A stretch of 64,000 bases of DNA, taken from a virus. Made by a program: the position numbers and the translations under genes. The stretch covers positions 1-64,000 of the IMG/VR virus record IMGVR_UViG_3300008448_000049. One strand, written 5' to 3'. The notes beneath the pieces are model-generated. The model worked only from the letters and a program-made list of their open reading frames with translations, did no database searches and was not told the origin of the DNA. Within the stretch, counting starts at the first letter, position 1, and the number at the start of each line of letters is the position of its first letter. Positions 1 to 64,000 of the stretch are shown here, piece after piece.

Positions 1-1
1 T

Positions 2-3000
2 GTTGTTAAATGGCAGTCTGTAGAATACCCAACAAATTATTACAGAAATGGTGGTAACAAGACTAACTACATGCGTGATGAGGTTTATCCCTTCTTTATC
101 CGTTGGGTATATGACACCGGAGACAAATCATCAGCATACCATATTCCTGGTAGAGGAGCTATACCATCTGAATTAGCTCCAACAACTTCTAATGCTTTAG
201 AAGATGAAATTAGCGGGCTTATTAATTATAAATGGCTAGTTGAAAATACAGCAATAATTACAGGTTTTCCTAATACTGTATTATCAGATGGAGGTGTAGT
301 TGTTGGTGAAGGTCTTATGGGATACTGGGAATCTACAGAATTATATCCTGATAAGAAACCACAAGTTTGGAATTCAGTGACTAATCCGTTAGGCTTGATT
401 AATAACATTCCTAACACAGGAGGTTTTAACACATCAGTTAATCCTTATGATTTAGTTGCTGCTGGTATTAGTATTCCATTAACCACTTTAGATCTTTGTG
501 GTACACCTATTAGACATCATAGATTTCCTGATCTACCTTTAGGGTCTATACCACCACCAAATCAAGTAGTAGGACCTATAGAATATTTGAATGCAACAAA
601 AGATAAAATAAGAATAATGGGTGTTAAGTTTGAGAATATCAAATACCCATTAATGAATGATGGTGTAACAGCTATACCTGGTGTTGTTGGTTATGAAATA
701 TTAAGAGGTACGCGTAACGGTAATAAAACAATATTAGCCAAAGGTCTCATCTCAAACATGAGAACTTATGATATACCTAACAGTAACATAAATGGTTTAT
801 ACCCTAACTATCCATATAATGATTTATATGATGATCCTTTTTTATCAACCAGTGAAATAACACCTCAGGTTTGTTCTCCTTTTAATGGAACCAATAGCCC
901 ATCTACAAATTATAATGCTGTAGGTTATGGTAATACTTCAAAACAATATCTTACTTTTCACAGCCCTGATACTAATTTTAAAGATCCTTATCTATCAAGT
1001 AGTGAATTAAAACTGCATGGTGAAATGAATGGAGGTGTTATTGGACAATTTCAAAAATCTGAAGAGCATCCTAAACATAAGCTTATAACTAATTTTACAT
1101 TTGTTATATCTGCTATTGCTGGATTAGGTATTGGTCTATTAGCTATGAATGGTAAAAGAAGTGCTAAGTATACTCTACCAACAAGTGTACAAGCGAATGT
1201 GTCACCGGTTGGTCAAGGTAGTATTACTTCACCACTTGATCAATTTGCTCAAATCATAAACTCAATATTTGGACAAATTCAAAGTGTAGCATCTCAAGCA
1301 TTTTGGACAACGGGTGGAATCCGTATACCTTTATTTTTAGCTGGTCAATCTCCATCAAATCTTAATGTTGTTACTACGACTGCTATAGGTTCTCCAGCTT
1401 CAGGAGATGTTGCATTAGGTATTGCTAACTTAATAGGTATTTCTTCACGAGGTGTTCAAAAATATTTAAAAAGCATGGATCAAGAAGATGGTCCGTTAAA
1501 TGCTATGGGATCTGGTATGGGTCTTGCTGGTAATATACCTTTATTTTTAAATTACTGGACTCAAGGTACTGATTCAACTTTAGAGCTTATAAGAACTTTT
1601 GTATCTTATAAAGATTATGCATTAAGATATCAATCACACTGTTATTATGATAGCTATTTACCTCCAGCACCTAGTAGCCAAATAAGATACAGTATAGAAA
1701 ATTCTTTATATATAGGTCCTCAAGTTACAAACTTTGATTTAACAAGTAGAGTTAATAATTTATACAGAGCAAAAACTGTTGGAATTAAATTAGAAATAAA
1801 TTCTTTACAATCAGGACTTGCTCAAGATCCTACACTTGTAGAAAGAACTAGAATATTAGCTACACAATGTTTAGATTTACTTGAAGTAGATCCTACAATA
1901 TCTGGTAATACTACACCTGTACCAAGAGATCCTACAAAAATTGAAATTGGTTTACAAAATAGTTATACCAATTTAGGTAGTGGTGGAACTCCTCAAAGAG
2001 CTTCCTCATTTTATGGATCACTTAAACAACGTATTAGAAATCAGTATGGTCAAATCACAGGTGTAATAATAGTACCTGCTTCTTATTGCTCTTTCCCTGC
2101 TCCTGCCAGAAATCCATTGGGATCAACAACTTCATCAGATGTTGTATTTGGAGGAGATACTTATATAGGAAGATACACGGAGAAGAATACATTTTATTAT
2201 TTCTTTAATTGGTTATATGGTCAGCCTGATGGTGCTCAATTTGATTATACAAGAAATCAAATGGTAGCGTGGCCTAGATTTTGGGGGAACTTTAATCAGT
2301 TTGAAACCGGAGATTTTATGTCTTCATTAGGTTCAGCTTTAGGTAGTGCTTCATTTTCTAATAATTTAGTTTTACCAAGTAGTTTTTACAGTTTAGACGG
2401 TGACTCTTGTCCACCATTGCCTTTTAGTGTTTCTTCTGCGTTTAATAATTTCAGATTATCAATTAAAAATGCTTGGTTTTATTTATTTAATTCAGGAGTT
2501 AAAGACTTTTATGTTGAGTCAGATTATAATATTGATTTAAGAGATTGGGGAGAAACAATAGAGCAACAACATTATGATCCATATAGATTTACTGATTTAA
2601 AATCAATGTTTAGCACTGATGTTATTAAAGCAGGTAACTATTATAAGTATGATGACTCTTTAAGTATTTCTAAAATATTTTTAAATTATGTTAGCTGGGC
2701 TACAACTCAAAGATATAATTATGATCCTTTTTTAGCAGAGACCTGTTATGTGTATAAAGATTCTCGCGTAATTTATTCTTTACCTGTACAGTATGAAAAT
2801 TTACATGATTACTGGAGAGACTTCTTACCAAATAACTATTATGACTTTGATTCTATAGTAACCAATGTTAAGAATATAAACAAGAGTGGAGCTATGTTCT
2901 TCTTTGACTCACAAAGTCCTATAATGTTTCAAGGTCTTGATCAGTTACAAACAGGAACTGGTACTGCACTTACTATTGGTGATGGTCAGTTATTTTCACA

Positions 3001-4156
3001 ACCACAACAAGCAATTGTAAATGCTGATAGACCTTATGAGTATGCCTCATGTCAGGATAGACTGAGTGTAATTAATACTCCGATCGGGCCATACTGGATG
3101 AGTCAAAATCAAGGAAAGATATTTAGTTACTCTGGCGGATTAACTGAAATATCCATGCAAGATTTAAAATGGTGGTTGATTATGTACCTGCCTTATAAGC
3201 TTACAGAAACATATCCAAATTTTGAGTTAACTGACAATCCTGTAATTGGTATAGGCTGTCAATCAATGTTTGATAATCAGAATGGTTTAATCTATTTTAC
3301 CAAAAAAGATTATGTTGTTAAAACAGATTTACCTGCAGGAACTACCTTGGATTATGTAACTTCAAATATATTCAACGTGCTTAATAATGATCGAGTATCA
3401 TTCCAAGTGTTACTAGGAGATGAGAGATTTTTTGAAGACGCGTCTTGGACAATAAGCTATGATCCTAAAACTAAGAACTGGATATCTTACCATGACTGGC
3501 ACCCTAGCTTAATGATGCCAGGTAAAAACACTTTCCTTACAGTTAAAGATTCAGGTATATGGATTCATAATTCTGTAACAGCTAATACCTATTGTAACTT
3601 CTATGGTAAAGATTATCCATTTGAAGTTGAGTATATGGTTGACACAGTACAGACAATAAACACTGTAAGAAGTATTGAGTACCAACTTGAGTGTTTCAAA
3701 TATGCACCTAACAACTATGACCGGTTCCATGTATTAGATTTTAACTTTGATCAAGCTGTGGTTTATAATACAGAGCAGGTCTCAGGTATGTTAAACTTAA
3801 ACCTTGCTCCCAAGAATAAGCCAATGGAGATGATCAAGTATCCAATCATACATTTAAACATGATTGATATACTTTACTCAAAGGTTGAGAACAAGTACAG
3901 ATTCAACCAGTTCTGGGATATCACAGATAACAGAGGTGAATATAATCCTAATGCTCAACGTATGATTTGGAACACAGGAGCAAATGGTTATAACAGAACT
4001 CTGAACCCTAACAACTTAAATTACAACAAGCCTTCATTCCAAAGAAAGAAATTCAGACATTACACCAACACAGTGTTCTTAAGAAAAAAAGTTTGTGGTG
4101 ATAAAAAAATGCTTGTAATATTGACAAATAATAAAGAACTTTACTCTCCAAGATAA
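2..4156 (+). CDS. Tail muzzle / phage stabilisation protein (crAss-like), 5'-truncated by the window edge
   Basis: The frame of the 71..4156 ORF is open back to base 2 (VVKWQSVEYPTNYYRNGGNKTNYMRDEVY). Motifs YMRDEVY..W..G.KSSAYHIPGR, GYEILRG.R.GNKTILAKG, FHSPD, FGGDTYI.R, WTISY....WISYHDW.P and FD.AVVYN.EQ.SG.L.L resemble crAss-like stabilisation/muzzle proteins. It lies upstream of the cargo genes. Confidence 0.75.
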   Translation, partial: VVKWQSVEYPTNYYRNGGNKTNYMRDEVYPFFIRWVYDTGDKSSAYHIPGRGAIPSELAPTTSNALEDEISGLINYKWLVENTAIITGFPNTVLSDGGVVVGEGLMGYWESTELYPDKKPQVWNSVTNPLGLINNIPNTGGFNTSVNPYDLVAAGISIPLTTLDLCGTPIRHHRFPDLPLGSIPPPNQVVGPIEYLNATKDKIRIMGVKFENIKYPLMNDGVTAIPGVVGYEILRGTRNGNKTILAKGLISNMRTYDIPNSNINGLYPNYPYNDLYDDPFLSTSEITPQVCSPFNGTNSPSTNYNAVGYGNTSKQYLTFHSPDTNFKDPYLSSSELKLHGEMNGGVIGQFQKSEEHPKHKLITNFTFVISAIAGLGIGLLAMNGKRSAKYTLPTSVQANVSPVGQGSITSPLDQFAQIINSIFGQIQSVASQAFWTTGGIRIPLFLAGQSPSNLNVVTTTAIGSPASGDVALGIANLIGISSRGVQKYLKSMDQEDGPLNAMGSGMGLAGNIPLFLNYWTQGTDSTLELIRTFVSYKDYALRYQSHCYYDSYLPPAPSSQIRYSIENSLYIGPQVTNFDLTSRVNNLYRAKTVGIKLEINSLQSGLAQDPTLVERTRILATQCLDLLEVDPTISGNTTPVPRDPTKIEIGLQNSYTNLGSGGTPQRASSFYGSLKQRIRNQYGQITGVIIVPASYCSFPAPARNPLGSTTSSDVVFGGDTYIGRYTEKNTFYYFFNWLYGQPDGAQFDYTRNQMVAWPRFWGNFNQFETGDFMSSLGSALGSASFSNNLVLPSSFYSLDGDSCPPLPFSVSSAFNNFRLSIKNAWFYLFNSGVKDFYVESDYNIDLRDWGETIEQQHYDPYRFTDLKSMFSTDVIKAGNYYKYDDSLSISKIFLNYVSWATTQRYNYDPFLAETCYVYKDSRVIYSLPVQYENLHDYWRDFLPNNYYDFDSIVTNVKNINKSGAMFFFDSQSPIMFQGLDQLQTGTGTALTIGDGQLFSQPQQAIVNADRPYEYASCQDRLSVINTPIGPYWMSQNQGKIFSYSGGLTEISMQDLKWWLIMYLPYKLTETYPNFELTDNPVIGIGCQSMFDNQNGLIYFTKKDYVVKTDLPAGTTLDYVTSNIFNVLNNDRVSFQVLLGDERFFEDASWTISYDPKTKNWISYHDWHPSLMMPGKNTFLTVKDSGIWIHNSVTANTYCNFYGKDYPFEVEYMVDTVQTINTVRSIEYQLECFKYAPNNYDRFHVLDFNFDQAVVYNTEQVSGMLNLNLAPKNKPMEMIKYPIIHLNMIDILYSKVENKYRFNQFWDITDNRGEYNPNAQRMIWNTGANGYNRTLNPNNLNYNKPSFQRKKFRHYTNTVFLRKKVCGDKKMLVILTNNKELYSPR

Positions 4157-6978
4157 TGGGCAATTCAAATACTTTTTCCAGAGACGTTAGAGCAGCTAAA
4201 TCTAACAAGGGTGTAGCAAAACCTAAAGATAAAATTATTGGTAGGTCTTCAACAGAAGACTGGCTAGATGCTTTTGATGATGACTTAAGTATGATGGGTT
4301 ATAGAGATGACTCACCATACAGAGAGAGAAGCTCAATTGACATTCATACTCCAAACGGTATGATTGATATGTCACAGACTGGAATACCTTTGATGGCCAA
4401 CGGGCAGTACTTACCACCTTACTCCGGTATCCATAATATGGGTACACCTTATGTAAGAGAAGAACGTATGGCTAAGTATGGAGGATGGTTAGATGAGTAT
4501 CAAGTTGGTGGCAGATTTGGAGACCTAAGACCTACTCAAGATAATACTAGAGTAGTTATACCTAACCTTCCTAAAAAGCCTTTAACAAAAGCTGAGCAAC
4601 AAGAAGCAAAACAATATGCTGTAAAGCAAGCTTCTAGAGATTTACAAAAGGCTAATGAGAAGTTAGCTAAGATTCAAAGAATAAGAGCTTCTGATAAAGC
4701 TCAAAAAGAACAAGGCTTTCCTACAACTAGACAAGAATGGGCTGATCAAACTCAAGCTACGGGTGACAAGTTAAGTTTACAAAACTTACCTGGTATTGGA
4801 CAGTATGTACCAGACATTTTAGATGTTACCGGAGGAATAGGTAGTATGGCATCTTCTTTAGGTTCTGCTCCACTAAGAGCACAACAAGAAGATTCTTACA
4901 TGCCTTATCTTAAAGCTATAGGTGCTCCATTATTTCAAGGAGCTCTGGCTGGTGTTGGTGCTAAAAATACAGGTCAGTTTTTAAACAATGTTTTTAATCC
5001 TTTTGCAGGAATGAGTTTAAAAGGCTTACGCGGAAAACCTGTACAGAATGCAGAGTTTGATCCTAATCATTATGAATTCTCAAATCCTGAGATGACTGAC
5101 TACTTTGCTCAACAACCTAAAAGAGATTTAGCTGAAGCAAGGATTTATGAAAAGAAAGCAGCTGAAGACGAACAGTGGTTACAACAACTTGAACAAGATC
5201 GTTTAGATGCTTTAGCTAGTCAATATAGTGATGATGAACTTGAAGGTGGTATAGAACTTTTTGGTGACAGTGATGATTTCTTTGGCGCATACAGAGATGC
5301 TGTTGGTACACAACCACCTTCTAATATACCAAACACTACAGAAGGTATACGCGAACAAGCTATGGCTAATTTAGTTCAAAGAGATATGCCTAATATTCAA
5401 CCGTTGAATATTACACCTCCTTCTTCAATACCTCCTCCACCAACATATGAACAATATCTTGATAATGCTTCATATATAGGTACAACACCGCTATCACGTG
5501 AACAGTATGAGTATATAAATAATACACCAACACCTCCTTTACAATCAACTCCACCACGATATGAGTCAACTTGGGGAACAGATCAATGGGGTAATTCTAA
5601 TGAACCTGATTGGATAAGAAACGCTCCAGGATTATTTGGTACACCACAAACATCACCTACAGGTGGTTATCAAAGTGGGTCATATGTTGGTACTACACCA
5701 AACGTACAACCAACACCTAGAATTATTGGTCAAATAGATCTTAGTGGAATAACCAGACTTAGAGATGGAATTAGAACATCCCGACAAGCAGCTTCTGCAC
5801 CAGTAGGTTATTCACAAACTGATATAGATGAAGCAAGGAGAGTTTATTGGGATAACAGTAACCCGTTTGCAGGACCTTCTCCAGAACAAGTTACTCTTTT
5901 AGAAAAGCATGGTTATGGTAGTCGGCCAGATCCTTGGGATGAGATTACTGAAAACTTAAAACAAAGTAAAGAGAGTACTGATATACTCAGTGATATTAAA
6001 AAACAATTAGAAAAAGATAAAACTGTAACTGGTAGAATTAACTACAGTGATGTTGCTAATACAACAAATCAAACACTTATAGATAAAAGTGCTATACCTT
6101 CTTCTGATAACCTAAATAGTCTTATTGAAGGTTTTGAAAAAGTAATTAGTAATACACCTCAAAATCATAAATTAAGACAGAAACTTATTACACAACTTGA
6201 AGACTTAAAAGCTACAAAGTGGTTAAGAGAAGAATATACTAAAGAGGTTAAAACAAAAGGGGGAAAGGCTAAAGAAAACTTATCTATTGTTTCAAGTAAT
6301 CCTGAAAGCAGTTATAGTCTAAAACATTTAGTTGATCAAGACGGTAACATTCTAGGAAGTATTGATATAGACAGTAAAGGATATGTTGGAAGTTCTGGAC
6401 TTGCTCATAAATATCACGGTGTTAATTTTGATAGATTAAACCTTGAAAATACAGATGCTGCTCAAACATTTCTTGAACAAAGATTATTAAAAAGAAATGA
6501 AGAAGCTCTTCAGAATTCATTAGACAGAGGTCTGTTTAATGCAAATGATTTTGAAAGATATAAAATTGGTACTCAAGAAGCTGCTAAAAAAGAAGCTTCT
6601 GAAATCATGAAAAGATTACAAGAGAACAATGATAATAAATTTGGTGAAGCTTTGTATAGAGGTATTCACCATGGTATTAAAGATACTAGAGGTGGTCTTA
6701 AATCAGATAAACATTTTGTAGAAACAGTTCTTGAAAATCCTATAACTGGCATTGATGAAAGAGCTAGACGTGGTCAATTAGGTTGGCAAAACTGGGCTAA
6801 AACTAAAGGTAAAAATAATACACCTATTGATCCAAAAGCAATAGATGAAGTTGATGCTAATGGAAGGGAACAATTCAGAATGATAAGAAGCTTATTCCCA
6901 TATCTTGGAGCAGGTTATCTGGGATCAAAAGCTTTAGAAGAACAAAAGTACGGAGGGTGGCTAGACAGCTATAAATAA
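4156..6978 (+). CDS. Putative virion protein, Pro/Gln/Thr-rich, with KYGGWLD repeated near the N-terminus and at the C-terminus
   Basis: 940-aa ORF, TAATG-coupled to the muzzle gene, in a structural-gene context. Confidence 0.6.
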   Translation: MGNSNTFSRDVRAAKSNKGVAKPKDKIIGRSSTEDWLDAFDDDLSMMGYRDDSPYRERSSIDIHTPNGMIDMSQTGIPLMANGQYLPPYSGIHNMGTPYVREERMAKYGGWLDEYQVGGRFGDLRPTQDNTRVVIPNLPKKPLTKAEQQEAKQYAVKQASRDLQKANEKLAKIQRIRASDKAQKEQGFPTTRQEWADQTQATGDKLSLQNLPGIGQYVPDILDVTGGIGSMASSLGSAPLRAQQEDSYMPYLKAIGAPLFQGALAGVGAKNTGQFLNNVFNPFAGMSLKGLRGKPVQNAEFDPNHYEFSNPEMTDYFAQQPKRDLAEARIYEKKAAEDEQWLQQLEQDRLDALASQYSDDELEGGIELFGDSDDFFGAYRDAVGTQPPSNIPNTTEGIREQAMANLVQRDMPNIQPLNITPPSSIPPPPTYEQYLDNASYIGTTPLSREQYEYINNTPTPPLQSTPPRYESTWGTDQWGNSNEPDWIRNAPGLFGTPQTSPTGGYQSGSYVGTTPNVQPTPRIIGQIDLSGITRLRDGIRTSRQAASAPVGYSQTDIDEARRVYWDNSNPFAGPSPEQVTLLEKHGYGSRPDPWDEITENLKQSKESTDILSDIKKQLEKDKTVTGRINYSDVANTTNQTLIDKSAIPSSDNLNSLIEGFEKVISNTPQNHKLRQKLITQLEDLKATKWLREEYTKEVKTKGGKAKENLSIVSSNPESSYSLKHLVDQDGNILGSIDIDSKGYVGSSGLAHKYHGVNFDRLNLENTDAAQTFLEQRLLKRNEEALQNSLDRGLFNANDFERYKIGTQEAAKKEASEIMKRLQENNDNKFGEALYRGIHHGIKDTRGGLKSDKHFVETVLENPITGIDERARRGQLGWQNWAKTKGKNNTPIDPKAIDEVDANGREQFRMIRSLFPYLGAGYLGSKALEEQKYGGWLDSYK

Positions 6979-6986
6979 TAACCAAA

Positions 6987-7023
6987 TAAACATTATAAGT
7001 TTAAATAATTTTTTGTATATTAA
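6987..7023 (+). promoter_or_regulatory. Candidate late promoter: TAAAC-N7-GTTTA palindrome plus TATATTAA box
   Basis: TAAAC 6987-6991, GTTTA 6999-7003, TATATTAA 7016-7023. Same motif and spacing as at 62214-62250. Confidence 0.5.
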
Positions 7024-7041
7024 CAGCATAAAACAACTACA

Positions 7042-9741
7042 ATGAACGCAGCACAAATGTTGGCCGCAGCAGGTGAGCCTAATACCACAGCAGGAAGAGC
7101 AAAATTCCATCAAAGATTTACAAGTAAAGCAGCATTTGATGCTTGGTATAATTCAAAAAAAGAATACGGCGGAGGCCTTACTGATGGGATAGCATTTCCG
7201 CAACAACCTGATGCGTCATCTAATAAAGCGCCGTATTACGAGAAGGGTGGTTTCTTTGCTCCTAATGTAATGCCATGGAATGGACCAATAGGTTTTTATG
7301 AGCATGGTGGTATGACAGATGAAATAGCATTTCCTCAACAACCAACGGAGCGTATTAATTTTAGTGCCTTCCCTTGGCAACCTAAATATGATATGGGAGG
7401 ATTACCTGGTGGTTCTAATGACATGCCTTGTTTAGAGTGTGGTGGTAATATGGCTTATGGTGGTTATATGCAACCTGGTGGTTATGTACAAGAACCTGAT
7501 GCTGATGCTTATTTTGCTGCTCAAGATGCTGCTGCAAATTATCCAGCTCAAGGTACTAATATAAATTATGATTATTCTAAAGTAACTAATCCTAATACAG
7601 CTTTATTAAATAATTATACTGCTGATGAGTTAAATATGATGGGTGCAAATCTTCCTGTAGCTAATCCAGTACAAGATGCTAGGTTTAAAAAAATAAATGA
7701 TTATAATAAAGAACATCCAATTATTCCAGCTGGTGGTGGTTTGTTTAAATATTCAAGCCCAAAAAGTGGTCAAGAAGGTGAAAGGCTTCAATATGCAAAT
7801 GGTAAATATCAACTTTATACACCACCTCCTAATCAACCATTAGTTCATAATGCTTATGGTGGAGGTTTAAAAAAATATCAAGGAGATAAACAAGGAAGTC
7901 AAGTCAATCCTTGGCAAACACCTGGTTCAACTCATCCTGATGATCCTAATTTTATACATTCTACAACTCCTGGTTCTACAAGATGGGTAACTAAAGAAGG
8001 AAAAACACCATTTCAAGAACTTCTTAGCAAACCTAAAATGTATGGTAGTGGTAAATGGACAGGTCAAGATACTTTAATACATAATGATCCTAGACTTTTT
8101 GATATTGAAAAAGCTATTTCAGAAAAACCAGAATATAAATCAGGTTATTGGGGAGCTCCTATACTAAGAGATTTAGATGAAGGAGACAGAGCTAAAGCTT
8201 ATGAAATGACTTATGGTGCACCTAATAGTTTAATAAATAGAACCGGTACAGCAAAAGGAACTACCCCTGATCCATATGATCAAATGTATTATGATGCTAT
8301 TAAAGGAAATGATAGTGGTACAGCTAAACCTGTTTCAAAAGAATTAGAACAAAAATTAAGATATTATTCTAAAGCTAAAAAATATGGTGGTTATATGCAA
8401 ACAGGTGGTACAACAGAAATGGATCAAGGTCAGTATACAAATGGAATGGCTCAAGATTATATGAAGAGTCTTGCTGATTTTAACATGTCTGCTCAACCTA
8501 TGCCAATGGGCAATGTACAAGAAGCTGGTTATGCTAATTACGGTACTGAAGTTAATAATAACTTTAATACTCTTGACATGAATGCTGTTGATCAAATGTC
8601 ATCAATGCAAGATAGAATTGATGCTCTTAAAAATAAACAAACAAGTATTTTTGACTTAGGAAGAAACATGACTAATATAGGTAGTTCTATTTATCAAAAG
8701 CCTATGTCTTATAAAACTAAAACTGTTGGATCAGGTATGATGGGACCTGCAGCTTCTCCAGTTGGTACATCTAATAACTGGGCAGATACTCGTTCTAACA
8801 TGGCAGCTAAACAAGCTGCAGGTAATATGTTTAAAGAATATGGTGGTGACTTTTTTCAAAATGGCGGATCTGAAAATAAAATGAATTACCAAAACCGAGT
8901 TCAAGATATTTTAATGAAAGGTCAAGCTCGTCCTACTTTTGGACAAAGTAGTGCTCAATCTTATAAAGGTAATGCAGCTCAAGCAGCTGCAAATACTCAA
9001 GGTGTTCAAAACATGACTCAGTTACCACAATCAAGTCAGGGAAAATATACACCGGAGCAAATTGCAGCATTTCAACAAATGATGCAAAGTTTCTATAATC
9101 AAAATGCTTACGCTCCTAGTTATCAAGCTTATGATCCAAAAGGTCAGTTTCCTATGTCACAGTTTTTAAATAATAGTGCTTTAAAAGATATAGCTTGGAA
9201 AGGTTATGGAAGAAAAGGTAAAGCTACCTTCAGAACAGTGTATGATCCTAGTACTGGTAAAACAGTACAAATACCTACAGACCAAAGTAAACAGGCTAGA
9301 AATTATGATTCTACAAAAACTGGTCAAGAAGCTAAAGGTCCAGGCTTTATTAAAAACTTAATAGCTAAAAACAAACAACGTAAGGCTGGTAAGCAAGCAA
9401 CTAAAGATAACACACAACCTCCAACTACTAATCAACAAGCATTTACTAGTGGTTATCCTTCTGTTCATATAGCTCCTACAAATCCTAATTCTATTTTTCC
9501 ACAAAAGTATCCTGCAAGTCCTTATGATGCTAATATGCCTCAACATTTTTTACCAACCTCTAATATGAATCCTGCTGGATTTCCTGTTTGGAATAATGTT
9601 AATTTAGAACCTGCTAAAGGTTATGGTCCAGGGTTAGCTTTTGGAGGAACGCCTTATGAAGAAGGTGCTGAATTAGAAATGGATGAAGAAGCTATTGCAA
9701 ATTACTTAGCAATGGGTGGTACACTAGAATACTTAGACTAA
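7042..9741 (+). CDS. Putative virion/internal protein, low complexity, with many xxxGG motifs
   Basis: 899-aa ORF rich in G/Q/M/P/Y, with about 13 xxxGG motifs and a duplicated TD.IAFPQQP. Confidence 0.6.
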   Translation: MNAAQMLAAAGEPNTTAGRAKFHQRFTSKAAFDAWYNSKKEYGGGLTDGIAFPQQPDASSNKAPYYEKGGFFAPNVMPWNGPIGFYEHGGMTDEIAFPQQPTERINFSAFPWQPKYDMGGLPGGSNDMPCLECGGNMAYGGYMQPGGYVQEPDADAYFAAQDAAANYPAQGTNINYDYSKVTNPNTALLNNYTADELNMMGANLPVANPVQDARFKKINDYNKEHPIIPAGGGLFKYSSPKSGQEGERLQYANGKYQLYTPPPNQPLVHNAYGGGLKKYQGDKQGSQVNPWQTPGSTHPDDPNFIHSTTPGSTRWVTKEGKTPFQELLSKPKMYGSGKWTGQDTLIHNDPRLFDIEKAISEKPEYKSGYWGAPILRDLDEGDRAKAYEMTYGAPNSLINRTGTAKGTTPDPYDQMYYDAIKGNDSGTAKPVSKELEQKLRYYSKAKKYGGYMQTGGTTEMDQGQYTNGMAQDYMKSLADFNMSAQPMPMGNVQEAGYANYGTEVNNNFNTLDMNAVDQMSSMQDRIDALKNKQTSIFDLGRNMTNIGSSIYQKPMSYKTKTVGSGMMGPAASPVGTSNNWADTRSNMAAKQAAGNMFKEYGGDFFQNGGSENKMNYQNRVQDILMKGQARPTFGQSSAQSYKGNAAQAAANTQGVQNMTQLPQSSQGKYTPEQIAAFQQMMQSFYNQNAYAPSYQAYDPKGQFPMSQFLNNSALKDIAWKGYGRKGKATFRTVYDPSTGKTVQIPTDQSKQARNYDSTKTGQEAKGPGFIKNLIAKNKQRKAGKQATKDNTQPPTTNQQAFTSGYPSVHIAPTNPNSIFPQKYPASPYDANMPQHFLPTSNMNPAGFPVWNNVNLEPAKGYGPGLAFGGTPYEEGAELEMDEEAIANYLAMGGTLEYLD

Positions 9742-9748
9742 TTAGAAC

Positions 9749-12700
9749 ATGAAAAAAAAAGTTAGAATAACAGGATTACCTACGGGGCAATCAGGACTTG
9801 AGGTAAAAATGGATCACTTAAGAGCCGGTCTAGGATTTAACTCTAATGTAATGCCTTGGCCAATCATGGCAGGTAAGATGTCTGCACCTCCTATAAAAGT
9901 AAACTCTAAACTAAAACCTATACCAAGAGAAGAGGCTAACCTTGAAGCTGAAAAAGATGAGGTAGCTATGATACCTGGTCAAGGTAGTATTCCTGATACT
10001 TACACTATTGGTGGTAAGCGTCATACACAGGGAGGAACACCATTGAACCTACCTGAGAATTCTTTTATATTTAGTGACACTGCTAAGATGAGGATTAAAG
10101 ATCCTGCTGTCTTAGCTCAGTTTGGTTTGTCCCCTAAAAAGAATGGCTACACACCAGCAGAGATTGCTAAAAAATATAACACAGCTCCGTATAAAAAAAT
10201 ACTAGCTGATAAAAACACTGATGACTTACAACGTGAAACAGCAGAGCTAATGTTGTCTAACTTTAATTTAAAGTTGGGTAAGCTTGCTTTGATTCAAGAG
10301 TCAATGAAAGGCTTTCCTCAAGGTATTCCAGAAATTGCTATGCCTTATTTAGAAGCAATGGAGATTAACCCTGAAGACTTAATGCAACAGAATCCAGGTG
10401 CGCCACAAGAAGGAGAAGATGCAGCAGGTCAGGAAAGTGCTATGGAAATTGGTGGGCCTGTAATGGCTCAGCAACCAGGCGCTCCTCTTCAGTATCTACA
10501 AGACGGTGGACCAGATTACTTTGCCATGGGTGGCTTAAAAAGATATCAAACTGCTGGAGCTGTTAAAGAAGAACCTAACCGTTATAAAGATATAAGCAAT
10601 TGGGATAATTACCAAATTGACAATCCTTATGATTTTTATAATATACAAGAACGTATTTGGGATTCTTATAAAGGTACTGATAAACGTCTTGGGCAAGTTG
10701 ATGATGATGCTATTAAAAAATTAGATGAGCAAATTGCATTAATCAATTCTTATAAAGAAACACAACCTGAAGTTTATAAAAATCTTTTACCTAGACTTGA
10801 CAGATTAATTAAATCAAAACAGCAAGGTTCTGAACTAGGACTTAAAGGAAGTGGAGATAGAAATGAATTTGAGTTAGGAGAACCTTATGTACATCCTGAC
10901 ATACAAGCTGCTAGTGATGCATATCCTGTAATGCCAGCAAAAGAACCTACACCAGGTTTTGGTGGAGGCTTTGGTGTTGATGATGAAGATGATGAACAAG
11001 AATTTGCAGGTACTTATAAAGATGATTATGAGGCTTACATGGATGCATTAAAAAGCAATGATCCAAAAAAGATGGCTACCGTAGCAGATCAACTTATCAG
11101 CCGTGCTAGTTCAGCAACACCTTGGTATTCTGCAAAATGGTATCCTAATTCAAATGCTGATAAGTTTCAAGACTTAGCTAACATATTATATGAAAAAGCT
11201 TATCCAAAAGCTAAACCTAAAACGTCAACAAAAAATATAGAAGCTGCAAAAAGTGCAAAAGAGGTTTATCAAAAAGTTTATGATGAATATGCAAAGTTAC
11301 CAGCTGGTCCAGCTAAACAAGAATTAAGAGGTAGACTGGATACATTATCTGCATTACATCCTGATTATTTAAAAAAACATGTCTCATCTGGGGTTAGTGG
11401 TGGACCATCAATAATGGGTACAGTTTCTTATGATGCAAATGAGTTTACTCCTGATTTTTATAATGCTAAAGACTATGATTTAATAAATAAATATAAACAA
11501 GCTTATTTACAACCTAAAAAAGATACAGTAACTAAAGTAGCTCCTAAAACAAATACAGTTCAAGAAGCTGGTTTTAAACCTAAATGGACTTTAGCTCAAT
11601 TAGATTCAGCAATTGCAGCAGATGAAGCAAAGCCTAAAAAAAGATATGGTGGCGCAACTAAGAAAGTAAGAATAACTGGTTTACCTAGTAGTTTACAAAA
11701 AGCTCAGTATGGAAGTACTATACCAGTCAACAGTCCTTTAATGCAACCAGGGGTTCAACTTGATTTTAATAATCCTAATTATGCTGCTCAGGCTGCTATT
11801 AATACTAACTATAGTTTAGATGCAACAATCCCTGAAACAAGTCCTCTAAAGAAACCTGCAACTAAATTAGATTTTACAGCTTCAGACGCTACCAAACCTA
11901 CTAATACTGAAAATAAAAATTTAGCATATAAGGATACTCAAATTAAATGGGGTCCAAAATATGGTGTGTCAGGACCAGCTACTGCTCAAGGTATTATAAG
12001 TGGTATGGATTTTATATCATCTCTTGGTAGAAATAAAGAGATGTTAGCATTAGAGCAAAAAATGAAAGAAAAACAATTTAGTATGTTTACTCCTGAAGCT
12101 GGTAATAAAGGTAGTTGGGTACAAAGCGGTATGGCTTACGGATTACAAAATCCTAATAGCAATATTGTACAACAACCTGGTTACATGACTATGCGTAGAA
12201 ATACATTTGGTTATGGTAAAAGTGAATTTGGCGGAGCAATGGATCAATATAAACTAGGAGGTTTTACTACAGTAAATGGTCAAACAGGTGCTTATGATGA
12301 CAGGTATCCTAATATATTTATCCCATTAACTCGTGCTGACTATGATTCTCGTATAGCTAAAGAAAATGCAGCAGCTGGTGCAAAAGCTCAACCGAGTTCT
12401 GGATCTTCATCTGGTTCTGGTGCCTCAAAGAAAGGTCAAAGTGTAGCCTCGACTATTGGTGTGTATACTCCTGAGTGGACCGCGTATTTAACAGAACTTG
12501 CTAAGTCATCTGGTATGTCAATTGATGATCCTAGATTTAAAGCTAAGTTGCCATCATATTTCTTTGATGATGCTACAGGTAGGTTAAAATCAAAAGCGGA
12601 ACTAGAAAAATTAACAAGGACTGATGCTACACAAAAAGCTTTAAAATCAGGAGCATTTGGTGATGAGTATTGGGAAGGTGCTTACAAAGATGATTTTGTA

Positions 12701-13834
12701 AGAAGACATAAAAAACTAATTGAAAAATTTGAAGCTGAACACCCTGGTGAAACATTTAATCCTACTAAAAAGGATTTAAAAGGTGGTTCTGAAAGTAGCC
12801 ATATGAAATGGTTCCAAGAAGAGTATAACAAAATGGCTAAAGAAAAAGGAGCTCCTACTTATGATTTTGGAGCACCTAATAGATTTGGCCGTTTAAGTTA
12901 CAGTGTTCCTTCCTTTGAAGATTTTGAAGAACCTACTAAAGCACCTGGTGAAAAACCTGCTGAAACTCAAACAGACAAGAAAACAAGTATGCCTGCTGAA
13001 GCGCTTAAGTATAAACATTTAGCTGAACCACGTATTAACACTCCAGCTTTTGGTTGGACTATGCAAGATATGAACAATATGGGAAGAGCTGTTTCAAGTT
13101 ACTTTAGTACTAAAAAACAAATGCCATGGGAAGCAACACCAAATTTCTATCAAGCTGATACGGTATTTGATGATCCTACAAGAAGAATTGCAGCTATGAA
13201 TGAGCAACGTAATATCGGTGCTCAAAACATGGCGGCCTTTACTAATCCTCAAGCTTACATGTCTAACTTCTTAGCTGCTAATAATCTTGGTGATGTAGCT
13301 AATGCTATATCAGATGTACATAGTAGAAACATAAATATAGCTAATCAACGTGATGCTTATAATGCTCAAGCTTTAAATGCTTTTGATGCAGAAAGAGCCA
13401 ACCGTGAAACAAGATTATACGATAAATCTAATTTAGCTCAAGCGGCTTATGATGCTGAAAGAGAAGCTAAGAAAGATGTAATGAGTCAAGTATTTAATAC
13501 AGGTATGAAGAATGCTGCTGATATTTATAATCTTAATCAGATGCGCCCTCAGTTTGCTGTTACTCCTTTTACTCAGACTATGTTCCACAGTAATCCACGT
13601 GATCTTAAACCTAATTATACGCAAGAGAAAAATCTTGCTGATGTTTATAATGAGATTCTTGCATCACATGATAATCTTAATGCTACAGCAGAAGGAAGGA
13701 AAGTAGCATTAGAAGCAGCTAAGCAACAATTAAGAATTCCTCTTACTCAGGAAGATCCTTACTTGGAATACCAAAGGTCAAGAGCTCAAAGTCAGATACC
13801 TCAAGTAAACCCATATGCAGATCAGGAAAGTTAA
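9749..13834 (+). CDS. Putative virion/cargo protein with an N-terminal ANLEAE...GGKRH..GG.P...FIFSD domain
   Basis: 1361-aa ORF. The N-terminal domain resembles a module of crAss-like virion proteins, KKVRITGLP occurs twice, and the C-terminus is Q/N/A-rich and helical-looking. Confidence 0.6.
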   Translation: MKKKVRITGLPTGQSGLEVKMDHLRAGLGFNSNVMPWPIMAGKMSAPPIKVNSKLKPIPREEANLEAEKDEVAMIPGQGSIPDTYTIGGKRHTQGGTPLNLPENSFIFSDTAKMRIKDPAVLAQFGLSPKKNGYTPAEIAKKYNTAPYKKILADKNTDDLQRETAELMLSNFNLKLGKLALIQESMKGFPQGIPEIAMPYLEAMEINPEDLMQQNPGAPQEGEDAAGQESAMEIGGPVMAQQPGAPLQYLQDGGPDYFAMGGLKRYQTAGAVKEEPNRYKDISNWDNYQIDNPYDFYNIQERIWDSYKGTDKRLGQVDDDAIKKLDEQIALINSYKETQPEVYKNLLPRLDRLIKSKQQGSELGLKGSGDRNEFELGEPYVHPDIQAASDAYPVMPAKEPTPGFGGGFGVDDEDDEQEFAGTYKDDYEAYMDALKSNDPKKMATVADQLISRASSATPWYSAKWYPNSNADKFQDLANILYEKAYPKAKPKTSTKNIEAAKSAKEVYQKVYDEYAKLPAGPAKQELRGRLDTLSALHPDYLKKHVSSGVSGGPSIMGTVSYDANEFTPDFYNAKDYDLINKYKQAYLQPKKDTVTKVAPKTNTVQEAGFKPKWTLAQLDSAIAADEAKPKKRYGGATKKVRITGLPSSLQKAQYGSTIPVNSPLMQPGVQLDFNNPNYAAQAAINTNYSLDATIPETSPLKKPATKLDFTASDATKPTNTENKNLAYKDTQIKWGPKYGVSGPATAQGIISGMDFISSLGRNKEMLALEQKMKEKQFSMFTPEAGNKGSWVQSGMAYGLQNPNSNIVQQPGYMTMRRNTFGYGKSEFGGAMDQYKLGGFTTVNGQTGAYDDRYPNIFIPLTRADYDSRIAKENAAAGAKAQPSSGSSSGSGASKKGQSVASTIGVYTPEWTAYLTELAKSSGMSIDDPRFKAKLPSYFFDDATGRLKSKAELEKLTRTDATQKALKSGAFGDEYWEGAYKDDFVRRHKKLIEKFEAEHPGETFNPTKKDLKGGSESSHMKWFQEEYNKMAKEKGAPTYDFGAPNRFGRLSYSVPSFEDFEEPTKAPGEKPAETQTDKKTSMPAEALKYKHLAEPRINTPAFGWTMQDMNNMGRAVSSYFSTKKQMPWEATPNFYQADTVFDDPTRRIAAMNEQRNIGAQNMAAFTNPQAYMSNFLAANNLGDVANAISDVHSRNINIANQRDAYNAQALNAFDAERANRETRLYDKSNLAQAAYDAEREAKKDVMSQVFNTGMKNAADIYNLNQMRPQFAVTPFTQTMFHSNPRDLKPNYTQEKNLADVYNEILASHDNLNATAEGRKVALEAAKQQLRIPLTQEDPYLEYQRSRAQSQIPQVNPYADQES

Positions 13835-13879
13835 ACTTTAAAAGTTTAAGTATAAACAATAAAAATTTTATTAAATTTA
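13832..13879 (+). promoter_or_regulatory. Candidate late promoter: TAAAC-N7-GTTTA palindrome plus AT-rich box
   Basis: Perfect inverted repeat TTAAACTTT-A-AAAGTTTAA at 13831-13849, then TAAATTTA 13872-13879 before the ATG at 13891. Confidence 0.4.
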
Positions 13880-13890
13880 CAGATAAAAAA

Positions 13891-16881
13891 ATGGCATCTT
13901 ATTTAAACGGGGCACCCCAGTATATTCCTCAGATACAACCGTATCAACCGGACTTAAACTTTTTAAATAATCTATTGCAGACTAAACAATCTGCATATGA
14001 TAAAAACTATGATGCTTTAAGTAAAAGATATGGTTCATTGTTGAACTCACCAATGATGCGTCAAGATAATATTGAGAAGAGACAAGAGTTCTTTAATGTG
14101 ATTGATAATGACATTAAAAGAATATCAGGTATGGATTTATCTTTACAGCAAAATGCGGATGCTGCAGACAGCGTGTTTGATTCATTCCTCCAGAACAAAG
14201 ACATTGTACATGACATGTCTTATACAAAAACATATCAAAATCAATTGCAAAAAGGTGAGAGTTTAAAACTTTGTATAGATCAAGAACAATGCGGTGGTAA
14301 ATATTCTGATGTAGCATTAAGAGCTTTAAACTATAAAGCTGATGAATACAAGAAAGCTTCTAAGGAAGATGCCATGACTATGTCTCCTGGTGAGTTTGTA
14401 CCTTTTATCAATGTTCAAGAGAAGATGAACAAACAACTTGAAAAGATGTTAGGTAAAGATGGTTTAGGTACATTTGGTGTACAGCAAGTTATAAGAAGTA
14501 AGGATGGTAGATACAATATCAAGCTTACTAATGGTGAATTACTTGCAACTCCTTTAAGAGATATGATGTTAAATCAGTTTTCTCAAGACCCTGGTTTTAA
14601 AGCAATGTATGAAACAGAGTCTTATGTAAACAGAAAAGACTGGATAGCTAGTAACAAACAAGGTTATAACAATGATGATGATCTAGCTGAAGATGCTTAC
14701 TTCTCATTAGTTGATGCTCAAATACAACAAGCTAGGTCTGAATTACAAAAAGCTCAAGATAATAAAGTTGGTACAGATGCTAAGAAGAAAGTAATAGAAA
14801 AACAAATTAAAGAGACTGGTAGTACAGGTTCTGATGGTATAGCAAATGCTTTTGTAGCAGCAAGTTTTGATGATGCTTCTGCACAAAAAGCTTTAGAACA
14901 TCATGAGCAAACAATCAAGGTAGCTAATTCTATATTTGAAGCTGGTGATAACAGAGCTATGAAACGTCAACGTGTTGATGGGTTTATATCTAAAAACAAG
15001 ATGACTAATGATATTACTAAAGCTTCTATCCTTGCTGCAAATCTTACAGGAAGAATGGATCAAGAAGAAGATAAATATAAACTTCATGAGACCAATGCTT
15101 ATTTAGATTTCTCACTTGCTATGAAAAAACAAGATGCTGAATATTTATTAAAGAATGAGCATGAAAAATTTAAAACAGGTTTAGAGTTAAACAAATTTCA
15201 AATCATTGAAGAGTATAAAAAACGTGGTCCAGCTACTGGTACAGATAACAAACCCGTAGTTGTACAAAACTGGTTAGGAGCTACAACTGGAGAAGCTGGT
15301 GTAGATGAGATTGCTGAAATGCGTCAGACTACAGGTTCTTCTGCTCAAGGTTATGTTGAAAGTATGAATGCTTTTTCTAGCGGATACGGTCAACAGATGA
15401 TGGATATTGTTAGTAGTCAGACAGACCAGTCAGCTAAAACACAAGCTGAAAATACACTTATTGGTATTTATGGTAAAGCTCAATATGATGATAAAGGAAC
15501 TTTACTTTCTGCAGGCTATGATCCTATAAGTAAATCTTTTGTTGATACAAAAGGTAATAAATCTAAAATGGCAAGTTCTGTTGTTACTGAGACTAACTCT
15601 AAATTGTTATATCAAAACGCATTGGTTGAAGCTGATAAGAATAAAGACATATTATCTCACAGTTCATTTTTAAATAAACAGGGTGCTGTCTATAAAAGAA
15701 ATGTAGAAACCAATTTAGATCTGCACGCCGCTAGTAGTAAAATATTTGCTCAAAATAACAAGGTAGTAAAAAACCTTGGACAATTCTCAGATGTTAATGA
15801 TCAAGTTGCTTGGAATGCAATGTTTGCTTCTGACAATAGTCTTAACAACTATATTCAGTTTTCTAAGAATTATAAATCAGCATATACAGCTAATAACTTT
15901 GGAGCTCAAGCTAGTGATGATGAGGTAGCTGAAAAGTTTGCACAGATGGGTAAAGAGTACAATAAGATATATTCATCAAGTCCTAAAGGTGTTACAGCTT
16001 TAAATGGAAGTTCTATCTTTGGTAATGCTGGTGGTGGTAAAACTGCAGGTAATGCTTATATGTACACTTACAATTCTAATAGTCCAGCAAGTGAAGGTAC
16101 AAGAGGATTAATAGGTATTTATGAAGATGCTTTAAACGGTGGATTTTTTACAGCTGGTCACCAGATGGATTTAGAAGGTGCTCAAAAAGCATCTAGTGAA
16201 AATGCTAAGAAAGCACTTGCTACATTAGTTACAGATTTTAAATCAGGTAACCTATCAGAGGATGAAAAGAAAGCTGTAGCAGGTCAGTTGTTTTATTCAG
16301 ACATTGCTTTAACTGATCCTAAGTTTGCAGGAGCTTATATTACATTTCCTGAGACTTGGTTAGCTAAATACAAAGGTTCAACAAAAGAAGCTGATGATGA
16401 TACGTGGGCTGACTCTGAAGAATTAACAAACGGTATAGGTGTTTACTTTAATAAATCCACAGCTAAAAATGATTTGACAACAGCGTTTAAGTCTCAGCCA
16501 TATGATATTATTTTAAATCATGCATCTAAAACAATCTCTTCACCTAACGGTGGTGAGATCACAATCAATAAAAGAAATGCTGATCAATCTATTGATGTAA
16601 CAGGTTACTTAAAAAGTTGGGATCCTGTTGATAAAAAATACATACCGGTACCTATTTCACAACCCTATGGTCCAGAGACAGGTGGTCAAAGTATTTACAG
16701 TGGTATAAACTATATCATTTCTGAAATGGAGAAAAAAAATAACGCAGCTATACAAAGTGGTGCAAGAACATTTGATGTTAACTCATTGAATGAAGTTAAA
16801 ATGACTCTAGATAAAATTTCAGGTAATCAACAAGACGTTGATTTAGCTCAAATATTTTATCAACAAACTCAGAATTATTAA
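13891..16881 (+). CDS. Putative ejection/cargo protein
   Basis: 996-aa ORF directly upstream of the three giant cargo genes; N-terminus PQYIPQIQPYQPD followed by a helical region. Confidence 0.55.
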   Translation: MASYLNGAPQYIPQIQPYQPDLNFLNNLLQTKQSAYDKNYDALSKRYGSLLNSPMMRQDNIEKRQEFFNVIDNDIKRISGMDLSLQQNADAADSVFDSFLQNKDIVHDMSYTKTYQNQLQKGESLKLCIDQEQCGGKYSDVALRALNYKADEYKKASKEDAMTMSPGEFVPFINVQEKMNKQLEKMLGKDGLGTFGVQQVIRSKDGRYNIKLTNGELLATPLRDMMLNQFSQDPGFKAMYETESYVNRKDWIASNKQGYNNDDDLAEDAYFSLVDAQIQQARSELQKAQDNKVGTDAKKKVIEKQIKETGSTGSDGIANAFVAASFDDASAQKALEHHEQTIKVANSIFEAGDNRAMKRQRVDGFISKNKMTNDITKASILAANLTGRMDQEEDKYKLHETNAYLDFSLAMKKQDAEYLLKNEHEKFKTGLELNKFQIIEEYKKRGPATGTDNKPVVVQNWLGATTGEAGVDEIAEMRQTTGSSAQGYVESMNAFSSGYGQQMMDIVSSQTDQSAKTQAENTLIGIYGKAQYDDKGTLLSAGYDPISKSFVDTKGNKSKMASSVVTETNSKLLYQNALVEADKNKDILSHSSFLNKQGAVYKRNVETNLDLHAASSKIFAQNNKVVKNLGQFSDVNDQVAWNAMFASDNSLNNYIQFSKNYKSAYTANNFGAQASDDEVAEKFAQMGKEYNKIYSSSPKGVTALNGSSIFGNAGGGKTAGNAYMYTYNSNSPASEGTRGLIGIYEDALNGGFFTAGHQMDLEGAQKASSENAKKALATLVTDFKSGNLSEDEKKAVAGQLFYSDIALTDPKFAGAYITFPETWLAKYKGSTKEADDDTWADSEELTNGIGVYFNKSTAKNDLTTAFKSQPYDIILNHASKTISSPNGGEITINKRNADQSIDVTGYLKSWDPVDKKYIPVPISQPYGPETGGQSIYSGINYIISEMEKKNNAAIQSGARTFDVNSLNEVKMTLDKISGNQQDVDLAQIFYQQTQNY

Positions 16882-16883
16882 TT

Positions 16884-19800
16884 ATGGCAGAAGAAGTTAC
16901 ACCACAACCCACAGAACCAGTATTACAATCCGCGCCAATAACACCTGGATTACCTGAGCAAGGTTCATCAACAGATCCTTTAGCAATACTAAGAGCTGAG
17001 ATGCCTGTTGTAAATTCACTTATACCACAAGGCCTTCCTCCTAGTATAAATGCTAATCTTAATATTCAAGGTAGTTATCAAACAGGTCCTAACCCTGGTG
17101 CTAAAAAAGCCGGGACTATGGATTATGCATTAGCTCTTAGAGATATGATGCAAGATCCTAATTGGTCCCAAGATAAGTATAAGTATGGACGTACTTACTC
17201 TTATGGTGCTGGTAGCAAGAACATGAACTTTGATAGATATTATAATCATCCAAAGTTTAAAGAATTAGGATTTTCTCCATACCGTGATAATGAAACTCAC
17301 TATAATGAGAACTCATCTTGGTGGGATGACTTTAATAGAATGAAAGGTCAATGGGCCGGCTTAGCTTGGGGCGGTGCTAAATCTGTATGGGGTGATGAAA
17401 AAGAAGCTCATGAGAATATGGAGAAAGGTTTAGCTATTGGTTCATCTACAAGAGGTGGTGTTGGTGGTTGGGTAACAAACTTTGGTATTAACAGTGCTTA
17501 CACTGTAGGTATCATGGGTGAGTTAATAGTAGAAGATGCCGCATTAGCCGCTGTTGAAGTAGCTTCATTTGGTACAGCAACTCCTGAGGTAGCTTATTTA
17601 GCAGCAACTAGAAACGCTATGGGTATTGGCAAAATTGCTAAAGCTTTAAAAGGTACAGCTAATTTTATCAAAGAACTTAAGAATGTAGATAAAGCTAAAG
17701 ACTTTTTTACTGCCGCAAAAGCTTGGGATACAACTAAAGATATTGCTAAATGGGCCAATCCTTTAGAACGTAGTATGGAGACAACCAGTCACTTGCTAAA
17801 CAACACTCATGGTTTTAATAATTTAAAGTCTAGTGCTAAGATTAGTAAAAGCTTTGGTAGTTTTTATAGAGATATGCGTGAGTTAAATGTAGCTCACTCA
17901 GAAGCTAAGCTAGAAGGTGAAGGCGCTGCTAGTGAGTTTCAAGATAATATGATTGATAAGTTTTATGCTGAGAATGGCAGAATGCCAGAAGGTGATGAAG
18001 CTAAACGTATATTTGACACAGCACAATCTTTAAAGGCTTCTGTTATTGGAGCTAATGATTTAACAATCTATTTTACAAACAAGTTGGCCTTTGAAGATTT
18101 ATTTGAAGGTATACGTCCTGGCGCTCAATTAGCAAAAGCTTTTACAGAAGTAGGCACAGAAGGATTTTTAAAAGTTGCAGGTAAAGCTTTTAAGAAAGCT
18201 ACAGCAGCTACAGCAGGAAACGCGTTGTTACAAGAAGGAAAAAGAACAGGTGCTCAAAGAGTTGCTAACTTTTTAACTAAGTCACCTTACTTACCTTGGA
18301 GCCGTAAGTACATGGTTGGTAATATTGGTGAGGCTTTACAAGAAAATGCTCAAGAAGTTATTACTCAAGGTTACTCTAGTTACTATGATAAGATATACAG
18401 TGATCCTGTTAGTGCTGTACATGCAAGTGTACTTTCTGAAATAGGTAAAGGTATTGGTGATCAGTTTTCACTAAAAGGTCTTGACACTTTTGCTCAAGGT
18501 TACTTAATGGGATCTCTTATTCAAGGAGGTGGAGCTGCTATAAAAAATAGTAAGAACTTAGGAGTGCGTGGTACTAAAGCTGCAGCTTATGGTGTAACAG
18601 GTGGTAAGGTAGGTGCTGAATGGAATTCTGAAACAGAAGCTGACCGTGTAAAACAACAACGTGAAAAAAATAAGAATGAGGTAATGAATGCCGGCAATAC
18701 TATTGCTGAACATGCATTGACTTATGGAGCTGGAGATGAGAGATCATCTTTTGCTGCAGCTATAAAATTAACAAATCAAGAAAAGAAAAACAGACTTGCG
18801 GAAGGAGATAAAGTAGGAGCTCATGACATGGGTGATGAAACTCAAATTAATCACTTTGAGATTCTTGCCAAAACAGGAAACATGAAACTGATTACAGATC
18901 ATGTTGATGATATGCTTAGTCTTGAAGATAAAGATTTAGCAGACGCTTATAATCTTGATGAATCTCAAGCAGGTGATGCTAGAAAAAAGTTACAGACTTT
19001 AAAAAGTAGAGCTGAAACATATCAAGCTAGATATGATAAAGCTAAAAAGATTAATCCTAATCCACACAACCCGTGGATGTTTGATCCTAAAAAATATCCT
19101 GATGCCTATGAAGATGAATACTTTAAATACATGGCTCATGAACAAGCTGTATCTGATATCTTATTTGCTACAGAAGACTTTGATAGAACTGGTGAGAGAA
19201 TGGTTGGTATTGCCAACAAGCTTGCTGGTGTAGATTCAGCTTATCAAAATATATTAAACACTAGTCGTGGTGGTATTCCTATGGCTAATGTTACAGCTGT
19301 TGACTTAACTGCGTTGATAGATCCTATACAATCTATTGATACTAAAACAAGTTTACAAAATCAGATTACAGCTATGGAGCTTGGCACACCTGAACAGAAA
19401 GCTAAAGCTGTTGAGTTAAAAGAACAACTTGATTTTTTAGAAACTTGGCAAGGAGATGTTGAAACTTATCTTTTACATCTAGACTCAGATCATAAAGCTA
19501 ATATATCTGAGGAAGAAAGAATGCTCAGAAAAGAAAGAGCTAGAATGTTACCCGGCGCTACAATTATTGAGAAATACAGTGGTCAAGAATTTAAAATTGA
19601 GACTGACGCTAAAGGTGAATTGTACATCAATAAAAATGGTAAACTTAAAAAGTTTAACAAAAATAATTACACTGTAAGTAAAGATGCTCCTGGTGTAAGT
19701 CCTGAATATTTAGAGGTAGAAGGTGATGAGTTAAATAATGCTATAGCCAGATTACATGGGTCATTTCAAAAATACATAAAGAATGTAGCTAAGATGAATA

Positions 19801-22334
19801 AGGGTTACACCTTTGATGATCAGTTGAATGAAGCTTTTGTGGACATTAAAGACTTCTTGCGTTTAGGCAGAGACAAAATGCGTATTGTTAATACAATAAA
19901 CACTTTGAGTAATCCTGATATGTTTGAGTACTATAAAGGTATTCAGTATGAAGTTCAAAAAATGAGACAAGCTCAAAAACTTGAGAAGCGTAAAGAAGCA
20001 TTGGAGACATTTGAAAAAATGAAAGATGACAATGACATGCTTAATGAGATTTTTGATAATCAAGCTTTTGTTAATCCAGAAGACATTGATAAACTAAAAG
20101 AGTTTAACATTGTGGATTTTTATGACGCTTCCTCCAATAACCTAGAACTTATAAAACCAGGTACAGAAAAATATAATACGTTACTTGAGATTGTTGAAAG
20201 ATATGCCCGCTTAGCTAATAAAACTACAAAGGGTAAAGAGATTAAAGAAGCTGGTACATCTGCTGAAGCTAGAGAGATGAGTAAGTACAACGCATCATCT
20301 AGAAAAAAATATGAAAGAGATAAGCGCTCTTATGAAGATCATGCTAAAGAATTTGGGTTTGATCCTACAGCTGACAAATCAAATGTACCAGCACATGATG
20401 TATTAAGAGCAATAATAAATGGTAAGTATTCTACACCAAGAGAGAAAGCTTTAGCTAGACGTATGCTTACTGTGGTTAAGCCAGACACCAAAGTCACTTT
20501 TGTTAACAACCATTCTACACCAGGATCTTATAATGGAGCAACTGATGAGACTGTAGTAGATGCACGTTACTCATCTGATGATTATAGACAAGGTGAAAAA
20601 GGACACCCAATTGAGCATGTTATCTTGCATGAATTAGTACATCAAGTTACAGTAAAAGGTTTAAATACAGACCCTAAGTTCAAAGCTGATATTGAAAAGT
20701 TATTAGCGGAAGTTAAAAACTATATAAGAACACCTGAAGCTCAACAACAATTTGGTGCAAAACCTTTATACGGTTCAATGAATGCTGAAGAGTTTGTGGC
20801 TGAAGCGTTGTCTAATGATACGTTCCAGGCTATGCTTAGTAACATTCCTTACGCCGCTACAGGGAAATCTATATGGGAAGAGTTTACTGACACGGTTAAA
20901 CGTTTTTTAACAAAGATATTTGGCCCTAGAGTTGATTCATCTTTATTGGATGAAGCAATGTATTTGATAACAAATAAGCTAGAAGCTGATATAGCTGGGC
21001 CTGCTGCATCTACTACAGGTGCTATAGGGGGAACAGCAACTACCACAATAACTCGTAGTACTCCTATTAGTATAATCCAGAAAGATGCTTCTGTATTATT
21101 TAAAAACTTAGCTGCTGATTACCGCGCCTATTATAAGGTAAATAAAGGTGGTACTTTAGGATTAACAGATGATGAACTAGTAGACTCTCAAGAGTTTGAA
21201 GATTATGTTCAAACATCAGACAGAGCTGGTAAAATTATTGATGACTACAATGGTGGTAAACCTGCAACTAGAACTACAACAACTACACCAGCAGCTTCTA
21301 CTAAGAAGACCACAGCTCCGGCAAACAAATGGTCCGCCGGTAAACGGTATAGCTTTACAGGAACCGTACAAAGAAAAGACGGTACCTCAATTGATCTTAC
21401 TAAAGTTGATATGGAGGTTGTTGAAGACCAGGGTGCTAATGTAGATCCTGACACAGGTATAGCAGAACGTATCATTGTATTAAAAGATTTAGCTACAAAT
21501 GAAGAATATATTATTGACTTAGGCACACCAGCAGGTAAAGCTGTTGTTGTGGAAGATATAGCTGCTGCTCCTGTGACAGATCCTCATTTTGAAAAGTGGT
21601 CTAACATAATTAAAAATGCTGTAAGTGCTAAAGAGCTTTATAAAATAACTCAGCAGATTGATGCTACAACGGAAGGAATGAGTCCAGAACTAATGGATTT
21701 ATTAGGTATGAGAAGAGCAGAACTTCCTCAGATAGATGAACCTGTAGGTGATGACTTATCTGAACTTTATAATGAGATTAAATCCGGTGAACAACTTGAA
21801 GAGTTTATGGATAAGGCCCGTGAGGTTTTAGCTACAGGAACCATTGGTCAGAAGAACTATTACAGCTCTGTATTCGGTGAGAACTTTAACTCTGCTTTAC
21901 TTGATAAACTAGAGCAGAACAAAAAAGTAGAACTGGCAAACAAGTTAGAATTTACTGATTTAATTCCTGACACAATTGTGTTATTAAATAACGGATATAC
22001 TAATATGATTGTTGGGAAAATGGATGGAAATACTGTATATTTGCTAACCCCTCAAGACAAACAAACTAACAATATGGCAAACGCAATTAAGGTGAACCCT
22101 GATGATTATAAAAATATAATCAAGTACATTGTGGGTGACTTTGTAGCTGATGTAACAACAGCTCCAGATCTTACTGAAGATGAAAAAGCTGATGTTGAAT
22201 CAGAAGGTAAAGCTTTAAAAGATAAAATTGATCCTGCTGAGGCTTTAGCAAGAGCTAAAAAAAGTGCTGAAACACCTACTGAGCAAAGAAAAAAAGATAT
22301 AAGTAATAAATTCAAATCTTGTAAAATTAGTTAA
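16884..22334 (+). CDS. Giant virion ejection protein with a zincin-like metallopeptidase domain
   Basis: 1816 aa; HELVH at 20628-20642 followed by EEFVAE; Gly/Ala-rich hydrophobic N-terminal region; single Cys 4 residues from the C-terminus. Confidence 0.75.
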   Translation: MAEEVTPQPTEPVLQSAPITPGLPEQGSSTDPLAILRAEMPVVNSLIPQGLPPSINANLNIQGSYQTGPNPGAKKAGTMDYALALRDMMQDPNWSQDKYKYGRTYSYGAGSKNMNFDRYYNHPKFKELGFSPYRDNETHYNENSSWWDDFNRMKGQWAGLAWGGAKSVWGDEKEAHENMEKGLAIGSSTRGGVGGWVTNFGINSAYTVGIMGELIVEDAALAAVEVASFGTATPEVAYLAATRNAMGIGKIAKALKGTANFIKELKNVDKAKDFFTAAKAWDTTKDIAKWANPLERSMETTSHLLNNTHGFNNLKSSAKISKSFGSFYRDMRELNVAHSEAKLEGEGAASEFQDNMIDKFYAENGRMPEGDEAKRIFDTAQSLKASVIGANDLTIYFTNKLAFEDLFEGIRPGAQLAKAFTEVGTEGFLKVAGKAFKKATAATAGNALLQEGKRTGAQRVANFLTKSPYLPWSRKYMVGNIGEALQENAQEVITQGYSSYYDKIYSDPVSAVHASVLSEIGKGIGDQFSLKGLDTFAQGYLMGSLIQGGGAAIKNSKNLGVRGTKAAAYGVTGGKVGAEWNSETEADRVKQQREKNKNEVMNAGNTIAEHALTYGAGDERSSFAAAIKLTNQEKKNRLAEGDKVGAHDMGDETQINHFEILAKTGNMKLITDHVDDMLSLEDKDLADAYNLDESQAGDARKKLQTLKSRAETYQARYDKAKKINPNPHNPWMFDPKKYPDAYEDEYFKYMAHEQAVSDILFATEDFDRTGERMVGIANKLAGVDSAYQNILNTSRGGIPMANVTAVDLTALIDPIQSIDTKTSLQNQITAMELGTPEQKAKAVELKEQLDFLETWQGDVETYLLHLDSDHKANISEEERMLRKERARMLPGATIIEKYSGQEFKIETDAKGELYINKNGKLKKFNKNNYTVSKDAPGVSPEYLEVEGDELNNAIARLHGSFQKYIKNVAKMNKGYTFDDQLNEAFVDIKDFLRLGRDKMRIVNTINTLSNPDMFEYYKGIQYEVQKMRQAQKLEKRKEALETFEKMKDDNDMLNEIFDNQAFVNPEDIDKLKEFNIVDFYDASSNNLELIKPGTEKYNTLLEIVERYARLANKTTKGKEIKEAGTSAEAREMSKYNASSRKKYERDKRSYEDHAKEFGFDPTADKSNVPAHDVLRAIINGKYSTPREKALARRMLTVVKPDTKVTFVNNHSTPGSYNGATDETVVDARYSSDDYRQGEKGHPIEHVILHELVHQVTVKGLNTDPKFKADIEKLLAEVKNYIRTPEAQQQFGAKPLYGSMNAEEFVAEALSNDTFQAMLSNIPYAATGKSIWEEFTDTVKRFLTKIFGPRVDSSLLDEAMYLITNKLEADIAGPAASTTGAIGGTATTTITRSTPISIIQKDASVLFKNLAADYRAYYKVNKGGTLGLTDDELVDSQEFEDYVQTSDRAGKIIDDYNGGKPATRTTTTTPAASTKKTTAPANKWSAGKRYSFTGTVQRKDGTSIDLTKVDMEVVEDQGANVDPDTGIAERIIVLKDLATNEEYIIDLGTPAGKAVVVEDIAAAPVTDPHFEKWSNIIKNAVSAKELYKITQQIDATTEGMSPELMDLLGMRRAELPQIDEPVGDDLSELYNEIKSGEQLEEFMDKAREVLATGTIGQKNYYSSVFGENFNSALLDKLEQNKKVELANKLEFTDLIPDTIVLLNNGYTNMIVGKMDGNTVYLLTPQDKQTNNMANAIKVNPDDYKNIIKYIVGDFVADVTTAPDLTEDEKADVESEGKALKDKIDPAEALARAKKSAETPTEQRKKDISNKFKSCKIS

Positions 22335-22336
22335 AA

Positions 22337-25300
22337 ATGAGTTGTTTATCACAAGAAGAAATAAGAGATGCCCTATTTGATTTAGTAGCTGGTGATTTAT
22401 ATGATAAAGCTAAAGAAGATCAGGTAATTGATTTACCCGCATATATAAAAGAAGTATATGAGTTTGTTAAAGAATCATCAGAAGATGAAGCTACAGCTAT
22501 TAGTGCTGCAGCAATGGCACCAACAATAGTTAAATTAATTCTTGCTTTAGATACTGAATTAGTTGATAAAATTGAAACAAAAAATCCAGATCTTGAAAGT
22601 GATAACCTGGCATTAATAAAAAAATTTAAGAACAATACAGATGCTGTAAGAGAAACTGTTGGTGCAACTAAACCTGTTGCTATTGATGATTCAACTCTTA
22701 AGTCTTCCGCTTCTATAAAAGTTACAGATGAAAGACCTACTTCAAAAATCAAAGAGAGTTTTAATAGATTTATGACTTGGGCCTTCCAGACTTTCCGTGT
22801 AGATATAAAAAATTATGAGAATCCAAAAGATAATGATTGGATGAAGTCAAAAGTTGAAGAAGCTTTAAACTTTACAGTACAGAAAAAGATTAACCAAGCT
22901 TTATTTGAACAAGGTATCAATGACAGTTCTGAGATGAAACTTGATGGTGTTGAAGGTGGTGTGTACTTAAGAGCTATGAACGGTGATACCTTAAGATTAA
23001 ATTATGCACCATTGATTCCTAAAACTGAAAAAGGTTGGACACCATTCTTATCTAAGTATGATATTTACATGGTCCTTACCAATGAAGCAGGTGTGCCTAT
23101 ACAATTTGATCCAGAAGGAACCGTAGTTAAAGATGGTCAACTCTCTTACTTAAGAGCTAAGAGTAAAGCTCCAATGGACGCTAAAGGTAATTACATAAGT
23201 CATGAAGATAAAGAGGCTTTAGAAAAATACATTAATAAAAATGTAAATAATGATCCTTATTACAGCAGTGCTATATCTAAAAAAACTGGTAGTGAGGCAG
23301 TAAAAGTAATTGCTAAAAGTATTCAAGAGCAGCTTGAGATGATGGCTAAAAGCTATAATCCTCTGTATGGCACTAAAAAGTTAACGGATAAGGAAAATGA
23401 AGAACTTAAAAATAGAGCTACTGATGAATTAAAAAAAGAGTATGCTGTACTAGAAAAGATGCGTGATTATGTTATAGCTAATTCTAGTAACCCTGATAAA
23501 TTTTTATTGTCTGTAATGACAGGTACTTCTGAAGGGTTTGTTCCATACTCACCTTATGTAACAACGCCACTTAAAGATATTAATTTTGAACAAGGTTTCC
23601 AACCACGTGTTATAAAAGAAATTCAATCAGCAACATCTAATGTATATCAGTCTGGTGTTTATTTTGATTATCCAAATATTGATGAGCCAATATCTATTAA
23701 TAAAAAACCTTTAGTACAACAAGATGACATTCTTAACAGTGTTATTGATTTATTCACAAAAGATTTGTGGATGACTATTAACGGTGTGCTACAGCCTGTT
23801 CCTATTGGTAGAAGAGAAGAACTGATTAATCAGTTTATTGTGAATGATTTACACCATGTGTATTTCATGGCAGATAGAAAAAGTGGTACTATTAATTATG
23901 AAGATAAAGATGGTACTATAAACATAATGGTTGACGGAACACGTTACCCTTTAAAGTTTGATGGATCTAAGTCTGGTCAAGAAGCTGCAGCTGCTGCTAT
24001 AAGAAAACAGTTAAGTACAGGCATGATTGTTTATGATGAGAACGGTAGATATCCTGAAGACAAATCAATTAATACTAAACCAAAAGCATTGAAAGCTGCT
24101 AGTGCTTTAAATACTCAAATTGTATATGCTGAGTATGAAACTGATGAGAATGGTATAAAAACTATAAAGCCTAATGATTTAGAAAGAGTTAATAAACCTG
24201 GTGTGTATGCAATACAAAAAGGTACTAATTATGATTTTGTAGGAACTAATGGACAACCTGAGTATGATTATTTTCATGCAAATGTACCATCAATTGTTAT
24301 TGTTGACAAACTTATTGAGCCAGGCTATGATGAAATCTCTTTTACACAAGAGGGTGATAAAGTTATTTTAAATACAAAAAATGCATCATACAAAGACTTT
24401 CTTAAAAATAATTTCACAACTAATGCTGTTCCTTACAACTATAATAACACAGATGAGAAAGGAAAGATTGAGGTTGTAAATTCATCAGTTACTTTTTCAC
24501 CTACTGCTGAGTCTATGATTAAGTTGGCAGGAGGAGAAAAAAACTCAGGAGCTGTAGATAACCAAGAAGAAATTGCTAGATTAAGAGCAGAAGAGCAAGA
24601 GTTACTAAAAAGAGAAATACCTAACATAGATGCTTATAAAGTAGATGGTAAAGTAAATCCTTTCTTAATTCCAACTACGGAAGAACGGGAGAAGTATGAA
24701 AAGATTTGGGAAGACTATGATAAAAAAATAAGCCCTTTATTAAAGTTTGCACCAGCAGAACCAAAAGCTGCAGAGACTAAACCGGCTGAGCCAACTATTG
24801 AACCATTAACTACAAAGACTACAGCATCATTATCTCCAGAGGATATATTAAATAGCCTTAATGACATGAGTAATGAATCTGACTTTGAAAGAAATTCAAG
24901 GTTAAAGTTATCAGGTGCTCGTGGTTCTAAAGAACAATTAGATGCTGCTGCAGAGTGGTATGCTAAAAGTCCATTAAAAGAACACTTTCCATTCAAAGTT
25001 GTACTAGCTGCATTGAATGCGCAAAAACCTGGACCAGCTGCTAGGTGGGCCGTTAATGGTATTACACTATTTAGATACTTTAATAACCCAGATGTTAGCG
25101 GTGACTATACGGATTTATACCATGAAGCATGGCACGGATTTACTCAGACATTCCTTACACCTGAAGAGAGAGAAGCAATGTATGAAGAAGCGCGTAAGAA
25201 AAAAGGTTCTTTTACAGACTACAATGGTAAGCGCGTAGCTTTTGCTGATGCTAAATGGAAACAACTAGAAGAATATTTAGCTGAAGACTTTAGAGCATAC

Positions 25301-28300
25301 ATGATGTCTGGCGGTAAGATCAAAGACAAAACGTCATCAACTAAGAACGGTATCTTTACAAGAATCATGAACTTCTTGAAGGAGCTTTTCTCCGGTGTAA
25401 ACATCAATGATGTTAATTATAGTCCACTAGGTATTCCTAAAATACAAGCAATGTATGAGAACTTAAAGCTTGGTAATCTTTCTGGATACAACTTCAATGT
25501 TGAGAATAGAGATAAGACTATAGGTGCTTTAGATCATGCTATGATTGCTAGTAAGAATGATGAAAACATGCCTGAGCTTGATTTTGAGACTACTAATAAA
25601 ATAATGAGTAGTGTTAACTCAATCATATCTTCATATACTAATACAAGAAATTTAAAAGAAGATACAAGAGTACATAGACAAGTATATAGTTACACAACTA
25701 CCTTGATGAAAGATAAAACAAGAGCTCTTGAAGTTTATAAGTATATTAAATCTATTTTTGAAAATGAGGTATTGTCTAATTTGAATAGAGATTTAGCTGC
25801 TGCAAAAGCTAAGCCGGATAATGAGTATGAAGTTATAGCTCTTGAACAAGATATTACAGGTATACAATGGGCAATTAATAACTTTGGTGATCTTACAAAC
25901 TTAGCAAATAACAAAGATGGCAAAGATGTAATAGGTTACCACTTAAAAACATCCAGGTTGTTGACAGAGGAGGATAGAGCAGAGTTACTTGACGAGGTTA
26001 GTGAAGTTGATGCTTTAATAAAAGCTAGTGAAAAGTTTGACAGACCAGGTAATGATGTTGGTTCATATGATATGGCACCGCCTGAGGTTAAGTATGTACT
26101 AAGTACAATTCACAAGTGGGAAGGTACAAAGCCTGTTATGAACAGTTTTGGTATTCAAGAGCTTAGTGATCCTTCTATTGTATGGAATAGAATATCTAGA
26201 ACACTTAAAGGTACAATGAGTGCTTCAGAGATGTATGAAAAATTACAAGCTGCAGCAGGTAAAGATCCTATTATCGCAGACCTGTTAAAAAAATTAGGAC
26301 CTGTTAAAACTCACACAGCAGCTGAAACAGATTTATGGATTAAGTTCTGGACCGTGTTTAACAAAGCTGAGATTCCTTTAATGCAGATGACTGTGTTTAG
26401 AGAAAAAGATATTGAGGGTCGTGAGCTTGATGAGTACTCAATCAAGATTGGATCTAATAACTCAGTGTCTCGTATAGCTCAAACACGTTGGACAAATACA
26501 TTTAGTACAGTAACTTCTGATTATAGAAAGAGAGATCCTCAAAAAGCTAATGAGATTTATCTTGATGTGAAAAAAGTAATTGAACAGTTTGGTGTAAAAG
26601 ACCGTACTGGTAAATATATTTTTGAAGATGCTAAAAATTCTTATGAGTTTTTTAGAGCAATTGGTATAGAGCTTAGTGATTCTGATGAACTAAGAGATAT
26701 AGTTAATAAAGGTAAAGGTAAAGCCACTAGGATATTTGATAGATTAAACAATATCTTAAACAGAGGTACTGATAAGATTTATAATCTTAAAGACATATTT
26801 AAAGAGTATCCAGCTGTTGATAAGATTGCGGCTTTAAGTTCTGAAACAACATTAACTGACCTAGCTAATGAAGAAGTTAAATTTGCAGACTACGCGTCTA
26901 ACTATGCTGTAAATAATGCTGAAGGTAATATCCAATTTGAACAAAGCTTACACAACAGTATAAGTATTATGATCAGTGCCATAAACAGTTCAAAAGATTA
27001 TGCTGATCTAATTAGTAAACCTTTTATGGCTCACTTAGATATTGATAAGAACCCGTTTGCAAAAGCTTCTGTCTGGTTGAATTCCATATATAAAATGGAT
27101 GAATATAAGAAAGGCAGTACTACTGAGGTTGGGGTTAAGCGTGATCAAAAATCTGATATCAATCTTAAGGCTGCAATCAACATGTCTAATCTATCTGGTG
27201 TGTCAATTGTAAGTGATAAGAGAGATGAAGGTGTTGCCTCAGCAAGTGCTGATGAATTTACAAAATTAATTCTTGACTTTCACGTGAGTAATGTGATAGG
27301 TCGTCCAGAGTTAATGCGTCATGCTGATAAGGGTACTTCCTTCTCTTTATGGTTAAGTGATATAATAACGCCAGGATCATCAGATAATAAATCTTATGTA
27401 GATACAATTGATTTTATTAATCAGCCTTTAGATAATGGTAGTCAATACGTGCCGGGTTATGGTAATGCATCACGTGTTTTAAAAAAATATATTGATGCTG
27501 AGATGCAAAGGATAACTAAGTTAAAAGCTCTTAAAGATCAAAAGGATTTAATATATGACGCTAAATATTTAAAGGAGGGTCAAAACTTTGTGATTTTTGA
27601 AGATGTACTTAGTCCTAAGACACGTGCATTCTTATCTAATTATCCTACTTTAGCAGAAGCTGCAGCAGTTGATCCAGATATTAGTAATGATATTGATAGA
27701 GAAATAGCCAAGTACTTTGATAATCAATCCAAACAAGTTGGTAGGATGATGAACAGTGCTAATTATATTAGTAAGAGTTTAATGGTTAAAACAGCAACTG
27801 ATGCTAATAAAGCTAATAAAGCAAACGTAACTAATAAAACTGTTAAAAATGCTTTAATAAAATCTTTTGTTGTAAACAGCTGGATACACAATATTGAGTC
27901 AATGGCTGTTATCTATGGAGACATTGCACAATACAAATTAGAAAAAGAAGAGTTCCATAAGCGTAATGCAGGTGCTGGTTCTACTGGTGGATTAATTGCA
28001 AGTGATCCAGTATTTATTGAGTATGTAAATAATAAAAGCCGGTTATCTAATATTCCTGGTCGGTCAAATACATATGCCGAGAAAATGAAAATCTTTGGCA
28101 AGGATGGTCAAACAAAGAAATTAGCTAGTGATGGTTCATTCCAGTCAGCTATACTTGAAGATAACAATATACGTTCTGAGTACTTTGAAGACATTGCTAA
28201 TGCTTTAATAGACTCTGAAGAAAAAAAACTAGGTAGCAGAGAAAAAGCTATTAAGAAAGTTTTAGGTTTTGAAGTTGACAAGGAAGGAAAAGAAACAGGT

Positions 28301-31300
28301 AAGCTAGGTACAATAGATGAGCCATTTAAAAATGGTAGTGTATATGCTTTTACTGAGATGAATGAAGGTGATGCTCAAGGCTGGATTACTTTTGACTTTT
28401 ACAAAGCTACTGCAATATTAGAAGGATCATGGACACCAGCTCAAGAAAAACTTTATAATAAAATCATAAATGAAGAACCTGTTGATTACAGTGAAGTGCT
28501 TAACTTCTTCCCTACTAAAAAGTATCAGTACTGGGGCCCTGTCCAACATAAAGACAAAGATGGTAAAGCTATTGACGGCCCGCCGTTAACAGCTTTTTAT
28601 AAGTTTTCTTTATTCCCATTAATACCTAATGTAGTTAAAGGTAAAAATCTAGGTGCTTTACATACACGGATGATGGAAAAAGGTATTGACTTTGCTATGT
28701 TTGAGTCAGGATCTAAGATATCAAACTTTACAAGAATCAACGCTGATGGTAAAGCTGATAAAGATAAATTTTATTCTAGTGTTGATGGTCAAGATAGAAC
28801 AGTAGATGCTACAGGAGATATGGTACCTAATACTGTGTTCTTACAATTCTTAAAAAAGCAATTAGAGATAGCTCCATACTTTAAAGGTAAGGTTACATTC
28901 CCAACTCAAATGCGTAAGTTAATTGAGAATGGTTTAATGGAAGCTGGTGTACCTACAGATTATGAAATGCACTTGCCTGTTAAGCAAAGAGAAAAACTTT
29001 GGAGATCACTTTCTCTAGAAAAAAAATTAGAAAATTCTCAGTTTTATAGACTTGTTAAAAACTATGAGAAAGATCTTTCTGATTTAACTAAGCTTAAGAT
29101 GAAAAAGCTTGAGGCTGAAGCTAGCATTAAACGTGATGAAGATGGTAATGTTATATTCAATGAAAAACTTGCTGAGTTCATTATAAAAGAATTAGACAGA
29201 CAAGACTTAGCTGAGCATGAGATAGGATTTATTAAATCAGGAACAAACAATACACTTGCTCATGATTTATCTTATTCATTATCTGCAGAGAAGATTGAGA
29301 AGATCTTAAACTCTATTGTAGTTAAACGTCTTGTCAAACAGAAGTTTAAAGGGGAAGGTCTGATCCAAGTATCAGGTGCTGGTTTTGAAGATACTCTGCG
29401 CGGCAAACTTACTGATGAAGAAAAGGCTAAGTACGGTACTAATGGATTAGCTTTTTATAAAAGAAAAGGTGGGCCAAATGGAACAACCTCAGCAATGAAA
29501 GTTAAGATTGCTTTACAAGGTAGCTTTGAGAACTTGCTTTACTTGAAAGATAAAGATGGTAAAGAGATTGGTACTATTGAAAGATTAAATCAACTGCTTA
29601 AAGATGAGTCTTGGTTAGATATAGGTGATCACCGTAAAATGGTTAGCATCACTGGACCACGTATTCCTACTCAAGAGAATAACTCTATGGAGTTTGCTGA
29701 GGTTTATGAGTTCTTACCTAGAGAAGCTGGTAACATTGTTATACTTCCTTCTGAGATTGTAGCTAAATCTGGTGGTGACTTTGATATTGATAAGATCACA
29801 TTCATGATGCCTAACATTTCCTCCGGTATAAATTGGGCTAGCTGGTTAGAAGAAGGATCTGGTAAACGTGAAGAGTTACAAAAATCTACTACCCTAGATC
29901 TATCAGCAGAGAATGTTAAACGTGTTATTGATAACAGAAAAGCAGATGAACTATCTGTTGAAGATCAAGCTGTATTAAGAATACTAGCTGAAAACTCTGA
30001 TAAAAATGTAAAGTTTCCATTTGACAGTAAAACTGAAGAGGGTCTTGAGAACAGAATATTAGATGATATGAAAAACATATTGTCTCTTAAAGAGAACTAC
30101 GTGAGTCTTGTACGTCCTAATGGTACTGATATTGTTAAGCCTCTTGCTGATGAGCTTTCATCTAAGGTTATGGATTATAATCCTAAGAAGCGTTTATATG
30201 ATGCACCTAATAGTTCTCGTATTGCGGGTACCCGTTTGTTTGAGATTCCGTACAACATGTATAAGCATACATCAAACAGTATTGGTAAACAAACTTTAGG
30301 TCTTGGTGCTGTAGATAATACTTTTAATACAGTGTTTAACCGTATTGGTGCTAGAATGAACTACGAGTATTGGGGTAGCAGGAATGTTAAAAGACGTTTG
30401 GATTTATTATTTAATCACAATACTTTACAAGATGATCAAGGCCGTGATGTAATTTCATTATCTCACTTGATGGATGTTAATAATGATAACAGTATATCTT
30501 CAATAATTGGTCAGCTTATTAATGGCTGGGTGGATATTGCTAAGGATGCTTGGATCTTTAACTTACAAGGGAACAAAGAGATATCACCATCTTTATTATT
30601 TTTAGTTCAAGCTGGTGTACCTTTAAAACAAGCTGTGTATTTTGTATCTCAACCTATTATCAGAGAGTATGTAAAAGAAATGCAGCAAGCTAAAAGCACA
30701 TTTGCTGGACCTATGGGTAAAGGAACTGATAATCCTAACTTGTTTAGAGGTGAAGCGCGTAAAGTAATCTTTAAAAAACTAGGTTATGACGCATCTCAAA
30801 TGGCTGTCTTTAATGAGAATAATGAGAAGAAGCAAGAGTTTTTAGATAAACGTACCTTAGAACTTACTGATAAGAAAACAGGATCTGAGATTGATTTCTT
30901 TAATCCTGATAAAGTTGAAGCTAATTTAAAAAATAAAATTGATGCTTACGCTAATGCTGTTAAAGAGCAACAAGAATCATCAGATTCAGAAGCTCCATTG
31001 AATTACAATTATGACGTTAAAGATGAGGCTATATTCTTACACTTCCTTGAAGTAGAAGAGATGACTAATTCAGCAACTAAGTTTAAAATGGCTTTAAATG
31101 TTGATACAACTAAAACAAACAACATCTTTCAAGCTCAAAATAAAAATGAGATCATTAAAGATTTACAAACTGATGGTAAATTACCAGCAGAAATTGTAAA
31201 ACTTATCCAAGAGGAATCTCCAATAGGCAGCTTTTTTACACAAGACTTTCAAATTGGTTTATGGAAAAATCTATTTAAGTTGAGAAATGACGATGATCTT

Positions 31301-34300
31301 AACAAGTGGATCTTGAATAAGACTAGACAAATGGGCTTTAAAGATGAGGTTGATGAAACCTTTGGTGATGATGAGAGATTTGTAAACAACTTGAGAAATG
31401 ACTGGATAAGCTTTTTATTCCAAAATCAGATACGCAAATTTGATATAGATAAGGTTAAAGATTATAAAGGTCTTGTAATTCAGGATACTCTTGGTGTTAA
31501 GTTAGCACCTAGTATTAAGTATGGTGTGTTTGTAGCTCCGGATAAAACGGGAGCACTGACTGTTTATATGGATAAAGTAAAGTTGAGACAAGACTTTGCA
31601 AAACTATCTAACAGCACAAGCTTAGAAACTGCAACCCTTCTTCCTGACGGTACAATAATTAAACCGGCTGATGTTGATGCTGCAGCGTTCCCTACACCTG
31701 ATACCTATTACAAATTTGTAATTGAGAGAGAGTTATTAAGAGCTATGTATCCTGGTAAAACAAAATGGTCAGTATTATTAGAACGTGCTGATGTTTCCCG
31801 CAAATTGAAAGACGCATTAGAATCTGGGCCAACTTTTGAAGGTGAATCAAAACAGAAGAGAGAAGCTCGTATTAATACTGAAGTTTATGAAGAGACTCTA
31901 CGTGACATGGCTTTAGAGAATACTTATAACACTTGGAAGATGTTCCAAAGTCGTACCTCTATGGCTGATCAATTTAATGAGATTGCTGCATTATATCCAG
32001 AGCTTAGAAAAAACTACAGCTTAATGAATATACTTACAGGTACAATCCGTAATGATAAAAACAATTCCAACCGTATTGGTAACTTACAATTACTGGATTC
32101 TCTTTTAGATGGTACTAAGTTGAACTTGTTACATCAGAACTTAAAAGACATGTCTGATCCTACTAAGTTAAGAATCAATGTTAAGTCTGCTCAAGAGAGA
32201 ACTCGTATTGCTGAATTCTTTAACAAGTTTGGTCTATATGCGTTTTTACAATCAGGTTTAAATACTAGTGGAAGATTCTCATTAACAAGAGTAGTTCCTC
32301 AAGAGATGTTTACTGCAATGATGAGTGAATACATGGGTGACTTTATGAAGAACATGAATGAGCTTACCTTTGAACGTTACTATACAAAGTTTAAAGCTAT
32401 CAATAGTAGAGCTGGTTCAACATCATACCGTGATTACACAGTGCCTGAATTTGATATGGCTGCAGATAAAAATAAAGTTGTTGACAATCCTGTTGGAAGT
32501 GCCAAAGAATTAATGTTTAACGAAAAAAAATCAAGAATAGATAATTTTTATCTTGACAATGCTGGTAACAAACTTTATCATGCTAATGAGTTTAGCCTTA
32601 ATAAAGAAGATACTATGCAAGCTATAACTATGACTCAAGCTGCTGACATACTTGAAAGCAGACCTACAGAAGTAATTATCTTTAATGGTACTGATGGAAC
32701 TACGGCTGGTCAAGGTACAAAAGGTGAGGCTGCATTTGATGCTTCCCTATCTACACACAGTAATCTTATTGCATTCCCTGTTAAAAAGAGTTATGAAATG
32801 ATAAGTGGTAATATACCAAACAGCGCACTTATAACTGATATCTCAATAGAAGAAGCTGAAAGAATGAAAGCTGAGATTAAACAACAGGAAAAAATCATTA
32901 ATAACCTTGTTTCAGGTCCTAAACTAGAAGTGGGAGTATATGCTGAATACAAAGGTGATAATTACATTGTGACTAAAAAGCTTGATAATGGAACATGGCA
33001 ACTTTATAATCCTGACATAGGTAGTAAACTAGCAGTTAGTCCTAGCAACTTTGCATTACTTATGGATAAACCTATTTCTCTAACCAATAGAGATGTTAAG
33101 TACTGGGTAAGTCCATTACACAATAATGCTATTATATCTCAAGTAAGCAATAACAAAATGAACTGGCCTGATGAGAATGGTGTTAAAAGAGAAATAATGG
33201 CTAAGGTACAAAGTCAAAGTTCTAACAAAAATGCTGATCAACAAAACATTACTCAACCTGCTCAGAATACTTTTAAATTTGCTGACGGAACTATTATTGA
33301 TACGCCATTCAAACTTAATGAGCAACAGGAGAAAGCGTTGTTATCTCTTGAGAATTTTTATAACAAGCCAGGAGAGTATGATAATCAAATTACCTTGCTT
33401 GGTTATGCCGGTACAGGTAAGACTAGTATCATCACAATCTTTGATAACTATTTAAAAAAGAAATTTGTTAAACCTCTATACAGTTCTCCAACACACAGAG
33501 CTAATGCTGTAACTAAGATGAAGAATCCTAAAGCTGCAGTATATACTTTACATAAATTGTTTGGTTTAAAAGGTCAAATCAAATTTGAAGATGGTGATTA
33601 TGATTTAAGAGATTTGAATTTTGCAGCATTTGATAAAGATGGCAAGCTTAATAAAAACGCTAAAGTTCAAAAGGGTGATATCTTAATTGTTGATGAAGCA
33701 TCAATGGTTAATGACGCGCTTTATGATTTCTTAGAGAAGTTTAAACAGATTCTTAATCTTAAGATTATTTACATGGGTGATCCAGCTCAGTTAAAACCTG
33801 TTAAGCAAAAAGACTTGTCTAAAACTTTTGAGAAAGGAACACAGTTACAACTTACCAAAGTTGAAAGAACAGGTGACAATCCTATATTAGAAGAAGCGAC
33901 CAACTTGAGAAATGGTAAAGATTTTAATTACCAGACTAAAATGATTGGGGAGCAAGGTGTTGAATACTCTGATGAAGCTAATTTCACAAACAGAATAATT
34001 GGAGAAAACTACACAAGTGATGAGTTTAAAGATAACAAGCTTTATTTTAGAATTCTATCTGCAACCAATGCTGTTCTTCCAGGTATTAACAGAAGAGTAA
34101 GAGAGTTACTTTACGGTGATGAAGCTGATAAACAACTTGTGAAAGGTGATTTATTGATGGGTAATAATAACTTTGATATAGATTATAAGACCAAGCAACC
34201 ATTGATTATAAACAGTGGTGACTATATAGTTGATAGCATTGAGGAGTCTGTAAAAACATTACCTGTAGGTAACAAGACAATCAGCTTTAATGGTTTTCAA

Positions 34301-36262
34301 GTTAGACTTAAGAATGTATTAGATCCAGAAGAGTCTGCTAAGAGTGTATTTATTGTAAGCAATAATGAGTCAGATGAGAAGTTAAAAGATTTCATGAATG
34401 AGATTGACCGTTTAAATAAACAAGCTGAAGATTTTAGAAATCGCGGACAGTTTAGTGCTTCTGCTCAACTTTTTGCTGAGGCAAATGAACTTCAGTCTAG
34501 TCTTGCATTTATGAAAGATCTAGTATCTGATAACAACAAAGTAAAAGTTAAAAAGACTTTAGACTATGGTTATGCTCACACTATCCACAAGTCACAGGGA
34601 GGAACCTATAACAAAGTACTAATACTTGCTGATACTATTGATAGTCATAGAGATCCAGAAACACGTCAACAACTTAAGTATGTTGCAATGTCAAGAGCTT
34701 CTGAAAAGGTATATGTATCTACTAGTCATGAGTTAGGTACACCAATCATACGTGATGGCCTTGTCGCTCCTGGTGACGTAGCTCCAACTGTAGAGCCTGT
34801 TGAAAGTAAGCAACCACAAGCTTCTACAAGTACTAAACCTGATATTATTTTACCAATTGGTACTTCAGGCAGTGGTAAATCTACTTGGATAAAATCTTTA
34901 CCTAAAGGGCAATTTACTTTAATATCTCCTGATGAAATGAGAGTGGAGTTTACCGGAGATATGAATGATAAATCTAAAGATGATGAAATATATAAGGCTG
35001 TAACAGAAAGAGCTATAAAAGCTGTAAAAAGTGGCAAGCAAGTAATCATTGATACTACTAATCTTAAGAAGGAAAGAAGAAGACCATTCATAGAAGCTGT
35101 CAAAAAAGCAATGCCTAATGCAAATATTCAGTATAAGCTTATGCCATTGAATGCAGAATTAGCTAAACAAAGAATAAAAGCAGATATTGCTGCAGGAGTT
35201 AATAGAGCAAATGTATCAGATGAAACCATAGATAGACATGCTGCATCATATAAAGAGATGTTAGAAGATATTAAATCTGAAGATATGTCTAATTATGATA
35301 CTCAGCCACAAGCTTCTATAACTACTGATAAGTTTGCTAAGAAGAATATATTTACTGTAAAGCCTATACAAACAGCTGATACAAAAGCTATTATTAAAGC
35401 AAGTATAGCTACTCAGTTTATAGGATTTGGTGAAGGTATTGAAAGAAGCTCAACAGAAAGTTATAGACAACAAGTAGGAGCATTAGCTAATACAGGTAAC
35501 TACTCAAAGGATGATGTTATATTTGTGTCTATTGGTGGTAAAAGACCTGCTAACAATTTAGAACTCAGGAAAGCTCAACAAGATAGAACTATTAGAGAAG
35601 CTTTAAAAGCTATTGAAGCAGGTGCTACTATACTTACTGATAATATAAATTACATACATACTGATAATAAAGGTAATCTTCAAAATGTAAATATGAGTGT
35701 AGAAGAATTTACTAAAACACAAGGTTTGTATAATGAAGGTGAAAAAAGACTTGCTAAAAATCTTGAATCTAAAGGATATAACTACTCTGAAATAACAGTA
35801 GATGGTCAGCTTATTGGTACATGGAGTAAGCCACAAGAAAGTAACATACCACAAGATACGCGTAATGGTGAGGACGTGCAGGATGATAGTAAAACTCCCC
35901 GTCCAATTAACGGTATGGTCATGGACCCCTTCTTTAAAAAGAAAATTGATAAGACTATACAGTCTATGCAACAGAAAAAGAATGCGGGTATGACGCTTGA
36001 CTTTCCTGTTAATGGTATTGGACAGCACATGATTGGAGCTGACCCTAACACTGGAAAATTAATTGGTGATATTAAGCCTATTGCATTATCAAGTTTCGTA
36101 TATTTGTCTGAGCAGCTATTTGAGAAATTTGGGTATGTTAATCCTAACTATGAAAAGGTACTTGGATACATTGGGGAACAGAGCCCGATCCAAGCTGCTT
36201 CTGAAGTTACTGATGACATGCTTGACACAGCCCTTAGCTTTTGCTTTAACAATATAGTATAA
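22337..36262 (+). CDS. Virion-associated RNA polymerase (crAss/phi14:2 gp66-like) polyvalent protein: zincin + RNAP + SF1B helicase + P-loop kinase + further domains
   Basis: 4641 aa. HEAWH 25121-25135 with EEYLAE. RNAP motifs DAQGW, RIPTQ (~29660) and SGGDFDIDK (DFDID 29777-29791). Helicase motifs GYAGTGKT (33401-33424), DEASM, GDPAQL, YAHTIHKSQG, YVAMSRA. Kinase motifs GTSGSGKST (34859-34885) and IIDTTNL. Confidence 0.9.
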   Translation: MSCLSQEEIRDALFDLVAGDLYDKAKEDQVIDLPAYIKEVYEFVKESSEDEATAISAAAMAPTIVKLILALDTELVDKIETKNPDLESDNLALIKKFKNNTDAVRETVGATKPVAIDDSTLKSSASIKVTDERPTSKIKESFNRFMTWAFQTFRVDIKNYENPKDNDWMKSKVEEALNFTVQKKINQALFEQGINDSSEMKLDGVEGGVYLRAMNGDTLRLNYAPLIPKTEKGWTPFLSKYDIYMVLTNEAGVPIQFDPEGTVVKDGQLSYLRAKSKAPMDAKGNYISHEDKEALEKYINKNVNNDPYYSSAISKKTGSEAVKVIAKSIQEQLEMMAKSYNPLYGTKKLTDKENEELKNRATDELKKEYAVLEKMRDYVIANSSNPDKFLLSVMTGTSEGFVPYSPYVTTPLKDINFEQGFQPRVIKEIQSATSNVYQSGVYFDYPNIDEPISINKKPLVQQDDILNSVIDLFTKDLWMTINGVLQPVPIGRREELINQFIVNDLHHVYFMADRKSGTINYEDKDGTINIMVDGTRYPLKFDGSKSGQEAAAAAIRKQLSTGMIVYDENGRYPEDKSINTKPKALKAASALNTQIVYAEYETDENGIKTIKPNDLERVNKPGVYAIQKGTNYDFVGTNGQPEYDYFHANVPSIVIVDKLIEPGYDEISFTQEGDKVILNTKNASYKDFLKNNFTTNAVPYNYNNTDEKGKIEVVNSSVTFSPTAESMIKLAGGEKNSGAVDNQEEIARLRAEEQELLKREIPNIDAYKVDGKVNPFLIPTTEEREKYEKIWEDYDKKISPLLKFAPAEPKAAETKPAEPTIEPLTTKTTASLSPEDILNSLNDMSNESDFERNSRLKLSGARGSKEQLDAAAEWYAKSPLKEHFPFKVVLAALNAQKPGPAARWAVNGITLFRYFNNPDVSGDYTDLYHEAWHGFTQTFLTPEEREAMYEEARKKKGSFTDYNGKRVAFADAKWKQLEEYLAEDFRAYMMSGGKIKDKTSSTKNGIFTRIMNFLKELFSGVNINDVNYSPLGIPKIQAMYENLKLGNLSGYNFNVENRDKTIGALDHAMIASKNDENMPELDFETTNKIMSSVNSIISSYTNTRNLKEDTRVHRQVYSYTTTLMKDKTRALEVYKYIKSIFENEVLSNLNRDLAAAKAKPDNEYEVIALEQDITGIQWAINNFGDLTNLANNKDGKDVIGYHLKTSRLLTEEDRAELLDEVSEVDALIKASEKFDRPGNDVGSYDMAPPEVKYVLSTIHKWEGTKPVMNSFGIQELSDPSIVWNRISRTLKGTMSASEMYEKLQAAAGKDPIIADLLKKLGPVKTHTAAETDLWIKFWTVFNKAEIPLMQMTVFREKDIEGRELDEYSIKIGSNNSVSRIAQTRWTNTFSTVTSDYRKRDPQKANEIYLDVKKVIEQFGVKDRTGKYIFEDAKNSYEFFRAIGIELSDSDELRDIVNKGKGKATRIFDRLNNILNRGTDKIYNLKDIFKEYPAVDKIAALSSETTLTDLANEEVKFADYASNYAVNNAEGNIQFEQSLHNSISIMISAINSSKDYADLISKPFMAHLDIDKNPFAKASVWLNSIYKMDEYKKGSTTEVGVKRDQKSDINLKAAINMSNLSGVSIVSDKRDEGVASASADEFTKLILDFHVSNVIGRPELMRHADKGTSFSLWLSDIITPGSSDNKSYVDTIDFINQPLDNGSQYVPGYGNASRVLKKYIDAEMQRITKLKALKDQKDLIYDAKYLKEGQNFVIFEDVLSPKTRAFLSNYPTLAEAAAVDPDISNDIDREIAKYFDNQSKQVGRMMNSANYISKSLMVKTATDANKANKANVTNKTVKNALIKSFVVNSWIHNIESMAVIYGDIAQYKLEKEEFHKRNAGAGSTGGLIASDPVFIEYVNNKSRLSNIPGRSNTYAEKMKIFGKDGQTKKLASDGSFQSAILEDNNIRSEYFEDIANALIDSEEKKLGSREKAIKKVLGFEVDKEGKETGKLGTIDEPFKNGSVYAFTEMNEGDAQGWITFDFYKATAILEGSWTPAQEKLYNKIINEEPVDYSEVLNFFPTKKYQYWGPVQHKDKDGKAIDGPPLTAFYKFSLFPLIPNVVKGKNLGALHTRMMEKGIDFAMFESGSKISNFTRINADGKADKDKFYSSVDGQDRTVDATGDMVPNTVFLQFLKKQLEIAPYFKGKVTFPTQMRKLIENGLMEAGVPTDYEMHLPVKQREKLWRSLSLEKKLENSQFYRLVKNYEKDLSDLTKLKMKKLEAEASIKRDEDGNVIFNEKLAEFIIKELDRQDLAEHEIGFIKSGTNNTLAHDLSYSLSAEKIEKILNSIVVKRLVKQKFKGEGLIQVSGAGFEDTLRGKLTDEEKAKYGTNGLAFYKRKGGPNGTTSAMKVKIALQGSFENLLYLKDKDGKEIGTIERLNQLLKDESWLDIGDHRKMVSITGPRIPTQENNSMEFAEVYEFLPREAGNIVILPSEIVAKSGGDFDIDKITFMMPNISSGINWASWLEEGSGKREELQKSTTLDLSAENVKRVIDNRKADELSVEDQAVLRILAENSDKNVKFPFDSKTEEGLENRILDDMKNILSLKENYVSLVRPNGTDIVKPLADELSSKVMDYNPKKRLYDAPNSSRIAGTRLFEIPYNMYKHTSNSIGKQTLGLGAVDNTFNTVFNRIGARMNYEYWGSRNVKRRLDLLFNHNTLQDDQGRDVISLSHLMDVNNDNSISSIIGQLINGWVDIAKDAWIFNLQGNKEISPSLLFLVQAGVPLKQAVYFVSQPIIREYVKEMQQAKSTFAGPMGKGTDNPNLFRGEARKVIFKKLGYDASQMAVFNENNEKKQEFLDKRTLELTDKKTGSEIDFFNPDKVEANLKNKIDAYANAVKEQQESSDSEAPLNYNYDVKDEAIFLHFLEVEEMTNSATKFKMALNVDTTKTNNIFQAQNKNEIIKDLQTDGKLPAEIVKLIQEESPIGSFFTQDFQIGLWKNLFKLRNDDDLNKWILNKTRQMGFKDEVDETFGDDERFVNNLRNDWISFLFQNQIRKFDIDKVKDYKGLVIQDTLGVKLAPSIKYGVFVAPDKTGALTVYMDKVKLRQDFAKLSNSTSLETATLLPDGTIIKPADVDAAAFPTPDTYYKFVIERELLRAMYPGKTKWSVLLERADVSRKLKDALESGPTFEGESKQKREARINTEVYEETLRDMALENTYNTWKMFQSRTSMADQFNEIAALYPELRKNYSLMNILTGTIRNDKNNSNRIGNLQLLDSLLDGTKLNLLHQNLKDMSDPTKLRINVKSAQERTRIAEFFNKFGLYAFLQSGLNTSGRFSLTRVVPQEMFTAMMSEYMGDFMKNMNELTFERYYTKFKAINSRAGSTSYRDYTVPEFDMAADKNKVVDNPVGSAKELMFNEKKSRIDNFYLDNAGNKLYHANEFSLNKEDTMQAITMTQAADILESRPTEVIIFNGTDGTTAGQGTKGEAAFDASLSTHSNLIAFPVKKSYEMISGNIPNSALITDISIEEAERMKAEIKQQEKIINNLVSGPKLEVGVYAEYKGDNYIVTKKLDNGTWQLYNPDIGSKLAVSPSNFALLMDKPISLTNRDVKYWVSPLHNNAIISQVSNNKMNWPDENGVKREIMAKVQSQSSNKNADQQNITQPAQNTFKFADGTIIDTPFKLNEQQEKALLSLENFYNKPGEYDNQITLLGYAGTGKTSIITIFDNYLKKKFVKPLYSSPTHRANAVTKMKNPKAAVYTLHKLFGLKGQIKFEDGDYDLRDLNFAAFDKDGKLNKNAKVQKGDILIVDEASMVNDALYDFLEKFKQILNLKIIYMGDPAQLKPVKQKDLSKTFEKGTQLQLTKVERTGDNPILEEATNLRNGKDFNYQTKMIGEQGVEYSDEANFTNRIIGENYTSDEFKDNKLYFRILSATNAVLPGINRRVRELLYGDEADKQLVKGDLLMGNNNFDIDYKTKQPLIINSGDYIVDSIEESVKTLPVGNKTISFNGFQVRLKNVLDPEESAKSVFIVSNNESDEKLKDFMNEIDRLNKQAEDFRNRGQFSASAQLFAEANELQSSLAFMKDLVSDNNKVKVKKTLDYGYAHTIHKSQGGTYNKVLILADTIDSHRDPETRQQLKYVAMSRASEKVYVSTSHELGTPIIRDGLVAPGDVAPTVEPVESKQPQASTSTKPDIILPIGTSGSGKSTWIKSLPKGQFTLISPDEMRVEFTGDMNDKSKDDEIYKAVTERAIKAVKSGKQVIIDTTNLKKERRRPFIEAVKKAMPNANIQYKLMPLNAELAKQRIKADIAAGVNRANVSDETIDRHAASYKEMLEDIKSEDMSNYDTQPQASITTDKFAKKNIFTVKPIQTADTKAIIKASIATQFIGFGEGIERSSTESYRQQVGALANTGNYSKDDVIFVSIGGKRPANNLELRKAQQDRTIREALKAIEAGATILTDNINYIHTDNKGNLQNVNMSVEEFTKTQGLYNEGEKRLAKNLESKGYNYSEITVDGQLIGTWSKPQESNIPQDTRNGEDVQDDSKTPRPINGMVMDPFFKKKIDKTIQSMQQKKNAGMTLDFPVNGIGQHMIGADPNTGKLIGDIKPIALSSFVYLSEQLFEKFGYVNPNYEKVLGYIGEQSPIQAASEVTDDMLDTALSFCFNNIV
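34811..35318 (+). repeat. 16-bp direct repeats (CAACCACAAGCTTCTA / CAGCCACAAGCTTCTA, encoding QPQAS) flanking the kinase module
   Basis: Copies at 34811-34826 and 35303-35318, 15/16 identical, in frame. Confidence 0.65.
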
Positions 36263-36267
36263 CCAAT

Positions 36268-39200
36268 ATGATAACATGTCCTAATCTTAGTAATCCTACT
36301 GTGAAAGCACAGTGGGATGCTATTGCTAATAACCCTGCTCTAGGTAATAGAGAAGCCATGCGTGAATTCATGGAAGCTGAAATGAATAACAGGCCTATTG
36401 GTACACCTGAACAGGTGATGGCTAAACTTGAAGCTAGGGAAGTAGTAAACCCTATAGCAAGTCATGACAAGTTTGTTGCAGATATGAAAAATATTATAGC
36501 TGCTAAGTCTAATGACCCTGTACTTACTGACCCAGATACACTCTACGGCTTTGCTTCCGTAGTACAACCTATTAATACTAAATCATTATCTGTTACTGAT
36601 AACAGTAACGGCCGTGCTATGGAAGTCTTAAACAAGCTTTCTGAGGCAACAGGCATTAATTACTCTTTCATTACACCGGAGGAAGCAGTAATCATCACTG
36701 CTAATTCCAAGAACCCATACACTATAGGTAGAGCACCCGCATTTTTCCACGGGGGCACTGTATACTTCATTAATGGTATGGTTAATACAGAACTTGCTTT
36801 CCATGAATTTGCTCACCCAATTGTTCGCACTATACAACAGGACAACCCTGTTCTATTTGAAAAACTATATATGGACGCTATTAGAGCTGACCAGACTCTT
36901 TTGGATGAAGCTATTGCAGAGTATCAAGATTTACAAAAGGCACTTGACAATGCTGTTGAAGATGAAGAGAAAGATGCTATCAGACTTAAGTTACAGAAAG
37001 CTGTTGCGGAAGAAGTAATTGTTAAAGCACTTACTAGAGGAGCAATGCTTAAAGAAGCGGGTATTAAACCAAGCACTGGATTAGCTAAAGCACTTAACAA
37101 TATATTAGCTGCTATTAAAAAGATGCTGAGGAGCGTCTTTGGCAATAAAGTAAATGTAGCCAAGTTGGATGAAACTACTTCACTTGACAAGCTTGCCGAG
37201 ATGTTACATGCCGGCGGGAACTTTGTTATAAACACTGAGACTGTAAGCCAGGCGGATGTTGTTGCGTATAATCAAGACTTTCAAAATTATGTGAATGATT
37301 TAAAGCAAGCTACTGAAGGTGACAAAGGCCAAGCTGTGATGGCTATGGCTAGAAGAATTTATGAAGGTGCTACTGATCAAATTGAAATGATTATGAAGAA
37401 CAAGAATTATCAGGAGATGATTAACTTGTTTGCCGATCAATACAACCGTGGTGACTTACAGGAGATGCGTGCTAATGTATCCCGTTATGCCCGTGAGCTT
37501 GAGACCAAAGCTGAATCAATGATTGAAGATATCCAAAAGACTCAGAGTCAGGTACAATCTGTTGTAGGCGCTATGCTCCGTTTAAAAGTCATGATGACTA
37601 AAATGGAAGAGCACTTGAATGAATTAAGAAAGGACGCTACTAATAGAGACAACGTACACAGAGCTTACTACTATGCACGAGTACTTGAGTATTGGCAAAA
37701 GTATATTTCTGAAGCTCAAGATATGATGATTAAAGCAGGTGCCAAATCTGATTCTCCAATGAATCAATTGCTTGGTAGTATAGAAACTTCTATGAAAACT
37801 TCTGCTAAACACATCAACCAGATGAACAATGAAGGTATCTCTGATATCTTATGGGAACAATGGGAGAGCATGTCTAATAGAGCTGAAGAGTTATTTAAAG
37901 ATAAGATTAAAAGATTAGAAGACCGGAACGCTAGCCAAGCTGCAATAAATAAAGAGTACGTTAAATTCTACGGTATGAATAAAGCTGATTATGAGCGTTA
38001 CAAAATGCTTCAGGCTAAACAAGAATCAGGTCAGGATTTAACTTATGAAGAGAGTAAGGATTTAGAGATTGGTAAGAAAGCCAGCTTTGATGGTATAGTT
38101 ATGTCTCGTGAAAAAGTTGCCCGTGCTATTCGTGGTGAGGGAGCAGATGCTAGATACATTGAGTCTTATTTTGAAGGATACCTTTATAGTAGTGACCCCG
38201 TAATTGGTGGCTTTGCTTTGTACTTTAAAAACAACATGACTGAGATGGAAGCTAGAGTACAATCTAGAGTTAGCGGCATGTCGGGAGCACTTAAAGAATT
38301 AATTGATGATGCTGGCATAAACTTTTTAAAACCAGGAGAGCTTGGTAAAAAGATAGGCTTTGTGGATAAGTTTGGATACATTGATAAGAATGGGACTTTC
38401 CAACAAAAAGAAGTATGGGCAATGCTTAATCCTTACAAGGATTATAGATATGATGTTGATAGGTTTAACAATGAGTTAAAAGGTTTACGTGACCGTTATA
38501 ACAGAGACCGTAGTAAAGAGAACCAGGAAGCGTTTGCTGCTAAGCTTGCAGAGAAGAATGCTCACATGCGTAAATGGATGCAACAAGAATACGTTGATGA
38601 GTACTATGAAAAAGATGACTTACTTGGTAAAGATGCATCAGATACTGTAGGACAAAGAGCTAAGTTCTTGAGAGATGAAATCTTTAATAGAATGGAGATT
38701 ATTAATCTTGCAGCTAATAGAGATGACCAGTTAGTAGATAACACTAAAGAGATGGACGATCTGTGGAAAGAGTACAATCAACTGTATTCCTCCTATTACT
38801 TAAACGGACAAAAGAAAACAGGTGTTGATCTTGAAGTTGCCCAACGTTTACAACAACATAGAGATCTTACTCGCAAGTTCCATGAGTATAAACCTAGAAC
38901 TGGTGTATATGAGAATGAACTAGCTAAGAAGGAACAACAGATCCGTGACAACTTAATCTCATTACAATATGAAGAAGGTACTGAAGAGTTTGATGATCAG
39001 TTTGAAGCTTACCGTGATATGTGGATTAAAGCAAATACAGTTACTAAAATTAAACCTGAGTTTTATGAAATACGTTCAAAACTAATTGAGAATCTTAAAG
39101 AGATATTAGGAAGACCTGCAGCTAGACTTAGACAACAATTAAAAGATCTTGAGGCTAAAGGTATTAAAACCGCAGCTGACAGAGCGTTAAAAAAAGACTT

Positions 39201-42084
39201 AGAAGATAAATTAGTCTCTGCTGATACTAAGGCTAAGAAGACTGATTTTACTGAATCATTTAAAACTATCTTGGACATTGCTTCTGGTTACAGAGACAGT
39301 GATGGACAACCTATTGGTTCAGATATGCTTGATGAACGTAAGGCTGTTATCAAAGAAGCTCAAGAGGAGATGGAGAATGCACGTAATGAATGGGCTGGCT
39401 ACTCAGGATTAACTCGTGACGAGATGGAGCTTTTAATTGATTTGTCTAAAAAGAAAAAAGAGAATGGTGAATTAGAACCAAATGAGTTTGAGAAGTTTAA
39501 AGAATTACTAAACAGGCAAGATTCACTAGGACTTACTAAGAATGAACGTGCTGAGATTACAGGCTTGTTTGGAGATCTTAGAGAGCTACAAACTAAAGAC
39601 CCGACTACTTATTATGTTGATGCTATTAATCACTGGATGGATATAATAGACTCACAAGAAGTGTATGATGAATTAAACTTCAATGAGTTTAATGCAAGCA
39701 ACATGGATAAGCTTTATAATCCGAGTGTATTAAGCAAGATGTTTGCTAAGAGTCCTGAGTTTGAAAAATGGTTTAAAGCAAATCACCTTGAGAAAAATTA
39801 TAGAGACAAAGATGCAAAGTCTGTAACAAGCTATGAAAGATTATATGTATGGAACATTATTAAACCTAATGACCCAAACATGTATGAGACAAAGCCGTCT
39901 CTTAAATACTTTACAAGAGTTGTAAAAAAAGAGTACAAGAATGGTTATGATAAAAACACAGGTGAAGTCAAATTAATAATAGGTGTACATAAAGATAACA
40001 GAGGAGAGTGGTTACCTAAGCAAGATGTTAATTCACCTTATTACAACCAAGCTTACTTTGACTTACAAAAAAATGATCCTAAATTATTTAAACTTCTTGA
40101 GTTTCTTAAAGAAGAACATTTAAAATCACAGGACGGTCTTTCAAAACGTGGTAAGTTGTATTATGATTTCCCCCGCTACGGAATGAGTGGTTTAGAAGCT
40201 GCCCAAGCAAAAGGTATAAAAGGAACAGCTGCAGAAAAGCTTAGTCCTATTTCAGCTATGCTCACAAAGATTAAGCAATTTTTTACGGGAGCAATGGATG
40301 AGCAGGGTAGTATTTATAACGCGGATATGGCTAACGAGTTGGTTAGAGCTGATGGTTTTAATGACCAGATAGAGAACATACCAATGCAAGGCTTATTTAA
40401 TCTAGAACTTAAAGATACTTCAACAGATGTTATAAGTGGTATACTACGTTATATCTATAACGCTGAACACCACAAACAGTTGGTTAAAATGAATCCTATT
40501 GCTCAAGGTTTAAAGAACTTGCTTGAAGATCCTAATAATAAACTTAAGGAACTAGATAAAATTAACCGTTCAAACTTTATAAACTTTGGTGCTACAACTT
40601 ACGCTAACAAGAAAGGTAAGTATATCCGTAAGGATGCAATTGCCCAGTATTATGAACGTGACTTTCAGGGCCAGTCTATAACAGGATTTGGTAAAGATAT
40701 ACCATGGATACAGAATGTACAGAGACACTTGTTTGGTAAAGCAGCGTTTTCCTTCTTTGCCTTTAACATACCATCTGCTTTGAAGAACATGTTTACTAAA
40801 AAGTTTCAGAGTTTAATACTTGCTTCAGCAGGTAATGATCTTACAGTAAGTACCTTGTTTAAGGGAGAATCTTGGTCAATGAAATACATGATGAAGCTTA
40901 GTGGTTCTGATATCTATGCTAAGGGGCCTAAGTCACTGGAGCATCAGATAGGTGAGATATTTGATCCAAGCCCTAATAGATTTCAAGAAAAGTTTCATGA
41001 GTCAATCACAAGAACATTTGCAAAAGATGTAGTGAGTACGGGTTGGTTTTATAACTTCCGTAAATGGACTGAGGTACAAGCAACCATGCAAACATTTGCT
41101 GGCATGATGTTCAAGAAGAAAATACCTATGGGTAATCAGATGATTGATTATATGGATGCATGGGAACTTAATGCTCAGGGTAAGATACAACTTAAAGCGG
41201 GTATTGATCCTACGTGGGGTATTACGTATGATGAAGAAGGTAACATGAGTGTAGGTGCTGAATTTAAAGCATTTAAAAATAAAGTTGGTGCTGTTAATAC
41301 AAAACTGGATGGAGCTTTTGCTAAGCTTGATCAGCCTTTGATGCAACGTCTTATAGCATTTAGATTTGTGCAGTTCCTTAAAAAGCATATGATCACAATG
41401 AGTATTAACAGGTTTGGAAGAAACCGTATGGCTCCAGGATATGGTCAGGAAGATGAAGGTTACTATGTGCAAGCTGTTAAGTCTTTACTTGGGGCTATTA
41501 AGAATAGAAACATAAATGATATGACTAGAGAAGATAGAGCAGCTTGGATGAGAATTATTACTGAAGTTGGTGTGCTTTATTTAATGGGTCTATTAATGGG
41601 ACCTTTATTTGGATGGGATGAAGACGATGAAGATAGATACAAGAAGCTACGTGAAAAGAGTGGTAAAATGACAATACCTTTCTTAGCTGATGAAGAGCCT
41701 GGACAAGAATTTAACTTAGCAGGTTTCATGGAACTGCATGCTATGAATCAAATGCTTCAGATCCGTTCAGAGAATGAGCAGTTTATTCCATGGCCAGGTA
41801 TGGGTCTTGATAACTTATCAACTGTTGTGGATCTTAAGTCATTAGCCTTTGGACCAACAACAGATACATGGCAACGTATAGGAACTGACCTGGTTAATAT
41901 ATGGGAAGGTAATGAACGTCAGTTTTATAAACGCCGTAGTGGTCCATTCAACTGGTCACAACAAGGCGGTCGTCAGATATGGGCCCATATAGGTAAGATG
42001 TTTGGTGTAACAGGTTCTAACATCTCACCAGGTGATATGATTACAAACTGGGATAAGGCACAAAACATGTCTGCCAAGAGATAA
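36268..42084 (+). CDS. Giant virion ejection protein with an N-terminal zincin-like domain
   Basis: 1938 aa; HEFAH at 36802-36816 then AEEVIV; long helical body; hydrophobic segment IITEVGVLYLMGLLMGPLFGW near the C-terminus; single Cys at residue 4. Confidence 0.75.
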   Translation: MITCPNLSNPTVKAQWDAIANNPALGNREAMREFMEAEMNNRPIGTPEQVMAKLEAREVVNPIASHDKFVADMKNIIAAKSNDPVLTDPDTLYGFASVVQPINTKSLSVTDNSNGRAMEVLNKLSEATGINYSFITPEEAVIITANSKNPYTIGRAPAFFHGGTVYFINGMVNTELAFHEFAHPIVRTIQQDNPVLFEKLYMDAIRADQTLLDEAIAEYQDLQKALDNAVEDEEKDAIRLKLQKAVAEEVIVKALTRGAMLKEAGIKPSTGLAKALNNILAAIKKMLRSVFGNKVNVAKLDETTSLDKLAEMLHAGGNFVINTETVSQADVVAYNQDFQNYVNDLKQATEGDKGQAVMAMARRIYEGATDQIEMIMKNKNYQEMINLFADQYNRGDLQEMRANVSRYARELETKAESMIEDIQKTQSQVQSVVGAMLRLKVMMTKMEEHLNELRKDATNRDNVHRAYYYARVLEYWQKYISEAQDMMIKAGAKSDSPMNQLLGSIETSMKTSAKHINQMNNEGISDILWEQWESMSNRAEELFKDKIKRLEDRNASQAAINKEYVKFYGMNKADYERYKMLQAKQESGQDLTYEESKDLEIGKKASFDGIVMSREKVARAIRGEGADARYIESYFEGYLYSSDPVIGGFALYFKNNMTEMEARVQSRVSGMSGALKELIDDAGINFLKPGELGKKIGFVDKFGYIDKNGTFQQKEVWAMLNPYKDYRYDVDRFNNELKGLRDRYNRDRSKENQEAFAAKLAEKNAHMRKWMQQEYVDEYYEKDDLLGKDASDTVGQRAKFLRDEIFNRMEIINLAANRDDQLVDNTKEMDDLWKEYNQLYSSYYLNGQKKTGVDLEVAQRLQQHRDLTRKFHEYKPRTGVYENELAKKEQQIRDNLISLQYEEGTEEFDDQFEAYRDMWIKANTVTKIKPEFYEIRSKLIENLKEILGRPAARLRQQLKDLEAKGIKTAADRALKKDLEDKLVSADTKAKKTDFTESFKTILDIASGYRDSDGQPIGSDMLDERKAVIKEAQEEMENARNEWAGYSGLTRDEMELLIDLSKKKKENGELEPNEFEKFKELLNRQDSLGLTKNERAEITGLFGDLRELQTKDPTTYYVDAINHWMDIIDSQEVYDELNFNEFNASNMDKLYNPSVLSKMFAKSPEFEKWFKANHLEKNYRDKDAKSVTSYERLYVWNIIKPNDPNMYETKPSLKYFTRVVKKEYKNGYDKNTGEVKLIIGVHKDNRGEWLPKQDVNSPYYNQAYFDLQKNDPKLFKLLEFLKEEHLKSQDGLSKRGKLYYDFPRYGMSGLEAAQAKGIKGTAAEKLSPISAMLTKIKQFFTGAMDEQGSIYNADMANELVRADGFNDQIENIPMQGLFNLELKDTSTDVISGILRYIYNAEHHKQLVKMNPIAQGLKNLLEDPNNKLKELDKINRSNFINFGATTYANKKGKYIRKDAIAQYYERDFQGQSITGFGKDIPWIQNVQRHLFGKAAFSFFAFNIPSALKNMFTKKFQSLILASAGNDLTVSTLFKGESWSMKYMMKLSGSDIYAKGPKSLEHQIGEIFDPSPNRFQEKFHESITRTFAKDVVSTGWFYNFRKWTEVQATMQTFAGMMFKKKIPMGNQMIDYMDAWELNAQGKIQLKAGIDPTWGITYDEEGNMSVGAEFKAFKNKVGAVNTKLDGAFAKLDQPLMQRLIAFRFVQFLKKHMITMSINRFGRNRMAPGYGQEDEGYYVQAVKSLLGAIKNRNINDMTREDRAAWMRIITEVGVLYLMGLLMGPLFGWDEDDEDRYKKLREKSGKMTIPFLADEEPGQEFNLAGFMELHAMNQMLQIRSENEQFIPWPGMGLDNLSTVVDLKSLAFGPTTDTWQRIGTDLVNIWEGNERQFYKRRSGPFNWSQQGGRQIWAHIGKMFGVTGSNISPGDMITNWDKAQNMSAKR

Positions 42085-42100
42085 CTCAACATCTAGTTGG

Positions 42101-42132
42101 AAAAAAAAAGGAGAACCCCGTAAGGTTCTCCT
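42101..42132 (-). terminator. Intrinsic terminator at the junction of the convergent arms
   Basis: Stem AGGAGAACC/GGTTCTCCT (42109-42132) with a 6-nt loop; A9 on + gives a U-tract on -; may be bidirectional. Confidence 0.8.
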
Positions 42133-42154
42133 CTATAATCTAACTTTGTACCCC

Positions 42155-42790
42155 TCAACTTGTCCGAGAGGATAGGTCTTGATTAATAATCCACAACAGA
42201 GTTTTCTTGTTCTGCGGCTTCAATATCTTATCAAGTGTTAGCATTGCATTATTTGATACAGCGGGACAACCCCAACCTTCAGGTACACCATTTGGGTACA
42301 CTTCATTGTCTGGTACATCATCCCAACTATGTAATACTATAGTTCTCTTTTCTGCATTCCGGTTTGTGTTTTCTAAACCCTGCAGAGTATACTTTATATG
42401 TATTCCCCAATTACTATAACCGCGTTCATTTATATAGTACTTACCTATAGATGAACAGTGACTATCAAACGCATTGCTAACTGTGGCATTGGTTTTTGAT
42501 TGGTCTAAACCCCATGGATTGTTTGCACAACCATGGCTAACCGTGAAGCTGTGAGTTACTTCATTTTTATTAAAGTCCCAAACATATAATCTATTAAGAC
42601 CTGAGTGTATACTCAGATCTATTAAGATATAAAAGTCAGTGTTGACTTTATGTTTGGTACAATAATCTTTGGCTTTTTGTGAATAAGCTCTAGTGTTGTC
42701 ATTATGTTTAGCCACTTCTGTTTTCACAGGAGCATTGCAATTTACCATAAACATAACACACACTATGCTCAGATAAATCTTTCTTAGCAT
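42155..42790 (-). CDS. Murein L,D-transpeptidase (YkuD_2-like) family putative lipoprotein
   Basis: Signal-like N-terminus ending MVNC; LIDLSIHSG..RLYVWD, VSHG, SSIGKY and IVLHSW...GWGCPAVS with catalytic His/Cys. Confidence 0.8.
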   Translation of the reverse strand: MLRKIYLSIVCVMFMVNCNAPVKTEVAKHNDNTRAYSQKAKDYCTKHKVNTDFYILIDLSIHSGLNRLYVWDFNKNEVTHSFTVSHGCANNPWGLDQSKTNATVSNAFDSHCSSIGKYYINERGYSNWGIHIKYTLQGLENTNRNAEKRTIVLHSWDDVPDNEVYPNGVPEGWGCPAVSNNAMLTLDKILKPQNKKTLLWIINQDLSSRTS

Positions 42791-42792
42791 AA

Positions 42793-43185
42793 TTAACTTT
42801 TATTAGTAGAGAGTATTTTATTAATATCAGGCTGGGAGTATCCCGGGCCCTTTTGGATCTTGCCATCTTCTCTAAAGATAGGCTTACCGTCTGATCCTAA
42901 CTTGCTCATGTTGCTACGTTGAATCTCACTAAAGACTTCTTCAATCTTGTGTTGAAGACCGTGCTTTAATATAGTTCCACATAGAATGTATAACTGATCA
43001 CCTAGTGCATCAGCTATCTCAACTAAGTCTCCGTTCCAACAAGCTTCCTTGTATTCATCATTTTCTTCAGCCATTAAATTATACCGGAGCAAAAATTCAT
43101 TCTCAGGTAATAATCTTGGCTCTGTTCCATTCTCTTGTAAGAATACTTTGTGAAATTCTTCCACGGCTTTTAATTGTTCTTGCAT
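42793..43185 (-). CDS. MazG-like / all-alpha NTP pyrophosphohydrolase (possible dUTPase)
   Basis: EE..EY...VEIADALGDQLY, EIQRSNMSKL, REDGKI.KGP.Y..P. Confidence 0.85.
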   Translation of the reverse strand: MQEQLKAVEEFHKVFLQENGTEPRLLPENEFLLRYNLMAEENDEYKEACWNGDLVEIADALGDQLYILCGTILKHGLQHKIEEVFSEIQRSNMSKLGSDGKPIFREDGKIQKGPGYSQPDINKILSTNKS

Positions 43186-43907
43186 TATATTATGTTGTTT
43201 AGGGTTAATATGTCTTTTACTTTGTCTATCAAATCTGATATACTACCATTGTTGTCTATCACATAATCAAATTCATGATTGTCAAGAGCTGTTTCTGAAG
43301 GGTGTTCTGTGAAAGCATCCCTACTTAACAAGTGAGTTTCTCCAGTTTTAGAGTGAGTAATAGGAAATCCTTTTCTATTAACTCTAATAGTGATACCACC
43401 TTTAGATTTTACAGCATCCATCTCATTAGGAAATCTCATGTCTGTGATAATCCAATTAGGAAGTTTATAATGTATCTCTGATTTATTATTTAAAAAGTGT
43501 TCATTGAAAAGCTCATCCATGCTTTTATTAGGAGTAAGATGATAATCAGCCATCAAAGCATTAACCCATACATTTTCATGTAAACCATTTCTCATAGCCT
43601 CTGTACCTAGTTTTTGAAGTAACTCTCTATAAGTTATTCCCCATTCTGGGCCCATCTCTCGTTTCTTAAAATCTTGGTCTTCTAGTTGCTCTAAGGTTGC
43701 TCCTGTTAGTATAGAAGCAATCTGTTTAAGCTTACCTGCAAACTTCTTAATTTCCCAGTTACTGTGAGTATCTAATAAGTAATGTTCTTTATTTATCCAG
43801 TCTTGAACAAAGTATTTTGTAGTATTCTCATCTAACATTAAATATTGAATGATTCTACCTACTGTATCTTTACCAGAGCCTATTTTTCCATTAATCCCTA
43901 TTATCAT
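43185..43907 (-). CDS. Deoxynucleoside monophosphate kinase
   Basis: IIGINGKIGSGKDT, FAGKLK, RELLQKLGTE..R, ITDMRFPNE, HPSETALD. Confidence 0.9.
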   Translation of the reverse strand: MIIGINGKIGSGKDTVGRIIQYLMLDENTTKYFVQDWINKEHYLLDTHSNWEIKKFAGKLKQIASILTGATLEQLEDQDFKKREMGPEWGITYRELLQKLGTEAMRNGLHENVWVNALMADYHLTPNKSMDELFNEHFLNNKSEIHYKLPNWIITDMRFPNEMDAVKSKGGITIRVNRKGFPITHSKTGETHLLSRDAFTEHPSETALDNHEFDYVIDNNGSISDLIDKVKDILTLNNII

Positions 43908-44146
43908 AATTCTTTTTTCTTTCTAAGTGAATTAATCATTCCTTCAATTTCAATTAACAACTCAGCGGGCATACCTTCCTTTTCTTCTGTGGTTAATTCA
44001 ACCAACTGAATTTGCTCATCATACTTACATAATGATAAACAGTTTATACATATCATCAAGTTCCCTGGAGAGGGTATATCTCCAGGGTCTTTCATTGATG
44101 TGTAATTTGCTATTACTGCTTTGCAGTGTGGGCACGTTACTTCCAT
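43904..44146 (-). CDS. Small putative zinc-ribbon protein
   Basis: CPHC...CINC; overlap-coupled to both neighbours. Confidence 0.55.
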   Translation of the reverse strand: MEVTCPHCKAVIANYTSMKDPGDIPSPGNLMICINCLSLCKYDEQIQLVELTTEEKEGMPAELLIEIEGMINSLRKKKEL

Positions 44147-45264
44147 TATAAATCTAAATTGATATTAGTAATCATTGATGCATCAGCACACTTGCTACAC
44201 AATTGGCCATCATTCCATACAGCCTCTGCTCCTTGCATCTCGTTACAAGATACACAAGGCCAACCTTCATCTTCTGAATCATCTTCTCCTACTAAAGCTG
44301 AAAACAATTCAATAACAGTTCCTGATACAAGCTCTTCTTCTAATCCAACAACGTCTTCTTGAGCAACTCTAATCTCTAAAGGTTCATTAAATACAGCTTG
44401 GATTTCTGCAGTCTTTGGTTCATCATCCCAAGGCGCTGGTTCTACAACTTGTTCTGCTTCAACTTCTGCTATTACATCTAGTATAGTGATTTGATTACTT
44501 ATTACTTCCGGTTCATTTTCATTTAAAACGTCATCCTGTTTTGTATTAACAAGCATGAACTCTTTTTCTAAGAAGTTGTGAGATATAATCTGCTGATCCA
44601 TCCAAGTCCTAGGGTGTGCTTTTTGTAAAGCGATCAGTATTGCATGGTACATATACCATACAGTATTTGATTCACCATTGATAGCATAGCTAGACTTCTT
44701 ATATTGAGTTCCGATTATTGACATCTGCTCACTTGTAAACAACTCGTGTTCAAAATACATCCTGCCTGTTAACTCAGCACGTATCTTACTAGTCAATACT
44801 AGGTTTAACATTTTGTCTTTCTGAATAAGCAAATCTTTAAAATACTCCTCAGCGTTTATTAACTGATTATCAATTGTACTTAGTACATCACTGTCAGCAT
44901 CACCCGTATGCTTACGGGCATAAGTACCCATGTTACCACTAATAATAGATGCTAGTGATTCATGTACATAACCACCAACACAGCATTTGAATCTCATGCT
45001 CTTATCATAAGAATTACTCCATGTAAACAACATGCCGATATCCGGATCATCACCATATTTCAGGTGATAAATACCTTGTGCAATCTTTGCGTCTAAGTTG
45101 CACTTATAGAACTCACGTTCTATTTCAAATCCCATCTTCTCAAGGGTTTGCTCTGTTCTTTCTATTACATCTTTGTGAGGAACCACAGTATATGTATCTG
45201 TGGTCTCAGGTAAAGGAGCATTGATTAAATACTCCTTTGTTGTCATGCTTGGTCTTTTACTCAT
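44146..45264 (-). CDS. DUF932-like protein with acidic tail and C-terminal Cys4 motif
   Basis: TYTVVPH, NSYDKSM and RKHTG motifs; C-terminal CVSC...CSKC. Confidence 0.6.
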   Translation of the reverse strand: MSKRPSMTTKEYLINAPLPETTDTYTVVPHKDVIERTEQTLEKMGFEIEREFYKCNLDAKIAQGIYHLKYGDDPDIGMLFTWSNSYDKSMRFKCCVGGYVHESLASIISGNMGTYARKHTGDADSDVLSTIDNQLINAEEYFKDLLIQKDKMLNLVLTSKIRAELTGRMYFEHELFTSEQMSIIGTQYKKSSYAINGESNTVWYMYHAILIALQKAHPRTWMDQQIISHNFLEKEFMLVNTKQDDVLNENEPEVISNQITILDVIAEVEAEQVVEPAPWDDEPKTAEIQAVFNEPLEIRVAQEDVVGLEEELVSGTVIELFSALVGEDDSEDEGWPCVSCNEMQGAEAVWNDGQLCSKCADASMITNINLDL

Positions 45265-45267
45265 ATC

Positions 45268-47163
45268 TTAAAATAATGTTATTTGTTTTGGGCATATGTT
45301 ATCTATCTCCTTGTATATCTTATCCAGATAGTACCTCTCATTAATAAAATAATGTGACCACGGTTTTTCTTGAAACTTACTCATATCTTCCTGCATCCAC
45401 TTACCTGACTCAAGTTGTATTTCTCTCTTGTCATATTTATTAACTTTCATAATCTTACAGCCCTTCTCTGATATATAATACCGGATAGTCTTTTGCAATG
45501 TGTCAGTGGTTAATATACCTTTCTTCAAGCATCTTCTTTGGAATTCCCAATTGCCTTTAATCTTTACACCAGCACAATAGTCTAGTATATTTTTATTTTC
45601 CATCAGGCTTTTCTCAGGAGGAATGTCCTTTACAAAATAATTGAACAAGGCTTTAGGTATTACTAAGAAGCTTTTATTCTTGTGAAGAGCTAAGTTCTCA
45701 AACTCAAATCTGCCTTTGCACTTATACTTACCGGCAGTGTTTACTGCAATGTAGTTATTAACGTCAGCTAGAATCAATCTGCTATACTCGTCATGCTCTA
45801 ATTGCAGATTAGTTATCTTCTCCCACTCAGCACATATAGCTAAGTATTTGTCCTTGTAGTTCTCCGGTATCATCATCTCTATACCGTCAGTGTTTTGCAT
45901 TAACGGTACACAATCTGGTATACCTTCTGCTAGCATCTCATACAACATCATCAGCGTTAACTGACCATTGATTGTGATCTGCATACCAAACTGAGGATCA
46001 TACAAGAAACTATTTTCATCTATACTCAGACCAAATGTAGAATTCAGTATAATCTTAAAGACATAGTTCTTTGGATCTTTCTTAGGTATCTTTTTTCTCT
46101 CTTCAAAGAACCACTCATACAGATCACAGAATTCTTGTGCGGGTAGATGAGCGGGCGCCCAGCCATTTCTAATAGCCAGATTAGGATAAAAACTTGTAAC
46201 ATCCGAGGACATTATAATCATACCATCACCTGCTTTATAGATCCCACTCTTTCTTGCACCATGAACACCGCCTAAACCAAAGTCAGTCTTAACTCCTTTA
46301 TATTGCATTGAATACTTAAACCCGCCTTTTGTATTAGCTGCGTTTATTGTGACCATTTTGAAATTATCAAGCAAGTCTTGAAACACGGGTGTACTAAACT
46401 TAAGATAAGGGACAAGAATATCTTTGATGTTAATGAGGTTCCTCTGAGTCCTATACTGTTTTAAATCATACTTACTTATACCAGTCTTCTTAGATAGGAA
46501 TAGCAAGAACAACTCTTTAGAGATCCTAGGTTCAGATGCACTGTATAAAGATATACCATACTCTGCAGTAAGATTAGCTCTAAGATTAATTTGATCCTTA
46601 CTAAGCTCCATGATTCTTTTAGTGGAGCCCACATCATTCTTACAATAATCTATGATCATTGGAATTTGTTGCGCCGTTATTACAGTGCTATGATGAAGCG
46701 GCATCTCTTGGATATTATTCCAGTCCATTGAATACTGTATCCATTTCAGGCTAGAGCTTTTAGCTGCATTATCCCAATGGTTAAGTTTAAAAACATCTAC
46801 CTGTCTAATAGGTATATCCTTTTCACTAAACTCTTGGAACGCGCCATCATTAGACCTGGTGATACAGTCCTGAGCTTTTACATAAACCAGTGTTGCAATT
46901 TCTGCTGCTGTCAGTGTAACTAACTCTTTCTTCTTTTTAAGAATCATATTAGTAATCTGAGCATCAAACGCAAGACCGTTGTATGAGATATGCCATTCAT
47001 TGTTTTTGATATTGCTTTCCAAGAATTCTATTAACTCTTGGATATCATTTTGTGACTCATGTACAATAAATACTTTAGTAGTATCTTCTTTGTGATGCTG
47101 AAACACTGCGATAAAACAATTGGATAGGGTTTCATAATCCATTACCCAGTGACTTTTACTCAT
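45268..47163 (-). CDS. polB: DNA polymerase, family B
   Basis: Exonuclease motifs DYET, YNGLAFD, YCKND; polymerase motifs SSDVTSFYPN, KIILNSTFG, NTDG. Confidence 0.92.
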   Translation of the reverse strand: MSKSHWVMDYETLSNCFIAVFQHHKEDTTKVFIVHESQNDIQELIEFLESNIKNNEWHISYNGLAFDAQITNMILKKKKELVTLTAAEIATLVYVKAQDCITRSNDGAFQEFSEKDIPIRQVDVFKLNHWDNAAKSSSLKWIQYSMDWNNIQEMPLHHSTVITAQQIPMIIDYCKNDVGSTKRIMELSKDQINLRANLTAEYGISLYSASEPRISKELFLLFLSKKTGISKYDLKQYRTQRNLINIKDILVPYLKFSTPVFQDLLDNFKMVTINAANTKGGFKYSMQYKGVKTDFGLGGVHGARKSGIYKAGDGMIIMSSDVTSFYPNLAIRNGWAPAHLPAQEFCDLYEWFFEERKKIPKKDPKNYVFKIILNSTFGLSIDENSFLYDPQFGMQITINGQLTLMMLYEMLAEGIPDCVPLMQNTDGIEMMIPENYKDKYLAICAEWEKITNLQLEHDEYSRLILADVNNYIAVNTAGKYKCKGRFEFENLALHKNKSFLVIPKALFNYFVKDIPPEKSLMENKNILDYCAGVKIKGNWEFQRRCLKKGILTTDTLQKTIRYYISEKGCKIMKVNKYDKREIQLESGKWMQEDMSKFQEKPWSHYFINERYYLDKIYKEIDNICPKQITLF

Positions 47164-47516
47164 ACATCATCTTTTTTAGTTAATTCTTTAATCCTCTTAG
47201 ATAAAGCTGTTTTAAATCTATCATTAAGATCTTCTTTTTCTGTTAACCATATTAAATAAGATAAATGAGTACAAGTACTAATCTTATCACCTTTATATTT
47301 ACCAAAAGGAAATACTGTTACAGGTGCTGCTATTGTTGAAGAATTATCCATTTTAGACTTTCTTTCTACAAACTTGTACTTTTTTTTATTTGCTTCCAAT
47401 ACAAGATTTGATTTTATACTTGCTGTAACAACTGTTGTAGGTATATTAAAATATTCAGCGGCAAGTTTTTTACTTTCAAAACTTTGACCTGATATTACTT
47501 CAGTTACTTTGATCAT
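47160..47516 (-). CDS. Hypothetical protein (NUMOD1-like N-terminus, FPFGKYKG C-terminal domain)
   Basis: FESKKLAAEYFNI and FPFGKYKG.KI......YL.WL. Confidence 0.55.
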   Translation of the reverse strand: MIKVTEVISGQSFESKKLAAEYFNIPTTVVTASIKSNLVLEANKKKYKFVERKSKMDNSSTIAAPVTVFPFGKYKGDKISTCTHLSYLIWLTEKEDLNDRFKTALSKRIKELTKKDDV

Positions 47517-47552
47517 AATGTTTTATTCAGTTCAGCTGTCTCCCCTTATATG

Positions 47553-47588
47553 ACACAAAAAGGAGAGTGATTAGCTCTCCTCCTGTGT
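47553..47588 (-). terminator. Putative intrinsic terminator / attenuator hairpin
   Basis: AGGAGAG/CTCTCCT stem at 47561-47581 with a flanking A-run (U-tract on -), in an intergenic gap. Confidence 0.55.
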
Positions 47589-47602
47589 GTATGTATGTAT
47601 TA

Positions 47603-48019
47603 TTATTTAATTAATTCAATTTTAGGTTTCTCAGGTGTCACTAATAACGTGTCATCTAAATGCCCCATAAAATTAAACGTATCAGCATTAACTGCAACAC
47701 GCTTAATTAAATCAATAATCTCTGTTTTCTCTAAAATGTAATGCTCTGTATATGTATCAATGTGTAATCTTTGTTCCTTGAATGTTTTACCATTTTTACG
47801 TGGCGCTTTAGTCATAACGGGGTCTCCGTTCTCATCAAGCCTAGGTAGCATGTGTACTGTTTCTTTTGTCTCTTTGGACATCATGATTAATATTTTACCT
47901 TCTGGTTCATAGATGCCTTCTGTAAAGGGACACTCATTAGTAATTGGCATTAGTTTAAATGCTTTTCGCCCCTGCCATGCAGAGGTTACTAATAACATTG
48001 TTGGTTGTGTTGCTGACAT
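47603..48019 (-). CDS. Hypothetical protein
   Basis: 138-aa ORF with an A-rich upstream region, co-oriented with the operon. Confidence 0.65.
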   Translation of the reverse strand: MSATQPTMLLVTSAWQGRKAFKLMPITNECPFTEGIYEPEGKILIMMSKETKETVHMLPRLDENGDPVMTKAPRKNGKTFKEQRLHIDTYTEHYILEKTEIIDLIKRVAVNADTFNFMGHLDDTLLVTPEKPKIELIK

Positions 48020-48049
48020 ATTTTTTATTTTAAAATTAAGGTTACTAAG

Positions 48050-48616
48050 TTAATGTTTTTCTTTCACAATGTCTAAATTCATTATAGAAATATTAAGAGT
48101 CTCGTGTTTCATATCTGGTAATGAACACAACTCTCCTACTTCTTTAAGAACAGACTCATTTACACCCATCATCTCAGCATAGATTTTAAAATATCTGTCT
48201 GGAAATAAGAATGAATCAATATAGGGTAAGTTGGGATTACTTAAACCAATGTAGTGTCTAATACGTCTCTTGAAATCAGGAGTCAGTTTAGAGTACTTAC
48301 CATTAATTACATTGTCCCATTCAGACTTCATTGAACTAAAATCAAAAACATACACACCGCGATTGTCTTCAACTTGTTTAAAGTCATGGAATAACTTGTT
48401 ACCTATAAGTTTTTGTTTCTCAAATTGTTTGAACTCATCATCCCCACGTAAATAATACAGGCAGCTAAGTTTAGCATCCTCAGCTTTATGATTATTACTC
48501 CAGGCGATGTATGTTTCAATTGGGGTTACGCTAACCCCACGCTTTATGTCCAAAGAAGGATAGAGAAAGATCCTACTTTTTTGGACATAATCTTTGTACA
48601 GAGACTTTATTTGCAT
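48050..48616 (-). CDS. Hypothetical protein
   Basis: 188-aa ORF in the operon. Confidence 0.65.
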   Translation of the reverse strand: MQIKSLYKDYVQKSRIFLYPSLDIKRGVSVTPIETYIAWSNNHKAEDAKLSCLYYLRGDDEFKQFEKQKLIGNKLFHDFKQVEDNRGVYVFDFSSMKSEWDNVINGKYSKLTPDFKRRIRHYIGLSNPNLPYIDSFLFPDRYFKIYAEMMGVNESVLKEVGELCSLPDMKHETLNISIMNLDIVKEKH

Positions 48617-48628
48617 ATGTGTTTTATT

Positions 48629-49651
48629 TTATAAGATTACTTTTGTTTTTGCAAATTTGTATGGCAAGTTATAATTCTTCTCATTATAATGCCACGCCGC
48701 TTCAGTCAACTTCTCTTCTAGTTTAATTTGCCAATCAGCTAAAGTATCTTTACTTACTTCAAATACATACACCTGTTGATATCTATCAATAACTACAAAG
48801 TTGAATACAATTTTATAATCCTGCATGATTAATTCAGCATACTGATATGCAGCTAACCTTTCATAAACAGCAGCCTGGGCCCAATAGTTATAAAAGTCTA
48901 CGGTTTCAGGAAAATCTACAATGGTCTTACCTGTAGTCTTTAAGTCATTGACGTAGATAATTCTAGCATCATGGTCAATTTTTACATTGTCCACAACACC
49001 TTTTAATCCAAAGGGTTTATCTGTATGATCAACAGCCATGAAGATCTCATTATAAACATCTATGTTATCCATCTCAGATCTCATTAATCCAAGTAGCTCA
49101 CGTACTTCATCATGATTGCGTAAAACTTCTACAGCTTCTGTACAACGCTGCATGGTAACAGAGTCTAGTAGATCTTTGTTACCTTTAATCTTCAGAAATT
49201 CAAAGTATGACTTTGCATCCTCAGTCAATATTTTCTCTAATCTTTTTTCATCTCCCGTTTTAAATGGAGCTTTCTTGTCATCCGCTAGAGCCTGGTGTAA
49301 CTTTATCTCTTTTAAATAATCCAATATCTCTACTGAATAATTTTCAAGAAGTGTTGGTTCTCCGGACACTCTTTCATAGATAGCATCTACTAATCTGCGA
49401 GTATTCTCTGTAGGTAGTGTGCTTGGCATAAGTATGAACTGGTTGTTGAATGAACCATCATCTAGTAATAAACAGTGTATTACTTTTCCATCTATAAGAT
49501 AGCTGTCTAACTTTTCCTCTTGCTCCTGTAACACATAGTGTTTATAATACAGGGAAGGAGAGTAAAGCATTTTGTTTAGTCCTGAATAACTCAGGAGCAA
49601 AGGCCGAGCATAAAACTCAGCCTCTAGTTCTTGTTTTGTTTTTTTGGTCAT
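48629..49651 (-). CDS. PD-(D/E)XK exonuclease (RecE/Cas4-like)
   Basis: LSYSGL, G..IHCLLL, KGVVDNV.ID, NDLKTT, Y..QAAVY. Confidence 0.8.
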   Translation of the reverse strand: MTKKTKQELEAEFYARPLLLSYSGLNKMLYSPSLYYKHYVLQEQEEKLDSYLIDGKVIHCLLLDDGSFNNQFILMPSTLPTENTRRLVDAIYERVSGEPTLLENYSVEILDYLKEIKLHQALADDKKAPFKTGDEKRLEKILTEDAKSYFEFLKIKGNKDLLDSVTMQRCTEAVEVLRNHDEVRELLGLMRSEMDNIDVYNEIFMAVDHTDKPFGLKGVVDNVKIDHDARIIYVNDLKTTGKTIVDFPETVDFYNYWAQAAVYERLAAYQYAELIMQDYKIVFNFVVIDRYQQVYVFEVSKDTLADWQIKLEEKLTEAAWHYNEKNYNLPYKFAKTKVIL

Positions 49652-50826
49652 ACTTCATCATTTATTAAGGCATTTATATTTAAACCTTTCAGTTGCAACT
49701 CTTCTTCTGGTTCATCATATAGCTCAGTGTTAAAGTTTACATCTAAGATATTGTTAGCTAAGCCTTCTACAATCTTATCAGACCAAATCAGTTTATCAAT
49801 TGTATAATAATCACCTGATAATCTTGACTCAGCCTCCTCTGTTAACAAAGGTCTAAGCACATCAAGATTAGTTTGATTTAACAAATTGCGTTTTAACAAT
49901 GCATCTATTAAATTATCATAGCTGTAATGATACCTGAGGTTGTCTACATTAAAGAACTTCATAAAAGATTTAAAATTCACATGATTTCTATTAGGTGTGT
50001 TATACATTTTATCATGATACTCATGCACTAATAGTAGCAAGTAAACAGCGCTTCTTTCAAAATCACAATTAGCTATGGCTTCCATAGCTAAAGTACAGTT
50101 AGAAGTATCACTACTCTCAAACAAACGCTTAATACTTTCATACTGTACAGCGTCCATTATTCCACCAGTGTTTAGTTTCTTTAATAGAGTTGTCTCAGGA
50201 TATATGTTGGGATCATTAATGATCTCTACAAGTTTCTTGTAAGCATCTTCATCTTTAATATAAGCACCGTTTATGTCATCATAATGTTCATCAGTAGCAT
50301 CATCTAATTCTTTTTCTGTAAAAGCTTTTGATAACATGTTTGTACTAAAACTTGTTGTTAAAATACGGTTTATATGATAATCATGATGAACAAGCTCAGA
50401 TGTTTGATTTTCTAAACTATCAATAGCTTTCTTAATAAAGTCATTATTAGTATTACCATACTTATATAAATGGTCAAGTAACTCAGTACGGACATAACAA
50501 GAATGATAAAAATGTTTTAAAATATCTTTACCATAATTCTCACCTATGATTTTTACATTGGCTTTATCAGGATACTTTACTAGAGCTACCTTGTACTTTT
50601 CACAAAATGTTTTTATTTTAAATCTTGGAATAGTTGAGCCTGGATAAATATAAATCTTATCACCTTTTACTGGTGTGTAATCTTTATCTTGCAGAACAGA
50701 GTTGATCAAATTAGATGAGCTTATATGACTGTCTTCTATAACATAAACTGTTTCTACAATAAATTTTGAATTATTGCTATCAGACCTTAAACTGGTTCTT
50801 GTTTTTATTTTGTTAATCATTGTCAT
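49648..50826 (-). CDS. Hypothetical protein containing the SxD paralogue module
   Basis: 392-aa ORF with module MDAVQYESIKRLFESSDTSNCTLAM. Confidence 0.65.
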   Translation of the reverse strand: MTMINKIKTRTSLRSDSNNSKFIVETVYVIEDSHISSSNLINSVLQDKDYTPVKGDKIYIYPGSTIPRFKIKTFCEKYKVALVKYPDKANVKIIGENYGKDILKHFYHSCYVRTELLDHLYKYGNTNNDFIKKAIDSLENQTSELVHHDYHINRILTTSFSTNMLSKAFTEKELDDATDEHYDDINGAYIKDEDAYKKLVEIINDPNIYPETTLLKKLNTGGIMDAVQYESIKRLFESSDTSNCTLAMEAIANCDFERSAVYLLLLVHEYHDKMYNTPNRNHVNFKSFMKFFNVDNLRYHYSYDNLIDALLKRNLLNQTNLDVLRPLLTEEAESRLSGDYYTIDKLIWSDKIVEGLANNILDVNFNTELYDEPEEELQLKGLNINALINDEV

Positions 50827-51313
50827 AAATTACTGGTTTTAGTTTGTCTTCTGGATTAAGGTGTTTGAATTCAGGCTTCAGCTCCATTGTAAAGTTATAG
50901 AACTTGGAACAGGTTATACCGTTTAATCTAAACACAATATCTGAATTCAATTTAGTCATCAGTTTTTGGAAAATCTCTGGGGTTAGCCAACCTTTTTTAT
51001 TAATATGTTCTATAAAGCTAGACTCTCCCATAGTTGATAAACTAAATAAAGATGTATCATCTCTGAATTGTCTACTTGCCTTTGTTCTAAGATTAACCAT
51101 TCTTTGTGTAATCCACCAACCTTTTCTAGCCAATTGCCATAACCAGTAAATTGAAAGTTGTATGTTTACTTGGTTTAAGATAAGCTGTGCCATCTTGTGA
51201 TCACCTTCATCGGTGCTTGCTAACATTTGAGAAATTCTCTCATATGTCTGTTCATTAAGAACAGTAGTGCCGGCTATTACCGGCACTGTCTGTGTTCCTA
51301 CTAATTCATCCAT
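50813..51313 (-). CDS. Hypothetical protein containing the SxD paralogue module
   Basis: 166-aa ORF with module LNEQTYERISQMLASTDEGDHKMAQ. Confidence 0.65.
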   Translation of the reverse strand: MDELVGTQTVPVIAGTTVLNEQTYERISQMLASTDEGDHKMAQLILNQVNIQLSIYWLWQLARKGWWITQRMVNLRTKASRQFRDDTSLFSLSTMGESSFIEHINKKGWLTPEIFQKLMTKLNSDIVFRLNGITCSKFYNFTMELKPEFKHLNPEDKLKPVIYDND

Positions 51314-53856
51314 TATTTCATTGTCATTTTCATTACAGACTCATTCATCAAAAGCTTTTGAAACTTCTGCTTGTTACCGTTAAGTATCTTCTTAATAACT
51401 ATATACTTCAAGTCATCAGTAAATGCTTCTTCAGTACCCAATTTGATTAATCTGTCAATGTGCTTTTGTGTAATTGAGTTCTTCTCAGAGTAATTAATTG
51501 TAAAGTTAATTAACCTTGTTGCTAATACACTTGCAATATCAGCACGGTAGTTATGGTCTTTACCAATACATCCGCGTAACTCACCCATGATATAATCTCC
51601 ATTGTCATGGCATAAAATATCTTGAGGTCTAACTAACTTATCCAACTTGTTGTTGATAAACGTAGTGAATATAGTAGTGAACTCAGGCCCCACTGAACCT
51701 TCACCAATCATTTGGATTAAAGGTAACTCAGCAGAGAAATCTTCAATAGAACTAATACAGTTAAAGAAGGTAGTGATACTTCTAGCATTCACACGAGTAC
51801 TTACTAGTTCCTCATGCATCAACAAGAAGTTAATACAACGACCATCAATACCTTGAGTCTCTGCCCAACGTGCCCATACATCTTTGTCAAACTTTAAATT
51901 CACACTTACAAAACGAGTACGTTGTGCTGAGTCAATTGATTGTACTAAATATTCTCCATTGTCTGGATTAGCTGTCAATAAAATATGCCAGTCCTTTGGT
52001 AACTTCCATGAGATATACTCTTGTCTATCCACACATTATTGTTATCGCTAAGTTTTTTATCTTAGCTTCTGTATATCTCTATACAGGTCAGCATATATCT
52101 TCATACATTAGTATGCCGGGCACTCTTGGGTATATTATATTCTACAATGTAGTTTCAATACCTATGCGTTGAACCTTCCCAAATCTTTTAGATTTAAGCT
52201 TGGCTGCTGATTGTCTTATAATACTAAACTTTTCAAGCATTCACACTCACCGTTTCCAGTCATGTTGTAGCATTAGTATTTTCAAGATATCCCAGCAATT
52301 CACCCGGTTAGGAGCCCGTGAATAGACTCAAGTTATGAGTATCAGCTTTAACATAAGATGCTAAATACTTTCCTCTCACTTTTCTTGTTTGTGGTTTTTG
52401 TAAAACATAAGCAAGATTACTTCTTATTATTTTCCAGTCACCTTGGTAATTAATATCTGCTGCAATGTATCTTGCACAATCAGATAAAGAGTTAAAAGAC
52501 ATATAGAACTCTCCTCTCAAGTTATATAAATATACAGTTCTAGTTTCTAAATTAGAACCTGTATTACACATATATTTTCCAGGAGATATTTTTTCATAAG
52601 ACCATTGAAATCCATGAGCTGATTTAGAAGCTTCTACAGAAGGATTAGCACAAGCATGTATTGCATTGTAAGAAACATTAAGTATTCTTGCAGCAACCAT
52701 AGCTGATTTCCATTCTTTAATAAAAACACCTTCAAGATCAAACTGATATACAGTTTTTTCATGAAAACCTCCTATACCTTGTATAGGATCATCTAAATTT
52801 AACTCAGCATTAAGTTTTTCAACCCACTGCTTTTCTTTATTTCTAAGTTCTAAAAACTTTATAAGAAAATCACATTCTTCAAGTATTCTATATTCACAGT
52901 TTTTGTATTTGTTATACAGGTTCTGTAGATACTTGTTATCATGCTTGTTGTTCCTTAAAAGAGTTCTGTGTCTTCTTAGTCTTTTCTTTATGTTGACACT
53001 ACTGCCTACATATTGTTTACCATTAATTTTCAAGAGATAAACACCACATGGATTTTTACCTCTTAATTCATCAAGCTGTTTAAATAAATCTTTCATACTA
53101 CAAACATATGTAATATAAATAAGTTATCCAAAATTATTTGAGCTCCATTACAGCTTGTATGAATCTTGTATCGGACCTGTTCCAGTCATCTAAGATTAAG
53201 AAACCACCGCCTTGCTTGTCAGCAATCCACTCAGGAGGACAATAAGACATACGCTTGTTTCCCGTAAAGTCATATCCACGCTTTACATATTCATTCACGG
53301 CATTCTCATCCACCCAGATGCACTCACCTTCAGAATAAGATAATACAACTTCAGAAGATACAGGTACAATTTCTTCCTCTGTAACTTGTTTCTCAACAGG
53401 AACTTCTACTTCCTTCTCAACTTTAACAGCTACTGTTACATCACGAAGAACAAGCTTGCCATCTGGACCCATTACTTGTTTCTTAACTGTTTTGTTTTCT
53501 GTTACAGTTTGCATTTGCTTTTCCATAACAGTAATTGTTTTAGTTACAAAACGCTTTTCTGTAGTTGGAATACCAGGTAAAGGTTTACCATCTTTGCATA
53601 ACTGGAACTGTCTGATTGGAAAACCAACCAAGTCACCCAACTCTTCTATCTGAGCTAAGTTTAACTTCACTACATTCATCCCAGTCTCGTTGGCTAACTG
53701 TAATACAGAACTTGTCTTACCAATACCTGATTCACCAACAATCTCCACAGCTACTGGTGGCTTACCGCCTGACTGTAAGAAGCGATTGTTATTCATGATG
53801 TGAGTTAAGAATCCTTTTACCTCATCAATATTTAAGTTTACTTGTGCGTTGCTCAT
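51313..53856 (-). CDS. MoxR-like AAA+ ATPase split by a group I intron (exons 53856-53141 and 52033-51313; 478 aa spliced)
   Basis: Walker A GESGIGKT, Walker B FLILDDWNR and LLTANP. Splicing restores QAVMEL-V-DRQEYISW in frame. Adjacent to a vWA gene. Confidence 0.88.
52308..53096 (-). CDS. Intron-encoded GIY-YIG homing endonuclease with NUMOD1-like repeats
   Basis: GVY...YVGSS.NI..R...H; two VY.(F/Y).L.G.F...(W/F).S repeats; lies inside the intron. Confidence 0.88.
   Translation of the reverse strand: MKDLFKQLDELRGKNPCGVYLLKINGKQYVGSSVNIKKRLRRHRTLLRNNKHDNKYLQNLYNKYKNCEYRILEECDFLIKFLELRNKEKQWVEKLNAELNLDDPIQGIGGFHEKTVYQFDLEGVFIKEWKSAMVAARILNVSYNAIHACANPSVEASKSAHGFQWSYEKISPGKYMCNTGSNLETRTVYLYNLRGEFYMSFNSLSDCARYIAADINYQGDWKIIRSNLAYVLQKPQTRKVRGKYLASYVKADTHNLSLFTGS
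53101..53132 (-). promoter_or_regulatory. Bacteroidota-type primary-sigma promoter inside the intron 5' end
   Basis: TTTG (53132-53129)-N20-TATGTTTG (53108-53101), ending 4 nt before the HEG ATG. Confidence 0.7.
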
Positions 53857-53865
53857 AATTTGTTT

Positions 53866-55086
53866 TTAATTTAATTTAATTTGTGGACCTACTAAATCTG
53901 GGTTTAACGGGGACTGACTACTCAATACCCAAAGCATTCTTCCGCGTGCAGGTGTTGGCGCGGATGCTTCACCGTCTGTAAAATAAATCAGACAGGTAAA
54001 TTTATGTGTGTTCTCGTTATAATAATCTATAACCGGTTGGAAGCTTGTGCCTCCTCTACCATGAACTTTGAATTCAGCTCTATGATTAAACTTGCTTATG
54101 TCACTGATGGCTGTATCAGCTTGTATTACTGTAATCTCAGTACCAGTCTTGTGAATATGATACAACTCTTGTACACACTCATTTAATTCATTAGTACTTA
54201 CAGAACCTGAGGTATCAATTGCAAACAAGATATGACGGCGAGGCTTGATCTTCAGACCAGGATTCTCTTCATATCTCTTATTGAATTTCCTACGTATTTT
54301 CTTTGTATAAACTTTAGTTGATCCACCTGTGAATCTTCTAAGATATCCTTTCCAATCAAACTTGGGAGGCTCTGTTTTATTTATGTTATCAAGGATCTCG
54401 GCAAACTCTCCAGGTATATGACCTTGAGATTTCTTAACTTGATCAGCAACTTCTTTAAGAATATGCTCAGTTTGTTTACGGATTAACTTCTGTGTTGCTT
54501 CTGGTAGCGCATCCATATCACCCCAACCAGAATGATCAGGAAGATTAACTTTAATATTTCCGTCACCATCTACAGAGATTGTTACCTCGCACTGACCTTG
54601 CCTCATTCCTTCTAGTATCTTATCCAGGTTAGGACAAGTACCAGGTTGCTTAGCAGCTTTACCTAGTTTATCATAATAGTACTGAGTACCTTTTCTTGAT
54701 TCAAGATTTAGTTCAGGAAATTTATCAAGGGTCATACCACCAGGAGGAAGGAAGTCTTCATGAATGAACTGGTTAATCTCCAAGTCCATTGCTATGTTGG
54801 CTATCTCATGATCAGTCAGATGTTTAAAGTCTGTGATGTGAAACAAGCCTATGTGCAGTAGCTCATGCTTAAGTAAACCTATCCTATGCTTAGGAGTTAA
54901 ATTATCCCAAAATTTTGGGCCTATATCTAGTTGATAGTTAATTCCATTTAAACTTACACAAGCTGTAGAAACTCTATCACTCCACCTCTTATTCAGCATT
55001 ATCAGGAACATCCCATAAAATGCTTCCGTCAGCATTAGTTCCTTGGAGGTCATTGCCAACTGTTCCGGTCTTGTAGTCATAGTCAT
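53866..55086 (-). CDS. vWA-like domain / metallopeptidase protein (DUF2201-like), MoxR partner
   Basis: KHELLH, NIAMDLEIN, AIDTSGS (MIDAS), GRGGTSF, YFTDG. Confidence 0.85.
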   Translation of the reverse strand: MTMTTRPEQLAMTSKELMLTEAFYGMFLIMLNKRWSDRVSTACVSLNGINYQLDIGPKFWDNLTPKHRIGLLKHELLHIGLFHITDFKHLTDHEIANIAMDLEINQFIHEDFLPPGGMTLDKFPELNLESRKGTQYYYDKLGKAAKQPGTCPNLDKILEGMRQGQCEVTISVDGDGNIKVNLPDHSGWGDMDALPEATQKLIRKQTEHILKEVADQVKKSQGHIPGEFAEILDNINKTEPPKFDWKGYLRRFTGGSTKVYTKKIRRKFNKRYEENPGLKIKPRRHILFAIDTSGSVSTNELNECVQELYHIHKTGTEITVIQADTAISDISKFNHRAEFKVHGRGGTSFQPVIDYYNENTHKFTCLIYFTDGEASAPTPARGRMLWVLSSQSPLNPDLVGPQIKLN

Positions 55087-55480
55087 TAATTTTAATTGTT
55101 AGTTTATTGATTGGGTTATCTTTTAAACCCAATGTATAGTTGAGATAATCTCTCATTTTATCTGCATATTTATCCATAATAAATTGGATATCATGCAAGG
55201 GTGCGTTATATGTCTTAGCCATTTTTAAGACTGTGTCAAATGTGATAGGCTTGTCTAGGTTTATACCTAGTTGAATAAACATATGGTGCATTGTTGGTGC
55301 ATTATCATGCCACATGTTGTCGTATTTAACATTAGCTTCTTTGGCCATAAGTAATACATACAAGAAATTATCTTTAAAGTCTGTTGTATCCATTGCAGAT
55401 ATTCCAAGTACTATATCCTCTTTGTCAAGAGATTCTAACATCATCTTTACTCTGTCAAATGTTTCACTGTTCAATTTCAT
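54989..55480 (-). CDS. Hypothetical protein containing the SxD paralogue module
   Basis: 163 aa with module LNSETFDRVKMMLESLDKEDIVLG; the 3' end overlaps the vWA gene by 98 nt. Confidence 0.6.
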   Translation of the reverse strand: MKLNSETFDRVKMMLESLDKEDIVLGISAMDTTDFKDNFLYVLLMAKEANVKYDNMWHDNAPTMHHMFIQLGINLDKPITFDTVLKMAKTYNAPLHDIQFIMDKYADKMRDYLNYTLGLKDNPINKLTIKINDYDYKTGTVGNDLQGTNADGSILWDVPDNAE

Positions 55481-55484
55481 TTTA

Positions 55485-55907
55485 TCAAATTTTATTTTTA
55501 TAGAAGCGCCCTAGTATATTACCATTTAGGTACATGTCATCTTCCAATACGCTCAGTAAGAACTGATGCTTTACCTCTTGGTAAGTCAATTCATTCTTGC
55601 TATAACATATTCTTAAGATTTCTCTTTTAATTTTTATCCCATCTTTATGGGCTTGCTTTAATGTTTCATTACTACTAAAATAGTTCTGGTAAGATGTTTT
55701 AGTTACACGTTTGTATGTCTTGAGTCTCTTATCAGTAGGCATAGATTTCTTGCTCAGCTTTGTTTTAATACTTGCATAAAAGTTTTTCTTTCCTATATAA
55801 CTAACAACTTTACCATCAATGATAGCTGACATTTGATATATGAATCCTACAGCACCATCTGGTATATGTTCATCTGTGAACAAAATTCCTTTATATGACC
55901 AACTCAT
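55485..55907 (-). CDS. GIY-YIG-like nuclease family protein
   Basis: GFIY...YIGKK, Y.SS, REIL, E, YLNGNI. Confidence 0.65.
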   Translation of the reverse strand: MSWSYKGILFTDEHIPDGAVGFIYQMSAIIDGKVVSYIGKKNFYASIKTKLSKKSMPTDKRLKTYKRVTKTSYQNYFSSNETLKQAHKDGIKIKREILRICYSKNELTYQEVKHQFLLSVLEDDMYLNGNILGRFYKNKI

Positions 55908-56044
55908 TTTCCACTCATGTTTCTTAACATTTCTACTAATTCTGATTGTATCATAGCATTTACTTCAGAGAGTATTTCTATTTTTAATTCATCAGTTAAT
56001 GTCTGCACTGGCAGGGTCATTAACCAGTCTTCAAACTCATTCAT
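55904..56044 (-). CDS. Small hypothetical protein (46 aa, MNEFEDWLMTLPVQ...), absent from the ORF track
   Basis: Fills the gap exactly, with ATGA overlaps at both ends. Confidence 0.65.
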   Translation of the reverse strand: MNEFEDWLMTLPVQTLTDELKIEILSEVNAMIQSELVEMLRNMSGK

Positions 56045-57033
56045 TGTAATGCTTGTTTTAAGATTGGGGTTAATACTTGTTTTACTTTTAGGATACCATG
56101 ATCTCTACCTGAGTCACTTAAGTCTTTGGATAACGGGAGCAATACGCCTTTAATCCCATAGGTCTTCTCATAATTCTCCATAGCTTTTATGCCGGCGGGA
56201 TCATTATCAAACAGTGTAGCTATACCTTTATACTTAAGCTTAAGTGAATTGATCACATGCGGTAGTATAAGCGTGTTCTCACTATCCGGTGCAATGGTCT
56301 CTGCCTCCGAGTATCCTAGTTTATCAAAGAACATTACATCTTTAAGAGAGCTGTTGATTATAAGATAAGGTTTGGTATAAGTCAATTGGTCCATACCTTG
56401 TATGTAATCTCTAACCTTTATGAATTTACTTTCCATAATCATAGGCTGATAGATCTTATACAGTGTACCATCTTCTCTAAAATAACCATACATAAAATGT
56501 CTATCCTTAATTACAATCTCTTGCAATTGACCGTCATCTTCTCTACTCATTGTATATGTACTAAGAGGAAACACGTAATACTTATTAAGCAAGGTGGTTC
56601 CAATATGGAACTTAGTCCAGAACTTCTGATCTAAGGTAGTCCAATTTCTTTTTGCAAAGCTTGTTACTTTATACCTCTCAACTACTTTAAAGTTTACAGA
56701 AGAGTGATCAGCGTCTTTATTGTTTAACCAGGCTTCATAGTCCTGTAGTATTTTTTTAACAGCCTCATTCCTAGAGCCAAGCTTAAATAAAGTTTCTACA
56801 AAACAGATAGCGTCTCCTGATTGATTTGTGGAAAAACATTTAAACCTATAACTATCTTTATACTTAAGACTAACAAATAGACTCAAGGAAGGTCTTTTAT
56901 CATTAGGGTTAAATGGAGAGAGCACCATTATGTTCTGACCACCTAATCTTTCTGGTAAAGTTATATACTGTTCAAAGATCCATTCCGGAGATACATCTGA
57001 TAATACCGGTTTAAATTTAGTTGTACTTATCAT
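56041..57033 (-). CDS. DNA primase (DnaG-like, TOPRIM)
   Basis: SPF...DKRPS...FKCFS (degenerate Zn-binding domain), SSLKD, LFDND.AG, KDLSD. Confidence 0.8.
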   Translation of the reverse strand: MISTTKFKPVLSDVSPEWIFEQYITLPERLGGQNIMVLSPFNPNDKRPSLSLFVSLKYKDSYRFKCFSTNQSGDAICFVETLFKLGSRNEAVKKILQDYEAWLNNKDADHSSVNFKVVERYKVTSFAKRNWTTLDQKFWTKFHIGTTLLNKYYVFPLSTYTMSREDDGQLQEIVIKDRHFMYGYFREDGTLYKIYQPMIMESKFIKVRDYIQGMDQLTYTKPYLIINSSLKDVMFFDKLGYSEAETIAPDSENTLILPHVINSLKLKYKGIATLFDNDPAGIKAMENYEKTYGIKGVLLPLSKDLSDSGRDHGILKVKQVLTPILKQALQ

Positions 57034-57044
57034 GACTTGTTTAA

Positions 57045-57080
57045 ATGGAAAAGGAGGATTACTCCCCCTTTTTATTCCAT
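57045..57080. terminator. Intergenic hairpin upstream of the primase gene
   Basis: Imperfect stem ATGGAA-AAGGAGGA-TTAC-TCCCCCTT-TTTA-TTCCAT. Confidence 0.4.
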
Positions 57081-57091
57081 ATTTTTAGTGA

Positions 57092-57772
57092 TTATAAACT
57101 AAAATCTGCACCTGCTGGACCACTCAAATTGATGTCCTCACCAGATTCAAATTCACTAATTTCCTCTGTCTTCTTCTTCTTGATATGATCAATAGGATCA
57201 AACGTTACAACCTTAGCACCATAAGCTGCACCAGCTTTGCTATACTTAGGTAAGAATAAATCATAAGCTGTGTAGCCATTTCTGTTGGTATACTCTTTAC
57301 CACCAATACAGAAGTCAATAAACTTCTCTTTAAAAGGACGGTCTTTACTAAACGCCGCTATAAGAGATTCAATTGTATCATGTTTGTCATCCTGAGCATC
57401 TAACCAATCAGTGCAACCAAATGCAATACATAAGTTCTTCATAACTTTTAAGATCTCAGCATCTCTGCTAATCTCAATACCGCTTTTAGTTTTACCGTCA
57501 GCATAAGCCCATTCACTTGCTTTTACATCACCAACTTGACCGGCGTGCTTACCAAGAGACTCATCATTCTTGTCTATCCAAAAACCTTCAAAGTCTTTTT
57601 CAATAGGAGCACCTTCTAAACTTAATACTAGATGATAACCACCTGGTATAAATTTGAATTCTTCTAAACGCGCTCCGTTTAATTTACATTTCTGATTACC
57701 TGGTTGTAGCGTCTTAGGTACACCACCATCTCCACCGACTTTGATGTCTTTTGTGTTTAATTTTCCACTCAT
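57092..57772 (-). CDS. Putative ssDNA-binding protein
   Basis: Located between RecT and primase; acidic C-terminal tail ending ADFSL. The function is inferred. Confidence 0.45.
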   Translation of the reverse strand: MSGKLNTKDIKVGGDGGVPKTLQPGNQKCKLNGARLEEFKFIPGGYHLVLSLEGAPIEKDFEGFWIDKNDESLGKHAGQVGDVKASEWAYADGKTKSGIEISRDAEILKVMKNLCIAFGCTDWLDAQDDKHDTIESLIAAFSKDRPFKEKFIDFCIGGKEYTNRNGYTAYDLFLPKYSKAGAAYGAKVVTFDPIDHIKKKKTEEISEFESGEDINLSGPAGADFSL

Positions 57773-57791
57773 GTTTTTATTTTTTATAGGG

Positions 57792-58412
57792 TTATTTTAC
57801 TTCTGTTGCTGTTACATTAATGATCTCAGCTATTGTTCCATCATCATTTCTCCTTACGTCTGACTCTTTCAAGAATGTATCAGCCATTTCCTCCGCTGTA
57901 TATAATCCTAATAATAAATCAGCACCTATTCTGTTTGCACCTTTAGCTAAACAGCGAGCGTATAACATTTCCTTTGGCATACGCTTCCAGTTATCCTTAG
58001 TAGTTAAACCTTGTAACTCAGCATCTCTCCAAGTGAATGAACAAATTTCTTCCATACCATCTCTTACAAACTTAATAGTAGTTCTTCTACCATCAGGTTT
58101 CTGATCAGGGCTAGTAGGTTCTGTCCTATTACCATAGGTGAATACACCATCTTCTACAGTTACAAAAGCGATACCGCCTTTTCTCAATAAAGCATTTGTT
58201 GCTTTAGCAGATAAGCTTAGCTTGCCTTGAATAGGTATGATGTAATGAAAGGCCTGCATTGTTGGGAAGCCTAACTCTTTACCCATCTGTGCAATAGTAA
58301 ACGCATCTTCTACAGTTTTAATGTGGGTTGGTAGTTTCTTTGATTCTATCAAAGTACTTAAGAATTGCTTAAGAGCATCTTCTGTTGTGGTTGTTACTTG
58401 GTTGTTTTCCAT
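57792..58412 (-). CDS. RecT/Redbeta-like single-strand annealing protein
   Basis: G.ELG...MQA...I..IQGK, A...GL..KDNW..MP..ML.AR, LLGLYT.EEM. The start is probably ATG 58412 (MENNQ) rather than 58436. Confidence 0.75.
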   Translation of the reverse strand: MENNQVTTTTEDALKQFLSTLIESKKLPTHIKTVEDAFTIAQMGKELGFPTMQAFHYIIPIQGKLSLSAKATNALLRKGGIAFVTVEDGVFTYGNRTEPTSPDQKPDGRRTTIKFVRDGMEEICSFTWRDAELQGLTTKDNWKRMPKEMLYARCLAKGANRIGADLLLGLYTAEEMADTFLKESDVRRNDDGTIAEIINVTATEVK

Positions 58413-58413
58413 T

Positions 58414-58962
58414 CTATGATTGTTTAATGATTTCATTTAACCACGGCTTTTGACTTACTGGTCTCTTTAACATAATTGCTGCTAAATCTCTAATAGTTAA
58501 TTGATCTAATGGCAAGTCTGTATTAGCATCTACTAATTCAAATTCCATTTGTTCAATTGGTTCTACTACAGGAGCTGATGTTTCATTCTCCGGAGCTTTA
58601 ACATAAGTTAATTCCTCTGTTGGAACAAGATATCTGATATGACCAGTAACCGGATGAGGTTCCGTCTTATCATATTCTTCTTCAAAGTGAGGATTAAAAC
58701 GCCATTTGTATAAGCGTCTTTCAGGATCTTCAGGTACTAATTCTTTACTAGTGAATTCTACGTATACGTCTTCACCCTTGTTAATCTCACTTGCAAAAAA
58801 TGCAATGTGCTGTTCTGTTTTTCCATATGGTCTATATGCCATCTTAGGAATAAACAAAGCGTCTGATACACCTATAGCATCAAGAGTTTTTTGATGATAC
58901 TCTCTCAACTTTTTAAGTCTATCACGCTTGTCTTCTGGTTTGTCTGTTGTTGATATGCTCAT
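58414..58962 (-). CDS. Hypothetical protein
   Basis: 182-aa ORF coupled to dnaB; C-terminal LTIRDLAAI...PVS.KPWLN. Confidence 0.65.
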   Translation of the reverse strand: MSISTTDKPEDKRDRLKKLREYHQKTLDAIGVSDALFIPKMAYRPYGKTEQHIAFFASEINKGEDVYVEFTSKELVPEDPERRLYKWRFNPHFEEEYDKTEPHPVTGHIRYLVPTEELTYVKAPENETSAPVVEPIEQMEFELVDANTDLPLDQLTIRDLAAIMLKRPVSQKPWLNEIIKQS

Positions 58963-59954
58963 GTCTTTAATCTTCTTTCTTGTGTTGGCGGCGTATCCAT
59001 TTCCACAATCTGCATCTTACCAAATTCAGTTTTAAAGAAACTCATTCTTGTGTCTCCATTTCTGCACTTAAGAAAATGCATAACCATTATATCTTTTTCA
59101 GCTATGATGTACCTATCAGGTCCATAATATCTAATGTTTTGTTTACCGGGTTTGTTAATCCCAATAAGTAAATCAGCATGTTGTAGTAACGCGTCTGCTC
59201 CAAATAGATCTGATTCTAGTACGTAGTTTCCATACTTACCATCTTCAGCTCTTTCAGGATTATCAATGTTCCTATTCAACTGGCTTAGTATGATAAAAGC
59301 AATTGGGTATTTTCTCTTTAAATAAGTAAGAGCTTCACCTAATGAGTTTAACATATCATGCTTATCTTTTTCATAAGCAGCTTTCTTCAGCAGAAGACTA
59401 TGGTCTAGTGTAATAATGGTTTTAGTATACACTTTCTTTTCATCTTCTCCTATTGTGGAATACTCTTCCATGTATGCGGCGATGATGTCTTTAAACTCAC
59501 CAACCGTACAAGGTTCTTCTACAATGTCTATAGGGTATGTCACCCTAACTTTTGCATAATTGTAACATGCAACAAGCTCTTCATTTGTTAATTTACCATC
59601 CGCGCTACACAAGTGTTTGTAAGTCTTACCAAGTAGACTTGAGTACTCTCTGATAGCTGATGTTCTAGCTAGCATCTCGAGCTGAAACTCTAATACCCTA
59701 AACTTCTGACCGGTGTTTAGTTTAAAAGCTTCACGTACAATCTGATCTTTAATCAAAGTCTTACCACTTGCAGGCCTTCCTCCAATTACAGTAGTGGAAT
59801 GCCATTCTAGCCCGTCAGTACCAGCATCATTAAACTTGGGCCAAGGAGTTTGAATACTCTTTATCTCCCCTTTCATTCTTCCTTGCAAGTAATGCAAAGA
59901 TTCCTGAAATCCGTGACGCTGGTCTTTCCAAGCTTTATTCTTTTTTAGATTCAT
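58959..59954 (-). CDS. dnaB: DnaB-like replicative helicase (C-terminal ATPase domain only)
   Basis: GGRPASGKT, FQLEM, LDH, LSQLNR, SDLFGAD...Q.AD, KCRNG. Confidence 0.85.
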   Translation of the reverse strand: MNLKKNKAWKDQRHGFQESLHYLQGRMKGEIKSIQTPWPKFNDAGTDGLEWHSTTVIGGRPASGKTLIKDQIVREAFKLNTGQKFRVLEFQLEMLARTSAIREYSSLLGKTYKHLCSADGKLTNEELVACYNYAKVRVTYPIDIVEEPCTVGEFKDIIAAYMEEYSTIGEDEKKVYTKTIITLDHSLLLKKAAYEKDKHDMLNSLGEALTYLKRKYPIAFIILSQLNRNIDNPERAEDGKYGNYVLESDLFGADALLQHADLLIGINKPGKQNIRYYGPDRYIIAEKDIMVMHFLKCRNGDTRMSFFKTEFGKMQIVEMDTPPTQERRLKT

Positions 59955-59959
59955 TGGTA

Positions 59960-60040
59960 TAATTAAGGGGATAGCTTTCCCTGGTTGTTTCCAACCTTCA
60001 AATTACTGTATTTGAATTGAGGGGGATGCTTGACTTCCTT
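59960..60040 (-). other. Structured 5' leader of dnaB (candidate cis-regulatory RNA)
   Basis: Adjacent hairpins UUCAAAU/AUUUGAA and GGUUG-GAAA-CAACC, enclosed by CCCU/AGGG and AGC/GCU. Confidence 0.45.
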
Positions 60041-60044
60041 GTTA

Positions 60045-60076
60045 CAAATATAATATATCTGTAGTAAAAAAGCAAA
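60045..60076 (-). promoter_or_regulatory. Bacteroidota-type promoter upstream of dnaB
   Basis: TTTG (60076-60073)-N20-TATATTTG (60052-60045), matching the -33/-7 consensus exactly. Confidence 0.75.
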
Positions 60077-60077
60077 C

Positions 60078-60701
60078 TCAAATAACCTTTTCTGAAAAAT
60101 ATTTCTGATCATTATCAGTAGATCCATTCTCCGCTTGAGCGCACCAATTAGCTAGTTCAGAAGCCCAGCTTTTATCAGGATTCTGTTTCCGGATAAAGTA
60201 TTGGGATGTCTGCATATACTTGTAGTTGGCCCGTTCATACTCATCAACATACATTTTAGTAGCGTTGAGTATTATAGTCCAGTCATAAGAATAAGTTTGT
60301 ATAAACCATCTCAGTGCCATCTCAATATTCTTCTTATCAGATCTTGCAAACTTACCGCTAGGCAATTTCATTTTAGGGAATATATCAAGAAATTCTAGCA
60401 CTTTGCTGGCATAGTCCTGACCCATGATCTGGTTATTAGTTTTCTTCTTAGTTATACTGAATAAAGCTTCTAACTGATTAACAAATGTGATAGCTTCAAC
60501 ACTAAGCTTATAGTTTACTTTATGTTCATCTTCTGTTATCCAACCATCTGTAACCAAACTTCTCAATTCTTGATGGACATTAATAAACTTAGATGCTTCA
60601 TTCTCTTTTAGACAACACAGTAAATAAAACTGATTAGGGGAGAGTTCTTTTTCACGGATGAGATGAAACATCTCCATCATTTCTAAACTTTTTTTTACCA
60701 T
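60078..60701 (-). CDS. Hypothetical replication-associated protein (possible wHTH N-terminus)
   Basis: 207 aa, upstream of dnaB; F..IFPK..., YM.TS.YFI.K. The function is inferred from context only. Confidence 0.5.
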   Translation of the reverse strand: MVKKSLEMMEMFHLIREKELSPNQFYLLCCLKENEASKFINVHQELRSLVTDGWITEDEHKVNYKLSVEAITFVNQLEALFSITKKKTNNQIMGQDYASKVLEFLDIFPKMKLPSGKFARSDKKNIEMALRWFIQTYSYDWTIILNATKMYVDEYERANYKYMQTSQYFIRKQNPDKSWASELANWCAQAENGSTDNDQKYFSEKVI

Positions 60702-62214
60702 ACTATGTCATAATTAAATTGTTTTTTAACTGTCTTTGATATGTTGTTGAACATGTCATTTGAATCCCACTTTTCAAGTTTGTTATGGATGGCTGATGCC
60801 GGATGACTAACCACAATCTTGTAGTTATTATCAGGGATTGACTCTGCCCATTCCTCCGCTTTCTTACCTAAGAATACATACACGGTACCTGGATTGTTAT
60901 ACATAAGTATATCAAACAAGAATGCTATGAAGGGTTGCCAGAGTTTATAGTGCTGACCTACCTTATTAATTGTTGTAGTAAGAGCTGTGTTAAGCATTAG
61001 TATACCTTGATTAGACCATCTCTTTAGATCTGGATCTCGCGTAAATCCATTAGTGTAATGAGTATCTTCCAGTTCATTATACATAAACTTCAAGGAAGCC
61101 TCAATTTTTTGAGCATTACTACATGAAAAGGCTATACCGTCTGCTACACCTATGTATGGGTACGGCTGTACCACATTTGTCTCATGTTTCCATGAGGATC
61201 GGACTATATCATCACTTATTTTTATTATAAGTGGAGGATGCTATGGGCTCACCGTAGTGTCCCTAGTCTCTGAACCTGCTTGAGTCTTCCCTCAAGATCG
61301 GCTGCTGATTGGCTTATCTTCACAGACTTAGCTTTCCAGCAATTCTTCCTCTTTATTCAGGACCCGTTTAAGATTATTAATAAGTAATTCTAGCTCTTCT
61401 AAAGTAAGATTGTTTTTAGCACAATTTGCTTTATGAGATATAACTTGTACATTACCTTTAATATACCCTTTTTCACAAATAATTCGGTCTATAGTAGGAC
61501 TATTTGGTCCTACTTTATCTTTTGTTACATGAAGAGGTATATTTAATAAAGGGCACATTTTAGGTACAATTACATCATCATATGTAATATTAAAATCCAA
61601 GTTTGCTTTTTTAGCTCTACGGCGAGCATGAATTAACATAACTTTTCTAGGATCTTTTTTATGTTGTTTTCTTCTAGCTTCAGGACTACAGTATTCAGCT
61701 GTATTCACTGTAGCAAGAGAACATTTTTTACAGTCACTTCTGTAGTAAAGAGTTGGAACTTTTTTACCTGAATCTTTTGTTGTAGGACTAGGCATTCTTA
61801 CTCTTGAACTAAATAGTGATATATCTAACCAACATTTACATTTTTTACATAATCTGGTGTTATTATCAGAGTTGTAATTTTTTAAAGGAGCTATTCTTTC
61901 ATGTACCATATACGATGTATTTATTGTCTAAGGTACTACTTATTTATTAATAATCCAAATACTTGTTAATCCTGACCAATCATCACAACCTTCAATTGAT
62001 CATAAGGACATTCTTCAAAAGCCCTGAATACTTGCTTTAAAGGTGGTGTGAATCTGTTGTTCTGTTGGGCTTCTTTGAGTAGTTGTTTTAGGATCTTATC
62101 AAAGTCTTCACTCATGATAAATGTTTTAAGTTTATCTCCCCATCCTGAAGGTTTAAGTTTCTCATAAAGTTTTAACTTTACATCATCTAAATTTATAGTG
62201 TTTAAGACTGTCAT
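60695..62214 (-). CDS. ung: Uracil-DNA glycosylase (family 1) split by a group I intron (exons 62214-61969 and 61165-60695; 238 aa spliced)
   Basis: Splicing restores the catalytic KVVMIGQD|PYP; also VFRAF, ADGIAFS, QGILMLNTALT, SHPAS. Confidence 0.92.
61328..61909 (-). CDS. Intron-encoded HNH/His-Me-finger homing endonuclease
   Basis: CKKC...CKKC, CPLL, SPTIDRI...GYIKGNVQVIS..AN..KN; the stop codon lies in the intron P element. Confidence 0.82.
   Translation of the reverse strand: MVHERIAPLKNYNSDNNTRLCKKCKCWLDISLFSSRVRMPSPTTKDSGKKVPTLYYRSDCKKCSLATVNTAEYCSPEARRKQHKKDPRKVMLIHARRRAKKANLDFNITYDDVIVPKMCPLLNIPLHVTKDKVGPNSPTIDRIICEKGYIKGNVQVISHKANCAKNNLTLEELELLINNLKRVLNKEEELLES
61928..61959 (-). 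promoter_or_regulatory. Near-consensus Bacteroidota promoter inside the ung intron 5' end
   Basis: TTTG (61959-61956)-N20-TACCTTAG (61935-61928), one mismatch to TAnnTTTG. Confidence 0.55.
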
Positions 62215-62250
62215 AAATTTTTAAAGTTTAAATTTTTAATTGTATATTTG
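62214..62250 (+). promoter_or_regulatory. Candidate promoter: TAAAT-N7-GTTTA plus TATATTTG (-7 box)
   Basis: Near-palindrome at 62214-62230, then TATATTTG 62243-62250 ending 4 nt before ATG 62255. Confidence 0.6.
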
Positions 62251-62254
62251 AGTC

Positions 62255-62584
62255 ATGGAAAATAATCAACAACCTTCTGACAAAAATACAAGTGTGGTTT
62301 ATATACCACAAGATGCCATCATCAATGTGGAAATCTCCGGTAATTTTCTGGGTAAATGTCAATCTTTATTAGTAGGTGCTTGTACTAGTATTGGTAATGA
62401 CAAAGTAAAAGAGGCCTATGAAAAGTTTAAAGATGACAAAGAACCAGAAAATTTAGAAGAACATGTGATATTTATCATGACTTCTCTTGTACATGCTATT
62501 GAAACAGCAGCAAAAGAACAGTCAAAGACTGAAATAAAAGTCTTTACTGAAGATGAGATTAATCAGTTAAAAAAGAACAGCTAA
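62255..62584 (+). CDS. Hypothetical protein; the only + strand gene in the - strand arm
   Basis: 109-aa ORF filling the gap between ung and the NinB-like gene, with its own promoter-like element. Confidence 0.7.
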   Translation: MENNQQPSDKNTSVVYIPQDAIINVEISGNFLGKCQSLLVGACTSIGNDKVKEAYEKFKDDKEPENLEEHVIFIMTSLVHAIETAAKEQSKTEIKVFTEDEINQLKKNS

Positions 62585-62985
62585 CGGAAGTTAATCCCTA
62601 CAGTATCACCTACTTGTATAATTGACTCAATTACCATCCCTAAATCTTCTTTGGAAGCATCTGCTAGAGATTTGCAGAATAGAACTTTTTCTCCTGCATG
62701 ATCTGTTATAAAACACATACCAGACATCTTTAATACTTCAAGTTTCATATCTTCAAACGTGTATCCAAGTTCTTTTGCAAGAACTCTGATATTAACGTGC
62801 ACCTTTGCCAATTGTGCAAGAGTTCCGTCATCTTTATTAGCTTCTAAAAAGATATCTATGGTTTGACCCACTTCAATATGCTTGACAAACTCTTCATACT
62901 TTGTTTTACTTGTAGCCACAGGCACTAGCTTGTTTTCTGCAGTTTTTGTAAACTTGCCATGAAATATGTTATGCTTTTGTGCCAT
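62581..62985 (-). CDS. NinB/Orf-like recombination protein
   Basis: T.AQ...H...R.LA...G....DMK and KS.A.ASKEDL...IE pattern. Confidence 0.5.
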   Translation of the reverse strand: MAQKHNIFHGKFTKTAENKLVPVATSKTKYEEFVKHIEVGQTIDIFLEANKDDGTLAQLAKVHVNIRVLAKELGYTFEDMKLEVLKMSGMCFITDHAGEKVLFCKSLADASKEDLGMVIESIIQVGDTVGINFR

Positions 62986-63109
62986 TCTTTCCGTATGCTT
63001 TTTTCCAAACAGCTTTAGCTTCTTTTAACTCAACTCTTTCTTGAGGAGTCTTTTTAAACTTTTCAGATTTAAGTCTGTTAATCTCTTTTTTTTGTTCTTC
63101 AGTTGTCAT
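62969..63109 (-). CDS. Small basic hypothetical protein (46 aa, MTTEEQKKEINRLK...), absent from the ORF track
   Basis: Starts 1 nt after the clpS stop and fills the gap. Confidence 0.55.
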   Translation of the reverse strand: MTTEEQKKEINRLKSEKFKKTPQERVELKEAKAVWKKAYGKNGTKA

Positions 63110-63110
63110 G

Positions 63111-63389
63111 TTATTCTATTTTTGCGGTTAAATTATTTTCACACAGCGCCTCCTTGATGGGCTTGAGTGTTTTCATATCTCCTTCTTTTACGGAGCACTT
63201 ACCATTGTTGTGTATAATCAGAGCACATTGTTCAGCTTGAGACGGTTGATGACTGCAGTATTTTGTAAAGCAGTATATAACATGTTCAAACGTGTTGTGA
63301 TCATCATTGTATACAACAATGCTTTTTGATTTTGCTACTTGTTCTTCAACAAGCACGTCTTCTTCATCTATAAACGGATCAAATGTCAT
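63111..63389 (-). CDS. clpS: ATP-dependent Clp protease adaptor ClpS
   Basis: IVVYNDDHNTFEHVI, QAEQCALIIHNNGKCSVK, LTAKIE. Confidence 0.9.
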   Translation of the reverse strand: MTFDPFIDEEDVLVEEQVAKSKSIVVYNDDHNTFEHVIYCFTKYCSHQPSQAEQCALIIHNNGKCSVKEGDMKTLKPIKEALCENNLTAKIE

Positions 63390-63642
63390 CTGATTTATTT
63401 AAAATGTTAAGCATCTTGTTTCTTTCAGCTATAGCTTCTAGCTTAGGCTTGTCTAGTTCTATAATAGATTCACCTCCGATTTCTAAATCAGATTCAATCT
63501 CATCATATAACTTAATAACCTCATCTAACTTTCTTGCTAAGCCTTTTGTTACGTCTTGTTCTCTAAGAATAGACTGTATGTATTTTACGGCTTCCTTAGT
63601 CTTCACTAGGTCCTTTAGGTTGATCTCCATTGTCTGTTTCAA
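63379..63642 (-). CDS. Hypothetical protein
   Basis: 87-aa ORF co-oriented with the operon (start possibly at the internal ATG, MEINL). Confidence 0.55.
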   Translation of the reverse strand: MKQTMEINLKDLVKTKEAVKYIQSILREQDVTKGLARKLDEVIKLYDEIESDLEIGGESIIELDKPKLEAIAERNKMLNILNKSDDI

Positions 63643-63841
63643 ATAATTTGTTAAACATTGTGTGATTCCAGCATAGTTTTATCTGGCTGCTGTTATAGTG
63701 CTTTATCTCCCGTGTCTTCTCATTGCCGACAACCCAGATTGTATTCTCATGTGGACCATAGTCCATTAAGAATAATACTACACCATCTCCGTGAGGTGTC
63801 TCCACCCATAGCACTTGTTGTAATTCATGTATTACCGTCAT
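63596..63841 (-). CDS. Hypothetical protein
   Basis: 81 aa; WVETPHGDG...MDYG...NTIWVV; ATGA-coupled to the upstream gene. Confidence 0.6.
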   Translation of the reverse strand: MTVIHELQQVLWVETPHGDGVVLFLMDYGPHENTIWVVGNEKTREIKHYNSSQIKLCWNHTMFNKLFETDNGDQPKGPSED

Positions 63842-63999
63842 TCTAATGCTTTGGCTTTAAAGTTATTAATATATTCTTTCATCTCCTCAAGATACTTATA
63901 GGTAGAGGTATCTTCAATCTCTCCAGTCACCAGCCCGCTACCAACAAGTTTCTTGTGTATTTCTTTATACTGTTTTACCATAAGCTTAACAGTAATCAG
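63838..63999 (-). CDS. Partial hypothetical protein running off the window
   Basis: Open frame LITVKLMVKQYKE...KAKALE* ending in an ATGA overlap. Confidence 0.5.
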   Translation of the reverse strand: MITVKLMVKQYKEIHKKLVGSGLVTGEIEDTSTYKYLEEMKEYINNFKAKALE

Positions 64000-64000
64000 A

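Follow-up and report, generated by a model that had tools for sequence, protein, structure and literature searches.

Cysteines confined to the facing ends of giant cargo proteins suggest a redox-cleavable protein chain in crassvirus virions

How a phage passes about 1 MDa of protein in order through a tail channel 25-50 Å wide is a question left unanswered by the structure papers on crAss001 and N4 (PMC13434306). It is raised anew by a 64,000-nt stretch of virus DNA (positions 1 to 64,000 of IMG/VR record IMGVR_UViG_3300008448_000049; hereafter, the window), in which three consecutive giant genes, A, B and C, encode proteins with cysteines only near the ends at which they meet a neighbor. DNA and protein searches with pieces of the window matched no GenBank phage, which places its lineage at a distance from cultured crassviruses. 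The cargo block starts at the gene of the muzzle (tail tip) protein (71..4156, + strand; 1361 aa, 12 Cys; Pfam crAss_MUZ, E 5e-19), and Cys exclusion begins immediately downstream of it. Seven giant genes follow on the same + strand, and their products are Cys-poor throughout, with 8 Cys in 12,591 residues. The four ORFs upstream of A (4156..16881, +) specify cargo-type proteins of 940, 899, 1361 and 996 aa, whose Cys occur solely as two close pairs, C130/C133 (7429-7440) and C128/C134 (14272-14292); among five related records, the latter pair recurs in four and a CxxC pair in two.

Protein A (16884..22334, +; 1816 aa), the first member of the proposed chain, occupies the gene-order slot of phi14:2 g067 and crAss001 gp47. 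Protein B (22337..36262, +; 4641 aa), its middle member, matches crAss001 gp50 (E 1e-23) and, in a profile search, the phi14:2 polymerase structure 6VR4 (E 4e-36), in agreement with an earlier note on this DNA that had called it the virion RNA polymerase. Homology to gp50, the profile hit to 6VR4 and the catalytic motif delimit a polymerase core at aa 2005-2875 (28349..30961, +), and DFDID (29777-29791, +), within GGDFDIDK at aa 2479-2486, corresponds to the DFDxD signature of two-barrel RNA polymerases. Further downstream, a Dda-like SF1 helicase (aa 3562-4127) and a PNK-like P-loop kinase (aa 4169-4328; both within 33020..35320, +) lie inside an insert that is missing from some relatives. 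The conserved ~120-aa C-terminal module of B (35897..36259, +), which ends in ...ALSFCFNNIV, is present in relatives with or without this insert and is a candidate docking element. Protein C (36268..42084, +; 1938 aa), the proposed chain end, is the counterpart of crAss001 gp49 and phi14:2 g065, with C-terminal similarity to gp49 (BLASTP E 1e-7).

The block thus shares with phi14:2 g067-g066-g065 and crAss001 gp47-gp50-gp49 its position behind the muzzle gene and its pattern of terminal Cys; the polymerase core of B is common with crAss001 gp50 and phi14:2 gp66 (6VR4), and C resembles gp49. On the other hand, B is about twice as long as the polymerases of those two phages and carries the additional helicase and kinase modules, whereas A has no BLASTP similarity to crAss001 gp47. 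The cargo proteins of phi14:2 and crAss001 are virion components by mass spectrometry, and crAss001 gp47, gp49 and gp50 are cargo of the virion, which they can leave only in partly unfolded form. Homology and gene position therefore indicate that A, B and C are probably likewise present in the virion and ejected.

Translation of the three ORFs, whose start codons are the earliest possible in their respective frames, yielded 8,395 residues and only four Cys, all read from the + strand. That of A is residue 1813, fourth from the C-terminus (TGT, 22320-22322; ...KSCKIS*); B has Cys 3 (TGT, 22343-22345; MSC...) and Cys 4636, sixth from the C-terminus and in a nearly invariant alignment column (TGC, 36242-36244; ...SFCFNNIV*); and C has Cys 4 (TGT, 36277-36279; MITC...). 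The count computed here reproduces the four codons that had been picked out by eye, dispels the worry that interior Cys had been overlooked in that reading, and agrees that both outer ends, the N-terminus of A and the C-terminus of C, are free of Cys. Indeed, the N-terminus of A also lacks Cys in five relatives. Taking as background the 1.375% Cys of 20 minus-strand ORFs of the window, about 115 Cys would be expected in the 8,359 interior residues, where none occurs (P ~1e-50), a frequency far below that of the rest of the proteome. Four randomly placed Cys would all land in the 36 terminal positions that face a junction with a probability of only 3e-10, and at background frequency the probability of finding Cys in all four terminal stretches is 2e-4. 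Chance is excluded as the source of this pattern, which is best explained by selection that removed all interior Cys of A, B and C and kept one near each end meeting a neighbor.

The pattern extends to uncultured relatives. We scored a junction as paired when Cys was present in the last 10 residues of the upstream protein and the first 8 of the downstream one, and found such pairs at 21 of 22 giant-protein junctions in 17 IMG/VR contigs of the same lineage, whose giant proteins contain 3 interior Cys in 76,236 residues. At the sole exception (L005) two small ORFs sit between the giant genes, one ending in ...NCK and the other encoding a Cys-rich GIY-YIG homing endonuclease. Similarly, both terminal Cys were found in 107 of 120 B homologues, at positions 3-6 from the start and 1-9 from the end; the 433,523 residues of the set include 34 interior Cys (0.008%). 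Eleven of these homologues have no Cys in their first 8 residues; at least six of them start 15-200 residues inside Cys-bearing close relatives and are thus shortened gene calls, and one further homologue has its Cys at position 9.

Cultured crassviruses exhibit the same arrangement. In phi14:2, the sole Cys of g067 is its last residue (1797), g066 has only Cys 3 and Cys 2179, and the sole Cys of g065 is at position 3. In crAss001, gp47 has a sole Cys (2339), gp50 has Cys 5, 1334 and 2404, and gp49 has a sole Cys (5); the terminal Cys of DAC15 are laid out as in crAss001, and two intestivirids obey the rule at their main junction. The earlier claim that terminal Cys are conserved and paired between neighboring cargo proteins was thus borne out in every lineage examined. 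A literature search turned up no account of such a rule in crassviruses, and the papers searched on phi14:2 and crAss001 make no mention of these cysteines.

Across the genomes tabulated, no Cys occurs at the N-terminus of a first member or the C-terminus of a last one, and in layouts of two proteins the Cys are confined to the C-terminus of the first and the N-terminus of the second. The earlier note had predicted that fused variants should lose Cys and extra termini gain them. In keeping with this, the B+C fusions of LMMB and L029 lack the pair at the joint, retaining the N-terminal Cys and having none at the C-terminus, and an additional 574-aa link in L022 has Cys at both ends (Cys 3 and Cys 572). 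The 4401-aa fused form of Fpv1, with no Cys in its interior, has its sole Cys at position 4400, and the next protein has Cys 3. The fused forms (B+C in LMMB and crAss002; the 4401-aa protein of Fpv1) keep the modules and order of the separate proteins, but their joint is a peptide bond devoid of the terminal-type Cys pair, so that release would need proteolysis. These fusions show that covalent continuity of the cargo modules recurs and is tolerated.

A structural precedent exists in the cyanophage A4 (Anabaena phage A-4L), where cryo-EM of the pre-ejectosome revealed that Cys1715 of gp27 is disulfide-bonded to Cys5 of gp26 in mature virions that have yet to eject (PNAS 2025, PMC12002296; gp26 is PDB 9k3a). 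Inspection of the A-4L record evidenced that gp27 (1717 aa) and gp26 (1114 aa) have one Cys each, precisely the bonded ones: that of gp27 lies 3 residues from the C-terminus, and that of gp26, the product of the next gene, is residue 5. The window proteins A, B and C share this configuration of single terminal Cys at facing ends and otherwise Cys-free chains. In A4, as proposed here, the bond lies inside the capsid and joins podophage proteins that are stored above the portal and expelled upon infection. A4 nevertheless has a single link between two proteins, whereas at least two links, with the RNA polymerase included, are proposed for the window, and the A4 paper describes one bond in one phage rather than a rule that follows gene splits and fusions. 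BLASTP detected no homology to A4 gp26 or gp27 at E 0.01, a profile of the C N-terminus against PDB returned nothing, and the fold search did not recover 9k3a; the precedent is therefore an analogy, a shared working principle and not a shared family. A bond of the A4 type in crassviruses, when it would form and what it would do during ejection are inferred.

N4-like phages (Schitoviridae; N4 gp50, DEV gp71, gp72, gp73) offer a second comparison, for they also send a giant virion RNA polymerase, thought to unfold, through a narrow tail. Their cargo shows a strong suppression of cysteine like that of the window proteins, with Cys making up 0.00075% of gp71 homologues, compared with 0.865% overall (PMC11445570). 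There, however, the N-terminal domain, polymerase and C-terminal domain form one polypeptide with zero Cys, no terminal Cys pairs are reported, and the polymerase is of a type unrelated to that of crassviruses (PMC13434306).

Collectively, these data make it probable, though by no means assured, that A, B and C become joined head to tail in the virion as a redox-cleavable chain. One bond would link the Cys near the end of A to that near the start of B, and a second would link the Cys near the end of B to that near the start of C, such that, assuming 1:1:1 pairing per virion, the three proteins of an oxidised virion would constitute a single covalent thread of ~8,400 residues in gene order. With no interior Cys, no cross-links would block unfolding and threading. 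Since the bond would lie 1-9 residues from a chain end, the joint would be hardly thicker than one chain; such a thin joint could trail the protein ahead of it down the narrow tail, which would fix the order of exit. The reducing host cytoplasm would then cut the links and free three separate proteins. Whether disulfide or metal bridge, a bond of this kind could order packaging or ejection and be released in the cytoplasm, as the earlier note had suggested. Intermolecular disulfides are indeed present in crAss001 virions. Against the chain count the crAss001 atlas, which gives disulfides in the tail and portal vertex only, the cargo being unresolved there, the anoxic surroundings that gut crassviruses inhabit, and the fact that neither thioredoxin nor glutaredoxin genes were found in the 61%-complete record. 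A search for an Erv-type oxidase had no hits either, but its Erv1/ALR control gave no signal in any genome, so this result carries no weight. The chain, in its simple form, also does not fit every terminal Cys, as the first cargo proteins behind the muzzle in LMMB (861 aa), crAss002 (557 aa) and L041 (1044 aa) carry a C-terminal Cys that is not matched by one at the N-terminus of the next protein.

These unpaired Cys indicate that some terminal Cys have another partner, and they speak for disulfides that are not head-to-tail, whether between copies of the same protein (A-A, C-C, B-B), in a ring of B, or as a tie to the portal or the first cargo protein. Bonding partners are indeed not readable from sequence alone, and crAss001 gp57 forms homodimer disulfides within the capsid vertex. 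Such pairings would nonetheless leave unexplained both the polarity of the pattern, in which outer ends never carry Cys and two-protein layouts have them only where the proteins face each other, and the joint absence of both Cys at fusions. In A4, the one case with a structure, the bond runs from the C-terminus of one protein to the N-terminus of its gene neighbor. We therefore regard them as unlikely. It is decidedly improbable that the facing termini instead share a metal ion such as zinc, or that their thiols do other chemistry. A metal bridge was named as an alternative in the earlier note, the conserved CxxC (7429-7440) and Cx5C (14272-14292) pairs of the block resemble metal ligands, and a thiolate-metal link could form during assembly in the reducing cytoplasm. 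However, two thiolates alone make a weak site, the alignments and terminal peptides place no conserved His, Asp or further Cys beside the terminal Cys, and the A4 density was built as a disulfide (PMC12002296).

Another option is that the proteins are packaged unlinked and their thiols become oxidised in the host periplasm during ejection, locking a trans-envelope conduit. The Cys suppression of N4-like phages has been ascribed to their ejected proteins crossing the periplasm, a site of catalysed disulfide formation (PMC11445570). This option is nevertheless very improbable: the A4 disulfide is already in the mature virion before ejection (PMC12002296), and the RNA polymerase must enter the cytoplasm, in which no disulfide would persist. 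Finally, gaps of merely 2 and 5 nt at the A-B and B-C boundaries would accommodate a reading of the Cys codons as by-products of nucleotide signals at the junctions (translational coupling, ribosome binding, a promoter). This reading, like that of chance (probability < 1e-9), has a negligible likelihood and is refuted by comparative data. The gp47 Cys is kept in crAss001 and DAC15 although gp47 lies on the strand opposite to gp50-gp49, so the rule operates on proteins and is not a DNA signal; moreover, paired genes lie anywhere between -11 and 303 nt apart and can have a homing endonuclease gene between them, and the Cys is not fixed in place, lying at residues 3 to 6 of the N-terminus and -1 to -9 of the C-terminus.

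If the disulfide-linked chain is real, a covalent reducible tether would be a simple physical answer to the question of ordered passage, each protein pulling in the next. It would also account for the near-total ban on interior Cys and for the occurrence of the same modules as one, two, three or four genes across lineages. We consider it an even bet that crassviruses and, independently, at least one cyanophage use terminal disulfides as a redox-cleavable substitute for a polyprotein, a thread of ~1 MDa that would leave as a single chain in fixed order and be dismantled by host reducing systems, with disulfide and peptide joints evolutionarily interchangeable at splits and fusions. In practice, the terminal-Cys rule can serve to correct start codons, for example that of crAss002 gp33, and, with nothing but sequence, to tell which proteins of an uncultured phage are cargo and in what order they come.

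Neither A nor C had useful matches in PHROGs, Pfam or PDB, and a search with the A N-terminus matched no viral contig. When the C-terminal 250 residues of B were co-folded with the N-terminal 450 of C, each from a 12-row alignment, the score was 0.14 against a mark of 0.32, with the fold of the partner uncertain, a result that weighs on neither side of the binding question. The model of C residues 1-450 reached a pLDDT of 71, with the Cys-bearing residues 1-9 as coil; Foldseek of this region against PDB returned nothing at E 0.001; the rows beyond that threshold were weak and of zincin type, and A4 gp26 was not among them. A zincin-like domain in C is hinted at by HEFAH (aa 179; 36802-36816, +), an HExxH motif conserved in relatives, yet no Pfam hit exceeded the threshold and no fold match was significant. 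A CPN just past the start of C is also conserved. The idea that cargo break points fall at non-homologous positions was dropped, as the likeness between B aa 928-1080 and gp47 may be paralogy. That stretch, whose match in gp47 lies toward the C-terminus (E 9e-5), is an HExxH module that occurs in A and C as well.

The window belongs to a 74-kb virus record, estimated to be 61% complete, and carries a crassvirus muzzle gene (71-4156, + strand; Pfam crAss_MUZ) followed downstream by seven large + strand genes. The last three encode the giant cargo proteins A (16884-22334; 1816 aa), B (22337-36262; 4641 aa) and C (36268-42084; 1938 aa). An earlier note had claimed, from the translations, that these proteins hold four cysteines, all at the termini that face a neighbour, and the computed count agreed at every residue: Cys1813 is the only one of A (...KSCKIS*), B has Cys3 (MSC...) and Cys4636 (...SFCFNNIV*), C has Cys4 alone (MITC...), and the outer ends of the set are devoid of Cys. 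The drop in cysteine is abrupt and falls at a single gene boundary: the muzzle protein (71-4156) contains 12 Cys (16-22 in relatives), versus 8 in the 12,591 residues of the seven downstream proteins (4156-42084). At the cysteine frequency of the window's other genes (1.375%), ~115 Cys would be expected in A, B and C together; the probability of finding none in their 8,359 interior residues is ~1e-50, that of four randomly placed Cys all falling within the 36 terminal positions that face a junction is 3e-10, and that of a Cys in all four terminal windows at background frequency is 2e-4. The pattern is therefore highly non-random and, since interior and terminal probabilities are both low, comprises two separate signals, i.e., interior exclusion and enrichment at facing ends.

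B is a crAss-type virion RNA polymerase, as evidenced by alignment of aa 2005-2875 with the crAss001 polymerase gp50 (E 1e-23), the presence of a GGDFDIDK motif, and the match of its core profile to the solved phi14:2 enzyme (6VR4; E 4e-36). It additionally encodes a Dda-like SF1 helicase and a PNK-like P-loop kinase within an insert of ~1,140 aa (B aa 3381-4520; window 32477-35896), which is absent from the B proteins of two relatives (contigs L021 and L025) that retain the sequence on either side along with the final 120 residues. Being inside the virion polymerase, both activities would enter the host along with it. C shows similarity to crAss001 gp49 towards its C-terminal end (E 1e-7), and its conserved HEFAH motif at aa 179 is consistent with the zincin-like domain described for phi14:2 gp65 orthologues (phi14:2 preprint). 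Similarity of A to crAss001 gp47 was undetectable, so its assignment relies on position only. Each of the three proteins contains one HExxH (A aa 1249, 20628-20642; B aa 929, 25121-25135; C aa 179, 36802-36816), and the regions around those of A and B are their sole stretches resembling other crassvirus cargo, namely the LMMB 'zincin protease fusion', the Fpv1 4401-aa protein and the C-terminal part of gp47. These stretches of A, B and C may be three paralogous zincin-like modules.

Conservation was assessed at 22 junctions between giant proteins in 17 IMG/VR contigs of the same lineage, scoring as positive those with Cys in both the last 10 residues upstream and the first 8 downstream. The pairing anticipated by the earlier note for orthologous sets was evident at 21 of the 22, with only 3 interior Cys in 76,236 residues of these proteins. 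Contig L005 is the sole exception; two small ORFs separate its giant genes, one specifying a 170-aa protein ending ...NCK and the other (2330-2902) a 190-aa GIY-YIG/NUMOD3 homing endonuclease with five Cys, flanked by the ...NCK cargo protein and one that begins MANC. The endonuclease gene is thus a mobile element inserted exactly at the joint, and the Cys kept on either side indicate that pairing survives such insertion. Fused and additional members also fit the prediction that new termini gain or lose Cys: a fused B+C protein (L029) has Cys3 only, whereas a putative fourth chain member of 574 aa between B and C (L022, 15198-16922), with no BLAST similarity to the window's B and a weak, sub-threshold Pfam DUF7654 match, has Cys at both ends (3 and 572). 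This extra member may be either a split-off part of B or a new link. The N-terminus of A lacks Cys in five further records, as does the C-terminus of C in every case seen.

A wider survey of 120 B homologues, drawn from a collection of 5.8 billion proteins, revealed both terminal Cys in 107, the N-terminal one at residues 3-6 and the other at positions 1-9 counted from the C-terminal end, and 34 interior Cys in 433,523 residues. In eleven homologues the first 8 residues contain no Cys. At least six begin 15-200 residues inside close relatives bearing the N-terminal Cys, which identifies them as shortened gene calls, and the others are four short, unplaced sequences and one with Cys at position 9. 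The two homologues that lack a C-terminal Cys may be truncated, being shorter than every other Cys-bearing entry.

Related layouts are seen in six reference phages, among them cultured crassviruses. Phi14:2 g067 has its only Cys at the last residue (1797), g065 at position 3, and g066, the crystallised polymerase, at 3 and 2179. The Cys of crAss001 are at 2339 in gp47, at 5, 1334 and 2404 in gp50, and at 5 in gp49, and DAC15 shares this terminal layout. The gp47 gene lies on the strand opposite gp50-gp49 in both phages, which rules out that terminal Cys are by-products of DNA signals at the junctions. Flavobacterium phage Fpv1 encodes a 4401-aa protein with Cys4400 alone, followed by one with Cys3. 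The A-type protein of LMMB, a phage near the original crAssphage, and of crAss002 ends ...SCM or ...VCS and precedes a B+C fusion without C-terminal Cys, which begins MSC in LMMB. The annotated start of the crAss002 fusion (gp33, 15088-15190 of MN917146) reads MVLDYS..., which puts the first Cys at 35; initiation at Met33 yields MSC..., the same beginning as in LMMB and most relatives, and the true start therefore probably lies 32 codons downstream of the annotated one.

N4-like phages are known to suppress cysteine in the proteins they eject, which was attributed to periplasm passage (PMC11445570). The crAss001 atlas (PMC10172136) locates intermolecular disulfides to the tail and the portal vertex, counts gp47, gp49 and gp50 among capsid cargo that was not resolved and has to unfold in part, and proposes N-to-C ejection of gp45 while leaving ejection order open; the phi14:2 preprint notes fusion of the three cargo proteins in some phages. 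None of these sources mentions terminal cysteines, and full-text literature searches found no paper describing them in crassviruses. The closest precedent is the pre-ejectosome of cyanophage A4, in which gp27 Cys1715 and gp26 Cys5 form a disulfide (PMC12002296); neither protein (1717 and 1114 aa, respectively, from consecutive genes of the A-4L record) has any other Cys. The pattern is that of A, B and C, with the bond actually seen, although the A4 proteins have no detectable similarity to any of the three.

Disulfides joining A to B and B to C head to tail would be the most economical explanation and, on balance, probably the correct one. Such a chain would account for the pairing and its strict polarity, the outer ends never bearing Cys, for the absence of both Cys in fusions and their presence on an extra link, and for their proximity to chain ends. 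Joints so placed could be thin enough for threading, interior Cys would risk cross-links that block unfolding, and the links would plausibly be released in the reducing cytoplasm. Terminal thiols could instead pair copies of one protein, close a ring or attach cargo to further virion components, but these readings leave the polarity unexplained and appear unlikely. A metal bridge, or other thiol chemistry, in place of a disulfide is a slim prospect given that supporting ligands are absent, and slimmer still is oxidation only in the periplasm, which conflicts with the A4 virion structure. Comparative pattern and A4 precedent thus favour the head-to-tail link put forward in the earlier note, while the bond itself is predicted from sequence and analogy. 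Overall, strong comparative evidence and structural precedent partly support a terminal-cysteine chain. Suppression of cysteine in ejection proteins is already known, as is the lone A4 disulfide; what is new, and likewise partly supported, is the proposed multi-link chain that would include the RNA polymerase and follow gene splits and fusions across the entire phage order.

Cysteines also occur in cargo proteins encoded closer to the muzzle gene. The cargo protein immediately following the muzzle (gp45 type) carries a terminal Cys 1-8 residues from its C-terminus in LMMB (3576-6161), crAss002 (4393-6066) and contig L041 (1044-aa ORF, reverse strand). This Cys is unpartnered, as the next protein along has no N-terminal Cys, and it counts against a simple chain. 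Within the window, the only Cys of the upstream 899-aa protein form a CxxC (130/133; 7429-7440), and those of the 996-aa protein a Cx5C (128/134; 14272-14292) found at the same position in four of five related records. Comparable close pairs exist in crAss001 gp45 (390/398) and A4 gp28 (1036/1039), and those of the upstream cargo proteins could bind a metal or act as a local staple.
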